Source of the DNA: an uncultured Gammaproteobacteria bacterium | GTDB taxonomy: Bacteria; Patescibacteriota; Patescibacteriia; UBA9934 | Reading direction: 5' to 3' | Assembly: GCA_964344415.1 (NCBI GenBank) | Contig: CAYFMS010000002.1 | Location: 142 to 64,141, forward strand | DNA length: 64,000 nucleotides | Program-made: the position numbers and the translations under genes | The notes under the pieces: model-generated | Database searches by the model: none | What the model was told of the DNA's origin: nothing | What the model saw: only the letters and a program-made list of their open reading frames with translations | Part shown: positions 1 to 64,000 of the stretch, piece by piece | How the letters are laid out: each line of letters begins with the position of its first letter | Numbering within the stretch: the first letter of the stretch is position 1

Positions 1-30
1 GTACATGATTTTATTGTTTTGATCAAGGTC

Positions 31-59
31 AAAAGAAAAAAGCTGCAGTAGTTGCAGCT
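31..59 (-). terminator. rho-independent terminator (minus strand)
   Basis: gctgcagtagttgcagc hairpin followed on the minus strand by a T-run (the a-run 31-41 on +). Confidence 0.55.
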
Positions 60-87
60 CGGTTCACGCCTCGATCGTCGATGACGC

Positions 88-411
88 TTACAGTGTCATA
101 TCACCGACAAAATCGATCAGCCTCCTCATCCCGTGAGGATTTGCATCCAATGTCTCGAGAATTGTCCGCAAGGGGGTGCCGCTTCCATGGTCATCCATCA
201 GGGCAAAGTGACCCCAGATGAAGAATCCAACGATGCGATCCTCTTCGGGATGCATGAGAAGGCCGACGGTATGTCCGATGTCCACATGTACTGCGTCGAC
301 ATCTTCTCCGACATGGAGCAGGCGACCAAGTTCATCGACGCGAGTGTGTGGTTCGAATGGCTTCTCCGCGGGCTTGGTCAGCCAAGCGGGGAGTTGAAAG
401 TCCGCATTCAT
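88..411 (-). CDS. hypothetical protein encoded in a GC-rich segment (strand assignment uncertain; overlapping + strand ORF 133..444 is the alternative)
   Basis: Minus-strand ATG at 409-411 preceded by AAGGAGAG RBS 5 nt upstream; stop at 88-90 followed by hairpin+T-run (31..59) on minus strand. However third-codon GC bias favours the + strand ORF 133..444 (GTG start, no RBS). Local GC clearly above window average. Confidence 0.35.
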   Translation of the reverse strand: MNADFQLPAWLTKPAEKPFEPHTRVDELGRLLHVGEDVDAVHVDIGHTVGLLMHPEEDRIVGFFIWGHFALMDDHGSGTPLRTILETLDANPHGMRRLIDFVGDMTL

Positions 412-471
412 GATCTCTCCTTAAAAGTGCTGATGCGAGTATAGCAGGAAAAGAAAAAACCGGTAAACCGG

Positions 472-837
472 TTAGATGAATATATCGCGCGGTATTGTTT
501 TCCTGCCAATGTTTTGCAGGAGTCCATTCACGCCAGGGTCGTCTTGTTTTGCGACGGAGAGTACCAATCCGCGAACAGGCACCCGAGCCGTATGCCCTGG
601 TAGTGCTTCCGCAGATGCGCGTGCTCGCATGATGAGCGCGCCAACGAATTTCCCATCTTGCTCACTTGTGAGTATGCTGAGCAGCTTGTTTACACGCTTT
701 GCGTAATAGTCTGATTCCGCAATGCGATAGATCAGCATATCTGCTTTGGGTATGTAGAAGGAATAATCAAAGGACACACTGGCTTCGGTACCTCGCAAAA
801 TATCCCTTACGCTCCTCGAGGACCTGATATTCGACAT
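472..837 (-). CDS. hypothetical protein (121 aa)
   Basis: ORF with GGAGGA RBS directly upstream of ATG (rc of catggttcctcc at 835-846); stop overlapped by hairpin aaccggtaaaccggtt plus T-run on minus strand. Confidence 0.5.
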   Translation of the reverse strand: MSNIRSSRSVRDILRGTEASVSFDYSFYIPKADMLIYRIAESDYYAKRVNKLLSILTSEQDGKFVGALIMRARASAEALPGHTARVPVRGLVLSVAKQDDPGVNGLLQNIGRKTIPRDIFI

Positions 838-904
838 GGTTCCTCCAATCTGCCATGTGCAATGTATATAAACAGATTGTGAAAACTTTTGCTATACTAC
901 GGTT

Positions 905-1411
905 ATGGATAACAATTCGAGCAAAACATCTAGAACAATCGATGCTGGAGAGGGATTGATTTCTTGGGAGGCATGGGAATTCGAACCTCAGACGCGCAGC
1001 ACTCGTTGGTATGTGGCCATTGTTTGTATTGGCATTGCTTTGATTATTTACGCTATTCTTGCCTCGAATCCTATTTTTGCTCTTATCATTTTGATGACAG
1101 GTGTGCTTATTTTGATCAATAGCCTCCACAAACCAAAACGCATACAAATTCATATCACAACGGATGGAATCGTATTTGGAAAACAATTCCACGAATATAC
1201 TGATTTAAAGGATTTTTCGATTATTTATCAGCCGCCGGTAAAAAAGCTCTATATAGATTTTAAGCGCTTTTATCGCCCGATTATGTCTATTGACCTTGCA
1301 GATGTAGACGCTATCGCCGTTCGCGACACGCTTTTGCAGTTTATTGATGAGAATATCGAACGAGAGGACCAATTGATGACGGATTTAGCTCGTCAGTCAT
1401 TCAAGTTATAA
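905..1411 (+). CDS. hypothetical membrane protein (two TM helices)
   Basis: 168 aa ORF with hydrophobic stretch YVAIVCIGIALIIYAILASNPIFALIILMTGVLILI; extended -10 (TGcTATACT) just upstream. Confidence 0.5.
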   Translation: MDNNSSKTSRTIDAGEGLISWEAWEFEPQTRSTRWYVAIVCIGIALIIYAILASNPIFALIILMTGVLILINSLHKPKRIQIHITTDGIVFGKQFHEYTDLKDFSIIYQPPVKKLYIDFKRFYRPIMSIDLADVDAIAVRDTLLQFIDENIEREDQLMTDLARQSFKL

Positions 1412-1454
1412 ATGCACTTGATTTTTATTGTTTTTTCGCGTAGACTAGGCAATT

Positions 1455-3533
1455 ATGCCCGTTACGCTTGATACGGAAGTAAAGCTGGTGCCCGGGATTG
1501 GTGCAAAAAAAGCCGCCGATCTTGCGCGTCTAGGAATCGTCACATTGCGTGATGCTCTTTTTGAATTTCCATTTCGGTATGAAGATCTTTCTCAAACAGC
1601 GACGATGGCAAGCATTGTCCCTGGAAAGAAAATAACGGTTCGTGGAACGGTTACGGCGATTCAAAACAGGCGAAGCAAGCGGAATCCCCGCATGGTTGTG
1701 ACGGAAGCAATCATTTCTGATGACACAGGATCTATCAAAGCTATTTGGTTTCATCAAGGATTTTTAACAAAGACGCTTCGAACGGGTCGGCTCGTTTCTC
1801 TTTCTGGGAAGGTTGATTCTAAATATGGACTTTCGCTCGTGAATCCAGTTTACGAAATTCTTGGACTGAGCAAGGTAACAAAGCATACGGGGAGAATTGT
1901 ACCGATGTATCGACTGACGGGAGCCCTCACACAAAAAGTGATGCGGAGCCTAACAGAGCAGGCCGTGAAATGTATGAATGGTAGTCTCGAGGATTGGGTT
2001 CCAGAATCCATTGTTGAGCGTGAGAAATTTATGCATTTGCGAGATGCCATTTGCTCAATGCATTTCCCAAACTCGAAAGTAGATGAAGAGAAAGGACTGC
2101 ATCGACTGAAATACAATGAATTTTTACTGCATCAAATTTTGCACGGAAAGGCGCGTCGAGAATTGAAAAAAGAGAAAGCAACCGTTATTCCATTCAATGA
2201 AAGTGTCGTTAAGGAAATGGTAGATTCGCTACCATTCTCACTGACAGAGGCTCAGAAAAAGGCAATTTGGGCCATTATTAAAGATATGGAGCGCGATGAG
2301 CCGATGAATCGATTGCTTGAAGGTGATGTTGGGACAGGGAAGACGATTGTTGCGGCTATTGTTGCTCGTAATGTCGCGGCATCTGGCGCGCAAACAGCTA
2401 TTTTGGCGCCAACTGAAATCCTTGCAGAACAACATGCGCAGAGCTTGCAAGAATGTTTTGGTGATTCTATGAGCATTGCCGTTTTCACACGGACAAAGCG
2501 CCGTGTCGGAACGAAGGAAGTAACAAAGCAGCAAATGCTTGATGCGCTCAAGAACGGAAAAATTGATTTGGTTGTGGGAACACATGCTCTTCTTTCTGAC
2601 GGAGTTTGTTTTAATAGACTTGGTTTTATTGTTGTGGATGAGCAGCATCGTTTTGGTGTAAAGCAGCGTAAAGCTCTCAAGGATAGGGAAGGGGATGCTG
2701 ATGGAATTCCACATTTGCTTTCGATGACGGCGACGCCAATCCCGCGGTCGCTTGCACTTGTTTTATACGGAGATCTAGACCGATCTCTTCTTGACGAGTA
2801 TCCAGCTGGCCGAAAACCTGTTACGACATCAATTGTGACACCCGATCGGGAAGAACAGGTTTATCAGAGAATGCGTGATGAAATGGACGATGGCCATCAA
2901 GTTTTTGTGGTATGTCCACTTATTGAAGAAAGTGATGCGCTTGGTGTTCAGTCTGTGAGTCAGGTATTTAGTCATTTCGAGCAGGGGCCATTTCGTGCAT
3001 ACAATATCGCCATGCTTCACGGAAAAATGAAAACACAGGAAAAGGATGAGGTAATGGCAAGATTTTCTGCCGGTGAAATTGATATGGTCATTTCAACGAC
3101 TGTTGTTGAGGTTGGTGTCGATATTCCGAATGCAACCGTTATGTTTATTGAGGGTGCTGAGCGATTTGGCCTGGCGCAACTGCATCAATTGCGCGGGCGT
3201 GTTGGAAGAAGCGATATGCAAAGTTATTGTTATTTGCATCCCACGGATGAGCTTGGGGATTTGGCGCGTCAGCGATTGCGGGCTCTTGTCATGTCTCAGA
3301 ATGGATTTGAGCTTGCCGATAAAGATCTTGAACTTCGCGGTCCGGGGAATATTTTTGGAACAGAGCAGAGCGGTTTTGAATCATTTAAGTTAGGGTCCTA
3401 TGCCGATATGGATTTGATTTCAATGGCAAGGCAGGATGCAAAGGATTTGCTAGACGAGGATCCAGATCTCGAAAAATGGCCATTACTGCGTGATAGAGTT
3501 GAAAAATACGTCGCAGAAGTGCATTTCGAATAA
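1455..3533 (+). CDS. recG: ATP-dependent DNA helicase RecG
   Basis: 692 aa; Walker A GDVGTGKT, DEQHRFG (DEQH box), C-terminal helicase motifs QLHQLRGRVGR; N-terminal wedge-domain-like region. Confidence 0.9.
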   Translation: MPVTLDTEVKLVPGIGAKKAADLARLGIVTLRDALFEFPFRYEDLSQTATMASIVPGKKITVRGTVTAIQNRRSKRNPRMVVTEAIISDDTGSIKAIWFHQGFLTKTLRTGRLVSLSGKVDSKYGLSLVNPVYEILGLSKVTKHTGRIVPMYRLTGALTQKVMRSLTEQAVKCMNGSLEDWVPESIVEREKFMHLRDAICSMHFPNSKVDEEKGLHRLKYNEFLLHQILHGKARRELKKEKATVIPFNESVVKEMVDSLPFSLTEAQKKAIWAIIKDMERDEPMNRLLEGDVGTGKTIVAAIVARNVAASGAQTAILAPTEILAEQHAQSLQECFGDSMSIAVFTRTKRRVGTKEVTKQQMLDALKNGKIDLVVGTHALLSDGVCFNRLGFIVVDEQHRFGVKQRKALKDREGDADGIPHLLSMTATPIPRSLALVLYGDLDRSLLDEYPAGRKPVTTSIVTPDREEQVYQRMRDEMDDGHQVFVVCPLIEESDALGVQSVSQVFSHFEQGPFRAYNIAMLHGKMKTQEKDEVMARFSAGEIDMVISTTVVEVGVDIPNATVMFIEGAERFGLAQLHQLRGRVGRSDMQSYCYLHPTDELGDLARQRLRALVMSQNGFELADKDLELRGPGNIFGTEQSGFESFKLGSYADMDLISMARQDAKDLLDEDPDLEKWPLLRDRVEKYVAEVHFE

Positions 3534-3535
3534 AA

Positions 3536-4852
3536 TTATTTTGATGGCGTGAATGCTTCTTTAAGCGTTCGATAGTCTTTTGATGTAATGATATGTTCAA
3601 ATCCCATGCGCTCGGCCTCTTTGATTCGCTTTTCAAGCAGGGAAACATTGCGAAGTTCACCCGATAATCCAACTTCGCCAATATAAACGCTATTTGGTTT
3701 TGGAAGCTTGTCTTGAAAACTAGAAATAATGGCAGCGATGATAGCAAGATCTGCGGCCGTTTCTTTTATTTTCATTCCACCAATGACATTTACATAGACA
3801 TCATGTGAACTCAAGCTGATGCCAGCTCGCTTGCTAATAATCGCAAGAAGCATATGTAGCCTTGAACTATCGACGCCGCTTGCGCGACGAAGTGGATTGG
3901 GATAGTGACTTTGCTCAACAAGCGCTTGAATCTCAACAAGAAAGGGTCGATTACCTTCCATGATGCAGGTGATGACGGATCCAGGGCCGTCAACACGCTC
4001 AGCTAGGAATCGTTTGGATGGGTTCTCAACAGGTATCATTCCTGATTCAGTCATTTCAAATACACCAATCTCATCTGTGCTTCCAAAACGGTGCTTAGCT
4101 ATATGCATCATGCGAAAGCTTGTTTTTTTATCTCCTTCAAGCGTAATAACGGTATCAACAAGATGTTCGAGTGTTTTTGGTCCCGCGACGGATCCCTGTT
4201 TTGTTACCTGGCCGATGAGCAGCACGGGAACATTTGTGCTTTTCGCAAATCCAATGAGTTGGGATGTTGCAGCTCGAACCGCTGTTGGTGATCCTGGTAG
4301 ATTGTCAGCATCTGCAGGAATCATGGTTTGAATCGAATCGATAATAACGAGCTGCGGTTTTATCTGATCTGCCGCTGCAATAATTGAGTCGATTTGAACA
4401 GTATTTGAAAATGAGATTTGTTTGGGTTCTATGCTGAGTCTTTTGAATCTCATCAGAACTTGACCCTCGGATTCCTCTCCAGAAATATAGAGCACAGGTT
4501 TTTGTTTCGATTTTGTAAGAGAGTCCGCTATTTGGGCGACAAGTGTTGATTTTCCAATTCCTGGTTCACCAGCAAGAAGTAGGATAGATCCCGGAACAAT
4601 TCCGCCAGAAAGAACACGGTCGAGTTCTGGTATATTCGTCGGTTCATGCTTTGCTTTTTGTTTGGATGCTGATGAAAGTTCAAGAAGAGGGGCCGGTGCA
4701 GCCCCTCCTTTTTTTGATTGTTTTTTTGTAGCGCCGATGCTGGCAGGTGCTTCAGAGGATCCTGACTCGATGAGCGTACCCCATTTTCCGCATTCACTGC
4801 ATCGACCTTGCCACTTCAAGCTCTGTGCATCGCAATGACTGCAATGATACAT
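3536..4852 (-). CDS. radA: DNA repair protein RadA/Sms
   Basis: 438 aa; N-terminal C4 zinc finger CSHCDAQSLKWQGRCSECGKW, RecA-like Walker A GEPGIGKST, KNRFG motif, C-terminal Lon-protease-like domain. Confidence 0.92.
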   Translation of the reverse strand: MYHCSHCDAQSLKWQGRCSECGKWGTLIESGSSEAPASIGATKKQSKKGGAAPAPLLELSSASKQKAKHEPTNIPELDRVLSGGIVPGSILLLAGEPGIGKSTLVAQIADSLTKSKQKPVLYISGEESEGQVLMRFKRLSIEPKQISFSNTVQIDSIIAAADQIKPQLVIIDSIQTMIPADADNLPGSPTAVRAATSQLIGFAKSTNVPVLLIGQVTKQGSVAGPKTLEHLVDTVITLEGDKKTSFRMMHIAKHRFGSTDEIGVFEMTESGMIPVENPSKRFLAERVDGPGSVITCIMEGNRPFLVEIQALVEQSHYPNPLRRASGVDSSRLHMLLAIISKRAGISLSSHDVYVNVIGGMKIKETAADLAIIAAIISSFQDKLPKPNSVYIGEVGLSGELRNVSLLEKRIKEAERMGFEHIITSKDYRTLKEAFTPSK

Positions 4853-4853
4853 A

Positions 4854-6224
4854 CTATCTGATTTGTTTGCATGAATTCTTGGTCCAATCCCATTTTACAC
4901 AAGTGTCAGGGACTGTGTACCGTTTATCCCGAGTATAGCTAATAGAATTATTGCTTGTTGAACATCCACGGGAAACGCTCAGGTTATTTAATTCAAAATG
5001 CCATGGCTCGCTTGAAATACGACAGAATCCATTGTCGATCATAGCTCGTGTCATTTCATTGGTGCATTCGACGTCTAAATTATTGCGAGTACTGCCGACA
5101 CAATAAACATCCACGGCAACAGATGAAGTATGCGGACAATTACCAATATTGGCATTTTGCGTTAATTGGCTGACAATGACGCTTTCGCTTGTTTGTCCAG
5201 CGAGACTGCCGCTTAAGGTGTATTGACCATTTACCTTTTCAACAAGTCCAGTGCCAGCCGCTGGGTTGCATGTTGGTATGGTGCAGGATCCTGTTTTAAG
5301 GCAATTGTCGTAAAAGAGTTGTGCTTGTTTCTCAGGATCGCGAAAGGCTGAAACGATTCGAATATCGGTATTGGTTTCTTCATAGAGGTCGATCGCGGCA
5401 TTTTCAAGTGCTGCAAGGGCATCGGGATTAATGCGATTATCTCTTGCATTTACAATGATATGCTGGCCGATAATTGGGACGAGGTCGCCAGATATATCCG
5501 TTCTCGGAATGGCTTCATGTTCACCGTCTGGGTGCAAATGATGGGGGCTGCTTTCAATATAGCGTAGATTCAAACTCTCAAAGCGCGTCAGGCGAGGGTC
5601 AATAAGCTCCGCAATTGCTACAATAAGCAGAACGACAACAATGCTCATAATCGCCTTCCCAAGGAGTGCTTTTGCTCTACCTGTTTGAGCGGAATCGCCA
5701 CGTGCAAGCATCCACATAAGCCCCGCAATCATAATGATAATGACGGCAATGACAGACGTGATTACAATCAAGATTTGATAAGCGGCATTTACATAAACGC
5801 CAATGAAATTTGAAGAGATTGCTTCGCCGCTTTGCGTAGGCTGCGAAAAAATGGCTCCTGGAAGTGGTATAGCAAGATTGGGGGTCTGAGCATCTTTCTT
5901 TACAACTTCTTCATCGGTAGAGCTTGGTTGATCGTCGATATTTCCAGATGTAATAGCGCTTGTGCTTGCGCCGCAGAATGCTTGAAATGTACCGCGCTCG
6001 AATCCAAGAATTTCCTTGCAGGCCGTTTGGCACTCGGTCGCAAGAACGGATTCTCCAGATGCAGCAACAGCATCTGCAATACTCCCAGTGCTATCAAGAT
6101 ATAATTCCGTTCGATCACCATCAGAGCAATCACATACATAGGGATCTTGGCAGGCGGCCAACGTTACGATTGGAAATGTAAGTAGTGCAACAATGGCTGG
6201 AACGATGAATGCGATTCGAATCAT
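4854..6224 (-). CDS. Cys-rich secreted/membrane protein: signal peptide, two-helix hydrophobic hairpin (VirB2/TrbC-pilin-like topology) fused to C-terminal peptidase M15 (VanY/D-Ala-D-Ala carboxypeptidase-like) domain
   Basis: Signal peptide MIRIAFIVPAIVALLTFPIVTLAAC; hairpin ILIVITSVIAVIIIMIAGLMWMLARGDSAQTGRAKALLGKAIMSIVVVLLIVAIAELI; M15 motifs SAFRDPEKQAQL, SVAVDVYC and EPWHFEL; >20 Cys. ATGA overlap with downstream DsbA-like gene. Confidence 0.55.
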   Translation of the reverse strand: MIRIAFIVPAIVALLTFPIVTLAACQDPYVCDCSDGDRTELYLDSTGSIADAVAASGESVLATECQTACKEILGFERGTFQAFCGASTSAITSGNIDDQPSSTDEEVVKKDAQTPNLAIPLPGAIFSQPTQSGEAISSNFIGVYVNAAYQILIVITSVIAVIIIMIAGLMWMLARGDSAQTGRAKALLGKAIMSIVVVLLIVAIAELIDPRLTRFESLNLRYIESSPHHLHPDGEHEAIPRTDISGDLVPIIGQHIIVNARDNRINPDALAALENAAIDLYEETNTDIRIVSAFRDPEKQAQLFYDNCLKTGSCTIPTCNPAAGTGLVEKVNGQYTLSGSLAGQTSESVIVSQLTQNANIGNCPHTSSVAVDVYCVGSTRNNLDVECTNEMTRAMIDNGFCRISSEPWHFELNNLSVSRGCSTSNNSISYTRDKRYTVPDTCVKWDWTKNSCKQIR

Positions 6225-6862
6225 AATTCTGTGGAGAGAAGATTGTCGAGAAGTGTCCGTAAATCATTCTCACTGACGGCTCCGGTAAGACGCTCGGTAT
6301 TTACGAAGATTGTTGGTGCGGTTGTTAGACTTAGGTCTTCAGCTTCTTGTGCAGAATCATGAACGACGCCAGCCATCTTTTCGCCAGAAAGGCAGCGATT
6401 AAATTTTGGTAGATTGAGGTCAATCATCTCCGCAATGTCGGTGTATGCCTGACCACCAAGCTCAATTCTGTGTTCATGCAAAATATCATGATATTCCCAG
6501 AAATAACCTTGATTGCCAGCACATTGCGCAGCGATAGCGGCATTCGTTGATTCGGGATTAAGTGAATCATTCGGAAAATCTTTCCAGACAATGGTGATAT
6601 TGTAATCGAGTGCGAGGCGCTGCATGATATGAGACATTTCTTTGCAACTTGGGCAGGTGAAATTGCTATAGAGAACTAAAACAGCATCGGGGCTTATACT
6701 GCCAATGAAAGGGTCGGTTGATCGAATGGTCGGTGACGTGGGTGTATTTAAATCAGTAAAAACAACGCTCCCGCGATCGAAAAGATGAAATGTAATGAAT
6801 CCTAAGATAATAATGACAAGCAAAATGGCTGGCAAAATAATGGCATGTGCTGTCAATTTCAT
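6221..6862 (-). CDS. thioredoxin-fold thiol:disulfide oxidoreductase (DsbA-like), membrane anchored
   Basis: 213 aa; N-terminal TM anchor; CPSC active-site motif (FTCPSCKEM); operonic with Cys-rich protein. Confidence 0.65.
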   Translation of the reverse strand: MKLTAHAIILPAILLVIIILGFITFHLFDRGSVVFTDLNTPTSPTIRSTDPFIGSISPDAVLVLYSNFTCPSCKEMSHIMQRLALDYNITIVWKDFPNDSLNPESTNAAIAAQCAGNQGYFWEYHDILHEHRIELGGQAYTDIAEMIDLNLPKFNRCLSGEKMAGVVHDSAQEAEDLSLTTAPTIFVNTERLTGAVSENDLRTLLDNLLSTEL

Positions 6863-6863
6863 A

Positions 6864-8087
6864 TTAGCGGAGTCTTATGGAATTTAATCGGTCAAATTCG
6901 TCTGTGAAATAGAGTGTGCTTTGATCAGCAGAAACGCTGAGGTCTTCGGCAATAATGTCGGTACTAGGTACGGCGAGGAGTTTTGATTGTCCGGTTGTGA
7001 CATTGATTTCGTATATGTCATCAGGTGCCGTGCTGAATTCATGCGAGTATCCAGTAAATGGTTCAATTTCGCGCGGAACAGCGCAAATGAGGAAGGTGTC
7101 ATCACGGAATGTACATTTCTCAATCCATGTCGGTACATTTAAATTACGTCGTTCAGCACCAATCTCATCCCCGGAAGCCTTCACATACCAAATACTTGGC
7201 CTTTCTTGATTGCTAGGATTTGATGTTGAATACGCAAGATGATTGCCGGTTGGCGACCATTTTGCAGAGAAATTTGTTCCATCAATAATGATGCTTCCTG
7301 GAGCATCTCCGTTCTGATCAATAAGAAGAACGGCATTCCGACCGAATCCAGCCTGAGCTTGCCCTGTTTGTGATAGACCGAGAAATTGATTATTTGGTGA
7401 CCAAAGGATGTCGAGCTTATGTTCATTTGATCCCAGTTCTGCAACGGCTTGTGCTTGAGTCCCATCTGTACTCATGACGACGAGTTGCCCATTATTGGCA
7501 TCAGCGATTGCCTTGCCGGCTAATGCGTCTCCATGCGGTGAAAAACCAAAGTCCTCCCAATGTGAAGGCATGGTTATTTGTTTATTCTGTTCGATATCGA
7601 AAAGAATATTGCTTCCATCTGGAAATTCCAGAATGGCCGCATCAGCATCTGGATTAAAAATAACTTCATCCGCACCAACGAATGCGGTATTTGAAATGGC
7701 AACAACACGCCCCTGTGCATCGATTTGATAAAACTGCCCATCATTTGGGTCATAATAGGCAATGTCATTTCCTGAAGATGAAGCTCCGGTAATTGCACTT
7801 GTTGTGAGCCTCGTTACAACTGTTTCGCCGCCGCGAGCAATGGGGGAAATAGGGAGTCCTGTTACCTCATCGATAATCTCTTCCTCTTCTTCGATGCGAT
7901 CCCCAACAAAGACATCCGAAGGAGAAATGACACCAGTTGCTATGTCTTCAGGAATATCGGTAATTGGTACTTCGGGTTTGCGACCGAAGAAAATCAAATA
8001 GAGAATAAGTCCAAGAAAAACAACGGATGCGGCGAATCCGGTGACTTGTAATGCAAATTTTAGGCGAGGATTCATCATATCAACCAA
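6864..8087 (-). CDS. membrane-anchored PD40/TolB-like beta-propeller protein
   Basis: 407 aa; N-terminal TM; repeated WSPxxxxLAxS motifs (WSPNNQFLGLS, WSPTGNHLAYST) typical of PD40 repeats. Confidence 0.5.
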   Translation of the reverse strand: MVDMMNPRLKFALQVTGFAASVVFLGLILYLIFFGRKPEVPITDIPEDIATGVISPSDVFVGDRIEEEEEIIDEVTGLPISPIARGGETVVTRLTTSAITGASSSGNDIAYYDPNDGQFYQIDAQGRVVAISNTAFVGADEVIFNPDADAAILEFPDGSNILFDIEQNKQITMPSHWEDFGFSPHGDALAGKAIADANNGQLVVMSTDGTQAQAVAELGSNEHKLDILWSPNNQFLGLSQTGQAQAGFGRNAVLLIDQNGDAPGSIIIDGTNFSAKWSPTGNHLAYSTSNPSNQERPSIWYVKASGDEIGAERRNLNVPTWIEKCTFRDDTFLICAVPREIEPFTGYSHEFSTAPDDIYEINVTTGQSKLLAVPSTDIIAEDLSVSADQSTLYFTDEFDRLNSIRLR

Positions 8088-8829
8088 AGAATTCAGACAT
8101 GAATGTATAAATAGTATTGAGTGGATCAGACCAAAATGCTACCCAAAAGTATAAGAGGGCTAAAATACCGAGTACAAGACCAACAAGTATTGCCCAGAGA
8201 AAGGCATTAATTCCATGATAAAGCCAGTCACTCATAACAAGCGCACTTTCTTCCGGATCATCGCCATATAATTTGAAGGCTGGGGGTGCTATTTTTTTGA
8301 ATGCTCCAATTCCACCGCCACTTCCTGCCATTTTATCAAGAGGAAGAATGGTTCGGAAAAATTGAGTCCATGTCACAATGCTCGCAATAATAAAATCAAA
8401 TGGATCATAGCTGAGGGATTTATACCCAAGCCAAAATCGTCTTGCCATCCTATCCGCCGTTTTATCAATCTGCGTATGTGATTCAAGCGCTGCCTTCTTT
8501 TGTTTTGCACTGACAATGCGTCTTGCTATTTGCAGCTGCGTATATGTCGGCAGAGCTCGCATTGGCATAGCGGATTCTGCAAATTGCCTTGCGGTACTCG
8601 AGCGTTCTTTTTGTGATTTTATGCTTAGATTCCGCCCCAAATTACGAGAAGACTGTCGAATATTGTCGATAGTGTTCTGCTGTCGCATTAAACTCTCTGC
8701 ACGATCGGATTCACTTACCCCTTGGGCGAGTGTAGATTCTGGCAAAACATTAAAAGAGAGTTGCCGTCTTGTCCTGCGCAACTCGGTTGCAATTTGCTTT
8801 TCGCTCCTAGGGCGAATCTCTGCAGCCAT
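8080..8829 (-). CDS. hypothetical membrane protein
   Basis: 249 aa ORF overlapping next gene by 8 nt; C-terminal TM helices; start not well supported by an RBS. Confidence 0.4.
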   Translation of the reverse strand: MAAEIRPRSEKQIATELRRTRRQLSFNVLPESTLAQGVSESDRAESLMRQQNTIDNIRQSSRNLGRNLSIKSQKERSSTARQFAESAMPMRALPTYTQLQIARRIVSAKQKKAALESHTQIDKTADRMARRFWLGYKSLSYDPFDFIIASIVTWTQFFRTILPLDKMAGSGGGIGAFKKIAPPAFKLYGDDPEESALVMSDWLYHGINAFLWAILVGLVLGILALLYFWVAFWSDPLNTIYTFMSEFFG

Positions 8830-8865
8830 GCATGCAGTATACCCCAGGAATCCTTCTGATTTAAA

Positions 8866-11280
8866 TTACCCTGTGACTCGAATGACGATATCTCCATCCT
8901 GAATATCAGCATGGACGGTTCGTGCATTTTTACATGACAAAAGTTGTTCTGCGATTGGTATCTCTATTTTATTCTCAATCATGCGTGAAATGTCGCGGGC
9001 ACCGTATTGTTTGCGAATATCTTTGGCGAGCTTTTGCGGTACATTGGATCCGGCACTAAAATCGAGCCCCAGATTCATGAGTCTATTCGCGAGTTCTGAA
9101 ATCTGCTTTTTAATAATGCGTTTTACATGATGATCTGTCAGCGGTTTGAAGAGACCAAGGTAATTCATTCTACCCAGAAACTCGGCCGAAAAATGCGATC
9201 GTAATTCTTTTTCAAATGCTTCATCTTTATCCGAATTCTTTGTGAATCCAAGACCGTCACTATTTGCAATGCGCGATCCGGTATTTGATGTAAAAACAAA
9301 TACAGCATTTTTTGCATTGATTGTTCTTCCTGTTGAATCGGTTGCGACACCGGAATCGAGTATTTGAAGTAAGGCATGCTGCACATGCGGATGAGCTTTT
9401 TCGATCTCGTCAAAAAGAATAAGAGAGTGTGGATGTTGTTTTAAGTGATCCGTGAGTTTCGCACTTTCGCGATAACCGACATATCCCGCTGGCGCCCCAA
9501 AAAGACTGGAAACAGTAAAACTTGATGCATATTCGCCCATATCAAGTCTTAAGATAGGCGTATTCTTGAACAGATGCTCAGCTATTTTCTCTGCAAGAGA
9601 TGTTTTTCCGCTTCCGCTTGGTCCTGCAAAGAAAAATGATGCAAGCGGACCGCGATGCTTACCGAGCCCAATCACACTTCGAACAAGAGATCGCGACACC
9701 TGATCAATGATATGATCTTGGCCAATAATATCTTTTTTGAGTGTACGTCGTAGTTTTGATAACTGCTTTGATTTCGATTTTGGCTGCACATTCATGCCCG
9801 TCATCTGCTCAATGACATGCAAAATCTCTTTCTCATCTATAACAGTTTGCTTCGCCTTACTCTCTTTTTTCAATTTCTTTAATGCACGCTTGATTTCATC
9901 TTCACGTTTTTTACATTCCTTTGCTTTGTCATACTGTTCATCGCGAGCGAATGATTCTTTTTTCTTCTTTATATCCCGAAGCTCCTTATGTAATTTTTCC
10001 TTATTTGCCAACGTTTTCGTCTTTTTCGGGCGGAATGTTGAACCGGCTTCGTCAAGAATATCTATCGCTTTATCAGGGAAGTGCCGATCAAGCATGTACT
10101 TAGAAGCACCTTTTACAGTCGACAGTATGGCTTGATCGCTATACCGCACATTATGATGTTCTTCATAATATGGAATGATGCCGCGTAGTATCTGGAGCGT
10201 TTTCTCTTCATCAGGCTCATGAACGCGAATCGACTGAAAGCGTCGCTCAATCGCATTATCCTTTTCGATATGCTTTTTATATTCACTGAGTGTAGTTGCC
10301 CCGATGCATCGAATAGTACCCCTTGCAAGTGCGGGCTTTAAAATATTTGCAGCATCAAGAGATCCGCCGGCACTTCCGGCCCCCATAATGGTATGAACTT
10401 CATCAATGAAAAGAATAATATTTCCGCATTCCTCAATTTCTTCGATGAGTTGCCGTAAGCGAGATTCGAATTCTCCTCGATACATTGTTCCAGCAAGCAC
10501 GGCAGATAGGCTGAGTGAATGCAGTTTCATTCCCTTCAAATGAACCGGAACATCACAGTCCGCAATGCGTTTTGCAAGTCCTTCGACAATAGCTGTTTTT
10601 CCAACACCAGGATGACCGATGAGAATGGGATTATTTTTACTCCGTCTACCCAATATGGTCATCATGCGACTGATTTCTTTCTCTCTGCCAAAAACCGTAT
10701 CAATATTTTTTGAGTATTCATGATGCGTGAGCTCATCCGTAAAATAATCAAGAGCCGGGTACGCTGGCGTTTTCTCGTCTTTTTGCGCAGGACTCGTTGT
10801 TAAAATCCCGTCTCCAATTTGAGGGACTGAGAAGGGAAAATCAGAACTCACCTTGAATGTTGTTTGTAGTGATTCATCAAGAAAGGCGATATCAATATCA
10901 AAATCAGAAAAATAGCTCATGACCTCATCTGATTTCATTTGAAGTAGCGCATAAAGTAAATGCTCGGTCCCGATGAATCTATGTTCATATAAATTGGCGA
11001 CGGCTACCGCTTTTTCTATCATGACTTTTGCATCATTCGATAGGGTAGGGAGAGCCTCTTTTTTCTGCTGTTTCATTGATGTGCAGGCAATGAAAATACT
11101 TTCCGCATCTGCTCCAGATTTACTGAGTACATCAGCGGCAAGCGATCCTTGCTGACTTGATAGAGCCCATAAAATGTGAATAGGGTCCACGGTTTCATGA
11201 TGCTGTTCAACAACAAATGTGAGCGCACGTGCGAGGACGCTTTTTAAATGATCGGTGAATTTTGAAATGATATCTTGCAT
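8866..11280 (-). CDS. clpC: ATP-dependent Clp protease ATP-binding subunit (ClpC-type, two AAA+ modules)
   Basis: Clp N-domain repeats, Walker A GHPGVGKTA and GPSGSGKT, charged coiled-coil linker, sensor motifs. Start chosen at internal ATG (M12 of the 815-aa ORF) so that it does not overlap htpX. Confidence 0.85.
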   Translation of the reverse strand: MQDIISKFTDHLKSVLARALTFVVEQHHETVDPIHILWALSSQQGSLAADVLSKSGADAESIFIACTSMKQQKKEALPTLSNDAKVMIEKAVAVANLYEHRFIGTEHLLYALLQMKSDEVMSYFSDFDIDIAFLDESLQTTFKVSSDFPFSVPQIGDGILTTSPAQKDEKTPAYPALDYFTDELTHHEYSKNIDTVFGREKEISRMMTILGRRSKNNPILIGHPGVGKTAIVEGLAKRIADCDVPVHLKGMKLHSLSLSAVLAGTMYRGEFESRLRQLIEEIEECGNIILFIDEVHTIMGAGSAGGSLDAANILKPALARGTIRCIGATTLSEYKKHIEKDNAIERRFQSIRVHEPDEEKTLQILRGIIPYYEEHHNVRYSDQAILSTVKGASKYMLDRHFPDKAIDILDEAGSTFRPKKTKTLANKEKLHKELRDIKKKKESFARDEQYDKAKECKKREDEIKRALKKLKKESKAKQTVIDEKEILHVIEQMTGMNVQPKSKSKQLSKLRRTLKKDIIGQDHIIDQVSRSLVRSVIGLGKHRGPLASFFFAGPSGSGKTSLAEKIAEHLFKNTPILRLDMGEYASSFTVSSLFGAPAGYVGYRESAKLTDHLKQHPHSLILFDEIEKAHPHVQHALLQILDSGVATDSTGRTINAKNAVFVFTSNTGSRIANSDGLGFTKNSDKDEAFEKELRSHFSAEFLGRMNYLGLFKPLTDHHVKRIIKKQISELANRLMNLGLDFSAGSNVPQKLAKDIRKQYGARDISRMIENKIEIPIAEQLLSCKNARTVHADIQDGDIVIRVTG

Positions 11281-11281
11281 A

Positions 11282-12184
11282 TCACATCGATCGTAACTTC
11301 GCGATACGGTCATTAATTGGTGGATGTGTATTGAAGAGCTTACTCAAGAAACTGACGGGCCTTTTCTTTCCATTCGCATCCGCTTTGAAGGGATCAGAAA
11401 TATACAGATGGGCCGTCGCATGATTTGCTCGTTTCAGCGGCGGCGCAGAGGCGATTTTTTCAAGAGCGCTTGCGAGTCCTTCAGGATGACGTGTAAGCAT
11501 CGCACCAGACGCATCTGCCAAATATTCCCTTGTTCTTGAAATAGAGAGTCGTATGATTTGTGCAAATAGAGGAGAGAGAATGCCCAAAACAAGCCCCACG
11601 ACGAGAATGGCGAGCCCGATCTTATTATCTCGATTACCGCGCCGGCGATAGAATTGCGATCGAAGTAAAATATCTGAAAGGAGAACAATCAGTCCGATTA
11701 AAACGACAACAATCGTCATGATTCGAATATCATAATTCTTAATATGGCCGAGTTCATGTGAGAGTACACCCTCGAGCTCTTGTTTATTCAGCCGTTCAAG
11801 TAATCCTGTCGTGACGGCGACAGATGCATGTTCTGGGTCACGCCCTGTTGCAAAAGCATTCGGGCTAGGATCGTCAATGACATAGACTTTTGGAACGGGA
11901 AGGCCGGCAGTAATGCAGAGATTTTCAACCATTGCATACAATTCATATGCTTCCTTTTTGGTCACCTCTTTTGCCCCCTGACTGGAAAGCGCCACTTTGT
12001 CAGCTGAATAAAAACTGATGAGCGAATAAATAAAAGTAATAACAAATCCCAGTATGGCGCTACTGACAAGGTCGAGCTCTAAAAATGCCATGCCAAAGAA
12101 AATAACAATAATCGTCGCGACGATTGAGAAGAGGAAAAGTAATATCCACGTATTGCGTTTATTGCGTGATATCGCTTTGTACAT
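11282..12184 (-). CDS. htpX: zinc metalloprotease HtpX (M48 family)
   Basis: 300 aa; HELGH zinc-binding motif (LSHELGHIKNYD); four TM helices. Confidence 0.85.
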   Translation of the reverse strand: MYKAISRNKRNTWILLFLFSIVATIIVIFFGMAFLELDLVSSAILGFVITFIYSLISFYSADKVALSSQGAKEVTKKEAYELYAMVENLCITAGLPVPKVYVIDDPSPNAFATGRDPEHASVAVTTGLLERLNKQELEGVLSHELGHIKNYDIRIMTIVVVLIGLIVLLSDILLRSQFYRRRGNRDNKIGLAILVVGLVLGILSPLFAQIIRLSISRTREYLADASGAMLTRHPEGLASALEKIASAPPLKRANHATAHLYISDPFKADANGKKRPVSFLSKLFNTHPPINDRIAKLRSM

Positions 12185-12186
12185 AG

Positions 12187-12213
12187 AGAAAAAGCCTCGA
12201 GTGATCGAGGCTT
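12187..12213 (-). terminator. rho-independent terminator after lemA
   Basis: aagcctcgagtgatcgaggctt hairpin plus T-run on the minus strand, immediately before the htpX start. Confidence 0.6.
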
Positions 12214-12766
12214 AGAATGTTACTTCTGGTGTGTTATTTACTTCATCTGGTGCATCGAAGAAATCTCGATTTTTGAACCCGAGCATGCCGGCAAATATAT
12301 TCGTTGGGAATACTTGTTGTTTTGTATTGAAATCTCGAACTTGGCCATTGTAGAACCGTCTTGCAGATTGAATCTTGTCTTCCGCGTCCACAAGTTCTCG
12401 CTGCAAATGCAAGAAATTATCTGATGCTTTCAGGTCCGGATATCCTTCCGCAACAGCGAAAAGACTTTTAATTGTTTCCGTAAGCATGTTTTCACTTTCT
12501 GCATGTTCAGCTGGGGTCTTCGCTTGCATGGCTTGACTGCGAGCTTCCGTCACTTTTGTGAAGACGCTGTCCTCGTGTTTCGCATATCCCTTTACGGTAT
12601 TCACAAGGTTAGGGATGAGGTCGTATCGACGCTTTAATTGCACCTCGATGTCAGACCATGCTTCATCAACGCGATTACGTGATCGAATAAGTCCATTAAA
12701 AACAGCAATTAGCCCGAGAGCGAGCAGGATAACAATAGCTAAAACAATAATAAGAACTGTAGGCAT
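12212..12766 (-). CDS. lemA: LemA family protein
   Basis: 184 aa; N-terminal TM then conserved LemA core (NGLIRSRNRVDEAWSDIEVQLKRRYDLIPNLV). Confidence 0.85.
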   Translation of the reverse strand: MPTVLIIVLAIVILLALGLIAVFNGLIRSRNRVDEAWSDIEVQLKRRYDLIPNLVNTVKGYAKHEDSVFTKVTEARSQAMQAKTPAEHAESENMLTETIKSLFAVAEGYPDLKASDNFLHLQRELVDAEDKIQSARRFYNGQVRDFNTKQQVFPTNIFAGMLGFKNRDFFDAPDEVNNTPEVTF

Positions 12767-12825
12767 AATATTTGTGATTATATGGCTATCTTATGTTTTT
12801 TTCGGCCATTTCGTCAATCTCTCAT

Positions 12826-12909
12826 TTAAGTCCGACTTAAATCCGGCCATTTAAGTCGGACTTAATATCGGGGCGATAGTCTCAGAAACGGTATTTGAGA
12901 TCCGATCTC
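12826..12909. repeat. perfect 16-bp-arm inverted repeat TTAAGTCCGACTTAAA-N8-TTTAAGTCGGACTTAA plus GAGATCCGATCTC palindrome in the lemA/phosphohexomutase divergent intergenic region
   Basis: 12826-12865 hairpin/operator-like palindrome; 12897-12909 gagatccgatctc. Shares the AAGTCGGAC and GAGATCGGATCTC modules with repeats A and B. Confidence 0.8.
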
Positions 12910-12933
12910 AAGGCATGATAGACTTATTTCACT

Positions 12934-14262
12934 ATGAATTTTCCAAAAAAAGTTTTTAAATCATACGATATCCGGGGGCTGTTGGATGAAATCACGCCCG
13001 ATCTTGCTCGAGCGGTGGCTGCAGCAGTAATACGGCTGACAAATGCAAAAACGATTGTCATCGGTCGAGATATGCGCGAAACAAGTCAGGGACTTATGGA
13101 TGCGGCAATTCGAGGCGCTGTAGAGCAGGGTGCGAATGTAAAAAATATTGGCCTCTGTTCATCTTCAATGTTCAATTATGCGGCCGCGCGCGAGGGTGTC
13201 GACGCTGGAATTATGATTACGGCATCGCATAATCCATCTGAATACAATGGCATGAAGGCAGTTCGGAGCGAATCACGCCCAATATCAACGCAAGATATTT
13301 GGGATGAAATACAGAGGGAGGAGAGCGTTGAAGCTCCAGATGGCGACGTGATTGAGGAAGATATTTTAAATGACTATCTTGAAAAATGCATAGATCTCGC
13401 AAATATTCCAGATATTTCCGATTTGTATGTCATTGTTGATTTCGGGAATGGCATGGGTCCGGTGAGTATGATTCCTCTTCTTGAGCGCATTGGGATTCAA
13501 TATGAAGTGATGTATGAAGATCTTGATGCTCGTTTCCCGAATCATGAGGCGAATCCTGCAAAGGTGGAGACATTAAATGATCTCATCCAGAAAATAAAAG
13601 AAACGGGTGCAGATTTTGGCATTGCGACAGATGGGGACGCGGACAGAATTGGGTTTGTGGATGGAAATGGCGATATTCTGCGTGGTGATCAGATTTTGGC
13701 ATTGCTTGCGCAGCATAAGCAGGGGAATGGCGATGAGAATATAAAGGTGACGGCTCCGGTAAATGTCGGATGGGCGCTTGATGAATATTTGAATGAGATT
13801 GGATTAGAGCGCATTGAGTCAAAAATCGGTTGGTCTAATGTATCTCAGAAAATGCGTGACGCTGGATCGAGCCTTGGTGGTGAGACTTCGAGTCATTTCT
13901 TTTTCAAGGAATTCAGCTATCGCGAGGCAATTGATTATGCATTCTTGCTCATCCTTGCTGAGATAAAGAGAACAGGAAAGACGCTTGCCGAGTTAGCGGC
14001 GCCCCTTCGCAGTATGCATAATAGCGGTGAGGTGAATGTTGAGGTTGCGGATAAAGACGCTGTTCTCCAGGATGTGAAGGATCAATATTCGGATCAAGCA
14101 AAACAGATGAATGATTTAGACGGAATTCGATTTGATTTCGATGATTGGTGGTTTATTATGCGCCCTTCTAATACGGAGCCAGTTTTGCGTTTGACGGTCG
14201 AGGCTCGTTCAGAGGAATTAATGAAAGAAAAAGTCACCGAACTTTCTGAAATGATGAAATAG
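12934..14262 (+). CDS. alpha-D-phosphohexomutase (phosphoglucomutase/phosphomannomutase or GlmM-like)
   Basis: 442 aa; active-site Ser motif TASHNPSEYNGMK; metal-binding DGDADR; sugar-binding GGETSSHFFF. Confidence 0.8.
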   Translation: MNFPKKVFKSYDIRGLLDEITPDLARAVAAAVIRLTNAKTIVIGRDMRETSQGLMDAAIRGAVEQGANVKNIGLCSSSMFNYAAAREGVDAGIMITASHNPSEYNGMKAVRSESRPISTQDIWDEIQREESVEAPDGDVIEEDILNDYLEKCIDLANIPDISDLYVIVDFGNGMGPVSMIPLLERIGIQYEVMYEDLDARFPNHEANPAKVETLNDLIQKIKETGADFGIATDGDADRIGFVDGNGDILRGDQILALLAQHKQGNGDENIKVTAPVNVGWALDEYLNEIGLERIESKIGWSNVSQKMRDAGSSLGGETSSHFFFKEFSYREAIDYAFLLILAEIKRTGKTLAELAAPLRSMHNSGEVNVEVADKDAVLQDVKDQYSDQAKQMNDLDGIRFDFDDWWFIMRPSNTEPVLRLTVEARSEELMKEKVTELSEMMK

Positions 14263-14340
14263 TTATCCCCAATCAATGTCCGACTTTGATTGTGGATAAG
14301 TAAATCCGATTTGAGATCGGATCTCAGATCGGATCTCGGG
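14263..14340. repeat. composite palindromic repeat A: TTATCCCCA-N19-TGTGGATAA (DnaA-box-like arms) followed by tandem GAGATCGGATCTC palindromes
   Basis: Directly read: 14263 ttatccccaatcaatgtccgactttgattgtggataa 14299; gagatcggatctcagatcggatctc at 14313-14337. Confidence 0.8.
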
Positions 14341-14388
14341 GAGGGGGGAGTTGCAAGGAGGTGGTTTTTTGCTAAACTTACCGTGATT

Positions 14389-15471
14389 ATGATTATCACA
14401 ACGATATTGGTTTTTCTTATCATGCTATCCATTCTTGTTGTCGCACATGAATGGGGACATTATTTTGCTGCTCGTCGCATGGGGGTGCGCGTCGACGAAT
14501 TTGCAATTGGTTTCCCTCCACGTCTTTTTTCAAAAAAAGACAAAAATGGAACAAGATGGGCTTTTAACTTAATCCCACTCGGTGGATATGTGAAAATCCA
14601 TGGAGAAACGGGCGAGCATAAGGACGATAAAGATAGTTTTGGAAGTAAATCGCTCTGGGCGCGCCTGCTCATTCTATCTGCTGGCGTCATGATGAACCTC
14701 GTTATCGCGGCTTTCATGTTTGCAATAGGTTTTGCAATTGGGCTCCCTGTTTCTACATCTGGCGAAGTTGATGAACATATCATTATTTCAGATGAAAGGA
14801 TTAGTATTGTACAGCTTGTCAGTGAATCTCCAGCTGATGGAGTGCTGAAACTCGGGGATGAACTCGTATCGATAGACGGGCGTGAATTCGAGTCGGCAGC
14901 GCAGGTGAGGGTATATCTCGACACTATTCCGGAGGGTGAGTCGACAGAATTCACCGTATTACGTTCAGATGAGCAGCAGGTGGTGGAGATAAGTCCTGAA
15001 TACCTCGAAGAAATTGAAGAAAGCGGATTTGGTATCGCATTTACCCAAGTTGGAACGGGGAAATATCCTTGGTATCTTATTCCATTTAAAGCCATTGAAA
15101 CCACATTCAATTACACGGTTTTGATCGTATTCGCATTTGTGGGACTTCTTATAAACCTTGTTACGGGATCGGGTGTCGACGCTGCGGTTGCTGGCCCAAT
15201 TGGAATCGCGGTCGTAACGGGCGAAATGGCACAGCTTGGATTTGTTTATTTGCTTCAATTCGCCGCCGTACTGTCGATTAATTTGGCCATTCTGAACATC
15301 TTGCCATTTCCAGCGCTTGATGGTGGACGGATTATGTTCCTCATCGTTGAAGCGATCAGGCGTAAGCCAAATAGCCCAAAAATAGAAGCGATGATTCACA
15401 ATGCAGGATTCTTATTCCTCATCATTTTAGTGATAGTGGTAACATATAGAGATATCGTGAACTTATTTTAA
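14389..15471 (+). CDS. rseP: RIP metalloprotease RseP / site-2 protease (M50 family) with PDZ domain
   Basis: HEWGHYFAARRMG (HExxH), PDZ region, LDG motif (NILPFPALDGGR). ATG at 14389 preceded by GGAGGTG; the ORF extends upstream to 14290 across repeat sequence. Confidence 0.8.
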   Translation: MIITTILVFLIMLSILVVAHEWGHYFAARRMGVRVDEFAIGFPPRLFSKKDKNGTRWAFNLIPLGGYVKIHGETGEHKDDKDSFGSKSLWARLLILSAGVMMNLVIAAFMFAIGFAIGLPVSTSGEVDEHIIISDERISIVQLVSESPADGVLKLGDELVSIDGREFESAAQVRVYLDTIPEGESTEFTVLRSDEQQVVEISPEYLEEIEESGFGIAFTQVGTGKYPWYLIPFKAIETTFNYTVLIVFAFVGLLINLVTGSGVDAAVAGPIGIAVVTGEMAQLGFVYLLQFAAVLSINLAILNILPFPALDGGRIMFLIVEAIRRKPNSPKIEAMIHNAGFLFLIILVIVVTYRDIVNLF

Positions 15472-15473
15472 GT

Positions 15474-16520
15474 ATGAAAGAGCAGCTTGAATCGATAAAA
15501 AAAGAATTTGAATCCGTTATTCGTGATGTAACGAGTTTGGAAGCACTTGAGTCAATTCGTGTAGATTTTCTCGGGAGAAAGGGGAAGGTTGCCGAGGTGC
15601 TCAGAGGGCTTCCCGATATGGCGGAAGATGCTCGTCGAGAGATGGGGCAGCTTGCTAATGAAGTGAAGAGTTTTATCGAAGAGCAATTTAGTATCGCCGA
15701 AATAGACGTTCTAAAGCGTGAAAAAGGTCAGAGGGTTCAAGAAGAATGGATTGATATCACTGCACCGGCCAAAGATCTGGATATTGGACATTTGCATCTG
15801 ACCACGCAGGCGATTAATGAGATTGTTGAGATTTTTGAACAAATCGGTTTTTCACGATCACGGCATCCTGAAGTCGATTGGGATTGGTATGCTTTTGAAT
15901 CTCTTAATTTACCGAAAGACCATCCAGCGCGCGATGAATGGGAAACATTCTTCATTGCAGACGGTGAACAAATCATGAAGGGGGAGAAGGGTAAGGTGGT
16001 TCTTACGCCGCATACCAGTAATGCGCAAGTGAGGCAGATGGAAGTGCAGAAACCACCGATTCGCATGATTAGCATCAATAAAACATATCGACGTCAAGCG
16101 GGTGTGCGGCATTTGCCGATGTTTCATCAATTTGAAGGCTTGCTCATTGATGAAAAAACGAGCATTGCAGAATTGAAGGGCGTGATTGACCATTTTGTGC
16201 AAAACTTTTTTGGTCCTGATAGGACGACTCGACTGCGGCCCCATCATTTTAGATTTACAGAGCCAAGTTTCGAGGTAGACATTTCGGCGGAAGCTGGTCG
16301 TGAAGATGAAAAATTATTTAAAGCTGGCTGGCTCGAGCTTGGTGGTGCCGGAATGGTGCATCCGAATGTTATAAAAGCAGCTGGACTTGATCCAGAAAAA
16401 TACACCGGTTTCGCTTTTGGATTCGGCATAGAAAGGGTGGCAATGATGAAATCAGGAATCAATTTGTCTGATATTCGGCCAATGTATAAAAATGATTTGA
16501 GGTTTTTACGACAATTTTGA
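15474..16520 (+). CDS. pheS: phenylalanine--tRNA ligase alpha subunit
   Basis: 348 aa; class II aaRS motifs FRFTEPSFEVD and GWLELGGAGMVHPNV. Confidence 0.92.
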   Translation: MKEQLESIKKEFESVIRDVTSLEALESIRVDFLGRKGKVAEVLRGLPDMAEDARREMGQLANEVKSFIEEQFSIAEIDVLKREKGQRVQEEWIDITAPAKDLDIGHLHLTTQAINEIVEIFEQIGFSRSRHPEVDWDWYAFESLNLPKDHPARDEWETFFIADGEQIMKGEKGKVVLTPHTSNAQVRQMEVQKPPIRMISINKTYRRQAGVRHLPMFHQFEGLLIDEKTSIAELKGVIDHFVQNFFGPDRTTRLRPHHFRFTEPSFEVDISAEAGREDEKLFKAGWLELGGAGMVHPNVIKAAGLDPEKYTGFAFGFGIERVAMMKSGINLSDIRPMYKNDLRFLRQF

Positions 16521-16541
16521 TAGCTGGTAAGTTGTAGCTGA

Positions 16542-16553
16542 TAGCTTGTAGGT
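16542..16553. repeat. left inverted repeat (TAGCTTGTAGGT) flanking the four-helix-bundle gene
   Basis: Pairs with ACCTACAAGCTA at 16941-16952; additional partial copies (gtagctg / cctacaacctaca) nearby. Confidence 0.7.
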
Positions 16554-16925
16554 ATGGGAACGCAATCACACAAAGACCTTATTGTATGGCAAAAGGCTAT
16601 GAATCTTGTCGAGTTGATTTACCGGATTACGAGTGAATTTCCTCGCTCGGAGCAATTCGGCCTAGGGTCACAAATGACAAAATCAGCAATATCTATACCT
16701 TCAAATATTGCTGAAGGACGGAGGCGCTCCTCGAGGAAAGATTATGCAAGATTTGTGAATACTGCATTTGCATCAGCGGCCGAACTGGAAACACAAGTAG
16801 AAATAGCTAGACGTATTGGTTACATAAATGAAATCCAGTTCGAAATGACGAATCAACTTATCGAAGAGGTGCTAAAAATATTGAATGTTATGAATCAGAA
16901 GCTTCGGCTACCAGCCACAAGCTAA
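16554..16925 (+). CDS. four helix bundle protein (23S rRNA intervening-sequence protein family, TIGR02436-like)
   Basis: 123 aa; characteristic DLIVWQKAMNLV...IPSNIAEG...SAAELETQVEIA pattern; flanked by inverted repeats (16542-16553, 16941-16952). Confidence 0.8.
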   Translation: MGTQSHKDLIVWQKAMNLVELIYRITSEFPRSEQFGLGSQMTKSAISIPSNIAEGRRRSSRKDYARFVNTAFASAAELETQVEIARRIGYINEIQFEMTNQLIEEVLKILNVMNQKLRLPATS

Positions 16926-16940
16926 AACTTAAAACCTACA

Positions 16941-16952
16941 ACCTACAAGCTA
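16941..16952. repeat. right inverted repeat (ACCTACAAGCTA) flanking the four-helix-bundle gene
   Basis: Reverse complement of 16542-16553. Confidence 0.7.
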
Positions 16953-16965
16953 ACCCCTACACCCT

Positions 16966-19341
16966 ATGAATATACTTGCGAGCTACAATTGGATTAAGGA
17001 ATATTTGAAAACGGATCAGTCGGTTGAAACATTTGCTTCTGAAATGAGTTTGAAATCCATGTCCGTGGAAGAGATTATTGATTTGAAGAAAAAATTTGAT
17101 GGAATGGTCATTGGTTTTGTGGATGAGATAAAAGATCATCCAAATGCCGACAAACTCAAAATCGCTGTAACAAATATCGGAGATAAACAAGTGGACATTG
17201 TTTGTGGTGGTATGAACCTGAAACAAGGGCAGCGTGTTGTAGTTACGCTTCCTGGGTCAAAAGTTCGTTGGCACGGGGAAGGTGACCTTATTGAATTGAA
17301 AGAAACAGAAATCCGCGGTGCAAAAAGTTATGGAATGATCTGTGCGGGTGCGGAGGTTGGTTTTGAAAAAGCGCATACGGGAGAAAAAGATATTTGGGAT
17401 TTGACTGATATCACAGATGCCGAGCCAGGAACTCCATTTTCAAAAGCATTCGATATGGAGGATTATTTGATGGACATCGAGGTAACAACGAATCGATCAG
17501 ATAGCATGAATATTATTGGGCTTGCGCGTGAAGCGGGAGTTGCTACCGATGGAGAATTTGTTCATGAACCAAATAAGCTTCCAGCTGGAGGCACTGGGAA
17601 AGATTTGAAAGTGGATATTCAGGAAAAGGATCTCTGCCCGCGATATATGGCGGTTGTCATTGATGGAATAAAGGTTGGTCCATCGCCGGCATGGCTTCAG
17701 AGGAAAATTCTTCTATCCGGACATCGGCCGATCAATAATATTGTCGATATTACAAATTTGATTTTGCATGAGTATGGGCAGCCGCTTCATGCATTTGATT
17801 ATGACAAATTAAAAGATGGAACGATTATTGTGCGTCGCGCAAATGACGGTGAGAAATTTGTGGCACTTGATGAAAAAGAATATGAGCTTGCATCCTCGAA
17901 TTTGGTTATTGCAGATGCCGAGAAATCAGTAGCCCTCGCGGGAATTATGGGAGGACTTGATTCTGGTACATGGAATGAAACGACGACTATTGTGTTCGAG
18001 GCGGCCACATTCGATGCATTGACAACACGAAAAACAGCAAGATCTCTCAATCTTTATTCGGATTCTCAATCAATGTTCGAGAAGGGGCTTTCAACCGAGT
18101 CTCCAGAATCAGCTCTGGCTCGCGCGGTGGAGTTAACACTTGAAATAGCTGGAGGGCAGGTTGCGAGTCAGGTGATCGATATTCGGAAAGAAGAGTATCA
18201 GCCACTACATTTCCCAATCAATCATGACCATATGCGTCGTATTATCGGTGTTGATATTCCGGATGAAGATCAAATCGATATTCTGAAAAAGCTTGGCTTC
18301 ACTGTGAGCGGCGGGGAAGTCACGGTTCCGTATTGGCGAGATCATGACATTGAGCATAGCGTCGATTTTGCAGAGGAAATTGCGCGCATGTATGGATATC
18401 ACAATATTCCATCGAAGCTTCCGTCCGGCCAATTATCCTTGCAGCAAAAAGATCAGAATTTGAAATGGGAGGGTTGGATGAAGCGACAATTGCAGGCCGC
18501 GGGATATACGGAATTTTTCAGCTACTCATTTATTGGTGAGGATGAATTCCGCAAATATGATTTAGATACGGACGATGCAGTGAAGATTTATAATCCGTTA
18601 TCGAGTGATTTGACGCATATGCGAACATCGCTTATGCCGTCGCTCCTTTCGAGTATTGCACAGAATCAGAAGCATACGCCTGCCGGTAGGGTTTTTGAAA
18701 TCGCAAGGATTTATGAGGCGGTTTCTGGCAATTTACCAAATGAGTTAACGCATGTCGTTATTGCAAAATTTGGACCAGGTAATTCCCTTGATGATTTTCG
18801 AGAACTGAAAGGCATTGTCGATATGTTGAATCGGGATACGGGCCTTGCGCTCACATTGCACCGAATTAACGATGACCCTTATTGGCATGCATCGCGCAGT
18901 GCAGAAATAAAACATGATGGGCGGCGTATTGGTGTTATCGGGCAAGTCGCGGATGAATATCAAAAACAATTCGGCATTGATTATCCTGTGATGGTTTTAC
19001 AGATGGATCTCGAGGCAATTATACCGTCTATGGTTGAAACGCGTTATTATGAAGTGCTGCCTGAGTACCCAGCCGTACGTCGTGATATTGCTCTACTCGT
19101 CGATAAAACGGCTGAGTTCGAATCGGTGAAAAATCTATTCAAGGCAGAGTCTACACTTCTTGAATCAGTTGATCTTGTAGAGATTTATGAAGGGAAGGGA
19201 ATAGAAAATGGTAAGAAGAGCATGACGCTTGGATTGAAGCTCCGTTCGGCAGATAAGACGCTTGCATCTGAAGAAGTCGACGCTGAAATGAAAAAGTTTG
19301 AATCAGTGGCAACGGAAAAGCTCGGAGCGGAGGTGCGATAG
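16966..19341 (+). CDS. pheT: phenylalanine--tRNA ligase beta subunit
   Basis: 791 aa; tRNA-binding N-domain, B3/B4, B5 and FDX-ACB-like C-terminus; immediately after pheS apart from the insertion. Confidence 0.9.
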   Translation: MNILASYNWIKEYLKTDQSVETFASEMSLKSMSVEEIIDLKKKFDGMVIGFVDEIKDHPNADKLKIAVTNIGDKQVDIVCGGMNLKQGQRVVVTLPGSKVRWHGEGDLIELKETEIRGAKSYGMICAGAEVGFEKAHTGEKDIWDLTDITDAEPGTPFSKAFDMEDYLMDIEVTTNRSDSMNIIGLAREAGVATDGEFVHEPNKLPAGGTGKDLKVDIQEKDLCPRYMAVVIDGIKVGPSPAWLQRKILLSGHRPINNIVDITNLILHEYGQPLHAFDYDKLKDGTIIVRRANDGEKFVALDEKEYELASSNLVIADAEKSVALAGIMGGLDSGTWNETTTIVFEAATFDALTTRKTARSLNLYSDSQSMFEKGLSTESPESALARAVELTLEIAGGQVASQVIDIRKEEYQPLHFPINHDHMRRIIGVDIPDEDQIDILKKLGFTVSGGEVTVPYWRDHDIEHSVDFAEEIARMYGYHNIPSKLPSGQLSLQQKDQNLKWEGWMKRQLQAAGYTEFFSYSFIGEDEFRKYDLDTDDAVKIYNPLSSDLTHMRTSLMPSLLSSIAQNQKHTPAGRVFEIARIYEAVSGNLPNELTHVVIAKFGPGNSLDDFRELKGIVDMLNRDTGLALTLHRINDDPYWHASRSAEIKHDGRRIGVIGQVADEYQKQFGIDYPVMVLQMDLEAIIPSMVETRYYEVLPEYPAVRRDIALLVDKTAEFESVKNLFKAESTLLESVDLVEIYEGKGIENGKKSMTLGLKLRSADKTLASEEVDAEMKKFESVATEKLGAEVR

Positions 19342-19394
19342 TGGCATACAGTTTTTCTTTCTACTAACTACGTACTGCGCTATAATCCAAATAT

Positions 19395-19673
19395 ATGATC
19401 GAAGCAAAAGAAATTTTATTTATTGTGCTTGCGTTCTGTGCGCTGTGGGTTACATTATTTTTCTGCTGGTTTGTGTATCAAATTGCAAGAGCGATTCGAC
19501 AGGTAAATACGGTGCTGAGCGAGGTGCGCGACCATTTAGCAAGGCTGGAAGAGACAATAACAGGCTTTCGCGGTCGATTCGGTGATGGAGCAACAAATCT
19601 TGGGAAAATGGCGGTGCATATAAAACATTTCATAGATGGATGGAAGGGGAGTAAGAAGAATGGGCAAGAATAG
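19395..19673 (+). CDS. small membrane protein (DUF948-like topology: N-terminal TM plus coiled coil)
   Basis: 92 aa; single N-terminal TM LFIVLAFCALWVTLFFCWFV. Confidence 0.4.
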   Translation: MIEAKEILFIVLAFCALWVTLFFCWFVYQIARAIRQVNTVLSEVRDHLARLEETITGFRGRFGDGATNLGKMAVHIKHFIDGWKGSKKNGQE

Positions 19674-19894
19674 TTGCTCATTTTTTCTATTTTGCGCTAT
19701 TCTGGATTTAGGAGGTGAATAATGACCCCGCTTCACTTGCGCCGGAATGCGCGGCGCACTTGGAAAAAAGTGTCGCCTTTTGTGGTGACGGCAGCATGCA
19801 TTGCCCTCGTGCTTGTCCCGGCCATCAGCCGGTCCCTATTCGTCGATGTCGACTATTCATGAGATATGTTTCGAGACCGGCGATTTTTATTTCA

Positions 19895-19920
19895 TCAAAA
19901 AAAGCGCAGTTTTGCGCTTT
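19895..19920 (-). terminator. rho-independent terminator after the MOSC gene
   Basis: aaagcgcagttttgcgcttt hairpin with T7 on the minus strand. Confidence 0.6.
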
Positions 19921-19945
19921 ACGGAAATTGTATTGGTGCCTTCAT

Positions 19946-20497
19946 TTACTCGAAGACGGGTCGGAATGATGGTTTGCGTGGTGGTTTGGGGATCTCAATT
20001 CCGACACGGAGCATCCCGCTCGTCATCACTTCAGCGATCAGGCCACCGCGCCCCATCATGACCTTGCCGAAATCTGGCAAATCATGTTGGCCGGTGCGCC
20101 CAAGGTTCGAGGGGCGTGCGCAAGGGTCGCAATATGCAACGCCACGGAATTGAACGTCACCGATGACGAAGGGACGGCCAAGAAGCCACATCAGATCAAC
20201 TCCCTCCGTGACAAGATTTCGCCTGGAAAACTCAGCGGGGTAATTCACCGCCGCCAAATCCTCCGCACTGATCAGTGTCACCTGTCGTCGTCCGGGCTTT
20301 TCTTTGTTGACATAGCTCCCAGTGCCAATTGCGTATCGGTCATTTTGCAAACCAGCACCAGCAATTGCCAGCACTTCATGCTGACTAATCATGGGTTCTC
20401 CGGCCCCTGGACTCGTATAGATTTTTTTAAGTCTACCAATCATCGTTGTTACCTCCGCTGCCGTTATATTACATTTATTCCACATAGGCAAATCCAT
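19946..20497 (-). CDS. MOSC domain-containing protein (YiiM-like)
   Basis: 183 aa; MOSC hallmarks GLQNDRY, RQVTLISAEDL, NLVTEGVDL, conserved Cys in GVAYCDPCARP; lies in a GC-rich island; GGAGGT RBS; own terminator 19895-19920. Confidence 0.65.
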   Translation of the reverse strand: MDLPMWNKCNITAAEVTTMIGRLKKIYTSPGAGEPMISQHEVLAIAGAGLQNDRYAIGTGSYVNKEKPGRRQVTLISAEDLAAVNYPAEFSRRNLVTEGVDLMWLLGRPFVIGDVQFRGVAYCDPCARPSNLGRTGQHDLPDFGKVMMGRGGLIAEVMTSGMLRVGIEIPKPPRKPSFRPVFE

Positions 20498-20523
20498 CGT
20501 ATATGCTAATATGATTTCGATAT

Positions 20524-23500
20524 TTGACTATGAACCCTCAGGATTTTGTACATCTCCATGTGCATTCCCATTTTTCACTTCTGGAAGCTCTGCCATCGCC
20601 AAAGGCATTGATTGCAAGGGCGAAAGAGCAGGGAATGAACGCCATCGCCATGACAGATAATGGGGCTCTTTATGGTGCGGTGAGTTTTTATCAGGCGGCG
20701 CAGGCCGAGGGGATAAAACCAATTATCGGGCTCGATGCTTTTATCGCTCAGAATCGTATGACGGATAAGCGAGCTCGAATTGACGATCGCCCGTATCGAT
20801 TAACGCTACTTGCTTTAAATGAAGCGGGCTATAAGAATTTGATGAAAATTACGACGGCGGGATTCTTGGAGGGCTTCTACTACAAGCCAAGGGTTGATCA
20901 TGAATTTCTTGCTGAACACTGCGAGGGGCTTGTGGCTCTTTCAGGGGGGCTTCGCGGCGAAATACCTAGCTATCTTGCTGAAGACAATGACACGAAAGCG
21001 GAAGAAATTGCCTTGAAGTATCGGGACATGTTTGGTGAGGAGAATTTTTATCTCGAAATCATCCATCATCCAGATTTTGGGCGCCAAATTGACATCAATA
21101 ATAAGGTGATCGAGTTGTCAAAAAAGACAGGCATTCCTCTTGTTGCTACTCGAAATATTTTTTACTTAAATCCTGAAGAGCGGGATGGGTATGAAGCGCA
21201 GCTCTGTATTCAACGCGGAAGAACGCTCGAAAATTTTCGTCAAACCAATACGCAGGATGTTGATTTATCCTTTGGCGAGCTTGAGAGCATTTTTGAATAT
21301 TTTAAAGACCAGCCAGAGGCGCTTGAAAACACCCGCCGCATTGCCGATCGTGTGAATTTTGAAATGGATTTAGGGAATGCGTATTTGCCTATTTTTCCAA
21401 TGCCGGAAGGGAAGACAGATGATGACTATCTCTATGAATTGACGCTTGAAGGGCTTAAGAATCGCTATGGAGATGAATTGAGCACTGAAGTAAAGGAGCG
21501 ATTTGAATTTGAATTTTCCGTGATTAAGAAAATGGGATATTCGTCCTATTTCATTATCGTCCAAGATTTTGTGAATTTTGCGAAAGAACGTGGGATTTTG
21601 GTGGGACCTGGCCGAGGTTCGGCCGCCGGATCGATTATTTCCTATGCTCTGAAAATTACGGATATCGACCCACTTGAATATGGACTTCTTTTCGAGAGAT
21701 TTCTTAATCCGGACCGTATCTCGATGCCTGATGTCGACATGGACTTCGCCGATTCCCGCCGCGGAGAAGTCTTGGAATATGTAAAAGAAAAATACGGTGA
21801 GGATAAAGTGGCTGGAATTATTACATTTGGAACCATGAAGCCAAAGGCTGCCGTGCGTGATGCTGCGCGTGTGCTTGGCTTGTCATTTGCGGAAGCGGAC
21901 TTGATTGCAAAAGCGGTGCCGGATCCCGTTCTTGGTCGTCACACCCCGCTCAAAATTGCGATTGATAAGGCTCCAGATTTGCGAGATCTTTATCATGGAA
22001 ATTCCATGGCTCGTGATGTGATCGATCTTGCGATGAAAATCGAGGGAAATCCGCGCCACTCATCCCAACATGCCTGCGGTTTTGTGATTGGTGATGTTCC
22101 GCTTATCGAACGCAGTCCAATTCAAGCGGGTCAGCGTGAGGATACGGCTTATGTCACGCAGTATTCGCTTAACTCTGCCGAATCGGTTGGATTGGTAAAA
22201 ATGGACTTTCTTGGACTTTCAAACCTTACGATTATTCAAGATGCTCTTGAAATCATTGATGCAGTTCATAATGTAAAAGTTGACATCGAGCATGTGCCAC
22301 TTGATGACAAAAAAACATTTGAATTACTTGGTCGTGGTGATACAACAGGTGTCTTTCAGCTGGAATCCGATGGAATGAAGCGATACATTAAGGAACTCAA
22401 GCCCTCGCATATTGAAGATATTATTGCGATGGTGTCGCTATACCGTCCTGGACCATTGTCGGCCGGGATGGTGCCGCAATATATCAATCGAAAGCATGGG
22501 CGTGAAAAGGTTCGATATGACCATCCGATGATGAAGGAAATTCTCGAGGAGACATATGGTGTGACAGTGTATCAGGAGCAAATCATGAAAATTTCCCGCA
22601 AATTGGCCGGGTTTACGGCTGGTCAAGCAGATACACTTCGAAAGGCGATGGGGAAGAAAAAGCATGAGGTTCTTGAAAAAATGTACGGCGATTTTGCAAG
22701 TGGTTGCGAGGGGAATGGCGTGCCAAAAAAGACGGCCGAAAAGATTTGGAATGACTGGAAGGGATTTGCCGATTATGCTTTTAATAAATCTCATGCGGCT
22801 TGTTATGCAATGATTGCGTATCGGACGGCGTACTTGAAGGCGCATTATCCAGCTGAATTCATGGCGGCGCTTATGAATTCGGACATGAATACGATTGACC
22901 GTATTACAATCGAGGTCGAGGAAGCAAAGCAAATGGGAATTGAGGTGTTACCACCGGATGTAAATGAATCATTCCCCGGTTTTGCAGTTGTGCCAGAAAC
23001 GGAAAATATTCGCTGGGGATTGGGAGCGGTGAAGAATTTTGGTTATGAGGCAGCGCGAATGCTTCGTGAAGAGCGCAAAGAAAATGGCCCCTTCGAAGAT
23101 CTTGCTGATTTTCTAACAAGGCTCGACACAAAGGTCGTCAATAAGAAGAATTTAGATGCACTTATAAAATCAGGCGCCTTGGATCGCTTTTCGGATCGAT
23201 CAACACTTATTGCAAATATGGACCAACTTTTGCAATTCAATAAGCAGGTTCGTAAGGATCAGGAGCAAAATCAGGTTTCACTATTTGATCTTTCGCCGAA
23301 TATGGCGACGTTTACACTTAAATTGCGAAAGGCAAAGGAATTGTCGCTTAGTGATTTGCTTGCCTGGGAGCGTGAATTACTCGGGCTATATGTATCCTCT
23401 CATCCGGGTGATTTATTTACAGATGAGATGAAAAAACGCGTCGCAACATCAGAAAGTCTGGAGAAATGTGAAGAAGGAGCCATTGTGAAAATGATTGGGG

Positions 23501-24045
23501 TCATTAGCGATGTGAAGCGCATTCTTACCAAAAAGGACCAAAAACCAATGGCATTTGTAAAAATTGAGGACTGGACAGGCGCTACTGAGGTGGTTGTATT
23601 TCCAAAAACGTATGCAAAATACAATCTAAAATTAGAAGTTAATCAATATGTCGCTTTGCAGGGGAAGGTGAGTATTCGCGAGCGAGGGGATGGAAATGAA
23701 TGGTCACTGCTTCTTGATTCACTTATTCCATTTGAAGATTCAGATATCGATAAAGTCGAACAGATGCTTATGAGCGGAGCGTGGATTGAGGATGGATTCA
23801 AAGAAGAAGAGGTCGAGGATTTTTCAGATTTTGGTATAAAAATAACTGTTCCAGAGCAACCAACACAAAAAATGATCACAGATTTGCGTGAGTTATTTCA
23901 ATCCGCCCCAGGGAGAGAGCCTGTGTATCTGATTGTTGAATCTGGAGGCAGAAAGCGACGCGTCACAACAGAATTCAGCATTGAGCGCAGTCAGGGAATC
24001 ATTCAAAAAATTGCCAATATTGTCGGGCAAGAAAATGTCGCCTAA
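20524..24045 (+). CDS. dnaE: DNA polymerase III alpha subunit
   Basis: 1173 aa; N-terminal PHP domain (HLHVHSHFSLLEA), polymerase core, OB-fold region. Confidence 0.92.
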   Translation: MTMNPQDFVHLHVHSHFSLLEALPSPKALIARAKEQGMNAIAMTDNGALYGAVSFYQAAQAEGIKPIIGLDAFIAQNRMTDKRARIDDRPYRLTLLALNEAGYKNLMKITTAGFLEGFYYKPRVDHEFLAEHCEGLVALSGGLRGEIPSYLAEDNDTKAEEIALKYRDMFGEENFYLEIIHHPDFGRQIDINNKVIELSKKTGIPLVATRNIFYLNPEERDGYEAQLCIQRGRTLENFRQTNTQDVDLSFGELESIFEYFKDQPEALENTRRIADRVNFEMDLGNAYLPIFPMPEGKTDDDYLYELTLEGLKNRYGDELSTEVKERFEFEFSVIKKMGYSSYFIIVQDFVNFAKERGILVGPGRGSAAGSIISYALKITDIDPLEYGLLFERFLNPDRISMPDVDMDFADSRRGEVLEYVKEKYGEDKVAGIITFGTMKPKAAVRDAARVLGLSFAEADLIAKAVPDPVLGRHTPLKIAIDKAPDLRDLYHGNSMARDVIDLAMKIEGNPRHSSQHACGFVIGDVPLIERSPIQAGQREDTAYVTQYSLNSAESVGLVKMDFLGLSNLTIIQDALEIIDAVHNVKVDIEHVPLDDKKTFELLGRGDTTGVFQLESDGMKRYIKELKPSHIEDIIAMVSLYRPGPLSAGMVPQYINRKHGREKVRYDHPMMKEILEETYGVTVYQEQIMKISRKLAGFTAGQADTLRKAMGKKKHEVLEKMYGDFASGCEGNGVPKKTAEKIWNDWKGFADYAFNKSHAACYAMIAYRTAYLKAHYPAEFMAALMNSDMNTIDRITIEVEEAKQMGIEVLPPDVNESFPGFAVVPETENIRWGLGAVKNFGYEAARMLREERKENGPFEDLADFLTRLDTKVVNKKNLDALIKSGALDRFSDRSTLIANMDQLLQFNKQVRKDQEQNQVSLFDLSPNMATFTLKLRKAKELSLSDLLAWERELLGLYVSSHPGDLFTDEMKKRVATSESLEKCEEGAIVKMIGVISDVKRILTKKDQKPMAFVKIEDWTGATEVVVFPKTYAKYNLKLEVNQYVALQGKVSIRERGDGNEWSLLLDSLIPFEDSDIDKVEQMLMSGAWIEDGFKEEEVEDFSDFGIKITVPEQPTQKMITDLRELFQSAPGREPVYLIVESGGRKRRVTTEFSIERSQGIIQKIANIVGQENVA

Positions 24046-24047
24046 TG

Positions 24048-24115
24048 TTATCCCCACCAAGGTTTAACCTTGATGTGGATAACTACCGTTCAAGGTTAAA
24101 CCTTGCTGTGGATAA
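24048..24115. repeat. composite repeat D: TTATCCCCA, TGTGGATAA, TGTGGATAA interleaved with two CAAGGTT(T)AAACCTTG palindromes
   Basis: Read directly between the dnaE stop and the start of gene 24120. Confidence 0.8.
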
Positions 24116-24119
24116 GTAA

Positions 24120-25289
24120 GTGAAATATAATAAGAATATGAGCAGAGCCAGAAAACCTCTTTCACGGTCACTTCGCGTGTATCAGCGCGCGGCTGTTGTA
24201 TTTGTTGTGCTTTCATTCTTGCTTTTGATCGCAGTACTGTACTTATCTGTCTCGCAGGCAACCATTCGAATCAATCCAAAACCGGAAATTATTCAGACGA
24301 CATTTGAGTTATCTCTTGTTGATAATGTGCAGCGCGAGGGCCAAATCGCAGGCCTCCTTACTCAGCAGGAGGTGACAAAGTCGAAAAGCTTTACATTGCC
24401 AGAAGAGGGGGCGAGTGCTGTTGAGTCTAAAGCCACAGGTTTTGTGACGCTTATCAATGAAACAGGTAGCGATCAGCCACTTGTAGCAACAACACGATTG
24501 CTGGCAGAAAATGGAATTTTATTCAGGCTTGATGATGCCGTCACAATTCCGGCAAATGGTGAGGTCATCGCTAAGGCTTCCGCCGATCAACCTGGTTTAA
24601 CGGGTGAGATTGATGCGACACGATTCACTATTCCGGGCCTCAATGTCACAAAGCAATCTTCAATTTACGCTGTAAGCTCTGAAAAAATGACGGGCGGTAT
24701 TCAATATGTGCGTGTATTGACGCAAGCAGATATTGATAGCGCAACACAGCAATTAAAACAGGAAATGCTCAATGATGTCATGAATGAATTACTTGCGGGT
24801 GCAGATGAAAGCGTCTTTGATGGTAAAGGTTTTGGTGTTGAATTGAGCACCGTTCAATCCGATACGGAAGTTGGATCTGAAACGGGCGTATTTTCTTTAA
24901 CAGCAACGGGAATGGTAACGGGCGCGCTGTATTCTACGGAATCGGTAGAGGTGTATGCTACAGATCAATTAGCAGCCGAAGTTCAAGACGGATTTCAACT
25001 TGCTAAGACGAATATAGATGGCTTGCAAGTTACAATTGAACAAACAGATATCGAAAAGGGAATCGCGCAAGCAAGTGTATATATTGATGGAATTTCTGTT
25101 ATTTCAGAGAAAAATGATTTGCTGGATAAATCTCGATTCGCTGGCCAGTCGCCACAAGCGGTTAAAACGATGTTGAATGTCCCTGAAGTGATCGAGGATA
25201 TTTCAGTTAGTTTTCAGCCATTCTGGCTCAAGCGCGTACCAACGCTTAAGGATCACATTAAAATTGTGATTGTAACAAGGGGATTATAA
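24120..25289 (+). CDS. hypothetical membrane-anchored protein
   Basis: 389 aa; N-terminal TM (AAVVFVVLSFLLLIAVLYL); GTG at 24120 or ATG at 24138; DnaA-box-like cluster ends at the start codon. Confidence 0.5.
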   Translation: MKYNKNMSRARKPLSRSLRVYQRAAVVFVVLSFLLLIAVLYLSVSQATIRINPKPEIIQTTFELSLVDNVQREGQIAGLLTQQEVTKSKSFTLPEEGASAVESKATGFVTLINETGSDQPLVATTRLLAENGILFRLDDAVTIPANGEVIAKASADQPGLTGEIDATRFTIPGLNVTKQSSIYAVSSEKMTGGIQYVRVLTQADIDSATQQLKQEMLNDVMNELLAGADESVFDGKGFGVELSTVQSDTEVGSETGVFSLTATGMVTGALYSTESVEVYATDQLAAEVQDGFQLAKTNIDGLQVTIEQTDIEKGIAQASVYIDGISVISEKNDLLDKSRFAGQSPQAVKTMLNVPEVIEDISVSFQPFWLKRVPTLKDHIKIVIVTRGL

Positions 25290-25305
25290 AAAAACCGCCC
25301 GCACG

Positions 25306-25578
25306 TTATTCGGGGCGATTGAGAGCAGGGCGACGTACTTGGGCCCCTTGCGCGCGGTTGTCGAATTCCTGAAGCTCAGCTTCCTCGATGCGATAAACAG
25401 CATCGAGATGCTTTTCTCGCAGTAGTCGAATCAACCGGATAATCATTTCATCCGGTAATTGCTCCAGAAGCTTCATTTCGAACTCAGAAAGAATATTTTC
25501 TACGGCCGGAACGCCGATGGAAAGAGCGTCCGGATTGAGCCATCTTCCAAGTCTCGTAACATATTTTCGCTTTGCCAC
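25306..25578 (-). CDS. small hypothetical protein, paralog A of a tandem pair (possible HTH)
   Basis: Start placed at GTG preceded by AAAGGAG 5 nt upstream (within the 129-aa ORF); about 90 aa; paralogous to 25671..25916. Confidence 0.4.
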   Translation of the reverse strand: MAKRKYVTRLGRWLNPDALSIGVPAVENILSEFEMKLLEQLPDEMIIRLIRLLREKHLDAVYRIEEAELQEFDNRAQGAQVRRPALNRPE

Positions 25579-25670
25579 CACATCTCCTTTTCTGCAATGG
25601 TTGGCGTTAATATACATAGCAAATATATGTATGTAAAGAAAAATGCTGCTCGGCGACATGACGGTGACGG

Positions 25671-25916
25671 TCATGGCTTTGCAGCTCGATTGCACGCAAC
25701 GTTCCCATTACTGGGATGGATGATGCGGCAAATGGCACGATGTTTGAGCACCGATGCCTTCAGGAGTTCGAGAATGACGTCCTCATCCAGTTCCATCAAC
25801 TGATGAAGTGTTCGATCGCTCAGCAAACATTCGCTATTGGCGAGTCCAACAATGAGCGAGCTGGAATTGAGGCAATTCCCCAGGAGGCGAATGCGGCCAG
25901 CATGTTTCTTATTCAT
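25671..25916 (-). CDS. small hypothetical protein, paralog B of a tandem pair (possible HTH)
   Basis: 81 aa from internal ATG preceded by AAGGAGG 5 nt upstream; shares the pattern LSxxxxxxLxELxDExIxxLL with paralog A. Confidence 0.45.
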   Translation of the reverse strand: MNKKHAGRIRLLGNCLNSSSLIVGLANSECLLSDRTLHQLMELDEDVILELLKASVLKHRAICRIIHPSNGNVACNRAAKP

Positions 25917-26240
25917 GATTCCTCCTTTGTGTAGGTCTTCATTCAGCGTAGCAACTTGCAGAAAAATGGTCAAAACTTGCGAAATAAAACATATTTTGTA
26001 CAATGATTTCATCACGACGATGGGGAGTAACGAACCCTTGAGTGCCGTGCCAAGCGGATCTTGGCAGAATTGAGTGATGCTATTTAGAGAAAAGAATGGC
26101 ATAACTCGGGTGGAACCGTCGAGCCAAGCTCGATCCCGAGATAATCTCGCATAAAGATGCGGGACTAATCTCGGTTTTTTGTTTAACGGAAAGTTCAACA
26201 TGTTGAAATGTTGAATCACTCGCTACGCTCACTTGTTCAT

Positions 26241-26597
26241 ATGAGATTCAATTATGAGAATTTAACAGTCGTTCAAGAGATTCGTAGTTTAATCCGTCTG
26301 GTATACGAACTTACGAAAATACTTCCATATGATGAGCGCAGAAATCTAAAAAGTCAGCTCCAACGTTCCGCGACGTCAGTACTACTAAACATTGCGGAAG
26401 GCAGTTCTCGGCAGAGCAGAAAGGAGTTCGCGCGGTTTATCAATATAAGTATTGGATCACTTGTGGAAGTGGACGCCATACTGAATATTATGGAAGATGT
26501 GAAGTACTTATCTCCCGACGCTCGTTCGCAAATTGATCCCCTGATACAGTCCATATACTTTAAACTTGTAGCACTAAGAAAATCTCAAACACATTAA
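26241..26597 (+). CDS. four helix bundle protein (second copy)
   Basis: Pattern NLTVVQEIRSLIRLVYELTKILPYDERRNLKSQLQRSATSVLLNIAEGSSRQSRKEFARF matches the family. The ORF begins at 26208, but ATG 26241 gives a family-typical N-terminus. Confidence 0.7.
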   Translation: MRFNYENLTVVQEIRSLIRLVYELTKILPYDERRNLKSQLQRSATSVLLNIAEGSSRQSRKEFARFINISIGSLVEVDAILNIMEDVKYLSPDARSQIDPLIQSIYFKLVALRKSQTH

Positions 26598-26619
26598 ACA
26601 ATTTTAACAATTTGAACAT

Positions 26620-28413
26620 ATGAGTAATAAATTACACGCCATGCGGCATTCTGCAGCACATGTACTCGCAGCAGCCGTTCAGAGGCTTTACCCTGATGCA
26701 AAATTTGGTGTCGGTCCCGTTATCGACAATGGTTTTTATTATGACATTCTTCTGCCAGATCCGATCTCTGAAAAAGATTTGAAGGGCATTCAAAGAGAAA
26801 TGATTAAAATCATTAAGGAGGGTTATGAAATGAAGCGCGAGGAAATGTCTATTGATGAAGCGGTTGATCTTTTTTCTGAAATGAAGCAAAAATTTAAGGT
26901 TGAGCTTTTGGATGCGATAAAAGAAAAGGGGACGACAAAAATAAATGCGGACGAAGCTCAGGACATTGATCCCGATTCAGATATTGTGACGGTGTATCGA
27001 ACGGGTGATTTTGTTGATTTATGCCGAGGTCCTCATGTGGAAAATGTGAAAGAGATTGGCGCATTTAAATTATGGAAATTAGCAGGTGCGTATTGGCGTG
27101 GGGATGAAAATAACCCACAAATGCAGCGCATTTACGGTCTTTGCTTTGAAACAAAAGATGAATTGAAGGCATATGAACATATGCTTGAAGAGGCGAAGAA
27201 GCGTGATCATAGAAAAATAGGTCAGGAATTAGAACTATTTACTTTTTCTGACTTGGTGGGGCCAGGCCTGCCGCTTTTTACATCGCGTGGAACTATTATG
27301 CGTGAACAGGTAACGAAATTCGTATGGGAACTCATGAAGCCTTATGGCTATGAGCGTGTGAATATCCCGCATTTAGCGAAATCGGATCTTTACAAAAAAT
27401 CTGGTCATTGGGATAAATTCGAAGATGATATTTTTCATGTTCGAAGCAAGAAAACTGATCATGAATTCGTTGTGAAGCCGATGAATTGCCCTCATCATAC
27501 GCAGATTTTCGCGTCAAAGCCACGTTCATATCGAGACCTTCCAATTCGTATGAGCGAGGTAACAACAGTGTATCGAGACGAGAATACTGGTCAGCTTCAG
27601 GGACTTACGCGTGTACGGTCAATTACTCAGGATGATGCGCATGTTTTTTGTCGAGCAGATCAGGTGAAGGATGAAGCGATGGCCCTGTATGAAATCATTT
27701 CAAAGTTTTATAAGGCATTCGACATGAAACTTGGTATGCGTCTTTCTGTGAATGACCCCGATACTCCAGAAAAGTATCTTGGTGGAGAATCTGTATGGGA
27801 GGATTCGGTTGGATCTCTTCGATCAATGCTTGAGGAGCTTGGGCAGGAATTTGAAATTGGGGTAGGTGAAGCAGCATTTTATGGTCCCAAGATTGACTTT
27901 GTTGCGATAGATGCGATTGGGCGAGAATGGCAGCTCGCCACAATTCAGCTTGATTTTGTACAGCCGGAGCGCTTTGAGCTCGAATATACGAATGCAGAAG
28001 GTGAGAAAGAGCGTCCTGTTATGATTCACAGGGCGGTACTCGGGTCCGTTGAGCGCTTCCTCGGCGTGATCATCGAACATTATGCGGGTGCATTTCCAAT
28101 GTGGCTTGCGCCAGAACAAATTCGAATTGTGCCGGTAAGCGATGATTTTGTTCCATTTGCGCGTGAATTGCATGCGAAATTCATTGCGGAAGATATTCGT
28201 TCATCCGTCGATGATTCAAAGGAAGGAGTTGGAAAGAAAATTAGAAATAGCGCAAAGATGAAGACACCTTGGACCATTGTTGTTGGGGAAAAGGAAGTGT
28301 CCGGCGGAGACTTTACGGTGAATGTCTTTGGACAGGAAGATGACATCACTATTCCGGCTGATGATATTGTGAAGGCAGCGAAAGAGGCTGCAAGTACTCC
28401 AAATGCTTCCTAA
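26620..28413 (+). CDS. thrS: threonine--tRNA ligase (lacking N-terminal TGS domain)
   Basis: 597 aa; begins at the editing-domain HxxxH zinc motif (HSAAHVLAAA); class II motifs; anticodon-binding C-terminus. Confidence 0.9.
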   Translation: MSNKLHAMRHSAAHVLAAAVQRLYPDAKFGVGPVIDNGFYYDILLPDPISEKDLKGIQREMIKIIKEGYEMKREEMSIDEAVDLFSEMKQKFKVELLDAIKEKGTTKINADEAQDIDPDSDIVTVYRTGDFVDLCRGPHVENVKEIGAFKLWKLAGAYWRGDENNPQMQRIYGLCFETKDELKAYEHMLEEAKKRDHRKIGQELELFTFSDLVGPGLPLFTSRGTIMREQVTKFVWELMKPYGYERVNIPHLAKSDLYKKSGHWDKFEDDIFHVRSKKTDHEFVVKPMNCPHHTQIFASKPRSYRDLPIRMSEVTTVYRDENTGQLQGLTRVRSITQDDAHVFCRADQVKDEAMALYEIISKFYKAFDMKLGMRLSVNDPDTPEKYLGGESVWEDSVGSLRSMLEELGQEFEIGVGEAAFYGPKIDFVAIDAIGREWQLATIQLDFVQPERFELEYTNAEGEKERPVMIHRAVLGSVERFLGVIIEHYAGAFPMWLAPEQIRIVPVSDDFVPFARELHAKFIAEDIRSSVDDSKEGVGKKIRNSAKMKTPWTIVVGEKEVSGGDFTVNVFGQEDDITIPADDIVKAAKEAASTPNAS

Positions 28414-29350
28414 GATCGTTGCCATTATTGGTCCAACCGCTTCTGGTAAAACTGACCTCGCTATCAAAATTGCGAAGGAATTTAATGGTGAAATCATTGC
28501 GACTGATTCTCGAACGATCTATCGAAAGATGAATATTGGCACAGCAAAGCCAACTCGTGACGCTGCTAATGAAGCTGCCGCGAAAGATATAACTGATCTA
28601 TTCTCTGAAAAACCATATATGGTCGAGGGAGTACCGCATTGGGGTATCGATATTGTGAATCCAGATGAGGATTATTCTGTTGCTGATTTTAAGCATTATG
28701 CCGAGCAAAAAATCGATGAAGTCCTCGAGCGTGGATCTCTACCAATTCTTGCTGGGGGAACGGGTCTATATATTTCGGCCATTGTAGATAATCTTACATT
28801 CACGGATACGGATCGCAATGAAGATTTACGAAGGGAGTTGGATGAATTGAGTGATGCAGATCTCAAAAAACGATTAGAACATCTTGATGCAGAGGCAGCA
28901 AAAACGGTTGATTTTGGTAATAGACGAAGAGTAATTCGAGCTATTGAAATTGTAGAGATGACAGGAAAGCCTCTCGCGGAGCAGCAAAGAATGGGTAGTG
29001 CAAAATACGATGTATTACAAATTGGTATCGAAGTGAATAGGGAGGATTTATATGAAAGGATTAATGATCGTGTTGAACGAATGATTGCAGACGGGTTGGT
29101 TGATGAGGTTCGAGAATTGAAGCGTGAATATGGATGTGAAGTAAATGCCATGACGGGGATTGGGTATCGGCAGATCTGCGAGTTTTTAGATGGAAAGATG
29201 AAATTGCAGGATGCGGTTGAGCTGCTCAAAAGAGATACAAGGCACTACGCAAAGAGGCAGATGACATGGTTTAAACGTGATAATCGCATTGAGTGGGTTA
29301 AAAATACAGAGGAGGCTCTAAAAATTATTCGCGGTAAGTTTCAATCATGA
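28403..29350 (+). CDS. miaA: tRNA dimethylallyltransferase
   Basis: 315 aa; P-loop IIGPTASGKTDLAIKIA; overlaps thrS by 11 nt. Confidence 0.88.
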   Translation: MLPKIVAIIGPTASGKTDLAIKIAKEFNGEIIATDSRTIYRKMNIGTAKPTRDAANEAAAKDITDLFSEKPYMVEGVPHWGIDIVNPDEDYSVADFKHYAEQKIDEVLERGSLPILAGGTGLYISAIVDNLTFTDTDRNEDLRRELDELSDADLKKRLEHLDAEAAKTVDFGNRRRVIRAIEIVEMTGKPLAEQQRMGSAKYDVLQIGIEVNREDLYERINDRVERMIADGLVDEVRELKREYGCEVNAMTGIGYRQICEFLDGKMKLQDAVELLKRDTRHYAKRQMTWFKRDNRIEWVKNTEEALKIIRGKFQS

Positions 29351-29389
29351 TGCGACAAAAATAAAAAAACGCAGACGTTCGAGTGAGGG

Positions 29390-29560
29390 CTTTGATTTGG
29401 AGGAAAGCAGGAAGTCATGGATGAGTAACGATGAAGTCTGCTGCGTCGGGTTCGACGCATAGCCCGTGAACGAATGCGTAGTGAAAAGTGCGCCCACCCA
29501 GCTCGCAGATGAAGACTCGAGTTGGATTTGGACAGTGGCTGGGTGGGCGCAAAGCAAAAG
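29390..29560. ncRNA. candidate structured non-coding element between convergent miaA and gatB
   Basis: Stems tgcgtcg-ggtt-cgacgca (29439-29458) and 13-bp stem gcgcccacccagc...gctgggtgggcgc (29491-29550); only a weak 70-aa antisense ORF covers it. No match to tmRNA, SRP or RNase P signatures that I can verify. Confidence 0.25.
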
Positions 29561-29602
29561 AACAGATGTACATTCTATAACATTCTATAAAGTATCTGTC
29601 AA

Positions 29603-29628
29603 TAAAAAATAAGCCATTTAGGCTTATT
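29603..29628 (-). terminator. rho-independent terminator after gatB
   Basis: aataagccatttaggcttatt hairpin plus T-run on the minus strand, overlapping the gatB stop. Confidence 0.6.
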
Positions 29629-31114
29629 TTAATTGTTGTCCAATGAGTTTTGCGGCAATGGCTGGATCGGCATTTCCTTTTGTTTCCTTCATGATTTGCC
29701 CAATGAAGAATTGCATTAATTTTTTCTCACCAGACTTGTATCGCTCAACTTCATCTGGATGCTCTTCAAAAACGGTTTCAAGTACGCCGAGAAGTGCATC
29801 CGCGTCATCAACGCGCTTTGCACCGAGCTCGTCAATGACATGACTTGGGTCACTACCGTCGTCGAGCATTTTAGCAAGCACTTCAAGCCCCTTTGTATTC
29901 GTCAGCTTTCCTTGAGCAATGAGGGTAATAAATTCTGCGAAGTTCTCGGGACTCACTTTCATGATACGGATATCCGTTTTTCTCTCTGCAAGCAGTCCGG
30001 GTAACTTATTCAGTAGCCAGCTTGTGAAGAGCTTATTCAACTTTTTACGCTCTTCCGGATCGGATTCGGGATCGATATCGGGTTGAGATTGCAGCCATGA
30101 TCCAAGCTCGCTGAGCGCCTGCTCTGCAAAATTGGCAAGAGCCGGATCATCAACAATTTGCCGGACATCGGTTAATTTAAATCCATACTCACTAACAAGT
30201 CTTTTACGCTTTGCATCTGGCAATTCTGGCATGCTTTTTGCAATTTCTGAAGATAAATCTTTCAGCTCCATTGGCGGAATATCTGGCTCGGGGAAGTATC
30301 GATAGTCAGCTTCTCCTTCTTTGCTGCGTTGCTCAACTGTCATTTGCTTTGCGTCATTCCATCCGCGCGTTGTCGTGACGGCAGGGGGCGTATTCATTTC
30401 CCATAATTTGGTTTGACGCTTTATTTCATATTCAATTGAGCGTTCAACCGCTTTGAATGAGTTTACATTCTTGATTTCGGTCTTTGGATGCAGTGTCGTT
30501 TCACCAACTGGTCGCATAGAAATATTCACATCACAACGAAGATGCCCCTTTTCCATATCGCCATTTGAAACATCGAGTGTACGAACAATAGATCGCAATT
30601 CACGCAAATAGGCTGTTGCTTGTGCTGGCGTACGAAAATCTGGCTTCGTCACAATTTCGCACAGCGGAGTTCCGCCGCGGTTAAAGTCGACATATGTTTT
30701 TCCATCTTCACCGTGGATATTCTTGGCTGCATCCTCTTCAAGATGCAATCGTTCAATGCCAATGCGTGTAGCGTCTTCACCCGGTACCTCGAGGTCAAGA
30801 TGTCCCTCGGACATGATCGGTAAATCATATTGAGAGATCTGATACGCTTTCGGCAAATCGGGATAAAAGTAATGCTTGCGATCGAATTTTGAATGTTCGG
30901 CAATTTGCCCATTCAATGCCAGCCCCAAAAGAATGGACCAATGAATGGCCTGCTGATTTGGTACGGGCAATACACCGGGATGTCCAAGACAAACAGGGCA
31001 AATATTCACATTTGCATTTGCAGAGTCCGATTGATTGTCGCACCGACAAAAAAGTTTACTTTTCGTTTTTAACTGGACATGTGTTTCCAGTCCAATAACA
31101 GCCTCGAATTTCAT
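29624..31114 (-). CDS. gatB: aspartyl/glutamyl-tRNA(Asn/Gln) amidotransferase subunit B
   Basis: 496 aa; conserved N-terminus MKFEAVIGLETHVQLKTKSKLFCRC; GatB/YqeY C-terminal domain. Confidence 0.92.
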   Translation of the reverse strand: MKFEAVIGLETHVQLKTKSKLFCRCDNQSDSANANVNICPVCLGHPGVLPVPNQQAIHWSILLGLALNGQIAEHSKFDRKHYFYPDLPKAYQISQYDLPIMSEGHLDLEVPGEDATRIGIERLHLEEDAAKNIHGEDGKTYVDFNRGGTPLCEIVTKPDFRTPAQATAYLRELRSIVRTLDVSNGDMEKGHLRCDVNISMRPVGETTLHPKTEIKNVNSFKAVERSIEYEIKRQTKLWEMNTPPAVTTTRGWNDAKQMTVEQRSKEGEADYRYFPEPDIPPMELKDLSSEIAKSMPELPDAKRKRLVSEYGFKLTDVRQIVDDPALANFAEQALSELGSWLQSQPDIDPESDPEERKKLNKLFTSWLLNKLPGLLAERKTDIRIMKVSPENFAEFITLIAQGKLTNTKGLEVLAKMLDDGSDPSHVIDELGAKRVDDADALLGVLETVFEEHPDEVERYKSGEKKLMQFFIGQIMKETKGNADPAIAAKLIGQQLK

Positions 31115-31542
31115 ACGCCAAGCTTAGCACAGCACATTCGGACATCGCAACCATTGTTACTCGTGAGCTTGATCGAAATCCTAAACTTGCCGCGCAAACA
31201 AAGTATACTTTCCGAAACTGCCGCCACCTGCGAGACTGTCACATTGCATGCGGCAGGAGCGAGGAATTGCAAAACAGCCGATAGGAATGAACGCATCATT
31301 GCACTAAGAAAAATAAAGACATTCCTACTCTCTGTTTTGCCCGAGCGATGACGCTCTATGCATGTGACAAAGCGAGCACTGGCGGCGTTCTTTTGCTTAC
31401 TTTTCTTTAAAGAAAAGTAAGATGAAAAAACAAGAGATCCCTGCCTGCCGGCAGGCGGGTTAAGCCCGGAATGACAGGTGGTAAACTCCCTTAAACTCCA
31501 CGGGATGCCGGATCAAGTCCGGCATGACGTAAAACTCTTCAA

Positions 31543-32427
31543 TCAAGCTTTCTTCTTCTCCTTCGTCTTTCGATAAAGCACGTAGATAGGTACAATGCTG
31601 AGCGGTGTGAAAATGACATAGAATCCCCAAGTCACGATAATATCGAGAATCCCAGCTGATCGCTCAAGCAGAGTTGGATTAAATGAGAGAAGATTTACCA
31701 GGGCAGATCCTCCATAGAATACGGCTGTATCTACGAGAATCGCAATGAGAGAAAGGAAGACAGCAATGAGGAGAATGGTGATAGCAACTGGCCACCAATT
31801 TCCTTTCACGAGACGCATGGATGACTTCATTGATTCAATAACCGTTTGGCCTTCGAGTACATATTGATAGCTGGCAAAGCTCAGCTCAACAGCATATTTA
31901 ATCATGTAAACGAGCCCAATGATTAATCCAATCAAGAAGAGAATTGCACCAATAACGCCAACGGTTGATGAAGCTGATCCAAATCCTGCCACAACAATCA
32001 GTACTGTCCCTGGAATCATCGGAATGACAAGGCAGGCGGCGAGTATAAGTGATGTAAGAATACTGATTCCGATAGCGCCAAGAAGCCATTTACCTGAACT
32101 TCGGACAATGTCTCGCACGGAAGGAATTGATCGATTATAAGCTGTATCGCAGGTCCGTATAATTCCAATACTAATCCAAATTGACACAATAGGTGCCACA
32201 ATAATTGTTGTGACAAGGCTCGCAATTGCAACGACAATTGTTAATGTTGTGAACGAATCACTGACGGCATTTACGAATGGTAGTTCATTGTATGTCGGTG
32301 CAAGAAAGAGAAGGACGGCTTGGAGAGTAGAAACAATGAAAAACCATGCAGCTATTTTCCAAAAGTATTTGAAATTATTGCGATAAAGCATCCATGCTTC
32401 ATCAATGAATTTTCCGGGAGAAAACAT
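31543..32427 (-). CDS. hypothetical polytopic membrane protein
   Basis: 294 aa; about 7 predicted TM helices; terminator hairpins downstream on minus strand. Confidence 0.5.
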   Translation of the reverse strand: MFSPGKFIDEAWMLYRNNFKYFWKIAAWFFIVSTLQAVLLFLAPTYNELPFVNAVSDSFTTLTIVVAIASLVTTIIVAPIVSIWISIGIIRTCDTAYNRSIPSVRDIVRSSGKWLLGAIGISILTSLILAACLVIPMIPGTVLIVVAGFGSASSTVGVIGAILFLIGLIIGLVYMIKYAVELSFASYQYVLEGQTVIESMKSSMRLVKGNWWPVAITILLIAVFLSLIAILVDTAVFYGGSALVNLLSFNPTLLERSAGILDIIVTWGFYVIFTPLSIVPIYVLYRKTKEKKKA

Positions 32428-32429
32428 AA

Positions 32430-33152
32430 TTATTTGATTGATATTAATTTTTTAAATAATAATTCACTTTGATGCAGTGTTTCCTCGAGTGCCGTACCGG
32501 TGTCAATCGAATGAACAGATGTTCCAGTGGCTGTAAATATAGACTGAAATTCCTCGCTATGAAAAATGTTCTGATAAGCGATTAATTTCTCCATATCCTC
32601 ATAAATGCCTTTCGACATCTCTGCTCGCTCGCGCTGCCTGGCCTGTGCAGTATCTGGATCGATGTATGTCAACACCAGATGATCCGGCGCATGCTTGATG
32701 GCATAGGTATTGCCAGGGAGTTTCATGACCTCCTCTTGGTTTATTGTATCATCCATATGGCCTTGATACACGATAGAAGTGGATACACTGCGGTCTTGTA
32801 TGATAATTTTACCGGCCTTGATTGCGGGGACGATGAGGCGACGATACTGCATATGTCGGTCGAGTGAAAAAGCATGCGCTTGCTCGATAGCCTTATATTC
32901 ATCTCCATTGAATGCTATTTCGTTACGAATTGATGACCCGATCCATGCCTTTGTTGGTTCGATAGTGAAATAAACATCATAATTGTCTATTTCGGAAAAG
33001 AGTGGAATTGAATCGTGATTTTTGTACCATTCCTGAGAATCAAATGCGCGAAGATTGCTTTGCGTGACCATATCTTTGACATGATTCAATATGGTTGTTT
33101 TTCCACTTCCGGCAATACCGTCAATGACAATAAATAGTCCCGATTTGCTCAT
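32430..33152 (-). CDS. tmk: thymidylate kinase-like (dTMP kinase)
   Basis: P-loop FIVIDGIAGSGKTT; DRSVSTSIVYQG resembles the Tmk DRYxxSxxAYQG motif; sits in a dTTP-pathway context next to dut. Confidence 0.65.
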   Translation of the reverse strand: MSKSGLFIVIDGIAGSGKTTILNHVKDMVTQSNLRAFDSQEWYKNHDSIPLFSEIDNYDVYFTIEPTKAWIGSSIRNEIAFNGDEYKAIEQAHAFSLDRHMQYRRLIVPAIKAGKIIIQDRSVSTSIVYQGHMDDTINQEEVMKLPGNTYAIKHAPDHLVLTYIDPDTAQARQRERAEMSKGIYEDMEKLIAYQNIFHSEEFQSIFTATGTSVHSIDTGTALEETLHQSELLFKKLISIK

Positions 33153-33156
33153 AGAT

Positions 33157-33588
33157 TTATTTACCTGTTGATCCGTGCCCGCCTCGATTCTTATCTCCCA
33201 ATGCGTCTACTTGAGTGAATTCGGCGCGGATATGTGGAACGATAACACCCTGCGCAACGCGGTCACCAGGTGAGAATTTCTTTTCTTCATTCGTAACATT
33301 CTCGAGTATAAGAAATATTTCATCATCATTTCCTGAATAGTCGCTATCAATGACTCCAACGTCATTTCCCATTGTTACTCCGAGTTTGAGTGGCCCGGAA
33401 GATCTAGAGAATACAAGAAGAACATGATTCTGTGGCACTTCCATCGCAAGGCCGGTGCGCACAAGTTTCATCTGTCCAGGATTCAGCTGAACATCTTCTA
33501 CGAGGTGAAAATCAAACCCGGCCGCCCCTTCTGTTTTGTATTCGGGGATGATTGCATCCGGATGAATCTTTTTTATCCTCACATTCAT
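33157..33588 (-). CDS. dut: dUTP diphosphatase
   Basis: dUTPase motifs AAGFDF, GVIDSDYSGND, RVAQGVI. Start taken at internal ATG (MNVRIKK), because the 190-aa ORF has a non-conserved N-terminal extension. Confidence 0.8.
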   Translation of the reverse strand: MNVRIKKIHPDAIIPEYKTEGAAGFDFHLVEDVQLNPGQMKLVRTGLAMEVPQNHVLLVFSRSSGPLKLGVTMGNDVGVIDSDYSGNDDEIFLILENVTNEEKKFSPGDRVAQGVIVPHIRAEFTQVDALGDKNRGGHGSTGK

Positions 33589-33644
33589 ATGCAGATAGCT
33601 TAGCAGATAACTTAGCCATTTTTTGATCTTTTCCACATGTAAAA

Positions 33645-35537
33645 TTGCCCAGAGTGGATTCTTCGCATAAGGTGATCGCGTGGCAGGGAGGGATGCGAAC
33701 CATGCTTGCGCATATGAATAAACTCCCAACAGAATTTACACAAAGCCTTTGTCATGTTTTTCAGGACAAAGAATCAGGCGAATTATATGTCGCCATAGGT
33801 GACGGTCGGCAATTGCCGTATCGTCAATTTATACAGGATAGCGTTTTTCAAATGGCGCGGTCCTATTTTTTGTCTCCAACGAGCAATATTACAGCGGTCA
33901 ATCCTCGTAAGCTTGCTGGACTTATTGGAGCGATGCTTGCTCGCCAATCTCGTGCGCCAGGAACGGTGATCGAAGTTCTTGTAAATGAATTCTTAGTTAC
34001 AGATCCTGATGAGGCTGCGGAATTGGGTGTGAATGTAGGTGATCTAAGAGAAGGGAAGCTCGACGCGCTCATTGAACGTATTCTGATTCAATACGGCGAT
34101 GATTCGGTTCAGGAGCTTGAATTTTCAACGGTTCTGTTCAACTCGGTTTCAAATCTTGCTGCGAAAGCGATTGAGGATAGGCGTCTCGGTGCCTTTATTG
34201 AACAATCAAGTCGCTACGTCTATTACAATCAAAAAGATCCGATCACGGATAGCTGGTATTATTATCGGCCAGAAGAAATACTGAATTCACATTTGAAGGA
34301 TCGGTACATTGAAGTCATGGATGCATGCTTTGAATTGTATGCAAAGCTCGCGGATCAGCTTGAAACACATTATCGAAATATCAAGCCACTCGAGTCATGT
34401 GAATATGCGATTAAGCCAAATGACAAGAAAAAATACCGCTTCAATGAATTAGACAATCCAAAGCAGAAACGATTATTTAAACGCACATACGGTTTTGATA
34501 TTCGGACAAAGGCGGCTGACACATCAAGAATTATGCTTCCTGCGGGGACACTTACGAGTCTTGCAATGGTGGCAAATGGCCGAACCTTCGAGCATCTTTT
34601 AAAGCGGCTCTATTCATCTCCATACGGTGAATTCAAGGATATTGCTCGCAAAGGGCATGAAACGCTCAACAAAGTCATTCCAAAATATGTGAAGCGGGCG
34701 AATCCGGAGGGAGAGAAATTCTGGATGCAGGTTGATGATGATATTCGAAATGATTTGCGAGAAGCCATTCCTGCGGCTATGAGTTTTGATGGTGATGATA
34801 CGGAAGTGAAATTGCTCGATGTGCCTCGATTGATGTCGAGTGACCCAGATGCGCGCATTCACTATCTTGCGGCGGCGTATTTCCCATATGCTCGAACGGA
34901 TTATGGGCGTATTGTGAATGAATTGCGAGCATTGCCAGCAGAGCGAGTTGCGGAATTATTTAGACATGCTATTGGCGCCCGTGAAACGCGGCGTGATCGG
35001 TCTCCTCGAGGATTCGAGCATGGGTATGATATTACGGCGGAAATTGTAGGGGACTTTGGAATTTTCCGAGATTTGCATCGCCATCGCATGTGTACACTTC
35101 AGTGGCAGCGTCCAAATCCGCATCTAGGATTTATTATCCCTCAGGATATTGTCGATATCGGTCTTGCTGATGAATGTCGAGCAGTTGAGCAGCAGGTGAG
35201 GGCGCTTTATGATGATATTTCTTCAAGCCTTGATCCGTATTTGGCCGAATATGTGACATTATTTGGTCACAAAATTCGTTTTACAATTGGTATGAATTTA
35301 CGTGAATCGCAGCATTTGCTCGAGCTTCGAACCGTGAAGCAGGGACATCCGAATTATCGGCGTGTTTGTCAGAAGATTCACAACGAAATGAGGCGTCGCG
35401 CTCCGTGGATTGATGAATGTGATGTGCTGAAATTCGTGGATCATAACAGTTACAGTTGGGCCCGCGCTGATGCGGAAGCTCGGCAAAGTCAAAAAATGAT
35501 TGAGCGCAAGATCGATGATGAAATGATTAATGAATAA
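33645..35537 (+). CDS. ThyX-like protein, long form with two ThyX-like halves (putative flavin-dependent thymidylate synthase)
   Basis: 630 aa. First half carries DRRLGAFIEQSSRYV, resembling the ThyX RHRxxSxxxxSQRY signature. Second half carries LHRHRMCTLQWQ (RHR motif). Embedded between dut/tmk and dcd. Confidence 0.45.
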   Translation: MPRVDSSHKVIAWQGGMRTMLAHMNKLPTEFTQSLCHVFQDKESGELYVAIGDGRQLPYRQFIQDSVFQMARSYFLSPTSNITAVNPRKLAGLIGAMLARQSRAPGTVIEVLVNEFLVTDPDEAAELGVNVGDLREGKLDALIERILIQYGDDSVQELEFSTVLFNSVSNLAAKAIEDRRLGAFIEQSSRYVYYNQKDPITDSWYYYRPEEILNSHLKDRYIEVMDACFELYAKLADQLETHYRNIKPLESCEYAIKPNDKKKYRFNELDNPKQKRLFKRTYGFDIRTKAADTSRIMLPAGTLTSLAMVANGRTFEHLLKRLYSSPYGEFKDIARKGHETLNKVIPKYVKRANPEGEKFWMQVDDDIRNDLREAIPAAMSFDGDDTEVKLLDVPRLMSSDPDARIHYLAAAYFPYARTDYGRIVNELRALPAERVAELFRHAIGARETRRDRSPRGFEHGYDITAEIVGDFGIFRDLHRHRMCTLQWQRPNPHLGFIIPQDIVDIGLADECRAVEQQVRALYDDISSSLDPYLAEYVTLFGHKIRFTIGMNLRESQHLLELRTVKQGHPNYRRVCQKIHNEMRRRAPWIDECDVLKFVDHNSYSWARADAEARQSQKMIERKIDDEMINE

Positions 35538-35735
35538 AAAAAAGGGCCTTGATGGCTCTTTTTACTACCAAAATTCGCCAAAATAATCATATAAGTGTAG
35601 ATCGGCACTTATATGGAAAAAGGGCTAATTTTAGCTATTTACCATTGACGAAGCCGTCATCTTTTGCTATTCTTACTCTTCCTTTACCAATCAGGGTGAG
35701 GATTCACGCGCTAGAAAAAGCGCAAGGAGTTTGTC

Positions 35736-36224
35736 ATGACGACCAACATTGTCACCGACGAGCAGCTGGGCGTTCTCGCCCGGCGTCAACATGATCTTTC
35801 AGGTCGATTCATCGACTGCGACGCGCAGCCTTTCGTCCCGGACGGTTGGAGTGTGGAAGAGCATCGCAAGGGCGGGCTGCTAGAGTTCGATCCTGCAAAG
35901 ATCGAACTCTACCTCGACCGCCGGCAGAAGAGTGGTAAGATCGTCGGCCATTATTTCCGGCAGAAGCTGGTAGATAAGCCTGTGCTCAACGCATGCGTGC
36001 TCGACCACCTGCTCGCCAACACGGCTCTCATCCCAGGGGATTGGAAGCGTGATGAACAGGGCAGGACACGCTATATTTACTTCTGGGGAACGGTTTACCG
36101 CGACTCGATTGCCTATCAGCGCGTGCGTTACCTCTGCTGGAGCGGCGGGCGGTGGCAATGGCGCTCCGGCGAGCTCGACCGCGGCTGGCACGATCGGGGT
36201 CCGGCTGCGATTCTAGCGAGTTAA
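35736..36224 (+). CDS. hypothetical protein encoded by a GC-rich island
   Basis: 162 aa; AAGGAG RBS 8 nt upstream; strong 14-bp hairpin plus T6 terminator at 36294-36335; markedly higher GC than its neighbours. Confidence 0.45.
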   Translation: MTTNIVTDEQLGVLARRQHDLSGRFIDCDAQPFVPDGWSVEEHRKGGLLEFDPAKIELYLDRRQKSGKIVGHYFRQKLVDKPVLNACVLDHLLANTALIPGDWKRDEQGRTRYIYFWGTVYRDSIAYQRVRYLCWSGGRWQWRSGELDRGWHDRGPAAILAS

Positions 36225-36293
36225 GAACTGAGGGCTTTGGGACTTTGAACTTCTGTTCTTTGTCCCTTGACTCTTTGTCCTTTGCTTCGCTAG

Positions 36294-36335
36294 GGGTTAT
36301 GAATGACAGGAATATCATTCATAACCCCTTTTTTA
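36294..36335 (+). terminator. strong hairpin terminator after the GC-rich ORF (abuts the dcd stop)
   Basis: ggggttatgaatga-caggaata-tcattcataacccc (14-bp perfect stem) followed by tttttt. Confidence 0.7.
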
Positions 36336-37454
36336 ATCTTGCTTGAAATGCTTTGAAAGTCTTGGTCCGATTTGTCGATAGTAATTATTGCTCAGCTCGG
36401 GCGCTCCATAAGAAACGGTTGTTGGTTCTATGAGTCTGCTGTACACCATTTGGCAAATAGGCTGGCCATCGCGGAGTATGAAATCATTATCATGCGTAAA
36501 TACTTCGAGTACGGCAGGTGATCCGAGTGTTTCTCCTGAAGTTCCATAGCCAAATCCAGGGTCAAAAAATCCGGCATAATGAGATCGAAATTCACCTTTA
36601 CTGACATCATAAGGCACCATTTCAACGGCATATTCATTCGGTACGCGTATTCCTTCCTTCGTTACGAATATATAGAATTCATCTCTTTTCATGATGAGCT
36701 GGCCATCTCGTGGTCTTTCGATGGGTTCGAAGAAATCGAGCGGGTTATAGTCTCGGCGGCTATAATCGAGCACTTTACTTGTTGTTGGGTAACATTTATA
36801 TCCAATAATTTCTTCACTTGTAAGGTCAATGGTCATGGTGATTCCTTGCGCGCCAACGAATTGAGGGGCGGGCAGAACGGCATGATTGAGCCCGCGCAGC
36901 AGGCCATAGCGATTGTACTCGCTCTGATATTCCTGTGCATTCAAAAGGGCATCGTCCGTAAAGAACATCATTTGATTTAGTCTTTCACCCTCACTGAGTT
37001 TAACGGGGAATGATTTCGGAATAACCTCAAGCCATAATTCACCGCTATATCCACGTGGAGCGAAATCGAAAGATGAAACGCCGTCAACAATAAGGCGAGT
37101 TTGCAAATTCACGCGCCCCGTACTTGATTTATTATTTGTCCGCGCAAAAAGAGCGTCCGGTAAATCAAGCCGTTCATTTAACCTAATCAGATAAACACAA
37201 TTGAGCTCGAGCGGTTGGTCAATCGATGTCTGGAAAAGTGATCCATGCTTTACAATGTCGCGTATGGATTCATGACGCTTTGGCAAAAAGCTACCCTTCA
37301 TTCGGTACGCCTCTGCTGAAATCGAAAGGTCAATTGATGACGGCTGTAAATGCTCTCTCTGTGATCCGGTTACATGACCGGCACTGAGCAGTGTTTCTAA
37401 ATGCTGATACGCAAGCGTCCCCCTCGATTGCGCGATATCTTCTAGACGCTTCAT
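36333..37454 (-). CDS. dcd: dCTP deaminase, long (about 370 aa) form
   Basis: PSSIDLSI and GFFDPGFGYG match dCTP deaminase/dUTPase-superfamily motifs; length fits the long 2'-deoxycytidine 5'-triphosphate deaminase family; pathway context. Confidence 0.6.
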   Translation of the reverse strand: MKRLEDIAQSRGTLAYQHLETLLSAGHVTGSQREHLQPSSIDLSISAEAYRMKGSFLPKRHESIRDIVKHGSLFQTSIDQPLELNCVYLIRLNERLDLPDALFARTNNKSSTGRVNLQTRLIVDGVSSFDFAPRGYSGELWLEVIPKSFPVKLSEGERLNQMMFFTDDALLNAQEYQSEYNRYGLLRGLNHAVLPAPQFVGAQGITMTIDLTSEEIIGYKCYPTTSKVLDYSRRDYNPLDFFEPIERPRDGQLIMKRDEFYIFVTKEGIRVPNEYAVEMVPYDVSKGEFRSHYAGFFDPGFGYGTSGETLGSPAVLEVFTHDNDFILRDGQPICQMVYSRLIEPTTVSYGAPELSNNYYRQIGPRLSKHFKQD

Positions 37455-37486
37455 AATGAAACGATCTTACCATATATACACATCCC

Positions 37487-37537
37487 GAGATCCGATCTAC
37501 TTATCCACAGCCAAAGTCGGACATTGAATGTGGATAA
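37487..37537. repeat. composite repeat B: GAGATCCGATCT + TTATCCACA-N19-TGTGGATAA (reverse-complement arrangement of repeat A)
   Basis: 37487 gagatccgatctacttatccacagccaaagtcggacattgaatgtggataa 37537, between dcd start and rplA terminator. Confidence 0.8.
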
Positions 37538-37542
37538 CTCAA

Positions 37543-37575
37543 TAAAAAAAACCGCCGGTGGGGCGATTTTTTCTT
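37543..37575 (-). terminator. rho-independent terminator after rplA
   Basis: GC stem ccgcc/ggcgg-like hairpin with T9 on the minus strand (aaaaaaaaaccgccggtggggcgatttttt). Confidence 0.5.
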
Positions 37576-37577
37576 TT

Positions 37578-38264
37578 TTAGAATTGTGCTAGATCGAGGG
37601 CGATTGCAGGTCCCATCGTGCTCGCAATATATGCGCTCTTGATATAAATACCTTTCATGGCATTTGGTCGCGCTTTTTTGATCGCTTCGATTGTCGTGCT
37701 CAAATTCTCTTCAATCTTTGCATCTTCGAATGATGCTTTTCCAATTATCGCATGAACATTAGAAGTGTTGTCATTCTTGAATGCTGTCTTTCCGCCTTTT
37801 TGCTCTTCGATCATCTTGGCAACATTTGGTCCAACAGTATCTGTTTTCGGATTCGGCATCAGTCCGCGTGGTCCAAGTACACGTGCAGCTTTTGCAAGCT
37901 TCGGCATCATGCTTGGCACGGCTACGGCAACATCGAATTCGATTTTTCCTGTATTGATGATTTCAGCGATTGTTTCTTCGGTACCGACGATATCAGCGCC
38001 AGCGTCCTTTGCTGCTGTCTCATTCGCGCTGTCTACGAATGCCGCAACACGCGTTACCTTACCCGTTCCATGTGGCAAAACAACCGTTCCACGGATTTGC
38101 TGATCACCCTTCTTTGGGTCAATCCCGGTTCGAAGATGCAATTCAACAGTCTCGTCGAACTTTGCTGTCGCAAGTTCTTTCACGAGCTTTGAAGCTTCTT
38201 CGATTGTATATAACTTTCCAGCTTCAACTTTCGTCTTAGCGTCATTAAATCTTTTTCCTGACAT
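37578..38264 (-). CDS. rplA: 50S ribosomal protein L1
   Basis: 228 aa; conserved L1 sequence throughout (e.g. FDVAVAVPSMM, GPRGLMPNPK). Confidence 0.92.
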   Translation of the reverse strand: MSGKRFNDAKTKVEAGKLYTIEEASKLVKELATAKFDETVELHLRTGIDPKKGDQQIRGTVVLPHGTGKVTRVAAFVDSANETAAKDAGADIVGTEETIAEIINTGKIEFDVAVAVPSMMPKLAKAARVLGPRGLMPNPKTDTVGPNVAKMIEEQKGGKTAFKNDNTSNVHAIIGKASFEDAKIEENLSTTIEAIKKARPNAMKGIYIKSAYIASTMGPAIALDLAQF

Positions 38265-38373
38265 AACTATGTTTATAGTGGTTAGCGCCTTTCGGCTCCC
38301 ACGGTTTAAATTAGTATCGTCTTATTGTGGACGAAGTCGATGAGTCCGTGAAGACTCATCTCATCGGCCAAAA

Positions 38374-38769
38374 TTAGCTTTTTATCTTTTTCCAATCCCT
38401 ATATACAATTCTGAAATGTAAAAGGAAAAGTGGAAGCGCGACAAGTAATGTGGCAAGACTTTGAACTGCCTGACTTGCTTCAGACTGTCTATGTGATGTC
38501 ACGGCGCGTGCATTTCGAGATTCACATGCCTCAATTCGTTCCTCTTCTGAAATCTCATTTTCCGCATCGATATCCTTGATTGGATCTGGATACATGTCGT
38601 ACTGATCTAAGCAAGATTCGAGATATGCCGGAACATTCGCGGCGGGGAAGATATACGTTTTGAGCCCGGTATTCAAGAGACTTCCCAGGGCTATGGATAC
38701 GATCACAAGTGTCACGGCCGAAACCACGACAAAGTAGAGTCGTACGAGGAATGAAGTTGCTGCATTCAT
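38374..38769 (-). CDS. hypothetical membrane protein
   Basis: 131 aa; N- and C-terminal TM helices. Confidence 0.4.
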   Translation of the reverse strand: MNAATSFLVRLYFVVVSAVTLVIVSIALGSLLNTGLKTYIFPAANVPAYLESCLDQYDMYPDPIKDIDAENEISEEERIEACESRNARAVTSHRQSEASQAVQSLATLLVALPLFLLHFRIVYRDWKKIKS

Positions 38770-38802
38770 AGTAAATGGGTTAATAACCCGAATGATACTA
38801 TA

Positions 38803-39225
38803 TTATTTGATCTCTACACCCATTTGACGGCAAGTACCGGCAACGATGCGCTTTGCCATTTCAACATCTGTTGTATTGAGGTCTGGCATTTTAACCTTTG
38901 CAATCTCTTCAAGTTGAGCATCGGTAATGCTTCCAACTTTCTCGATATGCGGCTTTCCTGAACCACTCTTGATTCCAGCAGCTTTCTTTACAAGTTCAGC
39001 TGTTGGGGCGGTTTTTAGGATGAAGCTGAAGCTTCGATCTTCGTAAATAGTTAGTACCGCTGGTACAACTTCTCCGCGGCGATCTTGTGTCGCAGCATTG
39101 AATTGATTCACGAAGTCTTGAATATTTACACCATGCTGACCGAGGGCCGGTCCAAGTGGAGGTGCTGGCGTTGCAGCTCCGCCCATAGCCTGGACTTTCA
39201 TGGTTGTAAGAACTGGTTTTGACAT
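38803..39225 (-). CDS. rplK: 50S ribosomal protein L11
   Basis: Start at internal ATG (MSKPVLTTMKVQ); the longer ORF extension is not conserved; PPLGPALGQHGVN motif. Confidence 0.92.
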   Translation of the reverse strand: MSKPVLTTMKVQAMGGAATPAPPLGPALGQHGVNIQDFVNQFNAATQDRRGEVVPAVLTIYEDRSFSFILKTAPTAELVKKAAGIKSGSGKPHIEKVGSITDAQLEEIAKVKMPDLNTTDVEMAKRIVAGTCRQMGVEIK

Positions 39226-39317
39226 ACGATTTGTCTTTATAGTAGATTCCCGAGCTCGCGAGCAACTACATCGTTTATTAGTGGTGGGATTTTGCCAGAA
39301 TTTGCTGTTTTTGTCAA

Positions 39318-39349
39318 TAAAAACCCCGTGAAGGGGCTTTTGATTTTTG
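39318..39349 (-). terminator. terminator/attenuator between nusG and rplK
   Basis: ccccgtgaagggg hairpin flanked by A/T runs; canonical position of the nusG-rplK attenuator. Confidence 0.55.
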
Positions 39350-39364
39350 TGTAACAAGAATCTC

Positions 39365-39910
39365 TTACACTTTTTTCACCTGCAAGAAGTCTAGCTCCAC
39401 AGGTGTTTCGCGTCCGAATACGGAAACGAGAACCTTGACTTTACCGCGTTGTTCATCAACTTCTGAAACCTTACCTTGCTGACCTTTAAATGGTCCGTCA
39501 GAAATAAGAACAGGATCGTCTTTGTGCAGGTCAACCTTGAACTCAGGCTCATCAACACGTGTTCGCTTGAGAAGTGCTTCCACTTCTTCTGGCGCGATTG
39601 GGGTAGGGGTTGTTCCTGCACCAATGAATCCAGTTACATTTGGGGTATTTCGAACGACATACCAAGAATCATCTGTCACAATCATTTCAACGAGAACATA
39701 TCCGGGAAAAATCTTTTCCTCGACAATGCGTCGTTTTCCATTCTTGATTTTGATTTTCTTTTCTTTTGGCACGATGACATCGAAGATTTTCTCTTCCATA
39801 TCCATTGTGCTGATACGCTGCTGAAGATTTTCTGTCACTTTTTCTTCATAGCCACTGTATGTATGGATTGCGTACCAACGCCGACCATATTGAGCTGTTT
39901 GTTTTGCCAT
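39365..39910 (-). CDS. nusG: transcription termination/antitermination protein NusG
   Basis: NGN domain (RRWYAIHTYSGYEEKV) and C-terminal KOW motif; start at internal ATG (MAKQTAQ). Confidence 0.88.
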   Translation of the reverse strand: MAKQTAQYGRRWYAIHTYSGYEEKVTENLQQRISTMDMEEKIFDVIVPKEKKIKIKNGKRRIVEEKIFPGYVLVEMIVTDDSWYVVRNTPNVTGFIGAGTTPTPIAPEEVEALLKRTRVDEPEFKVDLHKDDPVLISDGPFKGQQGKVSEVDEQRGKVKVLVSVFGRETPVELDFLQVKKV

Positions 39911-40055
39911 ATAACTTGTTATTTTGCACGTAGACTTTGCTGCAACTTTGCTCCTCGACATTGTACGTTTCAGTACAATTTACTGCGGTGCGCGTTGCGC
40001 CGCGTATTAGAGCAAAATTCCTGCGTTAAATATTGAATAATGTTAAATTATTATT

Positions 40056-40283
40056 TTACAGACCGATAAGCGCTCCGAGGCCAAGATTCAAAATATAATC
40101 GAGCGCTCCGAAATATGCGGCTGCCAAAATGACTAAAATGATCACAAGAATACTGTAACGAATCACTTCTGTCCGTGTCGGCCAGGTGACTTTTTCGAGT
40201 TCTTCTTTCGATCCTCGTAAGTATGCGAAGACTTTTTTCATAGTTTTTAAGATTTTTAAAAAGCCCTGTTGGGCCATCAGCAA
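40056..40283 (-). CDS. secE: preprotein translocase subunit SecE
   Basis: Conserved LKKVTWPTRTE-like motif (EKVTWPTRTEV) plus single C-terminal TM; canonical position upstream of nusG. True start may be the internal ATG (MKKVF). Confidence 0.7.
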   Translation of the reverse strand: MLMAQQGFLKILKTMKKVFAYLRGSKEELEKVTWPTRTEVIRYSILVIILVILAAAYFGALDYILNLGLGALIGL

Positions 40284-40557
40284 TGAATATAACGCATTTT
40301 ATTTCCTTTGACAAGGCTTTTTTGGATAAAAAAATGCCCGCAGCCACCCCCGAGCTTTCGATACTTTCGAAAGTGGGTAGCTGCGGGCCGGTCCAATAGG
40401 CAGTAGCTGGACCACGACCTCGCAATCGATGTAAACCTACCGGACTTTCCCCTTTTTGTCAATAGGATCAGACAAAAAACCTGATGTTTTGGTATTCACC
40501 AGGCTTTAAATGAACATTAAAACATCTTGAACAATTTGAACGGGCGCAAAACGGTTG

Positions 40558-42579
<2,022 letters not shown>

Positions 42580-42629
42580 TTACCACAGGATGTACATCAA
42601 AACAATGACTGCTGTGATATGATTTCGCT

Positions 42630-43535
42630 ATGGATGAGAATAAAAAGCAACTCGATTCTGCTTATAAGGATATTGAGAAAGACTACAGGCGAGGCATAAC
42701 GCTGACGCAGTTTTTGCCGCGGGCGAAGCGGGCGTTTTATGTCATATGGGCCATTGTCGATATCGCACTTCTTTTATTCTTTTTTGGATTTATCACTTGG
42801 TATCTCATTAATGGGATTTTTGTTGAGAAGCGGACGGTGGCGCGTATTGGGTTGAATTTAGGGACTCATCATGACATAACCGGAGCGAATCAGGCCGAGG
42901 CATTGGTGACGAGCGACCCTCTACTTTTTGCGAGTGGGGATCGATTTGATTATGTGGCCGAGATAGAGAATGGAAATGATGATTGGTATGCAGATTTTCG
43001 ATATTATTTCAAAACAGCGGAAGGAACGACTGATTTTGAGCGAGGTTTTGTGCTTCCTGGGGAGAAAAAAGTGCTTGCTTCGATAGGGCAGGACATTGGC
43101 GGGCGTAATGCTGATTTAGTTATCGAGGATTTAACTTGGCATCGCATTGATGCGAGAGAGGTTGGTGATGCGGATATTTGGTTTGCCGAGCATCGTGATA
43201 TTGAAATTCTTGATGTGAGTCATGGGGCAGGAGCGATTATTGGTGACCAATCGTTGATTCAGACGACATTTTCGGTGATCAATAATTCCCCATATTCGTA
43301 TTGGACAAGTGATTTTTATGTTGTGCTTCGTCGAGGGAAGACGATTGTTGGGGTGAATAAGGTTCAGCTTGCGGGCCTTGTGGCTGGTGAAGAACGTGAT
43401 GTGAAAGTAAATTGGTTTAATGGTGTTCCTGCCGGTGCGACAGCTGATGTGGAGATGTCGATCAATTTCTTCGATGAGGATTTATACATGCCAAACCCCG
43501 AGGACGGCGCTGATGAAATTTTGGATTTTCTTTAG
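42630..43535 (+). CDS. hypothetical membrane-anchored protein
   Basis: 301 aa; single N-terminal TM (FYVIWAIVDIALLLFFFGFITWYLI). Confidence 0.45.
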   Translation: MDENKKQLDSAYKDIEKDYRRGITLTQFLPRAKRAFYVIWAIVDIALLLFFFGFITWYLINGIFVEKRTVARIGLNLGTHHDITGANQAEALVTSDPLLFASGDRFDYVAEIENGNDDWYADFRYYFKTAEGTTDFERGFVLPGEKKVLASIGQDIGGRNADLVIEDLTWHRIDAREVGDADIWFAEHRDIEILDVSHGAGAIIGDQSLIQTTFSVINNSPYSYWTSDFYVVLRRGKTIVGVNKVQLAGLVAGEERDVKVNWFNGVPAGATADVEMSINFFDEDLYMPNPEDGADEILDFL

Positions 43536-43620
43536 AGAAAAGTTGGGGAAGTTAGAAAAGCGAGTAAAGTTGGGGGAATGAGATGCATGGAGGAGATAGA
43601 AGAGATTCAGGAGACTTATG

Positions 43621-43813
43621 AGCTTGTAGGTTTTAGGTGGTAGCTTGTAGGGTTGTTGTCATCCAGGATCTTCGCTTTCGTATTACGATGGATTCCGGCT
43701 CGGAGGCCGGAATGACGTGAAGCTCCTAAATCTCCTTTGTCTCTTTCGCACCTAAATACGTATATCTGTACCATCTGTACATCCGTAACGACAACCTAAA
43801 ACCTAATAGCTAC
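43621..43813. repeat. gene-less copy of the TAGCTTGTAGG inverted-repeat pair enclosing about 130 bp of non-coding sequence
   Basis: agcttgtaggttttaggtggtagcttgtagggttgttgtc at 43621-43660 and acaacctaaaacctaatagctac at 43791-43813 (reverse-complementary). Interior contains the CCGGAATGAC motif also seen at 31465. Confidence 0.6.
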
Positions 43814-43841
43814 GTGCTGGGTACTACGCTATAATGTCCGC

Positions 43842-44990
43842 ATGTTGCTGCGAAGCATTTTAAAAAAATTGGTAAAACTTGACTGGCTGATGATTCTATC
43901 CGTCTTTGCTCTCTTTATTTTTGGCTTATCGGCGATATATTCGGTTGAGCTTTCACATGCAGCTTCAGACTTTATTTTTCTGCGCAAACAATTGATAGCG
44001 GCTGGGATTGGGTTGGTTATTGGGGTGGCCGCAATGAGCATGCATTACATGCAGTGGCGAAATCTGGCGCGTATTCTCTACATCACTGGTGTCATTTTAC
44101 TTATTCTCGTTCTGATTTTTGGAACAACGGTACGTGGAACAACAGGTTGGTTTGTATTTGGTGGATTCTCATTTCAGCCGGTTGAGTTTATGAAGCTCGG
44201 GCTTGCGGCCGAGCTCGCGAGATTCTTTTCAAAGCTCGGCCGCCCAAATATCGGTTGGCGCGAAATAGGAATTAGCGGCTTTTTAACATTCATACCGACT
44301 GTTCTCACAATGATGCAGCCGGATCTTGGGAGTGCCATGCTTCTTGTGGGGATGTGGATGATTTTCCTTTTATTTGCAGGGGTGAAAATGAAACATGTCG
44401 CGGCGTTTATTTTGGCGACAATTATAATTGGTCTTTTTTCGTGGCAGCTTGTTCTGCGTGACTATCAAAAAGAGCGAATAGCGGTATTTATGAATCCAGG
44501 TCTTGATCCACTTGGAGCTGGTTACAATATTACGCAAGCAAAAATTGCCATTGGGTCCGGAAAAATTCTAGGCCGAGGTCTTGGTTCTGGGTCGCAATCA
44601 CAGCTACGCTTTTTACCAGAAAGCCAAACTGACTTCGTATTTGCTGTTATTGCAGAGGAACTCGGATTTTTAGGTTCCATGTTTATCTTTCTCGCCACAG
44701 CTCTCTTACTTTCAAGAATGCTCAGGCTTGCCTATGGCAGCAGGGATCCATTTGCCTCCTATCTTGTCATTGCAATATTCGCACTCTTTTTTGCGCAGAT
44801 TTTCCTAAATATCGGTGTGAACCTGTCTTTATTGCCAGCAACAGGTGTCGCATTGCCATTTGTGAGTTACGGAGGAAGCTCGCTTCTTATATCCTTTTTA
44901 CTTATCGCTATTGTGCAATCTGTAGCAATCGAGTATCGTCCTCAGGGAAAAAATGATCATGGTATACTTGATATGCCCATTACATTATGA
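43842..44990 (+). CDS. SEDS family peptidoglycan glycosyltransferase (FtsW/RodA/SpoVE)
   Basis: 382 aa; 10 TM helices; conserved PESQTDFVFAV and SYGGSSLL motifs. Confidence 0.85.
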   Translation: MLLRSILKKLVKLDWLMILSVFALFIFGLSAIYSVELSHAASDFIFLRKQLIAAGIGLVIGVAAMSMHYMQWRNLARILYITGVILLILVLIFGTTVRGTTGWFVFGGFSFQPVEFMKLGLAAELARFFSKLGRPNIGWREIGISGFLTFIPTVLTMMQPDLGSAMLLVGMWMIFLLFAGVKMKHVAAFILATIIIGLFSWQLVLRDYQKERIAVFMNPGLDPLGAGYNITQAKIAIGSGKILGRGLGSGSQSQLRFLPESQTDFVFAVIAEELGFLGSMFIFLATALLLSRMLRLAYGSRDPFASYLVIAIFALFFAQIFLNIGVNLSLLPATGVALPFVSYGGSSLLISFLLIAIVQSVAIEYRPQGKNDHGILDMPITL

Positions 44991-45304
44991 AAAAACATGA
45001 CGAAGAAGGCCTGCAATTGATGTCTCATTGCAGCAAATGCAAGTCACGATTTACAAAGGAGGAATTACAATATATTGGGGAAGAAAATGGGGGTACGATA
45101 CTTCATATTTCCTGCGGAACTTGCAGGCAAAATATGCTTGTATCAACCCTGAAAAAGGATGGTGGAATTATCTGTCAGGGCATGATTACAGATCTGTCTT
45201 TGGATGATGCAAAGCGCATGCTGAAAGCGGGGAAAGTGTCGATTGATGATGTTTTATCGATTCATGAAGCGCTTCAGCTTGACAATTTTATGAAAATCGG
45301 TTGA
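44987..45304 (+). CDS. small zinc-ribbon protein
   Basis: 105 aa; CSKC...CGTC paired CxxC; ATGA start/stop overlap with the SEDS gene suggests translational coupling. Confidence 0.4.
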   Translation: MKKHDEEGLQLMSHCSKCKSRFTKEELQYIGEENGGTILHISCGTCRQNMLVSTLKKDGGIICQGMITDLSLDDAKRMLKAGKVSIDDVLSIHEALQLDNFMKIG

Positions 45305-45323
45305 AATACGGCCAAAATAAGGT

Positions 45324-45971
45324 ATGGAAACAATGACACTTACGGCGACGAGCCGACAAGAAATGGGGCGAAAAACAAATGCACTTCGCGCAGAGGGGCA
45401 GGTACCGGCAGTTGTGTACGGACTTGATGCTGAACCAAAGAATATTGTGATTGCTCGCAATGACTTTGATCGCGTTTTGAAAGGCGCTGGTGAAAGTACG
45501 GTAATTCAGCTTAGCATTGATGGAACAGAAGAGCCTGTGCTTATTCAGGATATTCAAAGAAATCCACTTACGGAATTCACTACACATGTTGATTTTCGTC
45601 GGGTAGACATGAATACGGCTGTTGAAACATCTATTTATATTTCTATCATTGGTGTATCTCCAGCGGTGAAGGACTTGGGTGGAACGCTTATTCAGAGTGT
45701 TGATGCAATTGACGTAAAGGCTTTGCCATCTGCGCTTGTGAAGGAAATTGAAGTTGATGCTGCAAAGATTACGACATTTGAAGATGCGATTCACATTTCA
45801 GATCTTGTTCTTCCAGAAGGTATTGAATTGCTTTCTGATCCGGAACAGACAATTGCAACGGTTGCTCCGCCTCGTGTCGAGGAAGCCGTAGTAGTATCAG
45901 AAGATACCGAAGGTGAAGCAGGTGACTCTGAGGAAGGTCAAACTGAAGAAAATCAAGCGGATGCCGAGTAA
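45324..45971 (+). CDS. rplY: 50S ribosomal protein L25 / general stress protein Ctc
   Basis: 215 aa; N-terminus RQEMGRKTNALRAEGQVPAVVYG; acidic C-terminal tail. Confidence 0.85.
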   Translation: METMTLTATSRQEMGRKTNALRAEGQVPAVVYGLDAEPKNIVIARNDFDRVLKGAGESTVIQLSIDGTEEPVLIQDIQRNPLTEFTTHVDFRRVDMNTAVETSIYISIIGVSPAVKDLGGTLIQSVDAIDVKALPSALVKEIEVDAAKITTFEDAIHISDLVLPEGIELLSDPEQTIATVAPPRVEEAVVVSEDTEGEAGDSEEGQTEENQADAE

Positions 45972-47088
45972 GAAAAAGAAAAAAGGAGGTTGGGAAGTCG
46001 AGTTTAAGAAAAAACTCGCTTCTTTTATTTCAGGGTTAAAAAAATGGAGTAAAGATGTCGCGGGCGGGACATTTTCAAAAGAGGTCATCGCCGGTGGAAT
46101 TGTCATGATTGGTGTGATTGCGGTTATTATTTTTGGCTTTCTCGCATCAAATAAAAATGTGCCACTTCCTGAAATTTCAATTCCTTCGGGATCTGGACCG
46201 ACACATCCCTTAACGGGCAAGTCAGTTGATCAATCTCTCGATGATTCGCCAAGAGTTTTTGCAGTCATGGTTGAGAATGCGGCAGATGCCTGGCCTTTGT
46301 CGGGAATCAACGAAGCTTTTCTTGTGGTTGAAGCCCCAGTCGAGGGGGATATTCCTCGTTTTATAACGTTTTTTCACGAGGACAATGACACACAAAAAAT
46401 CGGTCCAGTTCGCAGTGCGCGGCCATACTATCTAGATTGGGCAGCGGAATTTGATGCACTATATGCACATGTCGGAGGTTCGCCGGAAGCTTTGGATTTG
46501 ATTGCGAATTCCGACCTGCGAGATGTCAATGAATTTTTCAATGCCGACACATTCTATCGGCAACATAGTGGGCGATTTGCACCACACAATGTTTTTACCT
46601 TTATTGATCTACTTACTGATGCATGGGATACAAAATCATTTGAGAATCCAGATTATGAGTATTGGAAATTTGAAGAAAAGTCTGCCCAGGGTGGTGAATC
46701 GGTAGAAATTGATTGGGCTGATGGATCTCTTTATGATGTTTTTTGGGAATTTGATTCATCTGAAAATGCTTATCTTCGCCATCAGGGAAATGATGTCATG
46801 GAGCTCGAGGATGGAGAGAATATTTGGGCGGACAATATCATCGTCATGGCTACCGATATCCGCACAATTGATAATGTCGGCCGAAAAGAAATCCGCACAA
46901 TAGGGGAGGGTGATGCAATGATTTTTAGGCGTGGAGTGTCTGAACTGGTGACATGGAAAAAAGAGAGTGCAGAAGATCGATTGCGATTTTTTGACGCTTC
47001 CGGAGAGGAAATTACTTTACAGTCGGGTGTGACATGGATTGAAGTAGTATACGATCTCGATCAAATTGAAATAAAGAATGGACAATAG
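45961..47088 (+). CDS. DUF3048-like (YerB-family) membrane-anchored protein
   Basis: Lys-rich N-terminus, TM, then conserved core ...IGPVRSARPYYLDWAAEFDALYAHVGGSPEA... Start at the first ATG within the GTG-initiated ORF; overlaps the rplY end by 11 nt. Confidence 0.5.
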   Translation: MPSKKKKKGGWEVEFKKKLASFISGLKKWSKDVAGGTFSKEVIAGGIVMIGVIAVIIFGFLASNKNVPLPEISIPSGSGPTHPLTGKSVDQSLDDSPRVFAVMVENAADAWPLSGINEAFLVVEAPVEGDIPRFITFFHEDNDTQKIGPVRSARPYYLDWAAEFDALYAHVGGSPEALDLIANSDLRDVNEFFNADTFYRQHSGRFAPHNVFTFIDLLTDAWDTKSFENPDYEYWKFEEKSAQGGESVEIDWADGSLYDVFWEFDSSENAYLRHQGNDVMELEDGENIWADNIIVMATDIRTIDNVGRKEIRTIGEGDAMIFRRGVSELVTWKKESAEDRLRFFDASGEEITLQSGVTWIEVVYDLDQIEIKNGQ

Positions 47089-47124
47089 ACTAGGCATGTC
47101 TTAAAGTGAGTGAAGGAGGTTTGC

Positions 47125-47448
47125 ATGAAGGATGTCTTTTGGCTTATCTTGCTACATGTCATTGGATTCGTGGGATTCGTGCTTGCGATCACGATGGCAT
47201 ATGAAGCGCATCGTAGAGATCAGTTCATGACCGTCGTAGCTTTACTCGCGGTCGCACTGATTTTGCATGTGGCTTCAGGGGAGCTCTTTCACAGGATGAG
47301 GCAGAATGTGAGGCTTGTGCTGCGTTCTAAGAAACGGGAGAAGGGAGTGTTGTATTTGCAGGAAACTCCAATAGAAAAAGAGGGCAGGGTGCTTGCATTC
47401 AGGCAGAATGACACTATGTCGGATGGTTCAGGCGATGACGCCGCGTAA
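47125..47448 (+). CDS. small hypothetical membrane protein
   Basis: ATG with GAAGGAGG RBS 6 nt upstream; two TM helices. Confidence 0.4.
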   Translation: MKDVFWLILLHVIGFVGFVLAITMAYEAHRRDQFMTVVALLAVALILHVASGELFHRMRQNVRLVLRSKKREKGVLYLQETPIEKEGRVLAFRQNDTMSDGSGDDAA

Positions 47449-47469
47449 GGGAAGTGATGCTTCTCTTTT

Positions 47470-48357
47470 TTATTTAACCTTGAAATGAGCGAATCGTGTT
47501 TTCCCATTGAGATCTTCAATAAAGTGAACGGTAGACGATGGAATGTATTTCTTAGACTCTGACATTGTTACATCTTTTTGCCTCGGGTCTATTTCGATGA
47601 GGAGATCAACAGTTTTTGGTAATGCATCTCGACTTTCTGATATCTGCTTGAGCAGTGCGCGGTAATGGTCGAATCCGTCTATTCCAGAAGTAATAGCGGT
47701 CTGTGGCTCAAAATTCTTTACATCTGGATCAAGAAAATCCCAATCCCGTTCAGGTATATAGGGGAGATTTGCGATGATGACTCCATGAAGACTTCCAGCT
47801 AAACTCACATTATTATTCAGAATAGGATCAAGCAAACTTCCTTCAGAAAATGTGATCAAATGTTCTACATGTAGATTTTTTGCATTTTTTCTTGCTATTT
47901 CGAGTGCATCACTGCTCATATCCGTTGCGATAATCGGAAGACGTGTTTCGCAAGCAAGGGTGATGGCGATTGCACCTGATCCGGTCCCAATATCAGCAAT
48001 AAATGTCCCGTCTTTTATAAGGGGGAGGGTATATTCTATTAAGCTTTCTGTTTCAGGCCTCGGAATGAGCGTTGATTCATTTACAAGAAATTCGCGCTTA
48101 TAAAAACCTTTTTTACCTGTAATATATGCAATGGGTTCATGTTGCTTGCGCCTTGATATCCAGTCCTGATAGCGCGCGGCTGCATCGGAGCTTATTTCAT
48201 CTTCCATATGCATGACGAGATAGCTTGGACTTTTTTGCAGAATCTCAGCGAGTAAAAACTGGGCATCTAATTTTGCATTATGAATATCGAATCGTTTCTC
48301 ATGATATGTTTCAGACAGTTCCGATTCACCAAAATGCAATGCCTCGAGAATATTCAT
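47470..48357 (-). CDS. prmC: release factor glutamine N5-methyltransferase PrmC (HemK)
   Basis: 295 aa; SAM-binding DIGTGSGAIAI and NLPY motif (IIANLPYIPERD); adjacent to prfA. Confidence 0.85.
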   Translation of the reverse strand: MNILEALHFGESELSETYHEKRFDIHNAKLDAQFLLAEILQKSPSYLVMHMEDEISSDAAARYQDWISRRKQHEPIAYITGKKGFYKREFLVNESTLIPRPETESLIEYTLPLIKDGTFIADIGTGSGAIAITLACETRLPIIATDMSSDALEIARKNAKNLHVEHLITFSEGSLLDPILNNNVSLAGSLHGVIIANLPYIPERDWDFLDPDVKNFEPQTAITSGIDGFDHYRALLKQISESRDALPKTVDLLIEIDPRQKDVTMSESKKYIPSSTVHFIEDLNGKTRFAHFKVK

Positions 48358-48360
48358 AAT

Positions 48361-49425
48361 TTATTCGGAATCGATATTCTCACTTGCGAGCCGAAGTGCG
48401 GATACGATGTGGTCAATTGATCCGTTCAAAATGTCATCAAGATTATGCCAGCTTTGCTTTATGCGATGATCTGTAACGCGATCTTGGGGGACATTATATG
48501 TCCGAATTTTTTCACTGCGATCGCCGGTACCAATTTGGCTGCGCCTTGCATCGGACTCCTCCTTCATCTTTTTTTCCTGTTCATGAGCAAAAACGCGTGC
48601 ACGGATAATCTCGAGCGCCTTTTCTTTATTCTGTTTTTGCGATCGCTCCTGTTGCGAATACACCATAATTCCCGTAGGGATATGGATGATTCGAATAGCT
48701 GAATAGGTCGTATTTACAGATTGACCACCGGCACCCGTTGATGTTGTTGCTTCGATTTTCAAATCATTCATGTCTAGGTGAAAATCTTCCTGCTCAACTT
48801 TAGGAAAAACGGCTACGGTCGCTGTAGATGTGTGGACGCGTCCTTGCTTCTCAGTGCTTGGAACTCGTTGAACGCGATGAACACCGGATTCAAATTTCAT
48901 ATCACCATAGGTTCCCGATCCAGTAATTTCGAAAATGATTTCTTTCAAACCGCCGAGGTCATTGGAACTTTCGGATGAAATCGATATTTTTCTTGCATTA
49001 TCCTCGCTGAATTTTGAATACATGCGGAAAAGATCGCCTGCAAAAAGTGCAGCTTCATCACCGCCAGCGCCAGCGCGAATCTCAACAATGGCATCATGCG
49101 AATCAAGTGGATCCGGTGGAATAAGTGCGAGCTTTAGCGCTTGCTGTAATTCTGGAATTTTTTCATTGAGCTCATCAATTTCGCTTTGAGCAAGATCTTT
49201 CATTTCTTCGTCCTCAGTTTCTTGAAGGGTCTGCTTTGCCTGATCTAAATATTTTGATGATCGTTCAAGCTCTTTTGCAATATCCAGAATATGACGTGCA
49301 TGATTGAATTCTTGATTTACTGTCTTGAGCTTTTTTTGATCAGAAATGACAGCTGGATCAACCAATTGCGCTTCCAGTAGTTCGCGTTTCTTCTCGTATT
49401 CTTCAATATATTTTTGGTAATTCAT
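48361..49425 (-). CDS. prfA: peptide chain release factor 1
   Basis: GGQ motif ([22 protein letters not shown]) and PxT-like region; start at internal ATG ([10 protein letters not shown]). Confidence 0.92.
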
Positions 49426-49487
49426 AGTCTTGAAAATAATAACATGCAAATACAAAAACACTCGTGAAGAGTGTTTTTGTGAGGTGG

Positions 49488-49799
49488 CTATTTTTTGTGC
49501 ATTTCTGCTTTTTCAGCTTCCTCGCGCTTTTCTTGCTTAGCCTGTGCTCGTTTCGCCTTCTTTTCAAGCTTTGCTTGATGATTACGAACGGCATCTGCTT
49601 TTGCGCCCATTCGCTTTTCGAATTTCTCAACACGACGTGCCGTGTCAACAATTTTCTGCTTACCAGTATAGAATGGGTGGCAATTTGAACAGAGCTCAAC
49701 ATCGGTATGATCCTGAGTAGATCCGACCGTGAATTTCTGCCCGCATGCGCAAGCGATTGTTGCGCTTGAATTGTAATTTGGATGAATATCAACCTTCAT
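49488..49799 (-). CDS. rpmE: 50S ribosomal protein L31 with Lys/Glu-rich C-terminal extension
   Basis: MKVDIHPNY start; CxxC...[10 protein letters not shown] zinc ribbon; about 35-aa K/E/A-rich tail. Confidence 0.85.
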
Positions 49800-49862
49800 A
49801 GTAGTAAAAAGTGACCGAACTTTAACATGAGCAGGGGAGTATGTCAATACAATTGCTCGGTA

Positions 49863-49940
49863 TTCGCAAAATTGTCCACAGCAAGGTTAAACCTTGAGCG
49901 TCACTTATCCACATCAAGGTTTAACCTTGAAATCGGCTAC
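49863..49940. repeat. composite repeat E: TTGTCCACA, TTATCCACA, TGTGGATAA with two CAAGGTT(T)AAACCTTG palindromes
   Basis: Read directly in the rpmE / 50055-gene divergent intergenic region; same architecture as repeat D in the opposite orientation. Confidence 0.8.
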
Positions 49941-50006
49941 CTGTGGATAACTTTGATTTTTGGCTAGGGTAGGGGGAGAATTGTACATAATTTTGCCAGA
50001 TTAGGC

Positions 50007-50035
50007 TTGACATGCCGTTTTATGGTTGTTAAGTT
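50007..50035 (+). promoter_or_regulatory. sigma-70-like promoter (TTGACA-17-TAAGTT)
   Basis: Read directly; positions 50007-50012 and 50030-50035. Located after the DnaA-box-like repeat E. Confidence 0.35.
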
Positions 50036-50054
50036 CCGGTCTTCGGAAAAAAGT

Positions 50055-51107
50055 ATGAATATTTCACTAGTTTTAGCAACAAAATCAAAAAATCTAATTG
50101 AGCAAGCTCCCCTACTCTGTCAGGAATATATAAAAGACGAGTATGATGCATGTATTGTCGATATGTCATCTAAGCGAAGTCGGAAGGAGGATGGCATTAC
50201 AATATTTGGTGCATATGCCGGAATGCTTCATATTCTTTTACGCGCAAAAATTCAGATAGTGCATGTTTTAGGACAGCGGTCAGGTTTATTTGTAAAACTA
50301 TTGTCAGTACTTCGGCCCAATGTTCGCATTATTGCCACGATTGACTCGGTGCATGATTTTCGTGAAATGCGATCTGGCATAAGGCGTGCTTTCATGTCTC
50401 TGAGTGAAAAATGGACATTGCGTTGCGCGCATCGAATTATTGCGACAAATCCCCTATTGGAAACGATGTTGCACGGTAAACAAATAGATATTATTCCAAA
50501 TACCGTACTTCCAAAGCGTGCAGCTTGCGACCCAGTACTTTTGCAGTGTTATGGAATAAACAGCGCGCAGTATGTACTCGCATATCTGCATACTGACGAT
50601 AAAGAGCGATATGATCATTTAATGAAGGCGTGGAAGAATTTAGAAAATGATGCGAAAGGTGCATGCAAACTTGCCATTGTATTTATGGGGTCTGAAAAAC
50701 CTGTGATGCCTATTGTGAAGGATGAATCCATCCGATACTTCTCAAATATCAAGGGAGATGTTTTGGCATCAATGCAAATGGGTGCTCGATGTGTAATCAT
50801 TCTTGATGAGTCAAATGGAGCACTTCCCCTACTTGAACGGTCCTGGAGCTTTGGAAAGATGGTCATTGCGTCTGACTCGGTAACGGATAATGAATATGCA
50901 ATTCAGTACGCAAGTGGGTCGGTGGATCAATTAGCCGAATGTATGCGAGCAGTATTGTCAGGACAGAGTATTACAGACACTGCCGGACATCGCGCGAGAG
51001 TATTTGTAGAAACATATCAACATCCACATGTGATTGCTCATGCCTATACGGGCATGTATGAGCGGCTGCTCATCGATTTGCATGGAGATGTGGCAATGAG
51101 AATATAA
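50055..51107 (+). CDS. hypothetical protein, possibly a glycosyltransferase-like (GT1/GT4 fold) enzyme
   Basis: Start moved to the ATG at 50055 downstream of a TTGACA-17-TAAGTT promoter-like site; weak Rossmann-like similarity only. Confidence 0.35.
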   Translation: MNISLVLATKSKNLIEQAPLLCQEYIKDEYDACIVDMSSKRSRKEDGITIFGAYAGMLHILLRAKIQIVHVLGQRSGLFVKLLSVLRPNVRIIATIDSVHDFREMRSGIRRAFMSLSEKWTLRCAHRIIATNPLLETMLHGKQIDIIPNTVLPKRAACDPVLLQCYGINSAQYVLAYLHTDDKERYDHLMKAWKNLENDAKGACKLAIVFMGSEKPVMPIVKDESIRYFSNIKGDVLASMQMGARCVIILDESNGALPLLERSWSFGKMVIASDSVTDNEYAIQYASGSVDQLAECMRAVLSGQSITDTAGHRARVFVETYQHPHVIAHAYTGMYERLLIDLHGDVAMRI

Positions 51108-51115
51108 AAAGGCCC

Positions 51116-51403
51116 TCATGAGGGGTCTTTTTTTATACTGTCTGGATTTGGTGAAAAGGGCGTATTCTTGATTCTCCATTGCTCGACAAATTGGCCGATG
51201 CCCGACGTATCGCGTTTTTTGCGAACGGTCGTTGTTGATTGAGACCATTTTAATAATGATTCGAAATTAATTTTATATCGTCCATGAACGACGATATAGC
51301 TGATCTCTTTTTTTGCAATAGCGCGCCGTATTGTCCGTGAACTGATACCGAATAGCTTTGCGGCTTCTGATACGGATAGGCGGATAACATTATCAATACT
51401 CAT
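51116..51403 (-). CDS. excisionase-family helix-turn-helix DNA-binding protein
   Basis: LSVSEAAKLFGISSRTIRRAIAKKEISYIVVHGRYKI matches the excisionase/MerR-like HTH pattern. The ORF could start at 51424, inside the DnaA-box-like repeat. Confidence 0.55.
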   Translation of the reverse strand: MSIDNVIRLSVSEAAKLFGISSRTIRRAIAKKEISYIVVHGRYKINFESLLKWSQSTTTVRKKRDTSGIGQFVEQWRIKNTPFSPNPDSIKKDPS

Positions 51404-51416
51404 ACATTCATTTATT

Positions 51417-51470
51417 TTATCCACATTCTAAGTCGGACATTGAATGTGGATAAGTTATATATTTGTCCAC
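51417..51470. repeat. composite repeat C: TTATCCACA-N19-TGTGGATAA plus TTGTCCAC half-site and adjacent TTTGTCCAC-TCTAG-TGTAGACAAA palindrome
   Basis: 51417 ttatccacattctaagtcggacattgaatgtggataa 51453; overlaps the 5' end of the excisionase-family HTH gene. Confidence 0.8.
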
Positions 51471-51590
51471 TCTAGTGTAGACAAATGGAGAAGTTAAGTC
51501 AAAAATAATTGCAAAATATGGCTAGTGAGAGTAATTTTTTAGTCTATAGAACATTACTGTAATGTTTTCGTTCAAATAACGACATAGTAA

Positions 51591-52121
51591 ATGTCCATGC
51601 GACGACAAAAATTTCTTTTATTCCGTGTCTACAGATTTCGTGACGCAAAAGCATATGGAAAGCTCTATGATGCCTATGCGCCGAGAATTCGACGCTATGT
51701 AACATTTAAACTTCCAAGCCGTGATGACGTGGATGAGCTTACGGGTGAAGTGTTCTTGCGAGGCTGGGAATATGCAACATCGAGTCAGGTGGAGAATGCA
51801 AATGCCCTTTTCTACCGCATAGCGAGAAATCTGATTGCAGATTTCTATCGATCTCGACGCATTACTGAATCTCTTGATAATACTGATGAGATCGCGAGTC
51901 AGGCGAGAAAATTCACAGAAGAACTCGATTTAGAGGAAGAAAAGAAATTGATTCTCAAGTCGCTACAAAAATTGAAGGAGGAATATAAGGAGGTGCTGAT
52001 CATGAAATACCTCGATGAGATGTCTACGAAAGAGATAGCTCAAGCAATCGATAAAACGGTGAATAATGTGCGAGTCCTGCTCCATCGAGCAAAACGTGCC
52101 TTAAAGGAAATCCATGAATAA
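51591..52121 (+). CDS. RNA polymerase sigma factor, ECF subfamily
   Basis: 176 aa; sigma-70 region 2 (FLRGWEY) and region 4 HTH (LSTKEIAQAIDKTVNNVRVLLHRAKRAL). Confidence 0.85.
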   Translation: MSMRRQKFLLFRVYRFRDAKAYGKLYDAYAPRIRRYVTFKLPSRDDVDELTGEVFLRGWEYATSSQVENANALFYRIARNLIADFYRSRRITESLDNTDEIASQARKFTEELDLEEEKKLILKSLQKLKEEYKEVLIMKYLDEMSTKEIAQAIDKTVNNVRVLLHRAKRALKEIHE

Positions 52122-53217
52122 AGCCATTGAACAATTGAAGAGCATCAAAGATTGCAAGCAGGCAGGTTATGCCGATGCCAATGTTCATGCTTCTAGCCGA
52201 GAAAAGCTGATGCAGGCAATCGCGCATGGTCAGCGCGAGCATGTTCAGCATCACGCGGAAGTTCGTGGTGGACTTGCATATTTGCGATTTGCCTTTGCCG
52301 ACCTGATCTCTTCACCTGCAATAGGAATTGCATCGATGGCATTGTTATTATTTGGCGGCTTGACGACAGTGTCGGCTGCTTCTTCAAGTTTGCCAGGAGA
52401 TCCACTCTACGGATTAAAGCTCGCAACGGAGCGTGCACAGCTCCAATTAGTTTCTGCTGATAAACGCGCCGTGCTTCATACCGAGTTTGCGGAGCGGCGT
52501 CTTGAAGAATATTTGGCGCTTGATGATGCAAAGCGCGACACATTCGCGGGTCCAACACTTGATGCTTTCCGCAATCAAGTTGAGCAGGCGGCGGGAGAAA
52601 TAGAAAAGCTAAAGGATCAAAATAGTCGAGATGCCGTGGCAGCAGCAACTGAAATTGATCAAAAATTGCATACACTTGGAGCTTCCCTCGATGAAAGTCA
52701 GCCGATGCAGGAGATGGAAGATGTTCAACAAATTACAAAAGATGCATCCGAACAGGTCACAAATGTTGCTGTCGACATACATGAACAAGAGCCTGAAGAA
52801 ACGACGGAAGATTTACAGCAGCTATTCAAAGCTCAGCTTATTACCGTGACGGATAAACATACATTCAATATCGGTCGAATCAATGTCATTGAATCGATCG
52901 CGATTGAAAGAGATTTCCTCACACGGCAAGATATACGGTCATATACACAGCAATTGAATGAGTCGACGGATCGCATTGCAGAAGCAAGGCAATTGGCAGC
53001 TGCTGGAGGTTATAGAACGGCATTCGACATATTGCGAAGCGTGAATGAATCAATTACAGAAGTGGAACGCATACTGACGCATACGGAAACACGCATTATT
53101 TTCGAGGATGAGGCAGAGCTTCTTGATGAGGCGACTGTATCTGAAACTGATCTGGAAACAGATCCATCACCGTCCCCCGACGGAGATGAGGCGATAGAGC
53201 AAGAAGAGACAGAATAA
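52114..53217 (+). CDS. putative anti-sigma factor / DUF5667-like single-pass membrane protein
   Basis: Overlaps the sigma gene by 8 nt; single TM (IGIASMALLLFGGLTTV); LPGDPLYGLKLATE motif; acidic C-terminal tail. Confidence 0.4.
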   Translation: MNKAIEQLKSIKDCKQAGYADANVHASSREKLMQAIAHGQREHVQHHAEVRGGLAYLRFAFADLISSPAIGIASMALLLFGGLTTVSAASSSLPGDPLYGLKLATERAQLQLVSADKRAVLHTEFAERRLEEYLALDDAKRDTFAGPTLDAFRNQVEQAAGEIEKLKDQNSRDAVAAATEIDQKLHTLGASLDESQPMQEMEDVQQITKDASEQVTNVAVDIHEQEPEETTEDLQQLFKAQLITVTDKHTFNIGRINVIESIAIERDFLTRQDIRSYTQQLNESTDRIAEARQLAAAGGYRTAFDILRSVNESITEVERILTHTETRIIFEDEAELLDEATVSETDLETDPSPSPDGDEAIEQEETE

Positions 53218-53487
53218 TGCCTCTCCGTGTGCAGCGCCGCAGAGTGGGTCTGCGGCTTTGCCATGGAGATGTATCCAAGTTTACGCTTGGTTATCTCCGT
53301 CATTTTAAATCTCAGTGCGAACTTAAAGGTCGAGGCTTTTTCTTTAAAAGGGGCGTCTACCTAACGGCATTTTGCAGACCAAATGTATCTGGAAAAGTAC
53401 CATTAGGCAGACGCCCTACACGTTATGCGTGTGAAGAATAAGTCGTTTGCGCTTTTACTCTTAACTATAAGAAAGGATAAATCATTT
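53218..53487 (+). promoter_or_regulatory. long structured 5' leader of the giant surface-protein gene
   Basis: 270-nt ORF-free region with nested stems (ggagatgtatccaag...cttggttatctcc; 14-bp stem gggcgtctacctaa...ttaggcagacgccc). Confidence 0.5.
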
Positions 53488-56400
53488 ATGAATGATTCAA
53501 CTTTTGCAAAACGTGCCCTCTCTGTAGCTGTTGCTGCTGCAACCATTCTATGGGCTGTTGGAGCTGCAGCTTTCGCTGTGCCAACAACAGCAAGCGCAGC
53601 TGATGCTGGAGACGTCGTTCGAAGCACATCACTTTCAACAGTGTACTTCGTTGGTTACGACGGTGCGCGTTACGCATTCCCTAATGAAAAAACCTACGAC
53701 ACTTGGTTCGATGGTTTTGGAAGCGTAGAGACTATCTCTGACGCTGACGTTGCTGGCATGACACTTGCTGGAAACGTCGTATACCGTCCAGGTTCACGGT
53801 GGATTAAAATTACTTCTGCAGCAGAAACATATGCTGTTGGACGTGATGGAATGATCTACTGGATTGAAACTGAGGACGTTGCTACTGACCTCGCTGGAAG
53901 CGACTGGAACCAGAACATCGACGATGTTTCTGATTCACTATTCACCGACTACTCTGAAGGAGTTTCACTCTCATCTGCAACAGTATGGGATGGAGCACTT
54001 TACATGGATGGAAGCGATTACATGCTTTCATGGGACGGTGAAGCTCGAACAGTAACTGCCGCAGGTCGAAGTGCTAATGACCTTGAAGACGGATTCTTCC
54101 TTGACGGAGATTCAATCGACGCAAGCTCACTTTCTGCAGGATCAGACCTTGATGGTGCTGACTGTGATGTAAGCGATGCTTCGCAAACTGATTGTGTTGT
54201 TACCTCTGCTGGAGGTGATGTAACTGTTTCTACTTCTTCAAGTACTGCAGCTGGAGCTACTATTCCAGGTGGAGCTACTTCTGTTGAAGTATTCAGTTTC
54301 GACCTTACAGCTGCCGATGCCGCAAATGTTAATGGTGTAACCCTTGACTTTAACGGTATTGCTGCAGTATCTAATATTTCAAATGTATACCTTTATGAAG
54401 GTATGACTCGTTTGACAGAATCACGAAGCGTGAACAGTTCTACACGAGAAGTAACATTTGGAAGCCTTGACCTTGACATTGCTGCGGGAGCAACGCGAAC
54501 AATTACTGCTCGTGTTGAAATCGCAACTGCACAAACAGCTGGAGATGAATTCTACTTCTCTATCGATGGTGCAAATGCTGAGGCTGATGGAACTGTTTCA
54601 GGTTCTGCTACCGGTGAAACATTCACCATGGGTGCGCAGGATGTTGGAACGGTGACTGTTTCAAACAATGGAACGGTTACAAACCCATCTCTTGGTGAAG
54701 ATGATGCTAAGATTGCTCAATTCCAAGTAGCACCTTCTGGAGAAGATGTGGACCTTGAAGAATTGACACTTAAGATCGACAATGCAGCTGATCACTCTGA
54801 CTTCAAGCTATGGACTCTTTCTAATGAGCTCGTTGGAACTGGTGAATACATCGGTGACAAGCTTGTAAGTTTCGATGTTGATGGTGTTGACACTATCGAA
54901 GATGGTGACAATGACATCTTCAAGGTAACAGCTGACATTGGTGGAGAATCAGGTGATACAGTTGACCCATACCTTGATAATACGGTTGATGTGCTCGCTG
55001 TTGGTACTGACTATGGTTTCGGAAACGCAATCACAAATAGTTATGCATCTGCAAGTCAGTCAACGACCATTCAAGGTGGTAATGTAACATTTACCTTCTC
55101 AGGTCCAAGTGCAGGAGACATCTTGGTAGATAGCCAGGATCAGGTTCTTCTCGAATTCACATTGACATCTGCTGAAGATATCACTGTGAAGGATCTAGAC
55201 GTTATCGTGTACGCTGATGATGATGCGGACAATGACGCTACTGACGGAACAGATAGTAGTGACAGTGATAATGATGGTCTTATCAATACTGGTGATGAAG
55301 CAAACTTGAAGGATATCCGTATTATTAATGCTGATACTGGAAAGACACTTATGGGACCACTTGAGCTTGACTGTACAGCTGACAACACTGCTTGTTCTGC
55401 TACAGGATCAAGTACCCAGGGTGACGGTTCTCAGACCATTGACTTCACAGACGATTTCGGTGTTGATGCTGGCGAAGTTCTTCGATTGCAAGTTACAGGT
55501 GACATTGATGACACGGTAACAAGCGGTACAGAATTCGCGGCAACTATCGACATTTCAGGATTCGTTGCTGAAGATACAAATGGAGATAACCTAACACTTG
55601 CAACAGATGTTGTTCCTACAGGTGACATCATTGGTAATAACCAGGAAGCACTTTCTGCTTCATTGACACTTACTCTTGGATCTACTCCAGGTGATGTGAC
55701 AACAGTTCACGGAACAAGTGATGTTGTTGTAAACCGATTCAACCTGCAAGCAGGTGATGCTGGAACAATTGACGTCTCTCAAATCGTGGTATCTGTTTAC
55801 TCAGATGACACAGTAGCTTCTGGTGCATATACACTTGGTGACCATACAACGGCTCCAGATGTAAATGACTATGTATCTAGCTGTACTATCTACGATGTAG
55901 ATGACAACTTGCTTGACGGCCCAACATCTCCGGCTGCTAATGGTCAAACCATTACATTCGATGATGTTGACTGGACGATTGAAGCGAGTGAAAATGAAGA
56001 GATTGAAGTACGTTGTGACTTCCACAATCCTTCATCTACAACGGAATATTACTTCGCTTGGGACATTAACGATGCTTCTGAAGACATCGTTGCTCAGGAT
56101 GAAGAAGGTACAGACGTTGATCCGACGGCTGATGATCCAAACGGAGCAACCAACCCAACAAACATTGTGACGGTTGCGGCTTCTGGAAGCCTTGCTCTTA
56201 CACAAGACTCTAGTGCCCCTGCAGCTGACTTTGTTCTTACCGGAACAAATGACAATCACGTTTCAGCATTCCGATTGGATGCAACGAATGAGTCATTTGA
56301 AGTAACGCGATTCACGCTTACAGAGGAAGAAGCTGAAGACATGGGTCTTGGTACGGATGCAACGGATTATGTGAACAATATCTCTAGCATGACGATTGAA

Positions 56401-57630
56401 TACCCAATGGAAGATGGTTCTACGGGTACTGCGTCTGCATCAATAAGTACGAATGAAGCTATCTTCACAGGACTTGAGATGTATGTTGAAGAAGGTGAAG
56501 CTGCGGTAGTCGACGTATATGTTGATGTCCCAGCGACAGACCGAACTGGAAGTGGTTCTGCTACTTCTAATGAACGTATCTCTATTGGTTGGGATGCAGA
56601 TACCACAAACAATAATCACATTATTGCGAATGGTGTCGGATCAGGATTCCAGCTTACGGATACGGACAATGATGGTTCTGGTACTAACTTCTCAGACGTT
56701 GTAAGCGGAAATGCATTCGTTGTTCGAGAAACAGCACCTACAATCACATTGAATTCATCTTCTCCAAGTGGAACAGGATTTGTTCCTGGAGATCAGGAAG
56801 TTATCCGATTCAATGTTTCAGCAAGTTCAAATGAGAGCGTTGTATGGGAAGAAATGGTATTCGATGTCGCAGCAACAGATAACACGGGTACTCCAACTCA
56901 GTGGGATCATTGTGACGACGGAGATACAACGAATGGATTCATTGCTGAATCACAATTCGATCTCTACAACCTTTCAGATGCAGGTCTAACGACAGCTCTT
57001 GATACGGCAGACGGTGACTGGACTCTCTACTCAACAGAGGGTGGTACACTCGATATTTGTGACGAAACAGCTGACACCAATGCTGGTGAGGTTGTAACGC
57101 ATGCAAAGATCACATTGCCAACTGCTGAAACGGTTCCTGCTGGAGAGACATACATCTACTCTCTGTACTATGACTCTCAGTACGCTTCTGCGGCGAATGA
57201 TGATTCTGTACAATTCGGAATTGCATCAGATCCAATCGTTGCAGTAACATCGGCTGAAGCTATGACAGACGTTGATGAAGGTGGAGGTGTAACAGCTACT
57301 GATACTAACTTCACATTGACATCTGGAACAGGAATTTCTCGTGGAGACATTCTCTGTCTGGACGATGAAGATGTAGCTGGTTGTGACACTGCGGACGAGC
57401 TCGCTCTCGTTACCTACATCACTGGTGCAGAGGTATATCTTGTTCGAGGTTACCTCGGAACAACCCCTGCAGCTCTTGTTGATGCAGATGACGTAGACAT
57501 GGTTCCTGCATCATTCGTATGGCGTGACGACGGTTCTACAACCGCGCTTACGACAACCTCTATGGATGAGTACTGGGGATCTTACCTCGTTGATAGTCTT
57601 CCTATTGACGGTGGTGCGATGGGATTCTAA
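53488..57630 (+). CDS. giant secreted acidic surface protein (S-layer/adhesin-like; Thr/Asp/Gly-rich, Ig-like repeats probable)
   Basis: Start at ATG 53488 (MNDSTFAKRALSVAVAAATILWAVGAAAFA signal peptide) within the 1401-aa ORF; low-complexity acidic composition; 270-nt structured leader; terminator 57694-57720. Confidence 0.7.
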   Translation: MNDSTFAKRALSVAVAAATILWAVGAAAFAVPTTASAADAGDVVRSTSLSTVYFVGYDGARYAFPNEKTYDTWFDGFGSVETISDADVAGMTLAGNVVYRPGSRWIKITSAAETYAVGRDGMIYWIETEDVATDLAGSDWNQNIDDVSDSLFTDYSEGVSLSSATVWDGALYMDGSDYMLSWDGEARTVTAAGRSANDLEDGFFLDGDSIDASSLSAGSDLDGADCDVSDASQTDCVVTSAGGDVTVSTSSSTAAGATIPGGATSVEVFSFDLTAADAANVNGVTLDFNGIAAVSNISNVYLYEGMTRLTESRSVNSSTREVTFGSLDLDIAAGATRTITARVEIATAQTAGDEFYFSIDGANAEADGTVSGSATGETFTMGAQDVGTVTVSNNGTVTNPSLGEDDAKIAQFQVAPSGEDVDLEELTLKIDNAADHSDFKLWTLSNELVGTGEYIGDKLVSFDVDGVDTIEDGDNDIFKVTADIGGESGDTVDPYLDNTVDVLAVGTDYGFGNAITNSYASASQSTTIQGGNVTFTFSGPSAGDILVDSQDQVLLEFTLTSAEDITVKDLDVIVYADDDADNDATDGTDSSDSDNDGLINTGDEANLKDIRIINADTGKTLMGPLELDCTADNTACSATGSSTQGDGSQTIDFTDDFGVDAGEVLRLQVTGDIDDTVTSGTEFAATIDISGFVAEDTNGDNLTLATDVVPTGDIIGNNQEALSASLTLTLGSTPGDVTTVHGTSDVVVNRFNLQAGDAGTIDVSQIVVSVYSDDTVASGAYTLGDHTTAPDVNDYVSSCTIYDVDDNLLDGPTSPAANGQTITFDDVDWTIEASENEEIEVRCDFHNPSSTTEYYFAWDINDASEDIVAQDEEGTDVDPTADDPNGATNPTNIVTVAASGSLALTQDSSAPAADFVLTGTNDNHVSAFRLDATNESFEVTRFTLTEEEAEDMGLGTDATDYVNNISSMTIEYPMEDGSTGTASASISTNEAIFTGLEMYVEEGEAAVVDVYVDVPATDRTGSGSATSNERISIGWDADTTNNNHIIANGVGSGFQLTDTDNDGSGTNFSDVVSGNAFVVRETAPTITLNSSSPSGTGFVPGDQEVIRFNVSASSNESVVWEEMVFDVAATDNTGTPTQWDHCDDGDTTNGFIAESQFDLYNLSDAGLTTALDTADGDWTLYSTEGGTLDICDETADTNAGEVVTHAKITLPTAETVPAGETYIYSLYYDSQYASAANDDSVQFGIASDPIVAVTSAEAMTDVDEGGGVTATDTNFTLTSGTGISRGDILCLDDEDVAGCDTADELALVTYITGAEVYLVRGYLGTTPAALVDADDVDMVPASFVWRDDGSTTALTTTSMDEYWGSYLVDSLPIDGGAMGF

Positions 57631-57693
57631 TCACACACATTATCGTGTAGTGATCAGATCCACCTCGTGGACTTATCTGCCATACGGCAAAAC

Positions 57694-57720
57694 AAAAAAC
57701 CGCCTTCGGGCGGTTTTTTG
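57694..57720 (+). terminator. rho-independent terminator after the giant surface-protein gene
   Basis: aaccgccttcgggcggtt hairpin followed by ttttt. Confidence 0.75.
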
Positions 57721-57760
57721 GTGCTTTACTTTTCTCCCTAAATGGGTAAACTATGCGAAT

Positions 57761-58477
57761 ATGGAATTATTGAAAAAATATCGGGTAATTGTAATTATCG
57801 TAGCTATTCTTGCGCTTGCTCTGGTGGCGATTATCGCTGGTCAAAACGGGAGTGATGATGCATACAGTGGATTGGTCACGCAGAAGAATGTTCAAATAAC
57901 TGATGGTGAGCGTGAAATGCTTCGGCAACGAATTCTTGTGTCGCAGCAAACATTAGAACAGCAGCAGCGTTCGGATGAAGATGTTGATTTAGATTTAATA
58001 TCTGACATTGCATATGACTCGATGCTCATTGGTGATTTGGTTACAGCTCGAGAATATTATGAAATGTATTTGGATCTTCATAATATTAATCCAGCTATTT
58101 GGCAGAACTATGCAGGCGTACTGCGGGACATGGAAGACTGGCAGGCAAGTGAAGATGCATATAGGCAATTGTCGGTTGTTAGTCTATCTGAATCGACGGT
58201 TATTTCTTTGGTAAAAGCAATTGACCGCAATAATCCAGACGGTAGTAGAGATGAAGAAATTCTAAATCTCCTTCTCACCTCGCTCGAAACGAGTGTGGGG
58301 CGGACGCCGGCGCTTTTGACGCATATTGCGCGTTGGTATGAAGATCACGGTGAATGTCAGAAAGCTATTGATCATTTCGAAGTTGTCGAAGATATGCTAG
58401 ATGAGCTTGGTGAGGATACGAGCGGCGTCATTGCTGACATCGAGCATGTGGAATCAACATGCGTCCCGACTGAATAA
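57761..58477 (+). CDS. membrane-anchored hypothetical protein (helical repeat, TPR-like)
   Basis: ATG at 57761 after the terminator; N-terminal TM (VIVIIVAILALALVAIIA); helical, acidic C-terminus. Confidence 0.45.
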   Translation: MELLKKYRVIVIIVAILALALVAIIAGQNGSDDAYSGLVTQKNVQITDGEREMLRQRILVSQQTLEQQQRSDEDVDLDLISDIAYDSMLIGDLVTAREYYEMYLDLHNINPAIWQNYAGVLRDMEDWQASEDAYRQLSVVSLSESTVISLVKAIDRNNPDGSRDEEILNLLLTSLETSVGRTPALLTHIARWYEDHGECQKAIDHFEVVEDMLDELGEDTSGVIADIEHVESTCVPTE

Positions 58478-58494
58478 CATGATAAAATAGGCCT

Positions 58495-60030
58495 ATGAAG
58501 AAATTTTTAGCGCCTATTTTTATTTTTGCGATTGCTTTTCCGGCTTCGGTTTTGGCGATCACGCCGAATGATCCACTCATCGATGAGCAATGGTATCTCG
58601 ATAAAATTGCGGCAAAAGATGCATGGGATCAGCAGCAGGGTAGCGATGATATTGTTGTTGCGATACTCGATAGCGGTGTTGATTATGTTCACGATGATCT
58701 TCTCGATAATATTTGGGTAAATCGTGGAGAAATCGATGGAAATGAAATTGATGATGATGGAAATGGGTATATTGATGATGTCTATGGGTATGACTTTGTT
58801 TGGGATGAACCAAGCCCTTTTCCGGTCATTGGCGGCGAGTCAATTCCAATTGCGGTTTCGCATGGGACGGTCATTGCAGGCATTATTGGCGCGGTTGGCG
58901 ACAATGCGGAAGGTATTACGGGCATTAACTGGGATGTATCGCTCATGCCTCTTCGAATTTTGAATGAAACGGGATCAGGCACGCCAAATGATATGATCGA
59001 TGCTGTGCATTATGCGGTCGATAATGGAGCGGATGTCATCAATATGAGCTTCGCTGGTTATTTTACGAGTGATGCGCTTGAAGAGGCGGTAACATATGCG
59101 TATGAACAGGGGGTGGTCATTGTTGCGGCGGCTGGAAATGATGATGTAAGTTTGAATCAAAGACCGATTTACCCAATCTGCTATTCAGGCGAGGAGGATT
59201 GGGTTTTGGGTGTTTCTGCTTCCGATGATACGGACGCGAAGGCTGATTTTTCAAATTTTGGATCTGATTGCGTCGATATCTCTGCACCGGGAACAGATGT
59301 CTTTTCTGTGAATTATTATGACCCGCCAAATGGATATGACGATGAATATATTGGAGGATGGGATGGGACATCACTTGCGGCTCCTATGGTTTCTGGGGCG
59401 GCTGCATTACTGCTTTCCGCTTATCCAAGTATGACACCGACTGATGTTATGACGGTACTCAAGCTTTCTGTCGATCCGCTCATTGGCGAGCGCCGCGTTC
59501 ATATGGGCGCTGGGCGGCTAAATATAGACTCGGCTCTTGAACTTGCTGAGGATATGGGATTTTCAACGGTATATGACCCACTGTCGGATATGCGCTTTAT
59601 TCGTACGGAAGATTCCTCGAGCGTGTATATATTGCCGGGTGATGGTACGAGAAGGGTCGTGATAGATACGCAAACATTCTTCACGCATAGGGATGATTTT
59701 AACGCGGTTGAGATTATTGATTCGGCAGAACTCTCTGATTATAAATTGTCTGGAATTCTATTGCCGAAGCCAGAATCGGCACTGATAAAAATCCCAAGCG
59801 ACCCTACGGTGTATTGGCTTGAAGAAAATCCAAGAGATGTGTTTTCACCAATTCTCAGACCGATTCCATCCGAAGACTACGCCACGGAGCAAATTGGGAA
59901 TGACTGGGCGGATTATGTCATCGACATTAATCAGATTCACTTTTCAAAATTCACATCGGGTCTTCCTGTTGATTTGGAAGAAGAATTGGATGCCTCGAAT
60001 TTAATTCAAAGAGAAATACTGAATAGATAA
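58495..60030 (+). CDS. subtilisin-like serine peptidase (S8) with C-terminal domain shared with the giant surface protein
   Basis: Catalytic triad motifs ILDSGVD (Asp), HGTVIAG (His), GTSLAAPMVSGAAALL (Ser); signal peptide; about 130-aa C-terminal extension. Confidence 0.88.
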   Translation: MKKFLAPIFIFAIAFPASVLAITPNDPLIDEQWYLDKIAAKDAWDQQQGSDDIVVAILDSGVDYVHDDLLDNIWVNRGEIDGNEIDDDGNGYIDDVYGYDFVWDEPSPFPVIGGESIPIAVSHGTVIAGIIGAVGDNAEGITGINWDVSLMPLRILNETGSGTPNDMIDAVHYAVDNGADVINMSFAGYFTSDALEEAVTYAYEQGVVIVAAAGNDDVSLNQRPIYPICYSGEEDWVLGVSASDDTDAKADFSNFGSDCVDISAPGTDVFSVNYYDPPNGYDDEYIGGWDGTSLAAPMVSGAAALLLSAYPSMTPTDVMTVLKLSVDPLIGERRVHMGAGRLNIDSALELAEDMGFSTVYDPLSDMRFIRTEDSSSVYILPGDGTRRVVIDTQTFFTHRDDFNAVEIIDSAELSDYKLSGILLPKPESALIKIPSDPTVYWLEENPRDVFSPILRPIPSEDYATEQIGNDWADYVIDINQIHFSKFTSGLPVDLEEELDASNLIQREILNR

Positions 60031-60046
60031 TTGCTTAATATATTTT

Positions 60047-61048
60047 ATGTCAAAAAAGATAGCATTAGTTACCGGAGGGGCTGGATTCATTGGATCATTT
60101 TTATGCGAGGCGCTTCTTCGAGATGGGATGCGCGTCATAGCGATAGATAATTTCTCGACGGGGCATGTTCGCAATATTGAACCTTATTTAAGCAATCCTG
60201 ATTTTCAATTTCTGCGTTTAGATATTAATAAGCCATTCGATATCACGGAGTTTGCTGAGCTTGAGGGATTTCAGGTTGAGCATATTGGTATCGCTGAGAT
60301 TTACCATTTGGCATCGCCGACATCGATTCGGAATTTCAAAGAGCATTGCGTGCAGACTCTATTGACGAATTCTGTGGGGACGCATCATATTTTGGAACTT
60401 GCCAGCCAATTCAAATCATCGGTTTTGCTTGGATCTTCTGGTGTTGTTTATGGAGGTGTGCAAGACGGGAAGGGGGTATTTTCTGAGGGAGATATTGGTT
60501 TGCTGGATCACCTCACTCCTCGTGCTTGTTATGATGAAAGTAAGAAATTTGCAGAGACGATGCTTGATACATATGCACGTAACCGTGATCTTGATGTAAA
60601 AATTGCTCGTATTTTCAGATCTTTCGGTCCTCGCATGCCTATTTTTGACGGTCATCAAATAGCAGATTATGTTATGGCTGCACTCGATAATCAGGAAGTG
60701 ATTGTGCATGGAAGAGAGAATGAGGAAACATCGCTGCTTTATGTTTCTGATATTGCTGATGCTCTCATTCGATTAATGCGGGCAAAGAAAGGGATTGGAC
60801 CGGTGAATATCGGAAGCGATCAATCGATAACGTTGAAGGCGGTTGCGGAATTGGTGATTCAAATGACCGAATCTCAGTCAACAATTAAGATGGAGGGTCC
60901 AATCGATGGAGCAATGGAAACAGGATTGCCCGACATCACAAAAGCTAAAGAAGAATTGGGCTGGCTGCCACTGACAAGTATTGAGGATGGACTGCAAAAG
61001 ACTATTGACTATGTTCGAGCAAATAAGATTCTTTTGAACTCGGATTAA
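60047..61048 (+). CDS. NAD-dependent epimerase/dehydratase (UDP-glucuronate decarboxylase-like)
   Basis: GGAGFIGS Rossmann motif; YDESKKFAETM (YxxxK catalytic) and IARIFRSFGPRM resemble the UXS family. Confidence 0.85.
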   Translation: MSKKIALVTGGAGFIGSFLCEALLRDGMRVIAIDNFSTGHVRNIEPYLSNPDFQFLRLDINKPFDITEFAELEGFQVEHIGIAEIYHLASPTSIRNFKEHCVQTLLTNSVGTHHILELASQFKSSVLLGSSGVVYGGVQDGKGVFSEGDIGLLDHLTPRACYDESKKFAETMLDTYARNRDLDVKIARIFRSFGPRMPIFDGHQIADYVMAALDNQEVIVHGRENEETSLLYVSDIADALIRLMRAKKGIGPVNIGSDQSITLKAVAELVIQMTESQSTIKMEGPIDGAMETGLPDITKAKEELGWLPLTSIEDGLQKTIDYVRANKILLNSD

Positions 61049-61095
61049 CCCCCATCTCTTGACGAAATTCCTGCATTTCAGCACACTGCACATGT

Positions 61096-61776
61096 ATGAA
61101 AGTTGCTGTTGTCATGCCGGCATATAATGAATCATCTCGAATCGCTCATGCGATTGAAGACGCATCCATTTTTAGTGATGCTGTTATTGTGATTGATGAT
61201 GCATCAGTAGATAGGACATCTGAAAATGCAAAAAAAGCGGGCGCCATTGTACTCCGCCATGCAATCAATCGAGGCCAAGGCGCAGCGATTCAAACGGGTA
61301 CGCAATATGCACTCGATGTTATCGGCGCAGATATTATTGTGCATTTTGATGCAGATGGTCAGATGACCGGTGAAGAAATCCCTCATTTGATCGAACCAAT
61401 CAAGAATCAAGAAACGGAAATTGTGCTCGGATCACGTTTTCTTGGAAGAGATGCAAAGAATATGCCATTCACTCGCTGGCTCACTCTGAAAGCATCGCTA
61501 TTATTCACTTGGCTTGTTTCAGGATTGCCGGTGAGTGATGTGCATTGCGGATTCAGGGCTCTTTCAGCGGATGCAGCTCGGAAGGCAACGCTCACCATTG
61601 ACCGTATGGCACATGCATCACAGGTGTATGACCTCATCAAGATAAATAAGATTCACTTCAAAGAAGTGCCGGTGACAATTAAGTATAGTAAGGAAACTCT
61701 GAGAAAGGGTATGTCATTCAAGGGCGGCTTTACCGTACTCAAGGATTTCTTCAAGCATAAGTTTTTCGGAATGTAA
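61096..61776 (+). CDS. glycosyltransferase family 2 (polyprenyl-phosphate sugar transferase-like)
   Basis: VVMPAYNESSRI, DDASVD (DxD) motifs; 226 aa. Confidence 0.85.
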   Translation: MKVAVVMPAYNESSRIAHAIEDASIFSDAVIVIDDASVDRTSENAKKAGAIVLRHAINRGQGAAIQTGTQYALDVIGADIIVHFDADGQMTGEEIPHLIEPIKNQETEIVLGSRFLGRDAKNMPFTRWLTLKASLLFTWLVSGLPVSDVHCGFRALSADAARKATLTIDRMAHASQVYDLIKINKIHFKEVPVTIKYSKETLRKGMSFKGGFTVLKDFFKHKFFGM

Positions 61777-61777
61777 T

Positions 61778-62107
61778 ATGATTTTCAAAATTTTTCTCAT
61801 TATTTTTGCGATTATCGCTTTGTGGAGGACATTCAGACAGTATCAGAAAGACCATGTGAGCCTGCATTGGTTTTGGGTTTGGCTTCTATTGTGGTCGGGC
61901 GTGGTAGTGGTTGCGATATCTCCACAGACGACGGATATTGTGGCGAACTTTGTCGGTGTGGAGCGGGGTGCGGATCTGCTCGTATATCTCGCCGTGATTG
62001 TATTAATTTTCGGTTTTGCGCGTATTCTGGTTCGGCAAGAAAAGCATCGGCAAGAATTAACGAAGCTGGTTCGAGAAATGTCAATTAAGCATGCAGAAAA
62101 AGAATAA
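61778..62107 (+). CDS. small membrane protein (DUF2304-like, GT2-associated)
   Basis: 109 aa; three TM segments; immediately follows the GT2 gene and overlaps the next GT gene. Confidence 0.5.
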   Translation: MIFKIFLIIFAIIALWRTFRQYQKDHVSLHWFWVWLLLWSGVVVVAISPQTTDIVANFVGVERGADLLVYLAVIVLIFGFARILVRQEKHRQELTKLVREMSIKHAEKE

Positions 62108-63170
62108 GCCAAAAATTGGAATTGTTTATGTCCCCTTCACATACATTGATTATGTGAAGGATATTTTTGATTCTTGGCAAATGCAGGACTATCCCGCTGA
62201 CCGAATCTCAATATATATTGTGCCGAATGGGGCGCCGGATACCGTTGAAGTCTTAAACAGGGAATTGCAGAATCGGCCTGATATGTCGAGTGTTCATATT
62301 ATTGACGATGGGGTGAATCATGGTTTTGCAGGGGGGCATAATATTGGCATGAAAGCGGCTCTTGAAGACGGATGCGATTATATATTCCTCAATAATGGTG
62401 ACTTGAAATTGGGCGAGGGGACGCTAACTTCTTTGGTTGAACGCTTGGAATCGGATCGAGGTATTGGATCTATTCAGCCATTGATTCGCTATTGGAAAAA
62501 TGCAGATTTAATAAATACATCCGGTGGTGTAGCGCATATTTTTGGTTATGCATATGGTCGAGATAATCTGCGAAGTATAAATGATGCAGGGGATTTTGAT
62601 GCTGGCATTGCCTATGCATCTGGCGCAGCTGTTATGTATCGATCTGAAGTACTGATAGAGGTTGGATTGCTCGAGGAGGGCTTTTTCATGTATCACGAGG
62701 ATTTTGAAATGGGGCTGCGACTTCTGATCTCGGGATATAAAAATAGGCTTGATGCCAACGTGTCTGCATTTCATGATTATGAATTCAAAAGGAATCCAGG
62801 AAAGTTTGGTTGGATGGAATTATATAGATGGATGATTGTATTGGGATATTTTCGAATCGGTACGCTTGCATTGCTATTGCCGGTAATGCTACTTCATGAA
62901 ATATCAACTTGGCTTTTTGCACTGAAAGGTGGTTGGTTCAGGGCGAAGCTCTGGCAGTATATGCAATTGCTACATCCAAGAACATATGCGCTTCTTTTTA
63001 AGATTCGTGCGCGAACCAAATCATTGCGTAAAATATCGGATCGCGAACTTCTTCGTTACTTTACGGGGAATATTGAAGCGCAAGAACAGTCGAGCTGGAT
63101 CGTTGAACGCATTGGAAATCCTGTCATTTCGACATATCTTCGGTGCATAAAGGTGATTATTTTTTGGTAA
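62091..63170 (+). CDS. glycosyltransferase family 2-like
   Basis: 359 aa; N-terminal GT-A-like region (IYIVPNGAPD, DDG); C-terminal membrane-associated segment. Confidence 0.65.
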   Translation: MQKKNKPKIGIVYVPFTYIDYVKDIFDSWQMQDYPADRISIYIVPNGAPDTVEVLNRELQNRPDMSSVHIIDDGVNHGFAGGHNIGMKAALEDGCDYIFLNNGDLKLGEGTLTSLVERLESDRGIGSIQPLIRYWKNADLINTSGGVAHIFGYAYGRDNLRSINDAGDFDAGIAYASGAAVMYRSEVLIEVGLLEEGFFMYHEDFEMGLRLLISGYKNRLDANVSAFHDYEFKRNPGKFGWMELYRWMIVLGYFRIGTLALLLPVMLLHEISTWLFALKGGWFRAKLWQYMQLLHPRTYALLFKIRARTKSLRKISDRELLRYFTGNIEAQEQSSWIVERIGNPVISTYLRCIKVIIFW

Positions 63171-63172
63171 AT

Positions 63173-64000
63173 ATGAGAATTGCTCAAATAACGCCAGTAT
63201 ATCCTCCGTATCGCGGGGGTATGGGAAATGTTGCATACGATTATGTAGAGGCATTGAAACAAGAGGGGCATGAAGTTCAAGTCTTTGCTCCTTCTACCAT
63301 TAAGCCTGTTTTTTCATGGGGAAATGCAGCCTTCATTCCTCAGTTGATGTGGCGTCTGCGAGGATTCGATGTCATACATTTACATTATCCATTTTATGGA
63401 TCTGCTATAGCAACATGCATTGCTGCATTTTTCACAAAAACTCCGATTGTGATGACATATCACATGAAAACAGTTGCGTCTGGATGGCTTGGACTCATTT
63501 TCAAACTTTATCGTTTTTTTGTAGAGCCTTTTCTTCTGGCATCAATGAATCAAATTTTGATTAGTTCTGTCGATTATGCGAATAGCATAGGTATAGCGGG
63601 CGAGAAGGTGATAGATTTTCCATTTCTTATCGATACAGAAAAGTATGCTCCTGGCGAATCAGATATTCGTCAGACATTAAATATATCTTCAGATGAAAAA
63701 GTTATTCTTTTTGTTGGTGGCATGGATGATGCACATTATTTTAAGGGAATTGATGTTCTCATGCACGCATTTGCAAAGGCAAAGAATGGGCACCTCATTT
63801 TAGTGGGTGATGGGAATTTACGTTCAGGATATGAACGCCTCGCAAATGATCTGGAGATAGAAAATAGGGTACATTTTGCTGGAAATGTTGATTCTCTGAT
63901 TGATTTTTACCGCGCGGCAGATTTGCATGTGCTTCCATCGGTGAATCAGGCGGAGGCATTTGGATTGGTGACGCTTGAGGCAGCATCCTCAGGGCTTCCA
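63173..64000 (+). CDS. glycosyltransferase family 4 (GT-B), 3' truncated by window end
   Basis: MRIAQITPVYPPYRGGMGNVAYD N-terminus and EAFGLVTLEAASSGLP near the window end; no stop codon within the window. Confidence 0.7.
   Translation, partial: MRIAQITPVYPPYRGGMGNVAYDYVEALKQEGHEVQVFAPSTIKPVFSWGNAAFIPQLMWRLRGFDVIHLHYPFYGSAIATCIAAFFTKTPIVMTYHMKTVASGWLGLIFKLYRFFVEPFLLASMNQILISSVDYANSIGIAGEKVIDFPFLIDTEKYAPGESDIRQTLNISSDEKVILFVGGMDDAHYFKGIDVLMHAFAKAKNGHLILVGDGNLRSGYERLANDLEIENRVHFAGNVDSLIDFYRAADLHVLPSVNQAEAFGLVTLEAASSGLP

Follow-up and report, generated by a model that had tools for sequence, protein, structure and literature searches.

Four tightly packed open reading frames (g1 to g4) were confirmed on the minus strand at positions 4854-8829 of the window (the whole 64,000-nucleotide stretch of DNA analysed), with independent gene callers in agreement. 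The host is an ultra-small Patescibacteria-type bacterium. The genes and their flanks are as follows:

1455-3533, plus strand: recG, convergent with radA
3536..4852, minus strand: radA, beginning 1 nt past the stop codon of g4
4854-6224, minus strand: g4, 456 aa
6221..6862, minus strand: g3, 213 aa
6864..8078, minus strand: g2, 404 aa from the ATG at 8078 (407 aa from the alternative TTG at 8087)
8080..8829, minus strand: g1, 249 aa, gene no. 1 of the cassette
8866..11313, minus strand: clpC-type AAA+ chaperone gene, 36 nt upstream of g1, a flank outside the cassette proper
11282-12184: htpX, preceding clpC
12212-12766: lemA, preceding clpC together with htpX

The first-pass annotation had described four overlapping minus-strand genes, the 456-aa one being the first. 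The four genes are there, but only g3 and g4 truly overlap (ATGA); 1-nt gaps separate g2 from g3 and g4 from radA, and g1 and g2 overlap by 8 nt only with the TTG start, the ATG start leaving a 1-nt gap. Moreover, the 456-aa gene is the last one in minus-strand transcription order. A scan of the transcription unit returned no convincing internal promoter or terminator, and, since the tight packing runs on into radA and clpC lies only 36 nt upstream, the unit probably comprises more than four genes. Synteny on the clpC side is retained in related loci.

The reading frame and hydrophobicity profile of g1 indicate a hydrophilic, basic N-terminal region of ~200 aa, probably cytoplasmic, followed by a hydrophobic C-terminal segment (202-237), with zero cysteines; it gave no Pfam or NCBIfam match and a homologue search was also empty. 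In most related loci the place before g2 is taken by positional analogues of 250-330 aa with the same layout and C-terminal transmembrane (TM) segments; these fall into loosely linked families. Conservation within the cassette is highest for g2, whose 172 homologues share a uniform length of ~405 aa. It begins with a TM helix, followed by a disordered linker and a beta-propeller of the PD40 type, in line with the propeller gene initially proposed for this operon: its AF2 model (pLDDT 91) displays a helix at 4-31 and an all-beta region at 97-402, Foldseek against the PDB retrieves propellers, DPP-IV, tricorn and TolB among them, with E values of 1e-12 to 1e-9, and PD40 is detected in 17/45 homologues. 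Its invariant motifs are EFPDGxN and PxHW, together with a C322/C332 pair. g3 is a membrane-anchored DsbA-like thiol-disulfide oxidoreductase with a hydrophobic N-terminus (1-35), a CPSC active site (C70/C73) and matches to Thioredoxin_4 (5.3e-20) and DSBA (1.9e-12), each above cut-off. The CPSC thioredoxin-fold protein reported at first is therefore present, although immediately upstream of g4 rather than downstream.

Five regions were delimited in g4:

6153..6224, minus strand: Sec-type signal peptide, residues 1-24, within a hydrophobic segment 1-26
5820..6152, minus strand: extracytoplasmic N-domain, residues 25-135, from alignments and AF2
5580..5819, minus strand: two-TM hairpin, residues 136-215, with helices 140-173 and 178-208 and basic loop RGDSAQTGRAK
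5508..5579, minus strand: flexible linker, residues 216-239, after a conserved IDPRxTxF motif
4857..5507, minus strand: predicted LAS/M15 (VanY/LdcB-like) zinc peptidase domain, residues 240-456, with 10 Cys

The signal peptide already suspected was found as an N-terminal hydrophobic, signal-like segment. In alignments, cleavage is likely after TLA and the orthologue N-termini are equally signal-like, with A-x-A-type sites; a LAAC stretch looks like a lipobox, but orthologues have no conserved lipobox cysteine. The N-domain (pLDDT 55-75) contains six cysteines, including a CxC and C65/C69/C84, and closes with an invariant PxLxVxIPG motif. N-domain and hairpin make up a conserved head, common to proteins that carry other hydrolase tails. 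Cysteine richness thus holds for this protein, but its total is 16 (six in the N-domain, ten in the C-domain) and not the more than 20 originally counted.

Regarding the C-terminal domain, the three motifs that had been quoted in support of an M15 peptidase are all at their residues, namely SAFRDPEKQAQL (292-303), SVAVDVYC (368-375) and EPWHFEL (406-412). The key residues of the domain are R295 and Q300 of SxxR..Q, the putative zinc ligands H365, D372 and H409, in H-x6-D and ExxH, and the putative catalytic E406. R295 is invariant and the other five are retained by 90% or more of 116 representatives, a conservation that predicts an active enzyme under selection. Each single M15 match is sub-threshold: VanY scores 1.1e-4 and 22.4 bits, under the 25-bit Pfam cut-off, the PDB profile search has E values of at least 0.003 (its best nine hits, E 0.003-0.9, all being M15 enzymes), and Foldseek E values are at least 1e-3. 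The modelled domain has a pLDDT of 82-97, and its top Foldseek matches are the hedgehog N-domain (prob 1.0), MepA and phage endolysins. Altogether, g4 is predicted to be an exported, Cys-rich, LAS/M15-type (VanY/LdcB-like) zinc peptidase acting on peptidoglycan. It shares SxxR..Q, H-x6-D and ExxH with the LAS metallopeptidases VanY and LdcB (DacB, YodJ; MEROPS M15B), and the models suggest that it also shares their hedgehog/DD-peptidase fold as an extracytoplasmic, membrane-tethered wall peptidase. On the contrary, its large Cys-rich insertions and its Cys-containing C-terminal extension (417-456) set it apart from them, as does its tether, a C-out two-helix hairpin placed after an extra N-domain, theirs being a single N-terminal anchor or a lipid.

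The hydrophobic helices of this hairpin lie at about 140-177 and about 183-214, with the basic loop ARGDSAQTGRAK between them, and the positive-inside rule points to an N-out/C-out topology. Its resemblance to VirB2/TrbC-type pilins (PF18895 and PF04956, TrbC), noticed from the two helices and short basic loop, includes the preceding signal peptide and extends to family-level profile homology. g4 alone gives profile scores of 0.045 for T4SS_pilin and 0.047 for TrbC; PF18895 is detected in 9/10 of its orthologues (best E 7.7e-11) and, in two sets of paralogues, in 36/36 and 44/45, and HHalign pairs the hairpin with a protein bearing six PF18895 copies at 95.9% and E 6e-9. These profiles identify the hairpin as homologous to VirB2/TrbC-type pilins (PF18895). 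Such T4SS pilins are catalogued in Patescibacteria, where the family is greatly expanded (PMC12102498). g4 differs from them in its 456 aa, with globular domains flanking the hairpin (pilins have ~100 aa), and in not lying near virB4. In the relative P0132 a single chain contains six hairpins, so the hairpin can be an ordinary membrane module. Beyond the hairpin, residues 209-234 have pLDDT below 50, and BLASTP similarity to a relative with an M23 tail ends at residue 223; the linker is the boundary where catalytic domains get exchanged.

Conservation of the neighbourhood in relatives was then evaluated on an unbiased, g2-centred set of 46 evaluable metagenome loci. Between clpC and radA, many Patescibacteria keep the order g1-like membrane protein, TM-anchored PD40 propeller, TM-anchored DsbA-like protein and one to three hairpin proteins: the slot holds one or more hairpin genes in 43/46 loci, 39 have a DsbA homologue separating g2 from the hairpin gene, in 42 the hairpin gene(s) are followed by RadA, and 15 have multiple tandem copies, two to three in some. 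The g2-DsbA-g4-RadA/RecG synteny is also found in ~25 genome loci, even at g4 identities of 23-30%. Dozens of independent genomes repeat both the architecture and the neighbourhood, so the features of g4 are not due to chance. The retained synteny with housekeeping genes may in part stem from common descent instead of a functional link.

On the same head, tails of the VanY-like M15, M15_4, M23, NlpC/P60, C39-like, SLT, glucosaminidase and amidase types were identified, all of them wall-active; examples are hairpin plus M15_4 in loci L040/L041 and hairpin plus M23 in L042/L043. The nearest head bears a different tail in 55/139 proteins, at head identities up to 64%, indicating that heads are interleaved among tail types. 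This modular head family comprises 445 cluster representatives at E<=1e-30, and a rarity of the g4 fusion is ruled out, it being one variant within the family. In the literature, no paper was found describing such a hairpin-hydrolase fusion or the cassette, in agreement with the early remark that the architecture is undescribed.

g4 is thus the occupant of a hydrolase slot in a conserved Patescibacteria envelope cassette, and its best explanation, with a probability of roughly 55%, is a membrane-tethered hydrolase for the cell's own wall that uses a pilin-derived anchor. Upon cleavage of the signal peptide, the hairpin would insert N-out/C-out with its basic loop in the cytoplasm, so that N-domain and catalytic domain alike face the wall, while the linker of about 30 residues would restrict the reach of the enzyme to the wall layers nearest its own membrane. 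There its substrate would be stem peptides in the peptidoglycan of the producing cell, making space for growth, division or envelope machines, with the propeller and g1 acting, as a guess, as scaffold or regulator. The interchangeability of catalytic domains for different bonds suggests that the key is opening the wall beside the membrane, and not one particular bond. The hairpin would then be a membrane anchor or assembly module, and not a filament subunit. As counterpoints, the hairpin is truly of the VirB2 family, such pilins being encoded in Patescibacteria T4SS loci, and a constant head with swappable tails also resembles polymorphic effectors.

The first counterpoint leads to a possible but doubtful reading, close to the secretion- or pilus-associated role suggested originally, in which a VirB1-type function is fused to a VirB2-type pilin and serves a T4SS encoded elsewhere. 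The hairpin, a bona fide PF18895/TrbC homologue, would place the enzyme in the membrane pilin pool or in a VirB2-like pilus, at its base or its tip, to open the producer wall for the machine or the host wall where the two cells touch. In monoderm T4SS hydrolases, PrgK for example, M23, SLT and CHAP domains are joined to a membrane anchor (PMC12102498), and these families recur here as tails. Most Patescibacteria genomes with VirB2 homologues have no recognisable VirB1 (PMC12102498), a gap that the fusions could fill, and the two to three tandem hairpin hydrolases of some loci are reminiscent of pilin arrays. Context argues against this role: no T4SS Pfam family was found within +/-8-10 kb in 8 annotated loci, nor in a scan of the window's ten largest ORFs, and the cassette stays in a clpC-radA-recG housekeeping region across distant lineages, in all the loci examined. 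Besides, a VirB2-type filament would hardly accommodate a ~110-aa N-domain and a ~220-aa C-domain on each subunit, and the six hairpins of P0132 indicate that the hairpin can be an ordinary membrane module. PrgK of pCF10, TraG of pIP501 and CwlT of ICEBs1 share the catalytic families M23/LytM, SLT and CHAP/NlpC-P60 with the cassette tails, and are likewise membrane-anchored; a further parallel is that some loci encode several hydrolase activities next to one another. They differ in belonging to conjugation gene clusters, not to a clpC-radA housekeeping region, and in having a simple N-terminal anchor in place of a pilin-type hairpin.

The second counterpoint, an antibacterial or host-attacking polymorphic effector whose head would deliver toxin tails from an epibiont against hosts or competitors, is unlikely. 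It fits the tandem copies, the epibiotic lifestyle common among Patescibacteria (PMC10633639, PMC12102498) and the constant head with many tails, phylogenetically interleaved, which recalls the constant N-terminal delivery region and variable C-terminal toxins of polymorphic toxin systems. Unlike these, the cassette has neither an adjacent immunity gene (radA follows g4 directly, as RadA does in most loci) nor a linked secretion system, and it occupies a stable core-genome position, no variable island; a protein with a two-TM anchor and a linker of about 30 residues could not reach the wall of another cell unless released or polymerised.

Equally improbable is a strict VanY/LdcB-type carboxypeptidase with a generic hairpin anchor, trimming the terminal D-Ala (or the tetrapeptide) of stem peptides or lipid II and thereby tuning cross-linking or glycopeptide sensitivity. 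The closest profiles are indeed VanY, YodJ/LdcB (4ox3, 4mph, 4jid) and VanX (1r44), and VanY and LdcB, too, are membrane-anchored enzymes or lipoproteins. Nonetheless, bond specificity within M15 is not readable from sequence, and in orthologous slots the place is taken by M23, NlpC/P60, SLT, glucosaminidase or amidase domains. As none of these is a carboxypeptidase, the conserved function is probably not the removal of one particular residue. Finally, an endolysin of prophage origin, with a membrane segment of the holin or signal-anchor-release kind, is suggested by Foldseek matches to phage endolysins (E ~1e-3, prob 0.99-1.0) but effectively refuted by the chromosomal context: the neighbours are housekeeping genes, with no phage genes nearby, and the position is conserved in dozens of genomes. 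The hairpin, moreover, matches the pilin family and not holins.

Within the preferred reading of an own-wall hydrolase, the co-encoded DsbA-like protein would probably form the disulfides of g4 and that of the conserved propeller pair. Cys makes up 3.1-4.0% of hairpin proteins, compared with 1.2% of the RadA/RecG encoded alongside them. The proposed oxidation of g4 by the adjacent DsbA is plausible, yet co-variation gave it no support: adjacent DsbA and Cys content do not co-vary, hairpin proteins being even Cys-richer in loci where no DsbA is adjacent.

Space-maker endopeptidases, E. coli MepS/MepH (NlpC/P60), MepM (M23) and MepA (LAS) and B. subtilis CwlO/LytE, the latter under membrane-complex control, offer a possible parallel, in that unrelated catalytic families are interchangeable for wall opening in growth and membrane-proximal partners exert control. 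This is an analogy and not homology of whole systems; the cassette has no FtsEX-like partner, the partners here being the PD40 propeller, the DsbA-like protein and a fast-evolving membrane protein.

The four minus-strand genes at 4854-8829 encode a membrane protein (g1), a membrane-anchored propeller (g2), a DsbA-like protein (g3) and an exported, cysteine-rich M15-type peptidase carried on a pilin-homologous hairpin (g4). The cassette is conserved among related genomes, where the propeller and the DsbA-like protein accompany the hairpin protein and other wall hydrolases can take the place of its enzyme domain. The genes are arranged as follows:

8080-8829, minus strand: g1, open reading frame of 249 aa
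6864-8078, minus strand: g2, open reading frame of 404 aa from an ATG, or 407 aa from a TTG at 8087
6221-6862, minus strand: g3, open reading frame of 213 aa
4854-6224, minus strand: g4, open reading frame of 456 aa

The same four genes were called independently on two metagenome contigs with identical proteins. Since the minus strand is read in the order g1, g2, g3, g4, the 456-aa gene is the last of the four and not the first, as the first-pass annotation had it, and it is immediately preceded, not followed, by the DsbA-like gene. The genes, described there as all overlapping, are indeed closely packed and g3 and g4 do overlap (ATGA), but g2 and g3 are separated by a single base. On the flanks, clpC (8866-11313) ends 36 nt upstream of g1, while radA (3536-4852) follows g4 after a gap of 1 nt. 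Promoter and terminator scans stayed at background level, with nothing convincing inside the cassette to delimit an operon, and the transcription unit probably extends beyond the four genes. In Bacillus, clpC and radA lie side by side in the clpC operon; because they flank the cassette here, its four genes appear to have been inserted into an old clpC-radA unit. Upstream of clpC lie lemA-htpX, and recG is convergent downstream, a wider order kept in many related loci. Gene content of the window is that of housekeeping in a small-genome bacterium (recG, radA, clpC, htpX, lemA, pheT, dnaE, gyrB, thrS, gatB and an RseP-type protease); Rfam and tRNA features, as well as a second hairpin, N-domain or M15 paralogue, were looked for in the window and not found.

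The M15-like zinc peptidase initially proposed for the C-terminal domain of g4 is well supported by convergent evidence from sequence and model, even though every single score stays below its curated threshold. The protein presents S292-A-F-R295...Q300, H365-x6-D372 and E406-P-W-H409, which correspond to the SxxR..Q, H-x6-D and ExxH signatures of LAS/M15 zinc peptidases; across 116 aligned cluster representatives, R295 never varies and Q300, H365, D372, E406 and H409 are each kept in at least 90%. Pfam VanY (PF02557) scores 22.4 bits (E 1.1e-4), not reaching its cut-off of 25, and matches only 4 of 10 orthologues at E<=0.01. A PDB sequence search with a 10-sequence profile gave no match, and the nine best matches of the 116-sequence profile, although weak (E 0.003-0.9), are all M15 enzymes: VanX, YodJ/LdcB, Ply500, two further LdcB entries, LysB4 and VanY-type enzymes, with a tenth, VanXYc, at rank 13. 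Profile alignments place the catalytic motifs in register with those of VanX and YodJ. The AlphaFold model of residues 240-456 is confident (pLDDT 82-97), and Foldseek ranks hedgehog N-terminal domains, classic structural relatives of DD-peptidases, at the top (probability 1.0, E 1.7e-3) and MepA at rank 9; phage endolysins lead the list in the viral library.

Ahead of this domain, g4 displays a signal-like hydrophobic N-terminus (residues 1-26) and further hydrophobic segments at 140-177 and 183-214, modelled by AF2 as helices 140-173 and 178-208 and joined by the basic loop RGDSAQTGRAK. A signal peptide followed by two transmembrane (TM) segments with a short positive loop between them is the layout of T4SS pilins. 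Taken alone, g4 remains below threshold for both T4SS_pilin (0.045; 14.3 bits versus a cut-off of 26.6) and TrbC (0.047). PF18895 is nevertheless matched by 9 of 10 close homologues (best 7.7e-11) and by 36/36 and 44/45 relatives with other tails, TrbC by 3 of the 36 (1e-7), and aligning the g4 family by HHalign with a protein composed of six genuine PF18895 repeats yields a probability of 95.9% (E 6e-9, residues 108-202). At the level of sequence, such family-wide evidence settles the assignment of the predicted hairpin to the VirB2/TrbC-type pilin family (PF18895), in agreement with the original proposal of a pilin-like hairpin. The cysteines, previously put at more than 20, number 16, of which 6 precede the hairpin and 10 follow it. 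At the end of the signal peptide stands LAAC (residues 20-25, window 6153-6224), which is compatible with a lipobox; lipidation of g4 appears doubtful, since this Cys position is not conserved as a lipobox among orthologues.

Synteny was scanned using one genome per species. Relatives of g4 were located at 35 loci of Patescibacteria-type MAGs, including Uhrbacteria, Veblenbacteria and Moranbacteria, and the order g2, DsbA, g4, RadA with convergent RecG appears in ~25 of them, even at g4 identities of 23-30%, often with lemA-htpX-clpC upstream. The synteny is old, and its conservation may partly reflect common descent. In order to avoid bias towards the M15 motifs, 80 metagenome loci were also collected via g2, 46 of them with enough downstream sequence. 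At least one hairpin gene lies between g2 and RadA in 43 of these 46, RadA is present in 42 and DsbA in 39; two or three hairpin genes occur in 15 loci, at least one g4-type (VanY-like M15) tail in 14, and only other tails in 29.

Exhaustive profile searching returned 445 cluster representatives of the g4 family at E<=1e-30 and 8,608 at E<=1e-10, far exceeding what a word-based search had indicated. Among the best 156 proteins, 104 combine the hairpin with a g4-type domain, while 39 join a g4-like N-domain and hairpin to another C-terminal region; the tails in the 36 of these examined are Peptidase_M23 (11), NlpC/P60 (9), C39-like papain-fold peptidases (8), M15_4 (4), 3D (1) and SLT (1). Similarly, the 45 hairpin proteins without a g4-type tail from the g2-centred loci carry M15_4 (7), M23 (7), C39-like (6), NlpC/P60 (5), SLT (5), glucosaminidase (1), Amidase_5 (1) and GDSL esterase (1) domains, and the position between DsbA and RadA is occupied by hairpin plus M15_4 in two loci (L040, L041) and by hairpin plus M23 in two others (L042, L043). 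Identity between heads, that is N-domain plus hairpin, reaches 64% among NlpC/P60-, M23- and M15-tailed proteins, and the nearest head belongs to a differently tailed protein for 55 of 139 proteins. When g4 is compared with an M23-tailed relative, pairwise homology covers residues 7-223 only (33%, 4e-29), ending just past a conserved IDPRxTxF motif within the low-confidence linker. Considering that (i) heads and tails are interleaved, and (ii) homology stops at the IDPRxTxF linker, the conserved head has, as read from these comparisons, received different catalytic domains time and again, always at the same junction, making this family a clean natural case of modular enzyme evolution.

Regarding the partner genes, g3 is clearly a DsbA-like thiol-disulfide oxidoreductase. 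It exceeds the cut-offs of both Thioredoxin_4 (5e-20, 72.7 bits versus 23.2) and DSBA (2e-12, 47.8 bits versus 25.6), bearing out the CPSC thioredoxin-fold protein first described; CPSC is at residues 70-73, and the hydrophobic N-terminus (1-35) constitutes a membrane anchor. The PD40 propeller also held: in the AF2 model of g2 (pLDDT 91), a TM helix is followed by a disordered linker and then a beta-propeller that matches PDB propellers in Foldseek (E down to 2.8e-12), and 17 of 45 homologues have recognisable PD40 repeats (best 5.4e-10), g2 of the window itself giving weak matches. In total, 172 homologues of very uniform length were detected. Assignment as a TolB equivalog was rejected (TIGR02800, 22 bits versus a cut-off of 343; no Tol-Pal genes nearby), and TolB has an N-terminal domain where g2 has its N-terminal TM anchor. 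The motifs EFPDGxN and PxHW(E)DF (residues ~151-177) and the Cys pair C322/C332 are invariant across 45 homologues, and the best structural match is the propeller of a metal-dependent oligogalacturonate lyase; the motifs could form a ligand-binding or even catalytic site, the propeller then not being a passive scaffold. Homologue searching with g1 retrieved only g1 itself, and jackhmmer over all locus ORFs found no link to its positional analogues, although a g1-like layout (hydrophilic N-terminal region, C-terminal TM segments) precedes g2 in most related loci as loosely connected families. In four loci (L023:5640-7322, L024:7068-8246, L035:6111-7541 and L037:6370-7659), the g1 position upstream of the propeller gene is occupied by a hairpin protein with a PF18895 match and a C-terminal region lacking any Pfam match.

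The obvious candidate for forming the putative disulfides of g4 is g3; cysteine contents are 3.1-4.0% in hairpin proteins, versus 1.2% in neighbouring cytoplasmic proteins. Co-variation of cysteines with an adjacent DsbA gene lent this no support and ran opposite to expectation, with medians of 23 Cys per hairpin protein without DsbA and 14 with it. A sublineage without the adjacent DsbA gene (L054:7219-8925, L055, L059, L062, L063, L070) encodes longer hairpin proteins (~530-750 aa), whose Cys-rich repeats at the N-terminus are duplicated (18-28 Cys) and whose tails are C39-like; a fused DsbA/thioredoxin domain was sought in these longer proteins and not found.

By the positive-inside rule, the hairpin of g4 would adopt an N-out/C-out topology, like VirB2-type pilins in the membrane, with both globular parts toward the wall and a linker of ~30 residues that would let the enzyme reach only the part of the cell's own wall nearest the membrane. 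Since domains cutting different bonds replace each other, the conserved need seems to be opening the wall locally rather than one particular trimming reaction. Model bacteria possess interchangeable space-making endopeptidases, to which the likeness lies in interchangeability and is an analogy only. Considering that the position between clpC and radA is fixed, and that T4SS families are absent from the neighbourhoods of 8 annotated loci (and from the ten largest ORFs of the 64-kb window), the context favours a housekeeping function within the envelope of the producing cell itself. We assign a probability of about 0.55 to the overall reading of a membrane-tethered hydrolase that opens its own wall in such a role.

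An enzyme associated with a T4SS or pilus, rather than with housekeeping, is possible though unlikely. The hairpin is truly a member of the VirB2 family, and monoderm T4SS hydrolases draw on the same catalytic families; counter-evidence comes from the gene neighbourhood, from the size of the domains fused to the hairpin, and from one relative whose single chain contains six hairpins. T4SS pilins (PF18895/PF04956) are small, essentially hairpin only, and encoded with virB4 and others, whereas g4 adds an N-domain of ~110 aa and a catalytic C-domain of ~220 aa, and its neighbours in the 8 annotated loci include no T4SS family. The relative in question (P0132, 552 aa), found by profile search, is polytopic, being built of six PF18895 hairpins in tandem (E 2.9e-71, six stretches), and shows that the hairpin serves as a general membrane module. 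A more speculative and rather improbable variant is that the VirB2-like hairpin still acts as a pilin, the proteins joining the T4SS pilin pool to be shown at the filament base, tip or surface, or being released at the IDPRxTxF junction. If so, epibiotic Patescibacteria would get a wall-cutting pilus, the lack of a recognisable VirB1 in most of their genomes with VirB2 homologues would be explained, and the conserved propeller and DsbA genes would be assembly factors of that organelle.

A constant N-terminal region with exchangeable C-terminal domains is also the architecture of polymorphic effectors or toxins, but this identity is very improbable for g4, as no immunity gene is present (radA starts 1 nt past the g4 stop, and RadA comes after the hairpin gene or genes in 42/46 loci), the core location is stable and secretion genes are missing nearby. 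A strict carboxypeptidase role is hard to reconcile with the replacement of the domain by glycosidases and amidases elsewhere, and a prophage endolysin is ruled out by genomic context.

Both building blocks are known families, and VirB2-like pilins and VirB1-like hydrolases of Patescibacteria have been described, but separately. The literature compared, including a survey of Patescibacteria T4SS, the 2025 T4SS nomenclature review and the Southlakia genetics paper, yielded no description of a pilin-hydrolase fusion or of this cassette, its coverage being incomplete and absence therefore not proof; source databases assign no names to the cassette proteins. Few Patescibacteria-specific annotations are as abundant as matches to PF18895 ('T4SS pilin'), which are now taken as evidence for conjugative-type pili. 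Here, a sizeable, conserved subset instead anchors wall hydrolases in the membrane and is encoded in a housekeeping cassette distant from any T4SS genes, which alters how such matches should be counted and interpreted. The fusions are also natural candidates for the 'missing VirB1' of Patescibacteria T4SS. To our knowledge, wall growth and division are almost unstudied in Patescibacteria, and the cassette defines a conserved, testable envelope module of propeller, DsbA-like protein and exchangeable hairpin-tethered hydrolases.

Elsewhere in the window, two plus-strand ORFs, of 1401 aa (53425-57630) and 389 aa (24120-25289), lack Pfam matches at E<=1e-5, and a subtilase (58495-60030) follows the former. 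Finally, many MAG records with the cassette (L005, L007, L008, L010 and others) are titled 'uncultured Gammaproteobacteria bacterium', and one each Kapaibacterium, Micrarchaeota and Bdellovibrionales; their gene content suggests that these taxonomic labels are placeholders or wrong.

Follow-up and report, generated by a model that had tools for sequence, protein, structure and literature searches.

Consensus DnaA boxes recur at dispersed intergenic sites in a 64,000-nt stretch of DNA (the window) from a tiny, uncultured, Uhrbacteria-related bacterium of the CPR (Patescibacteria), and the question is what these boxes are. We consider it probable, though well short of certain, that they belong, as outer inverted arms, to a lineage-specific, REP/BIME-like family of mosaic palindromic repeats that spreads by a Y1-type mechanism, with any effects on promoters or DnaA being secondary.

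Boxes and repeat units in the window

The perfect 9-mers TTATCCACA/TGTGGATAA occur nine times in the window (starts at 14291, 24074, 24107, 37501, 37529, 49905, 49942, 51417, and 51445), as the original prediction had counted, compared with a mean of 0.47 in 100 shuffles, none of which contained nine. All nine lie in the ~4.2 kb of intergenic sequence, at five loci, and every one is part of a repeat unit. One-mismatch matches total 26 (16.5 expected) and are near chance level outside the elements, so the box excess is not explained by base composition. Across 82.2 kb of the window genome, there are 13 perfect boxes versus 0.87 expected, approximately 15 times chance. The elements and associated palindromes are as follows.

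12826..12865, unstranded: box-less family member, two TTAAGTCSGACTTAA palindromes with 10 nt between them
12897..12909, unstranded: module M4 palindrome GAGATCCGATCTC
14263..14299, plus strand: element A, 37-nt unit, TTATCCCCA - ATCAATGTCCGACTTTGAT - TGTGGATAA
14313..14337, unstranded: two overlapping M4 palindromes, GAGATCGGATCTC/CAGATCGGATCTC, joined to element A, before the RseP gene
24048..24115, plus strand: element B, TTATCCCCA, C, CAAGGTTTAACCTTG, A, TGTGGATAA, 8 nt, CAAGGTTAAACCTTG, C, TGTGGATAA
37487..37499, unstranded: M4 copy, TAGATCGGATCTC on the minus strand, joined to element C, beside the dcd start
37501..37537, minus strand: element C, 37-nt unit whose minus-strand orientation equals that of A
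49872..49950, minus strand: element D, homologue of B read on the minus strand, three boxes, two CAAGGTTWAACCTTG, 12-nt insert
51417..51453, unstranded: element E, 37-nt unit in the divergent spacer of an HTH_17 gene and an ECF sigma gene
51461..51486, unstranded: separate palindrome ATTTGTCCACTCTAGTGTAGACAAAT, containing the predicted TTGTCCAC
68821-68878, window-equivalent (L171 16731-16788): B-type copy F, in frame in an intact PMT_2 gene

Several details of the original prediction, whose letters A–E did not follow coordinate order, are revised by this list. Three of its four one-mismatch variants stand (TTATCCCCA at 14263 and 24048, TTGTCCACA at 49872), but TTGTCCAC at 51467 matches only as an 8-mer and has two mismatches as a 9-mer. 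The fourth locus had been placed at 49863-49940 and actually spans 49872-49950. Two repeats had been described as reverse-complement copies of a ~75-nt unit; that at 37487-37537 is a shorter, ~51-nt version of the ~75-nt unit at 14263-14337. The boxes had also been said to be exclusively intergenic, which holds within the window but not beyond it, as copy F, 4.8 kb past the window end, is coding and contains two perfect boxes.

The boxes are not free-standing. In agreement with the proposal of composite palindromic repeats, they make up the inverted outer arms of palindromic units 35-37 nt long, in which TTATCCACA is followed by 1-3 nt, an inner hairpin (CAAGGTT-N-AACCTTG or TCAATGTCCGACTTTGA), 1 nt, and TGTGGATAA(GT). 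The AAGTCGGAC type is found at 14263, 37501, and 51417 and the CAAGGTT type at 24048 and 49872. Mosaics are built from these units, from hairpin-N-box half-units, and from two palindromes, TTAAGTCSGACTTAA and GAGATCSGATCTC. Exactly 1 nt after each of the six copies of CAAGGTTNAACCTTG comes TGTGGATAA or TGTGGACAA. Long DNA hairpins are predicted for all units (z -4.2 to -8.5), with folds of -8.6 kcal/mol (z -5.5) for A, -18.9 (z -7.8) for B, -7.8 (z -4.2) for C, -19.8 (z -7.1) for D, and -9.6 (z -6.2) for E.

The placement of the elements with respect to neighboring genes is variable. Element A begins directly 3' of the phosphomannomutase stop codon, B comes after the dnaE stop codon and before the following gene, and C sits between the rplA terminator-like hairpin and dcd. 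Element D occupies the divergent rpmE/GT4-like spacer, 25 nt from the rpmE promoter-like site TTGACA-17-TAAAGT, and E begins 14 nt upstream of the true HTH_17 start codon (51403, set by orthology). A promoter-like reading, TTGCTG-17-TATAAT, at 24102-24130 is overlapped by modules.

The companion palindromes recur non-randomly, as had been claimed: CAAGGTTWAACCTTG has 8 strand-matches versus 0.11 expected and GAGATCSGATCTC has 12 versus 2.3, and AAGTCGGAC is found at 12830, 12853, 14278, 37514, and 51430. The box-less member at 12826..12865, in the divergent LemA/phosphomannomutase spacer, folds into a perfect 17-bp hairpin (-15.1 kcal/mol as DNA, z -8.5); its paired TTAAGTCSGACTTAA-type arrangement recurs beyond the window at window-equivalent positions 73188 and 73583. 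The M4 palindrome at 12897..12909 overlaps the -35 hexamer of a promoter-like site, TTGAGA-18-TAGACT, of the phosphomannomutase gene.

An alignment of the three B-type copies has no variation in 45 of its 46 module columns, compared with 2 of 12 in the spacer, junction, and centre (Fisher p = 1.3e-8); conservation is restricted to the modules. Elements A, C, and E have the asymmetric core AATGTCCGACTT in common, and A and B have the unpaired arm variant TTATCCCCA; these shared, non-functional asymmetries show that the copies derive from one another and did not originate independently. No target-site duplications are visible at six copies. Copy F establishes that a family member can reside within a gene, in this case for a PMT_2 glycosyltransferase, where it is translated as PRLNLDVDNPDSRLNLDVDK, a peptide repeat missing from all 15 homologues compared. 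It is the single intragenic case among the 11 loci seen.

The family and a transposase gene in the nearest relative

Searches of 185,579 reference genomes and of JGI metagenomes returned chance-type matches only, viral contigs gave no matches, and the family is missing from two more distant syntenic relatives. Within the sequences searched, it is limited to the window species and its nearest relative, which is 81% identical to the window genome in one enzyme. The repeats of this relative have an identical architecture, with TGTGGATAAG unchanged and with compensated stem changes, from AAGGTT..AACCTT to GAGGTT..AACCTC and from AAGTC..GACTT to AGGTC..GACCT. In a covariation analysis, 92.9% of cells are paired and 29 cells are changed on both sides, which is matched by none of 500 shuffles.

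Orthologous spacers largely fail to conserve the boxes. A perfect box is kept in one of four comparable spacers (the rplA-dcd spacer being left out of these four), and a second, at the position of element E, has only a degraded version, TTGTCCACA-N13-TGTGATTGT. The relative has no boxes in its rpmE spacer or on either side of the phosphomannomutase gene (in the upstream spacer and in that towards rseP). In both species, a box lies upstream of the GT4 orthologue and TTAAGTCCGACTTAA lies upstream of the phosphomannomutase gene; in the relative, the 15-mer of 12826..12865 has its copy at L161 9880, before the orthologous gene. Overall, the relative has two perfect boxes in ~41 kb, and most of its hairpin modules have no box. 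A box variant, TTATACACA, which we take to be the form in the Tn5 outside end, is also present. The ATTTGTCCACTCTAGTGTAGACAAAT palindrome is kept at the matching position; it is likely to be a local operator and not a member of the family.

The relative also encodes a 197-residue Y1_Tnp protein (Pfam score 35.4 bits, gathering threshold 23) with HYH and YIHLN motifs. In NCBIfam, it matches one model only, "REP-associated tyrosine transposase" (E = 4e-10), and its score of 39.7 bits is below the curated cutoff of 80. The gene is single-copy and is bracketed by copies of GAGGTTSAACCTC, each contained in a 52-nt direct repeat, with three upstream and four downstream (two in one sample, although such copy-number differences between assemblies could be assembly artefacts). 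TGTGTATAA comes 1 nt after the last copy. This bracketing is identical across six loci, which come from at least five samples. What brackets the single-copy, RAYT-like HUH Y1 transposase gene is the inner hairpin, in the compensated form specific to this species. Each REP family goes with a tnpA-REP gene, usually present as a single copy and flanked by REPs of that family, an arrangement termed a REPtron (PMC6006769), and the arrangement in the relative may be regarded as REPtron-like. The flanking arrays are direct repeats, most of them without a box, and the box may therefore not belong to the site that the enzyme recognizes. A Bac_DnaA_C domain is not detectable in the RAYT-like protein, and the canonical REP tetranucleotide GT[AG]G is absent from the units. 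In the window genome, the gap orthologous to the Y1_Tnp locus is empty (46 nt), and no RAYT gene is found in 82 kb, so the link to a RAYT rests on the relative.

Alternative explanations for the boxes

Because the perfect 9-mers are arms of short, copied, hairpin-forming repeats, the family resembles REP-type selfish or domesticated DNA more than a DnaA regulon or an origin. The original prediction rightly dismissed an oriC: cumulative GC skew rises monotonically, no dnaA or dnaN is among the annotated genes, and the sites are dispersed. Of the four roles that it offered, a mobile miniature repeat family is best supported, owing to the in-frame gene copy, the non-functional asymmetries, the lineage restriction, and the bracketing of the RAYT-like gene. 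A Y1 enzyme of this kind would process the units as single-stranded DNA hairpins and so spread and maintain them, as for REP/REPIN-RAYT, with the box as the conserved flanking motif. Since the box equals the universal DnaA consensus, the repeats probably also bind DnaA or a protein resembling DnaA domain IV; from sequence, DnaA binding is plausible, and titration of DnaA is a possible consequence. Effects on neighboring promoters or on free DnaA would then be a by-product or secondary co-option, not the cause of the 9-mers.

A cis-regulatory network, in which the boxes are DnaA operators (a DnaA regulon) and the inner palindromes are operators of dimeric transcription factors, shuffled before genes such as dcd, rseP, rpmE, and ECF sigma, is unlikely. 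It accounts for the exact DnaA consensus, the free central base of the palindromes as in dimer sites, the promoter-like hexamers overlapped by some modules, and TTAAGTCCGACTTAA before the phosphomannomutase gene in both species; conserved modules with unconserved spacers and the shared GT4 box would also be expected from selection on protein-binding sites. However, the promoter-like matches are not above chance, and positions relative to promoter-like sites differ, being upstream, within the spacer, in a 5' leader, or directly 3' of stop codons. Such inconsistent positions, together with the poor conservation in orthologous spacers, speak against the suggested DnaA regulon with dcd as a classic target. 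One copy is within a coding gene, the common asymmetric variants point to copying and not convergence, the boxes are missing from the relative's rpmE and phosphomannomutase-flanking spacers, and the inner module flanks a transposase-like gene. A transcription factor would also need to co-evolve with the compensated stem substitutions between close relatives. We are similarly doubtful that the repeats, whatever their origin, are kept as a dispersed sink that buffers free DnaA in the manner of datA or the Bacillus clusters, with roughly one consensus box pair per 6-10 kb in a genome below ~1 Mb. The ~15-fold excess, always in pairs or triplets, and the 9-mer being the sole module unchanged between the two species fit a sink, and in E. 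coli the Kd of DnaA for a single consensus box is 30-50 nM (cited in PMC3347997). Nevertheless, the relative is much poorer in boxes, and they are absent from more distant relatives, which means that the clade does not conserve the trait.

The remaining explanations concern other kinds of element. That the units are a MITE family from a DDE-type insertion sequence, mobilized in trans with a DnaA box in the terminal inverted repeats, is suggested by their terminal inverted 9-mers, by the TTATACACA variant, and by the DnaA site in the Tn5 OE and ME ends, for which DnaA is a host factor (PMC3347997). This origin is nonetheless highly improbable: none of six copies has a visible target-site duplication, units of 37-79 nt are far below typical MITE length, the 82 kb and the relatives' loci contain no DDE transposase with ends of this kind, and the sole transposase-like gene tied to the modules is of the Y1/HUH type. 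Least probable of all are RNA-level elements, whose transcribed hairpins would act as terminators, 3'-end stabilizers, or 5'-leader structures. All units give strong hairpins, A and B lie directly 3' of stop codons, and E is within the HTH_17 leader, but the hairpins are not followed by a U-tract, C and G2 have genuine terminator-like hairpins next to them and not inside them, and an Rfam search gave no match. Moreover, D lies between divergent promoters, F is within a gene, and the family is symmetric on both strands.

Comparison with known systems

DnaA-box clusters outside oriC include datA and DARS in E. coli and six clusters in B. subtilis. Similar to these, the repeats have two or three consensus boxes in intergenic sequence distant from the origin; in contrast, a genome has only a few of the known clusters, their sequences are unique, and their positions are conserved, with no copied hairpin family. 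Bacterial interspersed mosaic elements (BIMEs) include the IHF-binding RIP/BIME-1 class of E. coli. As in BIMEs, palindromic units in alternating orientation are joined by short conserved motifs, with variable linkers, and the consensus site of a host DNA-binding protein is built into the repeat; unlike in RIP/BIME-1, the embedded site is a DnaA box and forms the palindrome arms. REPs are likewise mentioned as IHF-binding sites (PMC6006769).

Host-protein sites in mobile repeats also include the DnaA site of Tn5 ends (PMC3347997) and the IHF site of Correia elements (PMC10969869). The outside and mosaic ends of IS50/Tn5 resemble the present units in having a DnaA box in the terminus; the Tn5 end contains a single box, to which DnaA binds, influencing transposition (PMC3347997). 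Tn5, however, moves by a DDE transposase, has ends of 19 bp, and duplicates 9 bp of its target, and the present units are hairpin-forming, with no duplications and no DDE enzyme. Rickettsia palindromic elements (PMC10969869) can similarly lie in frame in intact genes of a reduced genome and add a peptide, but are ~150 bp and mostly intragenic, compared with 35-79 nt and one intragenic locus in 11 here. Y1 proteins of subclass 2.1.2 have a C-terminal Bac_DnaA_C-like domain, although no DnaA-box-like repeats are known for them (PMC6006769); they tie the Y1/HUH family to DnaA-box-type DNA recognition, but the RAYT-like protein here has no detectable Bac_DnaA_C domain.

The main differences from the REP/REPIN-RAYT systems of E. 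coli, Pseudomonas, and Stenotrophomonas (PMC6006769) are that the flanking motif is a 9-11-nt DnaA-box consensus instead of GT[AG]G, that the arrays flanking the gene are direct where the classical arrangement is inverted, that the match of the Y1 protein to the RAYT model falls below the curated cutoff, and that the host is a CPR bacterium, with the RAYT known from the relative only; no description of REP systems in the CPR was found in the literature. Like REPs, the units are short (~35 nt), imperfectly palindromic, dispersed, and species-specific, and most lie outside genes; their stems covary between relatives, and a conserved motif stands at a constant 1 nt from the foot of the hairpin. 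As in a REPtron, arrays of the hairpin module bracket the Y1/HUH gene of the relative, which is single-copy and has a fixed place on the chromosome.

Anatomy and descent of the box-bearing palindromes

Dinucleotide-preserving shuffles hold 0.47 exact TTATCCACA/TGTGGATAA 9-mers on average and 3 at most; the window itself has nine, all of them within the ~4.2 kb of intergenic DNA delimited by our own gene map. Away from the five box loci, one-mismatch variants stay at the level expected by chance (26 in total versus 16.5 expected), which excludes base composition as the cause of the excess. The sequence was extended to 82.2 kb through contigs that encode proteins identical to those of the window, and over this length the window genome carries 13 perfect boxes versus 0.87 expected. 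The TTATCCACA sequences, 9 in the window and 13 in 82 kb, match the high-affinity DnaA consensus TT[AT]TNCACA exactly. Boxes are never free-standing in the window; they are always parts of palindromic units.

Repeat units and companion palindromes of the window genome (window-equivalent positions lie beyond the window end)
12826-12865: box-less member, two TTAAGTCSGACTTAA palindromes spaced 10 nt
14263-14299 (A), 37501-37537 (C), 51417-51453 (E): 37-nt palindrome composed of TTATCCACA, a 19-nt core and TGTGGATAA
24048-24115 (B), 49872-49950 (D): homologous composites, box, N, CAAGGTTNAACCTTG, N, box, 8 nt, CAAGGTTNAACCTTG, N, box
24058, 24091, 49882, 49915: CAAGGTTWAACCTTG palindrome
12830, 12853, 14278, 37514, 51430: AAGTCGGAC palindrome
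12897, 14313, 14325, 37487: GAGATCSGATCTC palindrome
Window-equivalent 68821-68878 (L171 16731-16788): B-type composite of 58 nt, in frame in a PMT_2 gene
Window-equivalent 73188 and 73583: paired TTAAGTCSGACTTAA, box-less or with a single box
Window-equivalent 75667: single box with a partial hairpin

The nine perfect boxes and recurring companion palindromes of the original prediction are borne out by the counts against shuffles and by the mapped palindrome positions. The five box loci exist, with the fourth at 49872-49950 rather than 49863-49940, and the letters A-E had been assigned out of coordinate order. The sequence TTGTCCAC at 51467, which had been taken for a box variant, is instead part of a separate conserved palindrome (51461-51486). 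Four additional loci are found in the extension beyond the window, and the 82 kb of the window genome hold 11 loci, 8 with boxes and 10 extragenic. Perfect 6-1-6 palindromes number 36 in 82 kb versus 20.4 ± 4.5, a surplus that is roughly explained by the companion modules.

The three 37-nt units share the core TCAATGTCCGACTT, with an asymmetric AATGTC-C-GACTT, and two of the three run on into GTA and GAGATCGGATCTC. Folded as DNA, units A, C and E and the 35-nt core of B reach -7.8 to -9.6 kcal/mol and the composites -15 to -20 kcal/mol; none of 200 shuffles folds as well, and the single-strand hairpins have z values of -4.2 to -8.5. Similar to REPs, the units are short imperfect palindromes able to form a hairpin. 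The conserved GT[AG]G that marks REPs at the 5' foot of the hairpin is seen at no fixed position here, and TGTGGATAA is found 1 nt from the hairpin instead.

The copies are related by descent, that is, by copying. The unpaired arm variant TTATCCCCA is common to the loci at 14263 and 24048 despite their different cores. The three B-type copies agree with one another at 45 of 46 module positions but at only 2 of the 12 spacer, junction and central positions (Fisher p = 1.3e-8).

One repeat copy is located inside an intact gene. The 58-nt composite lies within a PMT_2 glycosyltransferase gene of 527 aa (L171, further sequence of the window genome, 15959-17542; window-equivalent 68049-69632) and is translated as PRLNLDVDNPDSRLNLDVDK, a peptide that is absent from all 15 PMT_2 homologues compared, though both protein flanks align. 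The loop that holds the copy varies in length across the PMT_2 family and is no longer here than in the homologues, so that a clean 22-codon insertion is only one possible origin. The proposal that boxes occur only between genes therefore holds for all nine in the window but not for this composite.

Inside the threonyl-tRNA synthetase gene of the window, at 26756-26768, is CAGATCCGATCTC, which nearly repeats the GAGATCSGATCTC palindrome and may be a chance match. In the divergent spacer between the HTH_17 and ECF sigma genes, the palindrome (A)TGTCYACTCTAGYGTAGACAAA is kept both in the window (51461-51486) and in the nearest relative (L167 10838-10862), alongside a sigma promoter-like TTGYAAAA...AGTAATTT that is also kept in both species; this palindrome is probably a local operator.

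A related mosaic and a RAYT-like gene in the nearest relative

The nearest relative, whose phosphomannomutase is 81% identical to that of the window genome, is represented by loci L161 and L166-L168, one assembly being NCBI GCA_964462325.1. Its intergenic DNA carries a like mosaic, in which the stems are altered by compensated changes: GAGGTTSAACCTC is found for AAGGTTWAACCTT, and AGGTCSGACCT for AAGTCSGACTT. The box is either the unchanged TGTGGATAAG or the consensus-compatible variant TTATACACA, again 1 nt from the hairpin. Over 22 units of both genomes, 92.9% of cells are paired and 29 cells are changed on both sides, a result reached by none of 500 shuffles and, given that the units were chosen by a partly palindromic pattern, evidence only at the positions that the pattern left free.

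Conservation of boxes at orthologous spacers, proposed earlier as a check, is mixed in a comparison that covers the GT4, HTH_17/sigma, rpmE and phosphomannomutase-flanking spacers. Upstream of the GT4 orthologue, the relative keeps a box with half a hairpin (L167 9034), and its HTH_17/sigma spacer holds a degraded box unit. No box is present in its rpmE spacer or beside its phosphomannomutase gene, in either the upstream spacer or the spacer towards rseP; TTAAGTCCGACTTAA upstream of the phosphomannomutase gene is kept. Boxes are also absent from two more distant syntenic relatives, L173 and L174.

The hairpin module is associated with a RAYT-like gene (RAYT, REP-associated Y1/HUH transposase) in the relative. 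On the contig that carries the PMT_2 orthologue, a gene of 197 aa (L175 484-1077) matches Pfam Y1_Tnp (IS200-like) with 35.4 bits versus a gathering threshold of 23. The only NCBIfam match of the protein is "REP-associated tyrosine transposase" (REP_Tyr_transpos; E = 4e-10, 39.7 bits), under the curated cutoff of 80. HYH and YIHLN motifs are present, and a PDB sequence search with the protein gave no match. All seven GAGGTTSAACCTC copies of this 8.3-kb contig bracket the gene, three upstream and four downstream; they sit in a 52-nt direct repeat, and TGTGTATAA comes 1 nt after the last copy.

This locus, with its flanks, is found at one fixed position in six loci (L175-L180) from at least five samples, one of which also gave L161 and L168. 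It is single-copy and lies between two GT4 genes, and L180 has two downstream GAGGTTSAACCTC units fewer than the other samples. The flanking GT4 genes are 68% identical to their window-genome orthologues, between which the gap is empty and 46 nt long. A tblastn search with the relative's RAYT against all loci compared matches the relative only, with none in 82 kb of the window genome, and no transposase is present among ~50 ORFs scanned in the window. The term "REPtron" is defined by a tnpA-REP gene that is present once and has its own REPs on its flanks (PMC6006769). A RAYT-like gene bracketed in this manner by the hairpin module is seen in the nearest relative only, the window genome being covered for 82 kb. 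Since the relative's RAYT-flanking units are mostly without a box, the box may be a separate module.

Other features of the relative's loci were noted. The stretches L167 10195-10445 and L168 11643-11960 have identical flanks but unequal numbers of whole 21-nt GGAGGTTGAACCTCGGATTGG units (scaffold Ns occur in one of the two), which is either a real copy-number polymorphism or an assembly collapse of the repeat. The phosphomannomutase gene of the relative has neighbours that it lacks in the window, upstream a small ORF and a DndB-like gene (L161 8387-9944) and downstream a small ORF and an Asp/Glu racemase gene (L161 11331-12343), and these extra genes mark the phosphomannomutase spacer as a hotspot of gene gain and loss. 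In L166 2641-5625 (one assembly), gyrB is called as two fragments, one of 246 aa and one of 339 aa, flanked and separated by unrelated small ORFs; a misassembly, an inserted element or an intein-like interruption may account for the split.

Lineage restriction and host genome

The family is restricted to this lineage, and its sequence is specific to the species. Scans were performed with a 24-nt degenerate pattern that covers both unit types and has five matches in the window. Among 185,579 species-representative genomes, 12 single matches were found versus ~13 expected by our own estimate, and JGI metagenomes gave 25 single matches, in both cases all chimeric and chance-type. Viral contigs contain no match to the 24-nt pattern; a general inverted-pair pattern gives at least 120 matches there, and those listed are unrelated and say nothing about the family. 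The window genome itself is not among the scanned reference genomes, JGI metagenomes or viral contigs. With only chance-type matches in reference genomes and JGI metagenomes and none in viral contigs, the family is not widespread. It is also absent from L173 (59% phosphomannomutase identity) and from L174, an Uhrbacteria MAG (GCA_018673485.1). At L174 7-45, a hairpin of TGTGGATAG-AGGTTGAAC-ATCTGTCCACA has box-like arms around half a hairpin module and is possibly a divergent, low-copy form of the family's repeats; L174 also carries an IS30-type gene (HTH_38 and rve) at 6506-7468.

The metagenome project PRJEB17505 has contigs, among them one of 768 kb, that encode proteins identical to those of the window; of named organisms, Candidatus Uhrbacteria and Patescibacteria have the closest homologues. 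The gene content, with 23S-rRNA-IVP genes, DUF5671, DUF3048 and many housekeeping genes, fits a CPR genome. The gene calls made in the original prediction (rseP, dnaE, dcd, rplA, rpmE/prfA, GT4-like, HTH_17 and ECF sigma) are correct.

A second repeat family of inverted AGCTTGTAGG/CCTACAAGCT motifs is located at window positions 16521-16553 and 16926-16965, flanking the 23S-rRNA-IVP gene at 16554-16925. The motifs recur at 43615-43660 and 43790-43830 (6 matches versus 1.7 expected) in a spacer, 43536-43841, that lacks an IVP ORF and may be an empty or degraded cassette. At 32430-37454, the window has a compact deoxynucleotide cluster comprising thymidylate kinase, dUTPase, a Thy1 (ThyX)-domain ORF of 630 aa (611 aa in the gene call), a 162-aa ORF without a Pfam match, and a long dCTP deaminase of 373 aa. 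Directly upstream of the window start, L169 1-2586 contains what appear by sequence to be repeated tRNA-like stretches, with GGCGGAGAGGGAGGGA...TTCGAACCC motifs several times.

Alternative readings and comparison with known systems

An origin of replication is rejected, as the original prediction had anticipated: the cumulative GC skew rises monotonically without a switch, no dnaA or dnaN is annotated, and the boxes are spread over five loci. A DnaA regulon, among the roles proposed for the boxes, is not supported, given the box copy in a coding gene and the varied promoter geometry, with copies found after stop codons, between divergent promoters, in a leader or over promoter-like hexamers. 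GAGATCCGATCTC overlaps a TTGAGA hexamer at 12895, and a box lies within a possible TTGCTG-17-TATAAT at 24102-24130; matches in promoter and terminator scans are not above chance, so that the promoter overlaps are only suggestive. Searches for known RNA families and for tRNA/tmRNA found none.

The inverted 9-mer arms resemble those of a MITE, but no direct duplications flank any copy, target-site duplications are absent from the element ends, and no IS with such ends is present in the loci examined. Neutrally decaying insertions do not fit the module-only conservation among the three B-type copies. This conservation is typical of mosaic REP/BIME-type repeats (a BIME being a mosaic of palindromic units). 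It is also compatible with boxes and modules that are selected as protein-binding sites, a reading that would fit as well the box kept upstream of the GT4 orthologue. The evidence favors a repeat family, the last of the roles listed originally, and allows it to be described more closely as REP/BIME-like and linked to a RAYT. On the best-supported reading, this REP/BIME-like family is lineage-specific and has the consensus DnaA box as the conserved arm of its palindromic unit. A Y1/HUH enzyme would spread or maintain the units as single-stranded hairpins in the window genome too, and DnaA may bind the box arms.

REP/BIME-type repeats and RAYT enzymes are known mainly from Proteobacteria, and Candidate Phyla Radiation genomes are usually regarded as streamlined. 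We found no paper on a REP/RAYT-type system in the Candidate Phyla Radiation, and no description of such elements was found in literature searches on DnaA boxes with Patescibacteria, REP or MITE and on CPR palindromic repeats. The perfect DnaA-box arms make this family an unusual variant. A REP family with the universal DnaA box as its conserved arm would be a natural test of whether HUH/Y1 enzymes find their substrates via the replication initiator or a DnaA-like DNA-binding domain, and of whether DnaA in a very small genome can be titrated to a measurable degree by a repeat family. In annotation, neither an origin nor a DnaA regulon should be deduced from clustered perfect DnaA boxes alone.

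Some Y1 proteins elsewhere have a DnaA-like C-terminal domain, for which no DnaA-box-like target has been described (PMC6006769). Unlike these, the relative's RAYT-like protein has no DnaA-like C-terminal domain, and neither Bac_DnaA_C nor any other domain is found in its C terminus. It is a speculative and rather unlikely proposal that, in a CPR genome of less than ~1 Mb with a REP-type family having DnaA-box recognition arms, either the initiator or a Y1 protein with a DnaA-domain-IV-like HTH (the kind in PMC6006769 without known targets) loads or targets the HUH enzyme, or the presumed hundred-odd copies have been recruited to buffer DnaA across the genome, which would couple replication initiation to repeat load.

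Compared with canonical REP/REPIN-RAYT repeats, the units here have no GT[AG]G tetranucleotide, which REPs of classes 2.6 and 3 likewise lack (PMC6006769). Host-protein sites within mobile repeats have precedents in the DnaA site of Tn5 ends (PMC3347997) and the IHF site of Correia elements (PMC10969869), and for in-frame palindromic repeats inside the genes of a reduced genome a precedent is given by RPEs, the Rickettsia palindromic elements (PMC10969869).

Follow-up and report, generated by a model that had tools for sequence, protein, structure and literature searches.

Why should an operon for phenylalanyl-tRNA synthetase carry an additional small gene, bounded by repeats, between pheS and pheT? 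In the 64-kb window (the whole stretch of DNA analysed, 64,000 nucleotides), these two genes are 445 bp apart, and the first-pass annotation had placed in the gap a 123-aa gene of the 23S intervening-sequence (IVS) type. Its coordinates hold, and the locus is organized as follows.

15474 to 16520, + strand: pheS, phenylalanyl-tRNA synthetase alpha (Pfam tRNA-synt_2d, 4.7e-82)
16521 to 16553, + strand: left arm, tandem heptamers TAGCTGG TAAGTTG TAGCTGA TAGCTTG TAGGT (TRF, period 14, that is 2x7)
16554 to 16925, + strand: gene for a four-helix-bundle protein of 123 aa, 23S rRNA intervening-sequence protein family (PF05635, TIGR02436, PDB 2GSC)
16908 to 16964, + strand: right arm, about 8 tandem heptamers complementary to the left arm (TRF, RNA fold pairing)
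16966 to 19341, + strand: pheT, phenylalanyl-tRNA synthetase beta (Pfam B3_4, tRNA_synthFbeta, FDX-ACB, B5, tRNA_bind)

The cassette occupies 444 bp of the gap (16521-16964). Namely, the first heptamer of the left arm starts directly after the pheS stop codon, TGA, and the 3' end of this arm abuts the ATG of the cassette gene, while the right arm covers the last 6 codons of that gene and stops one base short of the pheT ATG. The array units have the form NNNNTAG upstream of the gene and CTANNNN downstream of it, the right arm reading CTACCAG CCACAAG CTAAAAC TTAAAAC CTACAAC CTACAAG CTAACCC CTACACC (CTACAAS type; TRF reports 16917-16952, period 7, 5.1 copies). The gene had been described as bounded by TAGCTTGTAGGT (16542-16553, within the left arm) and its reverse complement ACCTACAAGCTA (16941-16952); this inverted pair is indeed exact, but it is the best-matching piece of the heptamer arrays and not a fixed terminal inverted repeat. 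In both the MFE and the centroid RNA folds of 16505-16980, a stem between the left and right arrays closes the open reading frame (z = -3.06), with the terminal complementary segments around the insert, 16533-16553 and approximately 16934-16957, paired to each other. The stem is a modest one, with 12 perfect pairs and a duplex energy of -25 kcal/mol, where swapped arms have a median of -21.

Profile searches place the 123-aa protein far above the cut-offs of both family models, with 131.1 bits for PF05635 (cut-off 33.8) and 121.5 bits for TIGR02436 (cut-off 24), and it matches 2GSC (XCC0516) with E = 3.5e-26 over residues 4-115. This homologue, whose structure has been solved, is a four-helix bundle that assembles into a pentameric toroid (PMC4990558), and, judging from the sequence match, the 123-aa protein is expected to be a four-helix bundle forming a pentamer as well. 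Its Pfam matches are 23S_rRNA_IVP and bAvd only, with no HUH/Y1 transposase, and the PADLOC defence-system models gave 0 matches on the cassette.

The window holds two further repeat sites, the first of them a second cassette and the other an element that carries no gene.

26193 to 26618, + strand: second cassette (inverted repeat 26193-26209 / 26601-26617, 82% complementary)
43620 to 43660, + strand: gene-less element, left arm, GAGCTTG TAGGTTT TAGGTGG TAGCTTG TAGGGTT followed by GTTGTC (TRF)
43658 to 43716, no strand assigned: gene-less element, core, two 'GTCAT-type' palindromes in inverted orientation, GTCATCCAGGATC and GTCATTCCGGCCTCCGAGCCGGAATC, the latter on the minus strand (from the sequence)
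43790 to 43812, + strand: gene-less element, right arm, GACAACC TAAAACC TAATAGC TA (complementary to the left arm)

The second cassette, which the first-pass annotation had passed over, carries a paralogue of 118/129 aa (26241 or 26208 to 26597) that is 33% identical to the 123-aa protein, together with an 8-nt array, ATGTTGAA x2 at 26200-26215, and a 9-nt array, AACAATTTG x2.4 at 26597-26618, and it ends 1 nt before thrS (26620). The gene-less element is flanked by a membrane ORF of unknown identity (42630-43535) and by rodA/ftsW (43842-44990). The first-pass annotation regarded it as a recurrence of the same inverted pair and as an empty or deleted derivative of the cassette, and both statements need qualification. 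The arms at 43620-43812 are related heptamer arrays (period 7, 4.3 copies at 43621-43650 according to TRF; 86% complementarity over 21 nt), and the TAGCTTG unit is found at both this site and the pheS|pheT site, but the pair itself is not identical. Similarly, the element is without a gene, but what it contains instead is the pair of palindromes (43658-43670 and 43691-43716), and a decayed four-helix-bundle gene was rejected, as tblastn of the protein finds no remnant in the approximately 130 nt concerned. In other words, 43620-43812 is a gene-less member of the heptamer family of the pheS|pheT cassette and not a decayed gene, and it can be likened to a MITE or to the IVSs without an ORF. Pairs of 'GTCAT-type' palindromes are also present at the pheS|pheT junctions of four relatives (L017, L030, L043 and L068), either alone or flanking GIY-YIG genes. 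The predicted fold of the gene-less element does not differ significantly from shuffled sequences (z = -1.2 and -1.9), and Rfam and tRNA scans of the 64-kb window returned nothing, including no rRNA, so that the element is not a known RNA.

How old is the insertion? Among 64 comparable pheS|pheT junctions of Patescibacteria, the two genes are 3-16 nt apart in 28, and 63 are without the four-helix-bundle gene. The one exception, L003, has an orthologous gene in this slot (62% amino acid identity, with PheS 74% identical), flanked by heptamer arms whose sequence has diverged around a common GTAG/CTAC core, and its right boundary, 't ATG', is the same as in the window. Synonymous sites are saturated between the two (pS 0.77), and the ORF is intact in both. 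The cassette entered with exact placement: on one side it adjoins the stop codon of pheS, and on the other only one spacer base separates it from the pheT ATG. Its entry dates to the common ancestor with L003, the closest sampled relative, and it has been kept since. No target-site duplication was found at pheS|pheT when the window was compared with the empty junction of L004, and no recent insertion was seen in the source genome, as covered by the 64-kb window, or in close relatives. The insert is an old one, and it could by now be a fixed feature of the host.

The architecture is not peculiar to this operon. The PF05635/TIGR02436 family is very large, with at least 7757 matches at E <= 1e-10, and in 59 of 71 unrelated family loci the complementarity of the flanks exceeds the 95th percentile set by 575 control genes (p ~4.5e-28). 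The arrays have a period of 7 or, less often, 8. The median RNA duplex energy of a locus's own arms is -39 kcal/mol, as against -24 for arms swapped between loci, and in 38 of 75 loci the own arms paired more strongly than in any of the 12 swaps. What is more, the cassettes are co-oriented with their operons and fit tightly, with median gaps of 54 and 44 nt. The proposal that this gene family travels on, or together with, a small inverted-repeat cassette that also exists without the gene was supported by all of the comparative tests that were run. Neither of the two findings that the first-pass annotation had named as fatal to it was made: the relatives do not all carry the gene free of flanking repeats, and the repeat did not turn out to be some widespread sequence with no connection to the gene. 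Heptamer arrays are common without the gene as well (78 of 138 arrays), and the arrays could be the primary element, with the four-helix-bundle gene a frequent lodger. Arm polarity was tried as a sign of gene-directed arrays and dropped: an inverted repeat is strand-symmetric, so polarity is uninformative on gene direction and shows only that both strands run from a G-rich 5' to a C-rich 3' end.

The same design is found in cultured organisms. In Xanthomonas the layout is accB-[GGGAATC]n-XCC0516-type gene-[ATTCCCN]n-accC, with CGGGAAT x4.4 before the gene and CCCATTC x4.3 after it, and in the supplementary table of PMC4692102 this very array abuts XCC0516. The Nostoc punctiforme plasmid pNPUN01 has the array-gene-array layout of the window, and in Anabaena sp. 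90 a bracketed cassette lies between cas6 and cas4. This cas6|cas4 cassette is missing from a plasmid with 98-99% identical flanks; the comparison of Anabaena 90 with Dolichospermum was rejected as a clean empty site, as there one filler has been replaced by another.

Movement at the DNA level is shown in the plasmids of Nostocales. In one plasmid operon of Nostoc, the junction of genes B and C is filled in four plasmids by a cassette whose arrays have the unit CAGGAGT, and in pNsp_c it is the junction of genes C and D that is filled, by a different cassette whose arrays have the unit GGGGAAA. In the three plasmids that were read for this purpose (pC052_A, pNsp_b and pNFSY05) the sites are empty, as stop-gtt-ATG. 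In pNPM1, moreover, the ORF of a cassette is interrupted by a 182-nt gene-less element with the arrays of that same cassette, the flanks of the insertion being approximately 99% identical to the intact allele, and this element occurs at 150 places in 53 Nostocales plasmids. The target-site duplication at the pNPM1 insertion is at most 1 nt; the B|C site has what may be a 7-8-nt repeat, but the case is ambiguous. Cassettes and gene-less elements of the array design therefore do move in these plasmids, and the cassette in the source genome is presumably of a mobile kind as well.

Taken together, these results make it reasonably probable, in our judgement, that 16521-16964 is an insertion cassette like the ORF-containing 23S rRNA IVSs, but lodged in a protein operon. 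It consists of a G/T-rich heptamer array, the four-helix-bundle gene and a complementary C/A-rich array. Neither a consensus promoter nor a + strand terminator was found inside the cassette, which suggests that it is probably transcribed together with pheS and pheT. In the transcript, by analogy with the rRNA elements, the arrays would pair into a long imperfect stem with the gene looped out. Since stems of this type are the substrates from which RNase III excises rRNA IVSs, the cassette is probably clipped from the pheST message in the same manner, and such clipping would make the insertion tolerable. The encoded, presumably pentameric protein is, more speculatively, a candidate array-binding factor.

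The likeness to the rRNA elements deserves some detail. Although the mobility of the family had been called essentially uncharacterised, the architecture is already that of the ORF-containing 23S rRNA IVSs, which have a patchy distribution, have long been suspected to be mobile and also exist as short, ORF-less versions (PMC4990558). In particular, the S23p ORF of the Coxiella IVS is preceded by tandem GACAGAT heptamers (x3-4), and RNase III excises this IVS (PMC4990558). The cassette shares with the IVSs of Leptospira and Coxiella the protein family inside, the length of approximately 430-450 nt and the ends that pair into a stem. Unlike them, it sits in the intergenic junction of a protein operon and not in helix 9, 25 or 45 of 23S rRNA, and RNase III processing of the pheS|pheT cassette is proposed by analogy. 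A location outside rRNA is, in fact, the rule in our sample: Rfam placed 0 of 20 metagenomic family loci with long non-coding flanks in an rRNA gene, so what links the cassettes to IVSs is the protein family and the architecture that they have in common.

Mobile insertion cassettes and MITEs, such as MIC231 of Bacillus cereus, are bounded by inverted repeats, lack a transposase and may or may not carry a passenger gene. Our elements resemble them in having inverted ends, no transposase that we could find inside the cassette, gene-carrying and gene-less forms with the same ends, presence/absence polymorphism and, in the case of the 182-nt Nostocales element, many dispersed copies. They differ in that their ends are arrays of tandem 7-8-nt units in variable copy number instead of a unique terminal inverted repeat, in that no target-site duplication was seen and no partner insertion sequence identified, and in that insertion is strikingly exact, with a stop codon on one side and the following start codon on the other.

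Would a different relationship between gene and repeat explain these observations equally well? A partnership of the REP/RAYT kind is possible, albeit unlikely in our estimate. Here the arrays would be the primary repeat, the pentamer would recognise its own unit and spread or maintain the arrays, and the array-flanked gene would be the 'master copy' on which the 43.6-kb element depends. As in REP/REPIN-RAYT systems, a single-copy gene is flanked by inverted copies of a repeat that is dispersed intergenically in the genome, and one genome can have several such pairs, each with its own gene and repeat. In favour of a partnership, the unit at the gene-less 43.6-kb site is that of the flanks of the four-helix-bundle gene, the Xanthomonas gene flanks share the GGGAATC unit with 186 genome-wide arrays, the dispersed 182-nt element has the arrays of a cassette, and paralogues within one genome have different units, both in the window and in Nostoc ATCC 53789. 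The pentameric toroid of the solved homologue and the purifying selection on the protein, measured in Nostoc alleles only (dN/dS 0.19-0.27), point in the same direction. On the other hand, RAYTs are HUH/Y1 transposases acting on hairpins, and REP/REPIN repeats are single palindromes, whereas the cassette repeats are tandem heptamers and the cassette protein, a four-helix bundle of 120 aa, is not known to catalyse any reaction. No nucleic-acid binding or catalytic residues are known for it, and a helical bundle of 120 aa is not among the known recombinase folds. Similar proteins tend only weakly to have similar units (Spearman 0.19), so co-descent and recognition are not separable by this measure.

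The known heptamer arrays of Xanthomonas (GGGAATC), Nostoc (GGGGAYT, STRR) and Beggiatoaceae (TAACTGA) bear on the same question. Like the cassette arrays, they have period 7, are intergenic, often end at a start codon and often come in convergent pairs, and the Xanthomonas GGGAATC array is literally of the same array family as the flanks of the XCC0516-type cassette (PMC4692102, PMC4679880). In those studies the arrays are treated as G-quadruplex or regulatory motifs, and we found in them no link to a PF05635 gene or to mobility; nor did we find any paper linking the PF05635/TIGR02436 family to heptamer arrays. It is tempting, though the odds seem to us to lie well against it, to regard PF05635 pentamers as the missing partners of the heptamer arrays, each paralogue recognising its specific 7-nt unit, in a new selfish system of gene and repeat, analogous to RAYT/REPIN, of which rRNA IVSs would be a minority. 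The spread, maintenance or processing of the arrays would then depend on the pentamers, whose ring would bind nucleic acid without being an enzyme, and the scheme would cover the Xanthomonas GGGAATC, the cyanobacterial STRR and GGGGATT and the Patescibacteria TAGCTTG arrays.

It is improbable that the structure is an immobile one, whose arrays expanded where they stand through replication slippage and act solely as signals for the expression of a gene that belongs to the host, be it by insulating or coupling translation or by forming a hairpin that stabilises the transcript. Arrays do fill entire spacers and abut start codons, TAG is present in half of the upstream units, array length differs among alleles, and the insert is ancient and stably inherited, both in the source lineage and in Xanthomonadales. 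Evidence to the contrary comes from the one unit common to both arms within a locus when units differ among loci, from different cassettes at different junctions of one Nostoc operon with clean stop-gtt-ATG empty sites, and from a complete gene-less array pair that is inserted in the coding sequence in pNPM1 and dispersed 150 times. What is more, the idea that the heptamers insulate by providing stops in three frames found weak support, as these are not enriched on the relevant strand: upstream the counts are 16 of 41 on the sense strand as against 12 of 41 on the antisense strand, and downstream they are 22 and 15.

Still less credible is a functional tie of the gene to aminoacyl-tRNA synthetases, or its origin as the remnant of a diversity-generating retroelement (DGR). 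Both copies in the window and the L004 copy do adjoin synthetase genes, but the neighbours of 77 cassettes span 115 different Pfam families without enrichment of synthetases, and at pheS|pheT the gene is present in only one relative of 64. Avd, the DGR accessory protein, has a homologous four-helix-bundle fold that forms pentamers, and there is weak similarity to bAvd; the scores are, however, under the model cut-offs (38.6 vs 40 bits for PF22296, 42.3 vs 80 for NF033474), the flanks differ, and no reverse transcriptase, template repeat or variable repeat accompanies the cassette. Finally, we give next to no credence to the view that the repeat matches by chance or is a widespread motif without relation to the gene, even though the arms are short and AT-rich and heptamer arrays are frequent in these genomes, because the 12-mer (with at most 2 mismatches) occurs 12 times in the 64-kb window (2.0 expected; none of 100 shuffles attains this count), with 10 of the 12 occurrences at the pheS|pheT and 43.6-kb sites, an exact 12-mer inverted repeat is expected, by simple arithmetic, approximately 2e-4 times between two 60-nt flanks, and the flank association holds family-wide, as given above.

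The insertion cassette interpretation would join three loose ends, namely the function of the PF05635/TIGR02436 family, the over-representation of tandem heptamers in many bacteria and the origin of rRNA IVSs. Xanthomonas campestris and Nostoc punctiforme offer tractable models in which to pursue it. If it is true, annotators could recognise such units as insertions, and the 'associations' of the gene with CRISPR-cas loci (PMC3936711, PMC10910872) are probably insertions and not functional links, the cas6-[cassette]-cas4 arrangement of Anabaena sp. 90 being an example. Moreover, a transposase-free element that inserts exactly from stop to start and leaves an essential operon unbroken would then pose a mechanistic question in its own right.

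The insert between pheS and pheT is a discrete, ancient insertion in the packaging typical of its gene family, namely two inverted heptamer arrays, and it lies in a window of 44% G+C, densely packed with genes, from a Patescibacteria genome near Candidatus Uhrbacteria. The same gene order surrounds the cassette protein on a 768-kb metagenome contig on record. The first-pass annotation had pheS and pheT split by 445 bp with a 123-aa gene of the four-helix-bundle (23S-IVS-type) family, and both coordinates and assignment hold: besides its Pfam and TIGRFAM scores, the ORF matches the Xanthomonas protein XCC0516 (PDB 2GSC), a solved pentameric four-helix bundle, with E = 3.5e-26. Defence-system models gave no match for it, and a DGR remnant is unlikely, since its scores against the DGR Avd models stay under their cut-offs.

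Features of the window (coordinates and description)
15474-16520: pheS
Left array, from directly after the pheS TGA to the cassette-gene ATG: TAGCTGG TAAGTTG TAGCTGA TAGCTTG TAGGT
16554-16925: 123-aa ORF, PF05635/TIGR02436 (131 and 121 bits)
Right array, from the last ORF codons to one base before the pheT ATG: CTACCAG CCACAAG CTAAAAC TTAAAAC CTACAAC CTACAAG CTAACCC CTACACC
16966-19341: pheT
26193-26618: second cassette, inverted 8-9-nt arrays ATGTTGAA x2 / AACAATTTG x2.4, arms 82% complementary
43620-43812: gene-less element, flanked by an unknown membrane ORF and rodA/ftsW

The array edges, pheS TGA and one base before the pheT ATG, delimit the cassette as 16521-16964. The 12-mer TAGCTTGTAGGT at 16542-16553 and its reverse complement at 16941-16952 are exact, as had been noted; they are pieces of tandem heptamer arrays upstream and downstream. 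Chance is an unlikely source of this pattern: at up to 2 mismatches the 12-mer occurs 12 times in the window vs 2.0 expected, a count reached in none of 100 shuffles, and ten of these matches fall at the two sites the annotation had named. In the predicted transcript fold of 16505-16980 (minimum-free-energy and centroid), the arrays pair and the entire ORF is looped out (z = -3.06). Neither a consensus promoter nor a + strand terminator was found within the cassette, which would be co-transcribed with pheST.

To compare presence and absence of the insert, as the annotation had proposed, we fetched 80 genomes with PheS 52-74% identical; the junction, at about 4560-4900 in most of these loci (L003-L082), was measurable in 64. 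It is a hotspot in Patescibacteria. Namely, the two genes are adjacent (3-16 nt) in 28, among them nine of the ten closest relatives; fillers of 30-190 nt occupy 13, several being gene-less inverted heptamer hairpins (GCGTCGG in L032, TTACGAA in L051 and L057, AATTTTG in L028); and 23 hold larger ORF inserts, among which are GIY-YIG genes that have perfect 33-nt inverted repeats, small membrane proteins, a recurrent ~110-aa four-TM protein and larger genes. An orthologous four-helix-bundle gene fills the slot only in L003, the closest relative (62% amino-acid identity), with arms GGGGTAA GGTATAG CGTGTAG GGAGTAG / TACACCC TACAACC TAAACCC TACAACC. Synonymous sites between window and L003 are saturated (pS 0.74-0.77), yet the reading frame is unbroken, and period and GTAG/CTAC core persist in the arms, which marks the insert as old, passed down by descent and kept. 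At the empty site of another relative, L004, a lone t separates pheS stop and pheT ATG (TAAtATG), and this spacer persists at the cassette's right edge in the window and L003. The target-site duplication that the annotation had proposed to look for is absent between cassette and empty relatives, which have this single t.

Two further observations concern these relatives. Palindromes of the type GTCAT...GGAATC/GGATC form a separate family (window 43658-43716, L017 2880-3290, L030 3000-3450, L043 4900-4976, L068 4590-4630): inverted pairs bracket GIY-YIG nuclease genes, as in L017, with a perfect 33-nt inverted repeat around such a gene between pheS and pheT, and others stand alone before pheT. 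In 13 relatives (L034, L038, L042, L062-L065, L067, L070, L071, L077, L080, L081) the PheT alignment does not start until about residue 161-170 of the protein in the window, and these therefore seem, from alignment, to encode PheT lacking the N-terminal tRNA-binding (EMAP-like) domain.

The window holds a second four-helix-bundle paralogue, 33% identical to the first, at 26208/26241-26597, directly upstream of thrS, with a different array unit. The repeat pair does recur near 43.6 kb, as a gene-less heptamer relative (left arm five TAGNTNN heptamers, right arm three complementary ones) whose units differ by 1-2 mismatches from the pheS|pheT cassette units. That it is a deleted derivative does not hold: its 130-nt interior shows no trace of a four-helix-bundle gene remnant, no Rfam match and no exceptional fold, and carries instead an inverted, nested pair of GTCAT-type palindromes (43658-43670 and 43691-43716). 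It is a gene-less sibling of the cassette, not a decayed copy.

Just upstream lies a 22-nt purine-rich direct repeat with 27-nt spacing (43535-43583; GAGAAAAGTTGGGGAAGTTAGA / GAGTAAAGTTGGGGGAATGAGA), and more purine-rich sequence nearby complements pyrimidine-rich 43718-43736, making a second, outer imperfect inverted repeat. Elsewhere, 57631-58494, 19342-19945, 33153-33644 and 31115-31542 lack ORFs of at least 100 aa for 430-860 nt, unusual in so tightly packed a genome; scans for tRNAs and Rfam families gave nothing there. A 12-nt tandem repeat, GCAGATAACTTA x2.2, occurs at 33591-33616.

The same architecture runs through the protein family. In nearly all of 80 metagenomic loci encoding relatives 41-60% identical, units of 7-8 nt are seen by eye to form an array in front of the ATG and a reverse-complement array after the stop, the unit varying by locus (TAGCTTT, TAGGGAT, TAGCGTA, GGTTAAAA, CAGTGGC, AAGGCACA and others). 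Flank complementarity exceeds the 95th percentile of 575 control genes in 59 of 71 unique loci (Mann-Whitney p = 4.5e-28), with period 7 the most frequent. Duplexes of own arms have a median of -39 vs -24 kcal/mol for swapped arms, and in 38 of 75 loci the own pairing did better than each of 12 swaps. Most cassettes point the same way as both neighbours, at gaps of ~50 nt, in operons of every kind, and none of 20 family loci examined lies in an rRNA gene. A link to synthetases is unlikely, as the neighbours span 115 Pfam families with no synthetase enrichment. The two-array design also exists in gene-less form, and of the 138 arrays in 944 kb, 78 have no such gene. In locus L102 (4200-4860), complete gene-less hairpins (TAGCTTN / AAGCTAAG type; downstream 8.5 perfect copies of CTAAGAAG) stand before and after a 150-aa membrane-protein gene, so such hairpins can also merely separate ordinary genes.

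In other lineages, array-bracketed units have been gained at different sites. Many Nostoc plasmids carry a four-gene operon A-B-C-D (85-93% identity), with a CAGGAGT-array cassette between B and C in pNPUN01, pNsp_a, pNPUN02 and pNPM1, a different one (other protein subfamily, GGGGAAA arrays) between C and D in pNsp_c, and both junctions bare (stop-gtt-ATG or stop-ATG) in pC052_A, pNsp_b and pNFSY05. In pNPM1 a 182-nt gene-less element with the cassette's own arrays, inverted, at its ends (DNA fold z = -10) splits the cassette ORF; its flanks are ~99% identical to the intact pNsp_a allele, any duplication is at most 1 nt, and 53 Nostocales plasmids carry the element, at 150 places in all. These differing cassettes, bare sites and the element inside an ORF make in-place evolution of the arrays unlikely. 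In the Nostoc alleles the protein is under purifying selection (dN/dS 0.19-0.27). With family-wide packaging, the junction differences and the pNPM1 insertion support the suggestion that the gene family travels on, or with, a small mobile cassette.

At the filled B|C junction (Nostoc locus L165, 1415-1429), gene B closes with SFRF*, as it does in the empty alleles (L167, 1230-1244), but all five codons differ synonymously (AGT TTC AGA TTC TAA vs TCA TTC CGA TTT TAG), right after 35 nt of near-identity; the 3' end of the gene seems to have been recoded by the array or by the insertion event.

Cultured organisms show the same arrangement. In Xanthomonas, an XCC0516-type gene lies between accB and accC, with CGGGAAT x4.4 in front and CCCATTC x4.3 behind, the latter terminating at the accC ATG. 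The supplementary table of Rehm et al. 2015 has the same GGGAATC array, of which the genome holds 186, 70 in convergent pairs, abutting XCC0516, and its authors draw no connection to the protein family (PMC4692102). Nostoc punctiforme pNPUN01 has the gene between CAGGAGT/CAGAATT arrays, and in Anabaena sp. 90 the cas6-cas4 interval holds it together with ~300 nt of GGTGACA-type heptamers, which probably accounts for published links between the family and cas loci (PMC3936711, PMC10910872). In Anabaena sp. 90 (L164, 1133-1981) the right-hand array supplies the beginning of cas4, start codon included, for roughly 22 codons; in a Dolichospermum plasmid (L166, 1134-1406) whose flanks are 98-99% identical, the slot holds 273 nt of unrelated filler and cas4 has another N-terminus.

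How should the pheS|pheT insert be read? We lean towards an IVS-type cassette, whose array stem, by analogy with rRNA IVSs, may be processed by RNase III in the transcript. Namely, the Coxiella 23S IVS has its S23p ORF behind tandem GACAGAT heptamers and is RNase III-excised (PMC4990558), and CPR rRNA insertions sometimes encode the family too (bioRxiv 10.1101/2024.02.27.582315). The main alternative emphasis, rather doubtful in our judgement, is a REP/RAYT-like partnership with the pentameric protein as putative recogniser of its own heptamer, a reading that fits the units common to gene-linked and gene-less arrays. ORF-containing rRNA IVSs, heptamer arrays and the four-helix-bundle family were each already known, and the literature searched did not connect the three; what is new relative to it is that connection, a standard cassette located mostly in protein operons and accompanied by gene-less relatives.

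Follow-up and report, generated by a model that had tools for sequence, protein, structure and literature searches.

A stand-alone MOSC-domain gene in a variable slot upstream of dnaE, probably gained laterally by a CPR bacterium

The canonical MOSC domain is a beta-barrel accompanied by an N-terminal helix bundle and carries an invariant reactive cysteine (PMC5818509). This absolutely conserved cysteine lies in the C-terminal third of the protein (C119/C120 in YiiM), and a further C-terminal three-helix bundle is exclusive to YiiM and absent in YuaD (PMC5818509), where an elongated beta3-beta4 loop is said to replace it. YiiM, known from E. coli (1O65, 1O67 and 5YHI) and from G. stearothermophilus (5YHH), is a resistance protein against 6-hydroxylaminopurine that depends on the molybdenum cofactor (Moco), whereas YuaD of B. 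subtilis (PDB 1ORU) is an uncharacterised stand-alone MOSC protein. In mARC1 and YcbX the MOSC domain is the catalytic one and is joined to an extra N-terminal beta-barrel (MOSC_N), with a ferredoxin domain in YcbX. We found no literature on MOSC proteins in the Patescibacteria/CPR. The other system to which the present locus can be compared is the integration hot spot: variable slots between conserved core genes are a general concept of bacterial genome plasticity.

Here we describe a MOSC gene that sits in such a slot. It lies in a window of 64 kb (the whole stretch of DNA that was analysed), itself part of a 768-kb metagenomic contig. PheT homologues at 50-61% identity carry the names Candidatus Uhrbacteria or Patescibacteria, and we take the host to be an Uhrbacteria-like CPR bacterium with a small genome. 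The core functions encoded in the window include RecG, RadA, ClpB, PheST, DnaE, ThrS, MiaA, GatB and Tmk, together with ThyX, Dcd, L1, L11, NusG, GyrB, FtsW, L25 and RF1; searches of the same 64 kb gave no tRNA, no Rfam match and no Moco-biosynthesis gene. The reading that we favour, and consider probable, is that the MOSC gene is an accessory gene, gained laterally within the CPR gene pool into a hot-spot slot, and not demonstrably recent.

The gene was first noticed through its composition. The mean GC content of the window is 0.439, with a standard deviation of 0.026 among sliding windows of 552 bp, and the longest ORF containing the MOSC gene (183 aa, 19946-20497, minus strand) has a GC of 0.525, a value equalled or exceeded in just 1.1% of windows of that length; the peak among 300-bp windows is 0.587. 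An earlier note on this DNA had described a GC-rich island of about 800 bp wedged between core genes, and this description holds, since the MOSC ORF (0.525-0.543 depending on its start) falls in the top 1% of windows. In a 100-bp profile the island splits into two humps, one at 19,700-19,860 and the other at 19,950-20,350 (up to 0.62), separated by an AT-rich trough (0.37) at a terminator and bordered by spacers of 0.33-0.39. The left hump is ORF46, a 46-aa ORF on the plus strand, and the right hump is the MOSC gene on the minus strand, the two converging on a common hairpin. Overlapping shadow ORFs, also remarked on in the note, are present on the plus strand at 19715-19969, 19801-20061, 19866-20153 and 20084-20509.

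On the left, the syntenic block is anchored by pheT (16966-19341, plus strand), which encodes the 791-aa beta subunit of PheRS and was identified by its Pfam domains and by homologues 57-61% identical; on the right it is anchored by dnaE, the gene for Pol III alpha (20530-24045, plus strand, Pfam domains), which is syntenic in all examined relatives. The island had been placed between pheT and dnaE, and the conserved flanks are indeed these two, but orf92 (19395-19673, plus strand) separates pheT from the island. This gene encodes a conserved small membrane protein, recognised by homology and without a Pfam match, which is 30-46% identical to the products of 84-116-aa genes after pheT at five other loci (L015, L016, L099, L100 and L068). 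Because it follows pheT in every relative, orf92 is a member of the conserved block and not of the island, and it is this gene, not pheT, that bounds the variable slot on the left. At its end, a consensus scan marks a terminator-like hairpin with a T-run (19655-19686, plus strand), a pattern match only.

ORF46 (19722-19862, plus strand) was called as an ORF with its own ribosome binding site, the Shine-Dalgarno (SD) sequence AGGAGGT at 19711-19717, a motif read directly from the DNA and atypical for this genome. The sequence of ORF46, MTPLHLRRNARRTWKKVSPFVVTAACIALVLVPAISRSLFVDVDYS, combines a basic N-terminus with a single hydrophobic helix, which makes it a candidate for a single-pass membrane peptide. 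It has no homologue at any fetched locus and neither a Pfam nor a PHROG match; since no ORF46 homologue stands beside other MOSC genes, it is not a conserved partner of the MOSC gene.

The MOSC gene itself is intact. Twenty-six homologues start at the residue equivalent to the ATG at 20443, and the sequence GGAGGT (20451-20456, minus strand) is found 7 nt before this ATG; the start is therefore most likely ATG 20443, which gives a protein of 165 aa (19946-20443, minus strand) rather than 183 aa. That the gene encodes a MOSC-domain protein, as had been proposed from the letters, is supported by a match to Pfam PF03473 at 31.3 bits (cutoff 22.7), in which residues 71-169 of the 183-aa ORF are aligned with model positions 10-119 of 120. 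The gene also has the terminator of its own that had been ascribed to it: the hairpin AAAGCGCAAAACTGCGCTTT at 19901-19920, towards which ORF46 and the MOSC gene converge, has a T-run after it when read on the minus strand. A candidate promoter (TTGCCT-17 nt-TATAAC or TAATAT, 20463-20491, minus strand) was read by eye in the 80-bp divergent spacer that the gene has in common with dnaE, and a consensus scan gave no support for it. Judging from this layout, the MOSC gene would be monocistronic, transcribed from a promoter of its own in the direction opposite to dnaE, with a short leader, translated via the canonical SD, and terminated at the common hairpin.

A compositional contrast of this kind in a metagenomic contig could in principle result from a mis-assembly or chimera that joined in DNA from an organism of higher GC. 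Nothing beyond the contrast itself speaks for this, and we consider it extremely improbable. The junctions are identical in three independently assembled contigs, obtained from three different runs of one project, with 0-14 mismatches (at most 14 per 20 kb); agreement of three independent assemblies argues that the island is not an assembly chimera. In addition, the flanking spacers are host-like, with low GC.

The AF2 model of the MOSC protein (pLDDT 87, pTM 0.84) shows the expected beta-barrel with an N-terminal helical bundle. In a Foldseek search with this model the top 13 matches were all MOSC proteins (YuaD, YiiM and mARC1) at a probability of 1.0, and pyruvate-kinase barrels came next, at E > 0.2 only. 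Sequence and profile searches of the PDB reached no solved MOSC protein, and no NCBIfam model matches. The closest structural match is YuaD (E 2.4e-6, probability 1.0, TM 0.70), which is likewise a single domain of similar size, composed of a beta-barrel and an N-terminal helical bundle, with no C-terminal bundle of the YiiM type (PMC5818509); it is, however, only 19% identical to the window protein and lies beyond sequence or profile search. The likeness to YiiM consists of the MOSC fold (TM 0.58-0.65), Pfam MOSC membership, and a comparably placed invariant cysteine towards the C-terminus. This cysteine, C108, lies in the C-terminal third of the protein within the motif YCDPC, a CxxC that is nearly invariant in the subfamily to which the protein belongs, and C108 itself is invariant in 27/27 aligned members; from its position in the motif, C108 may be the equivalent of YiiM C120.

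The two proteins part at the C-terminus. YiiM has about 224 aa against 165 aa, at an identity of 14-19%, and its C-terminal three-helix bundle, which helps to form the proposed Moco cavity, is absent from the window protein (PMC5818509), which ends about 20 residues past the last barrel strand with no C-terminal helices in the model. The longer relatives in the subfamily lack a domain of the PF03475 type. With the canonical domain only and no C-terminal bundle, the protein is YuaD-like and not YiiM-like. The label "YiiM-like" given to it earlier is thus right as to the MOSC fold, in which YiiM is among the matches, and wrong as to the best fold match, which is YuaD, and the YiiM C-terminal bundle, which is missing (PMC5818509). 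The catalytic MOSC domain of human mARC1 (6FW2) is also recognisable by fold (E 3e-4), but at a query-normalised TM of only 0.43, and the window protein has nothing but this domain, with no gene for an electron-transfer partner in the vicinity.

By homology with these proteins, the MOSC protein would bind the molybdenum cofactor through C108 and would reduce N-hydroxylated or N-oxygenated compounds, for instance base analogues, an activity that would suit an organism presumably living on salvaged nucleobases. Because CPR bacteria generally do without cofactor biosynthesis, we also considered a Moco-independent chemistry with the same gene history, namely thiol/persulfide redox or sulfur/metal transfer via the CxxC (C105-D-P-C108). 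Such chemistry would agree with the near invariance of YCDPC in the subfamily, with a subfamily profile that reaches no solved Moco-binding MOSC protein by sequence, and with the absence of Moco genes from the 64-kb window and from the listed subfamily neighbourhoods. The position of the phosphate-binding Ser118 of YiiM appears as Asp106 in the window protein, in an alignment made by eye that is a lead only (PMC5818509). Yet both the fold and the invariant cysteine match those of Moco-binding MOSC proteins (PMC5818509), the search for Moco genes covers 64 kb of a 768-kb contig, and Moco could also be scavenged. We regard a Moco-independent chemistry as unlikely.

The same protein features bear on whether the gene is functional at all. 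If the island were decaying foreign DNA, with ORFs no longer under selection, the MOSC match would be a relic, and the modest Pfam score (31 bits), a C-terminal tail that is non-homologous to the subfamily in the alignment, and the long branch of the protein in the family tree (leaf length 0.42, median 0.18; identity to the nearest neighbour 54%, where the family median is 73%) would all be in keeping with this. Against this, all 23 subfamily-invariant residues are kept, C108 among them, the ORF is intact and framed by an SD and a terminator, the MOSC fold is predicted with confidence, and three samples gave one and the same protein sequence. We judge decay to be very unlikely.

For codon usage, the expected GC of each gene was calculated by recoding it under core codon usage. 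The GC of the MOSC gene is 0.543, compared with 0.489 predicted from its amino acids alone and 0.438 +/- 0.014 for core genes. Synonymous choice adds 5.4 GC points (z 4.3, where core genes spread at 0.02 +/- 1.3), so that amino-acid composition and synonymous codons each account for half of the GC excess. ORF46 behaves in the same way (GC 0.574-0.585, GC3 0.66, synonymous z 4.2), and the recommended comparison of GC and codon usage, made against the core genes of the window, finds both genes atypical. High expression was tried as an explanation for the GC-rich codons and was ruled out by the ribosomal-protein genes L1, L11 and L25, which have no synonymous GC excess (z 0.8, -0.1 and -1.9, respectively); a codon bias tied to expression is thus improbable as the cause.

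The island genes also stand out by their translation signals. In a census of the first starts of the other window ORFs of at least 120 aa, a strong SD was found before only 2/50, and the description of the MOSC ribosome binding site as host-type is consequently wrong. The counts in four relatives are equally low (0/14, 1/14, 0/14 and 1/12, or 2/54), as is that in the distant relative L068 (0/5), whereas the two island genes each carry an optimally spaced GGAGG. Of 42 core genes, 19 have a TAnnnT box that ends 3-14 nt upstream of the start codon, against 11.6 +/- 2.6 in shuffles, an excess which suggests that many mRNAs are leaderless or near-leaderless. Canonical SDs occur in all six GC-rich genes of the window: 88-411, 472-837, ORF46, MOSC, 35736-36224 and 47125-47448. 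The most GC-rich SD-bearing gene, 35736-36224 (GC 0.60), encodes a member of a hypothetical-protein family; its 379 homologues, 50-64% identical, carry the names Uhrbacteria, Paceibacteria, Gribaldobacteria and Azambacteria, and it is as conserved as PheT. Since this gene is widely conserved in the CPR, high GC combined with an SD is no proof of import by itself; the proposal that it would be one is weakened by a conserved gene with the identical signature, and the combination may instead mark a class of leadered genes.

Synteny was compared at loci on contigs that encode PheT homologues. A PheT scan of genome contigs gave only Firmicutes-type or distant matches at 30-35% identity and no close relative, and no genome above about 61% PheT identity was found in the collections searched. 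In five relatives with 57-61% PheT identity the block is conserved, as ClpB-M48-LemA and PGM-RseP-pheS-(IVP)-pheT-orf92-X-dnaE-(about 385 aa)-thrS, in which X is different in each: a 404-aa sigma-like gene, a pair of 135 + 111 aa, no gene at all (689 bp), a gene of 96 aa, or a gene of 109 aa. MOSC is absent from the slot in 5/5 of these nearer relatives, and tblastn on their slots detected no remnants of MOSC or ORF46, which points to a gain over simple vertical descent. A neighbor-joining (NJ) tree of PheT places the window among the five, and only 19/100 bootstraps put it outside their clade. At a greater distance, the corresponding slot of L068 (PheT 46% and DnaE 45% identical) does contain a MOSC gene, likewise divergent from dnaE and accompanied by a HicAB-like pair, and in a second distant relative pheT is followed by genes for an IS1595 transposase and a Pif1 helicase. 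The slot match of L068 also fits ancient residence followed by losses.

Because slot content differs in every relative examined, we interpret the slot as a turnover hot spot. It resembles integration hot spots in having conserved flanks (pheT-orf92 and dnaE) around variable content, including HicAB in L068 and IS1595 elsewhere; it differs from typical ones in that the window slot has no integrase, tRNA, attachment repeat or IS element and an insert of less than 1 kb. The earlier note had held that an acquisition would be unusual in a reduced genome. The relatives contradict this, as gene turnover at the slot is the norm in this lineage, with a toxin-antitoxin pair or IS1595 downstream of pheT in the two distant relatives.

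Measured against a recent genomic island, the locus has the composition and codon usage, atypical relative to the host, and none of the mobility hallmarks (integrase, tRNA target, repeats, IS or phage genes). Neither an integrase nor a tRNA or IS element is found around the island, and its flanks contain no convincing repeat. A 20-nt direct repeat of 75% identity at 19690 and 19910, flanking ORF46, was judged to be chance, and the other repeats are short and two-copy. The island has no PHROG match, and a scan of viral contigs found no MOSC relatives on them; these two negatives argue against a phage vector.

The window MOSC belongs to a large subfamily of stand-alone proteins of about 153 aa that is common in CPR bacteria. 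A k-mer search gave 137 matches, JGI metagenomes yielded at least 370 loci, and an exhaustive HMMER search returned 1,648 representatives of 50% clusters; the few organism names include Pacebacteria, Wolfebacteria and "bacterium". The genes of this subfamily have unrelated neighbourhoods (RuvC/PBP, NYN, pyrF/resolvase, AAA_33/asparaginase). Domain fusions in its longer members (FGE-sulfatase, GrpB) were followed up and gave no clear functional lead. A protein search and a phylogeny had been suggested as checks. The best homologue in a search among 15 billion proteins is 50-54% identical, 1.84 billion representatives contain none that exceeds 50% across the full length, and in an NJ tree the window MOSC attaches by a long branch to the base of the low-GC CPR clade, in an unstable placement. 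With no homologue above about 54%, no donor can be named.

High GC turns out to be a habit of this subfamily. MOSC genes are above their flanks in GC at 85% of 60 loci, and at 15 low-GC loci the excess amounts to +3.0 points from amino acids and +3.9 points from synonymous codons, while size-matched neighbour genes have an excess of about 0 (p about 1e-4). The synonymous excess of the subfamily falls with rising host GC (slope -0.12, p 0.01). This family-wide excess fits either frequent gene traffic or an intrinsic codon preference, and because it is family-wide, GC is a poor clock for this acquisition. It singles out no specific event of gain. Atypical composition is, for the same reason, a weak diagnostic of an island here, an equal excess being typical of MOSC genes of the subfamily in low-GC genomes.

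These observations and the L068 locus raise the question of whether the gene is instead an ancient resident, present in the slot of the common ancestor with L068 and lost independently in the nearer relatives, with its GC and SD intrinsic and selected. The MOSC gene of L068 has the same slot and orientation, and its product is 44% identical to that of the window, about equal to the identity of PheT (46%) and DnaE (45%) between the same two genomes. A GC excess over neighbours that is family-wide would argue for a gene-intrinsic signal, as would the conserved CPR gene 35736-36224 with its same GC and SD signature, and fast turnover of the slot would make losses cheap. Against this, the PheT tree would demand at least 2-3 independent losses, and the two MOSC proteins have no specific kinship: that of L068 ranks only 114th of 143 by identity to the window MOSC, and its own closest relatives (68-71% identity) are found at other loci. 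ORF46 has the same anomalies although it lies outside the MOSC family. Finally, were insertions to fall at random into a few dozen hot spots, a shared slot would turn up about as often as it does here, once in about 40 informative loci. On balance we consider ancient residence rather unlikely. An orthologue at the same position in the relatives, which had been named as evidence against import, is therefore present in part, in L068, and absent in the five nearer relatives.

We accordingly prefer lateral gain within the CPR gene pool. In its favour stand the composition and translation signals of both island genes, the five nearer slots that lack MOSC, and the mobility of a family whose members lie in unrelated contexts. 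The region from about 19,700 to 20,450 would then be an accessory two-gene insert, the convergent ORF46 and MOSC, in the high-turnover slot between orf92 and dnaE. The donor would be another CPR-type bacterium, probably one of higher GC that uses SDs, and the gain would have followed the split of this lineage from the sampled relatives. Of the "recent lateral acquisition" suggested at the outset, the lateral part is supported by the absence of MOSC in the five nearer relatives; the recent part cannot be demonstrated, since the nearest genomes have only about 60% PheT identity and the window MOSC is a long-branch singleton.

By itself, a small accessory gene that occupies a variable slot in an uncultured bacterium is routine. 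The case does show that GC content alone over-calls recent horizontal transfer here, because in most low-GC CPR genomes MOSC genes of this family exceed their surroundings in GC. Translation-initiation signals offer a possible independent marker of atypical genes, here SD-led genes among a core that is SD-less and leaderless-like. A broader and, in our estimation, rather improbable reading is that the CPR MOSC of about 153 aa is a self-contained, horizontally circulating gene, with its own SD, promoter and terminator, GC-richer than its host, found at another locus in nearly every lineage and working in hosts that cannot make Moco, either with scavenged Moco or by Moco-independent CxxC chemistry. 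If so, the window would be a single snapshot of such traffic, in a genome where imported genes would stand out by their translation signals, its own genes being largely SD-less and partly leaderless. Should the CPR MOSC be active without an endogenous Moco pathway, it would bear on cofactor supply in reduced, probably symbiotic organisms, or on how such organisms detoxify the nucleobases that they salvage.

Within the window, GC-richness and a Shine-Dalgarno (SD) sequence co-occur perfectly, for every GC-rich gene is preceded by a canonical SD (AAGGAG, GGAGG or AGGAGGT) at a spacing of 5-8 nt. These genes lie at 88-411 (-), 472-837 (-), 19722-19862 (+; ORF46, a candidate 46-aa membrane peptide), 19946-20443 (-; the stand-alone MOSC gene), 35736-36224 (+) and 47125-47448 (+). 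With the exception of the MOSC gene, none of them gave an above-threshold match in Pfam or any match in NCBIfam or PHROG. The most GC-rich of all is the hypothetical gene at 35736-36224, located between thyX and dcd, with a GC of 0.60, a GC3 of 0.69 and a synonymous z (the deviation of synonymous-site GC from core codon usage) of 8.8. The hypothetical-protein family to which it belongs is conserved in CPR bacteria; its 379 homologues, 50-64% identical, are named Uhrbacteria, Paceibacteria, Gribaldobacteria and Azambacteria, and the N-terminus of the window copy is about 30 residues shorter than in most of them (162 vs about 195 aa).

Among the loci of MOSC homologues (L011-L098), the stand-alone MOSC genes of this subfamily have, in most low-GC genomes, a higher synonymous-site GC than their neighbouring genes, and this excess regresses toward about 0.55-0.6 GC. 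Strong SDs are also somewhat commoner on the MOSC genes of the subfamily (10/40) than on the neighbours (30/277). Either gene traffic or an intrinsic preference could be the source of both the synonymous GC excess and the SD frequency. In the protein itself, the invariant cysteine C108 is the second Cys of a CxxC (YCDPC, C105-D-P-C108; window 20120-20131) that is nearly invariant across this subfamily, and in an alignment by eye the residue corresponding to YiiM's phosphate-binding Ser118 appears to be an Asp. The CxxC and the Asp could possibly be relevant to the choice of cofactor.

An imperfect direct repeat of 20 nt (75%; TTTTGCGCT...) brackets ORF46 at 19690-19709 and 19910-19929, the second copy overlapping the terminator hairpin that ORF46 shares with the MOSC gene. 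This pair is the only candidate junction repeat and is probably due to chance.

A second variable slot, between the ~385-aa gene 3′ of dnaE and thrS, differs among relatives and here holds two hypothetical ORFs (25306-26219, -) with a raised GC3 of about 0.50 and a synonymous z of 2.6-3.2; neither shows a clear SD at its first start, in which they differ from the remaining GC-rich genes. Two genes for 23S-rRNA-intervening-sequence-protein / bAvd-like four-helix bundles (PF05635) are inserted between core genes at 16554-16925 (+; 131 bits), between pheS and pheT, and at 26208-26597 (+; 98 bits), before thrS, and one relative also has such a gene at the pheS/pheT position (L015 9599-9955). In two more distant relatives, mobile or selfish cargo sits just 3′ of pheT: in L068 a HicB/HicA-like pair (6551-6989) adjoins the MOSC gene inside the pheT-dnaE slot; in the P0236 relative, pheT is followed by genes for an IS1595 transposase and a Pif1-type helicase, with no dnaE within 8 kb.

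Two further ORFs stand out. The thyX ORF (33645-35537, +) is unusually long: it spans 630 aa, its Thy1 match falls into two segments (the best at 133-346), and an SD-like GGGAGGG lies 5′ of an ATG inside the ORF, at codon 20. This ORF may be fused, may contain a duplication or may have been called from the wrong start. The 1,401-aa ORF at 53425-57630 (+), without a Pfam match, has the lowest GC3 of the window (0.307) and a synonymous z of -3.8, making it a compositional outlier opposite in direction to the GC-rich genes.

When window 9946-30497 was compared with the matching contigs of other assemblies (L001 and L002), there were 14 differences from the ENA contig over 20.5 kb and 4 from the Logan contig over 15.6 kb, suggesting a separate assembly or variation at the population level.

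Upstream of core genes, SD motifs are nearly absent across the whole window (2/50 ORFs; example sites lie upstream of 19395, 12212, 43842 and 905), and they are equally scarce in the relatives L015, L016, L099 and L100. A -10-like TAnnnT box ends 3-14 nt 5′ of the start codon in 19 of 42 core genes, compared with 11.6 ± 2.6 in shuffles. Since SDs are nearly absent and such boxes lie close to starts above the shuffled level, we suggest that leaderless or very short-leader mRNAs are widespread in this CPR lineage.
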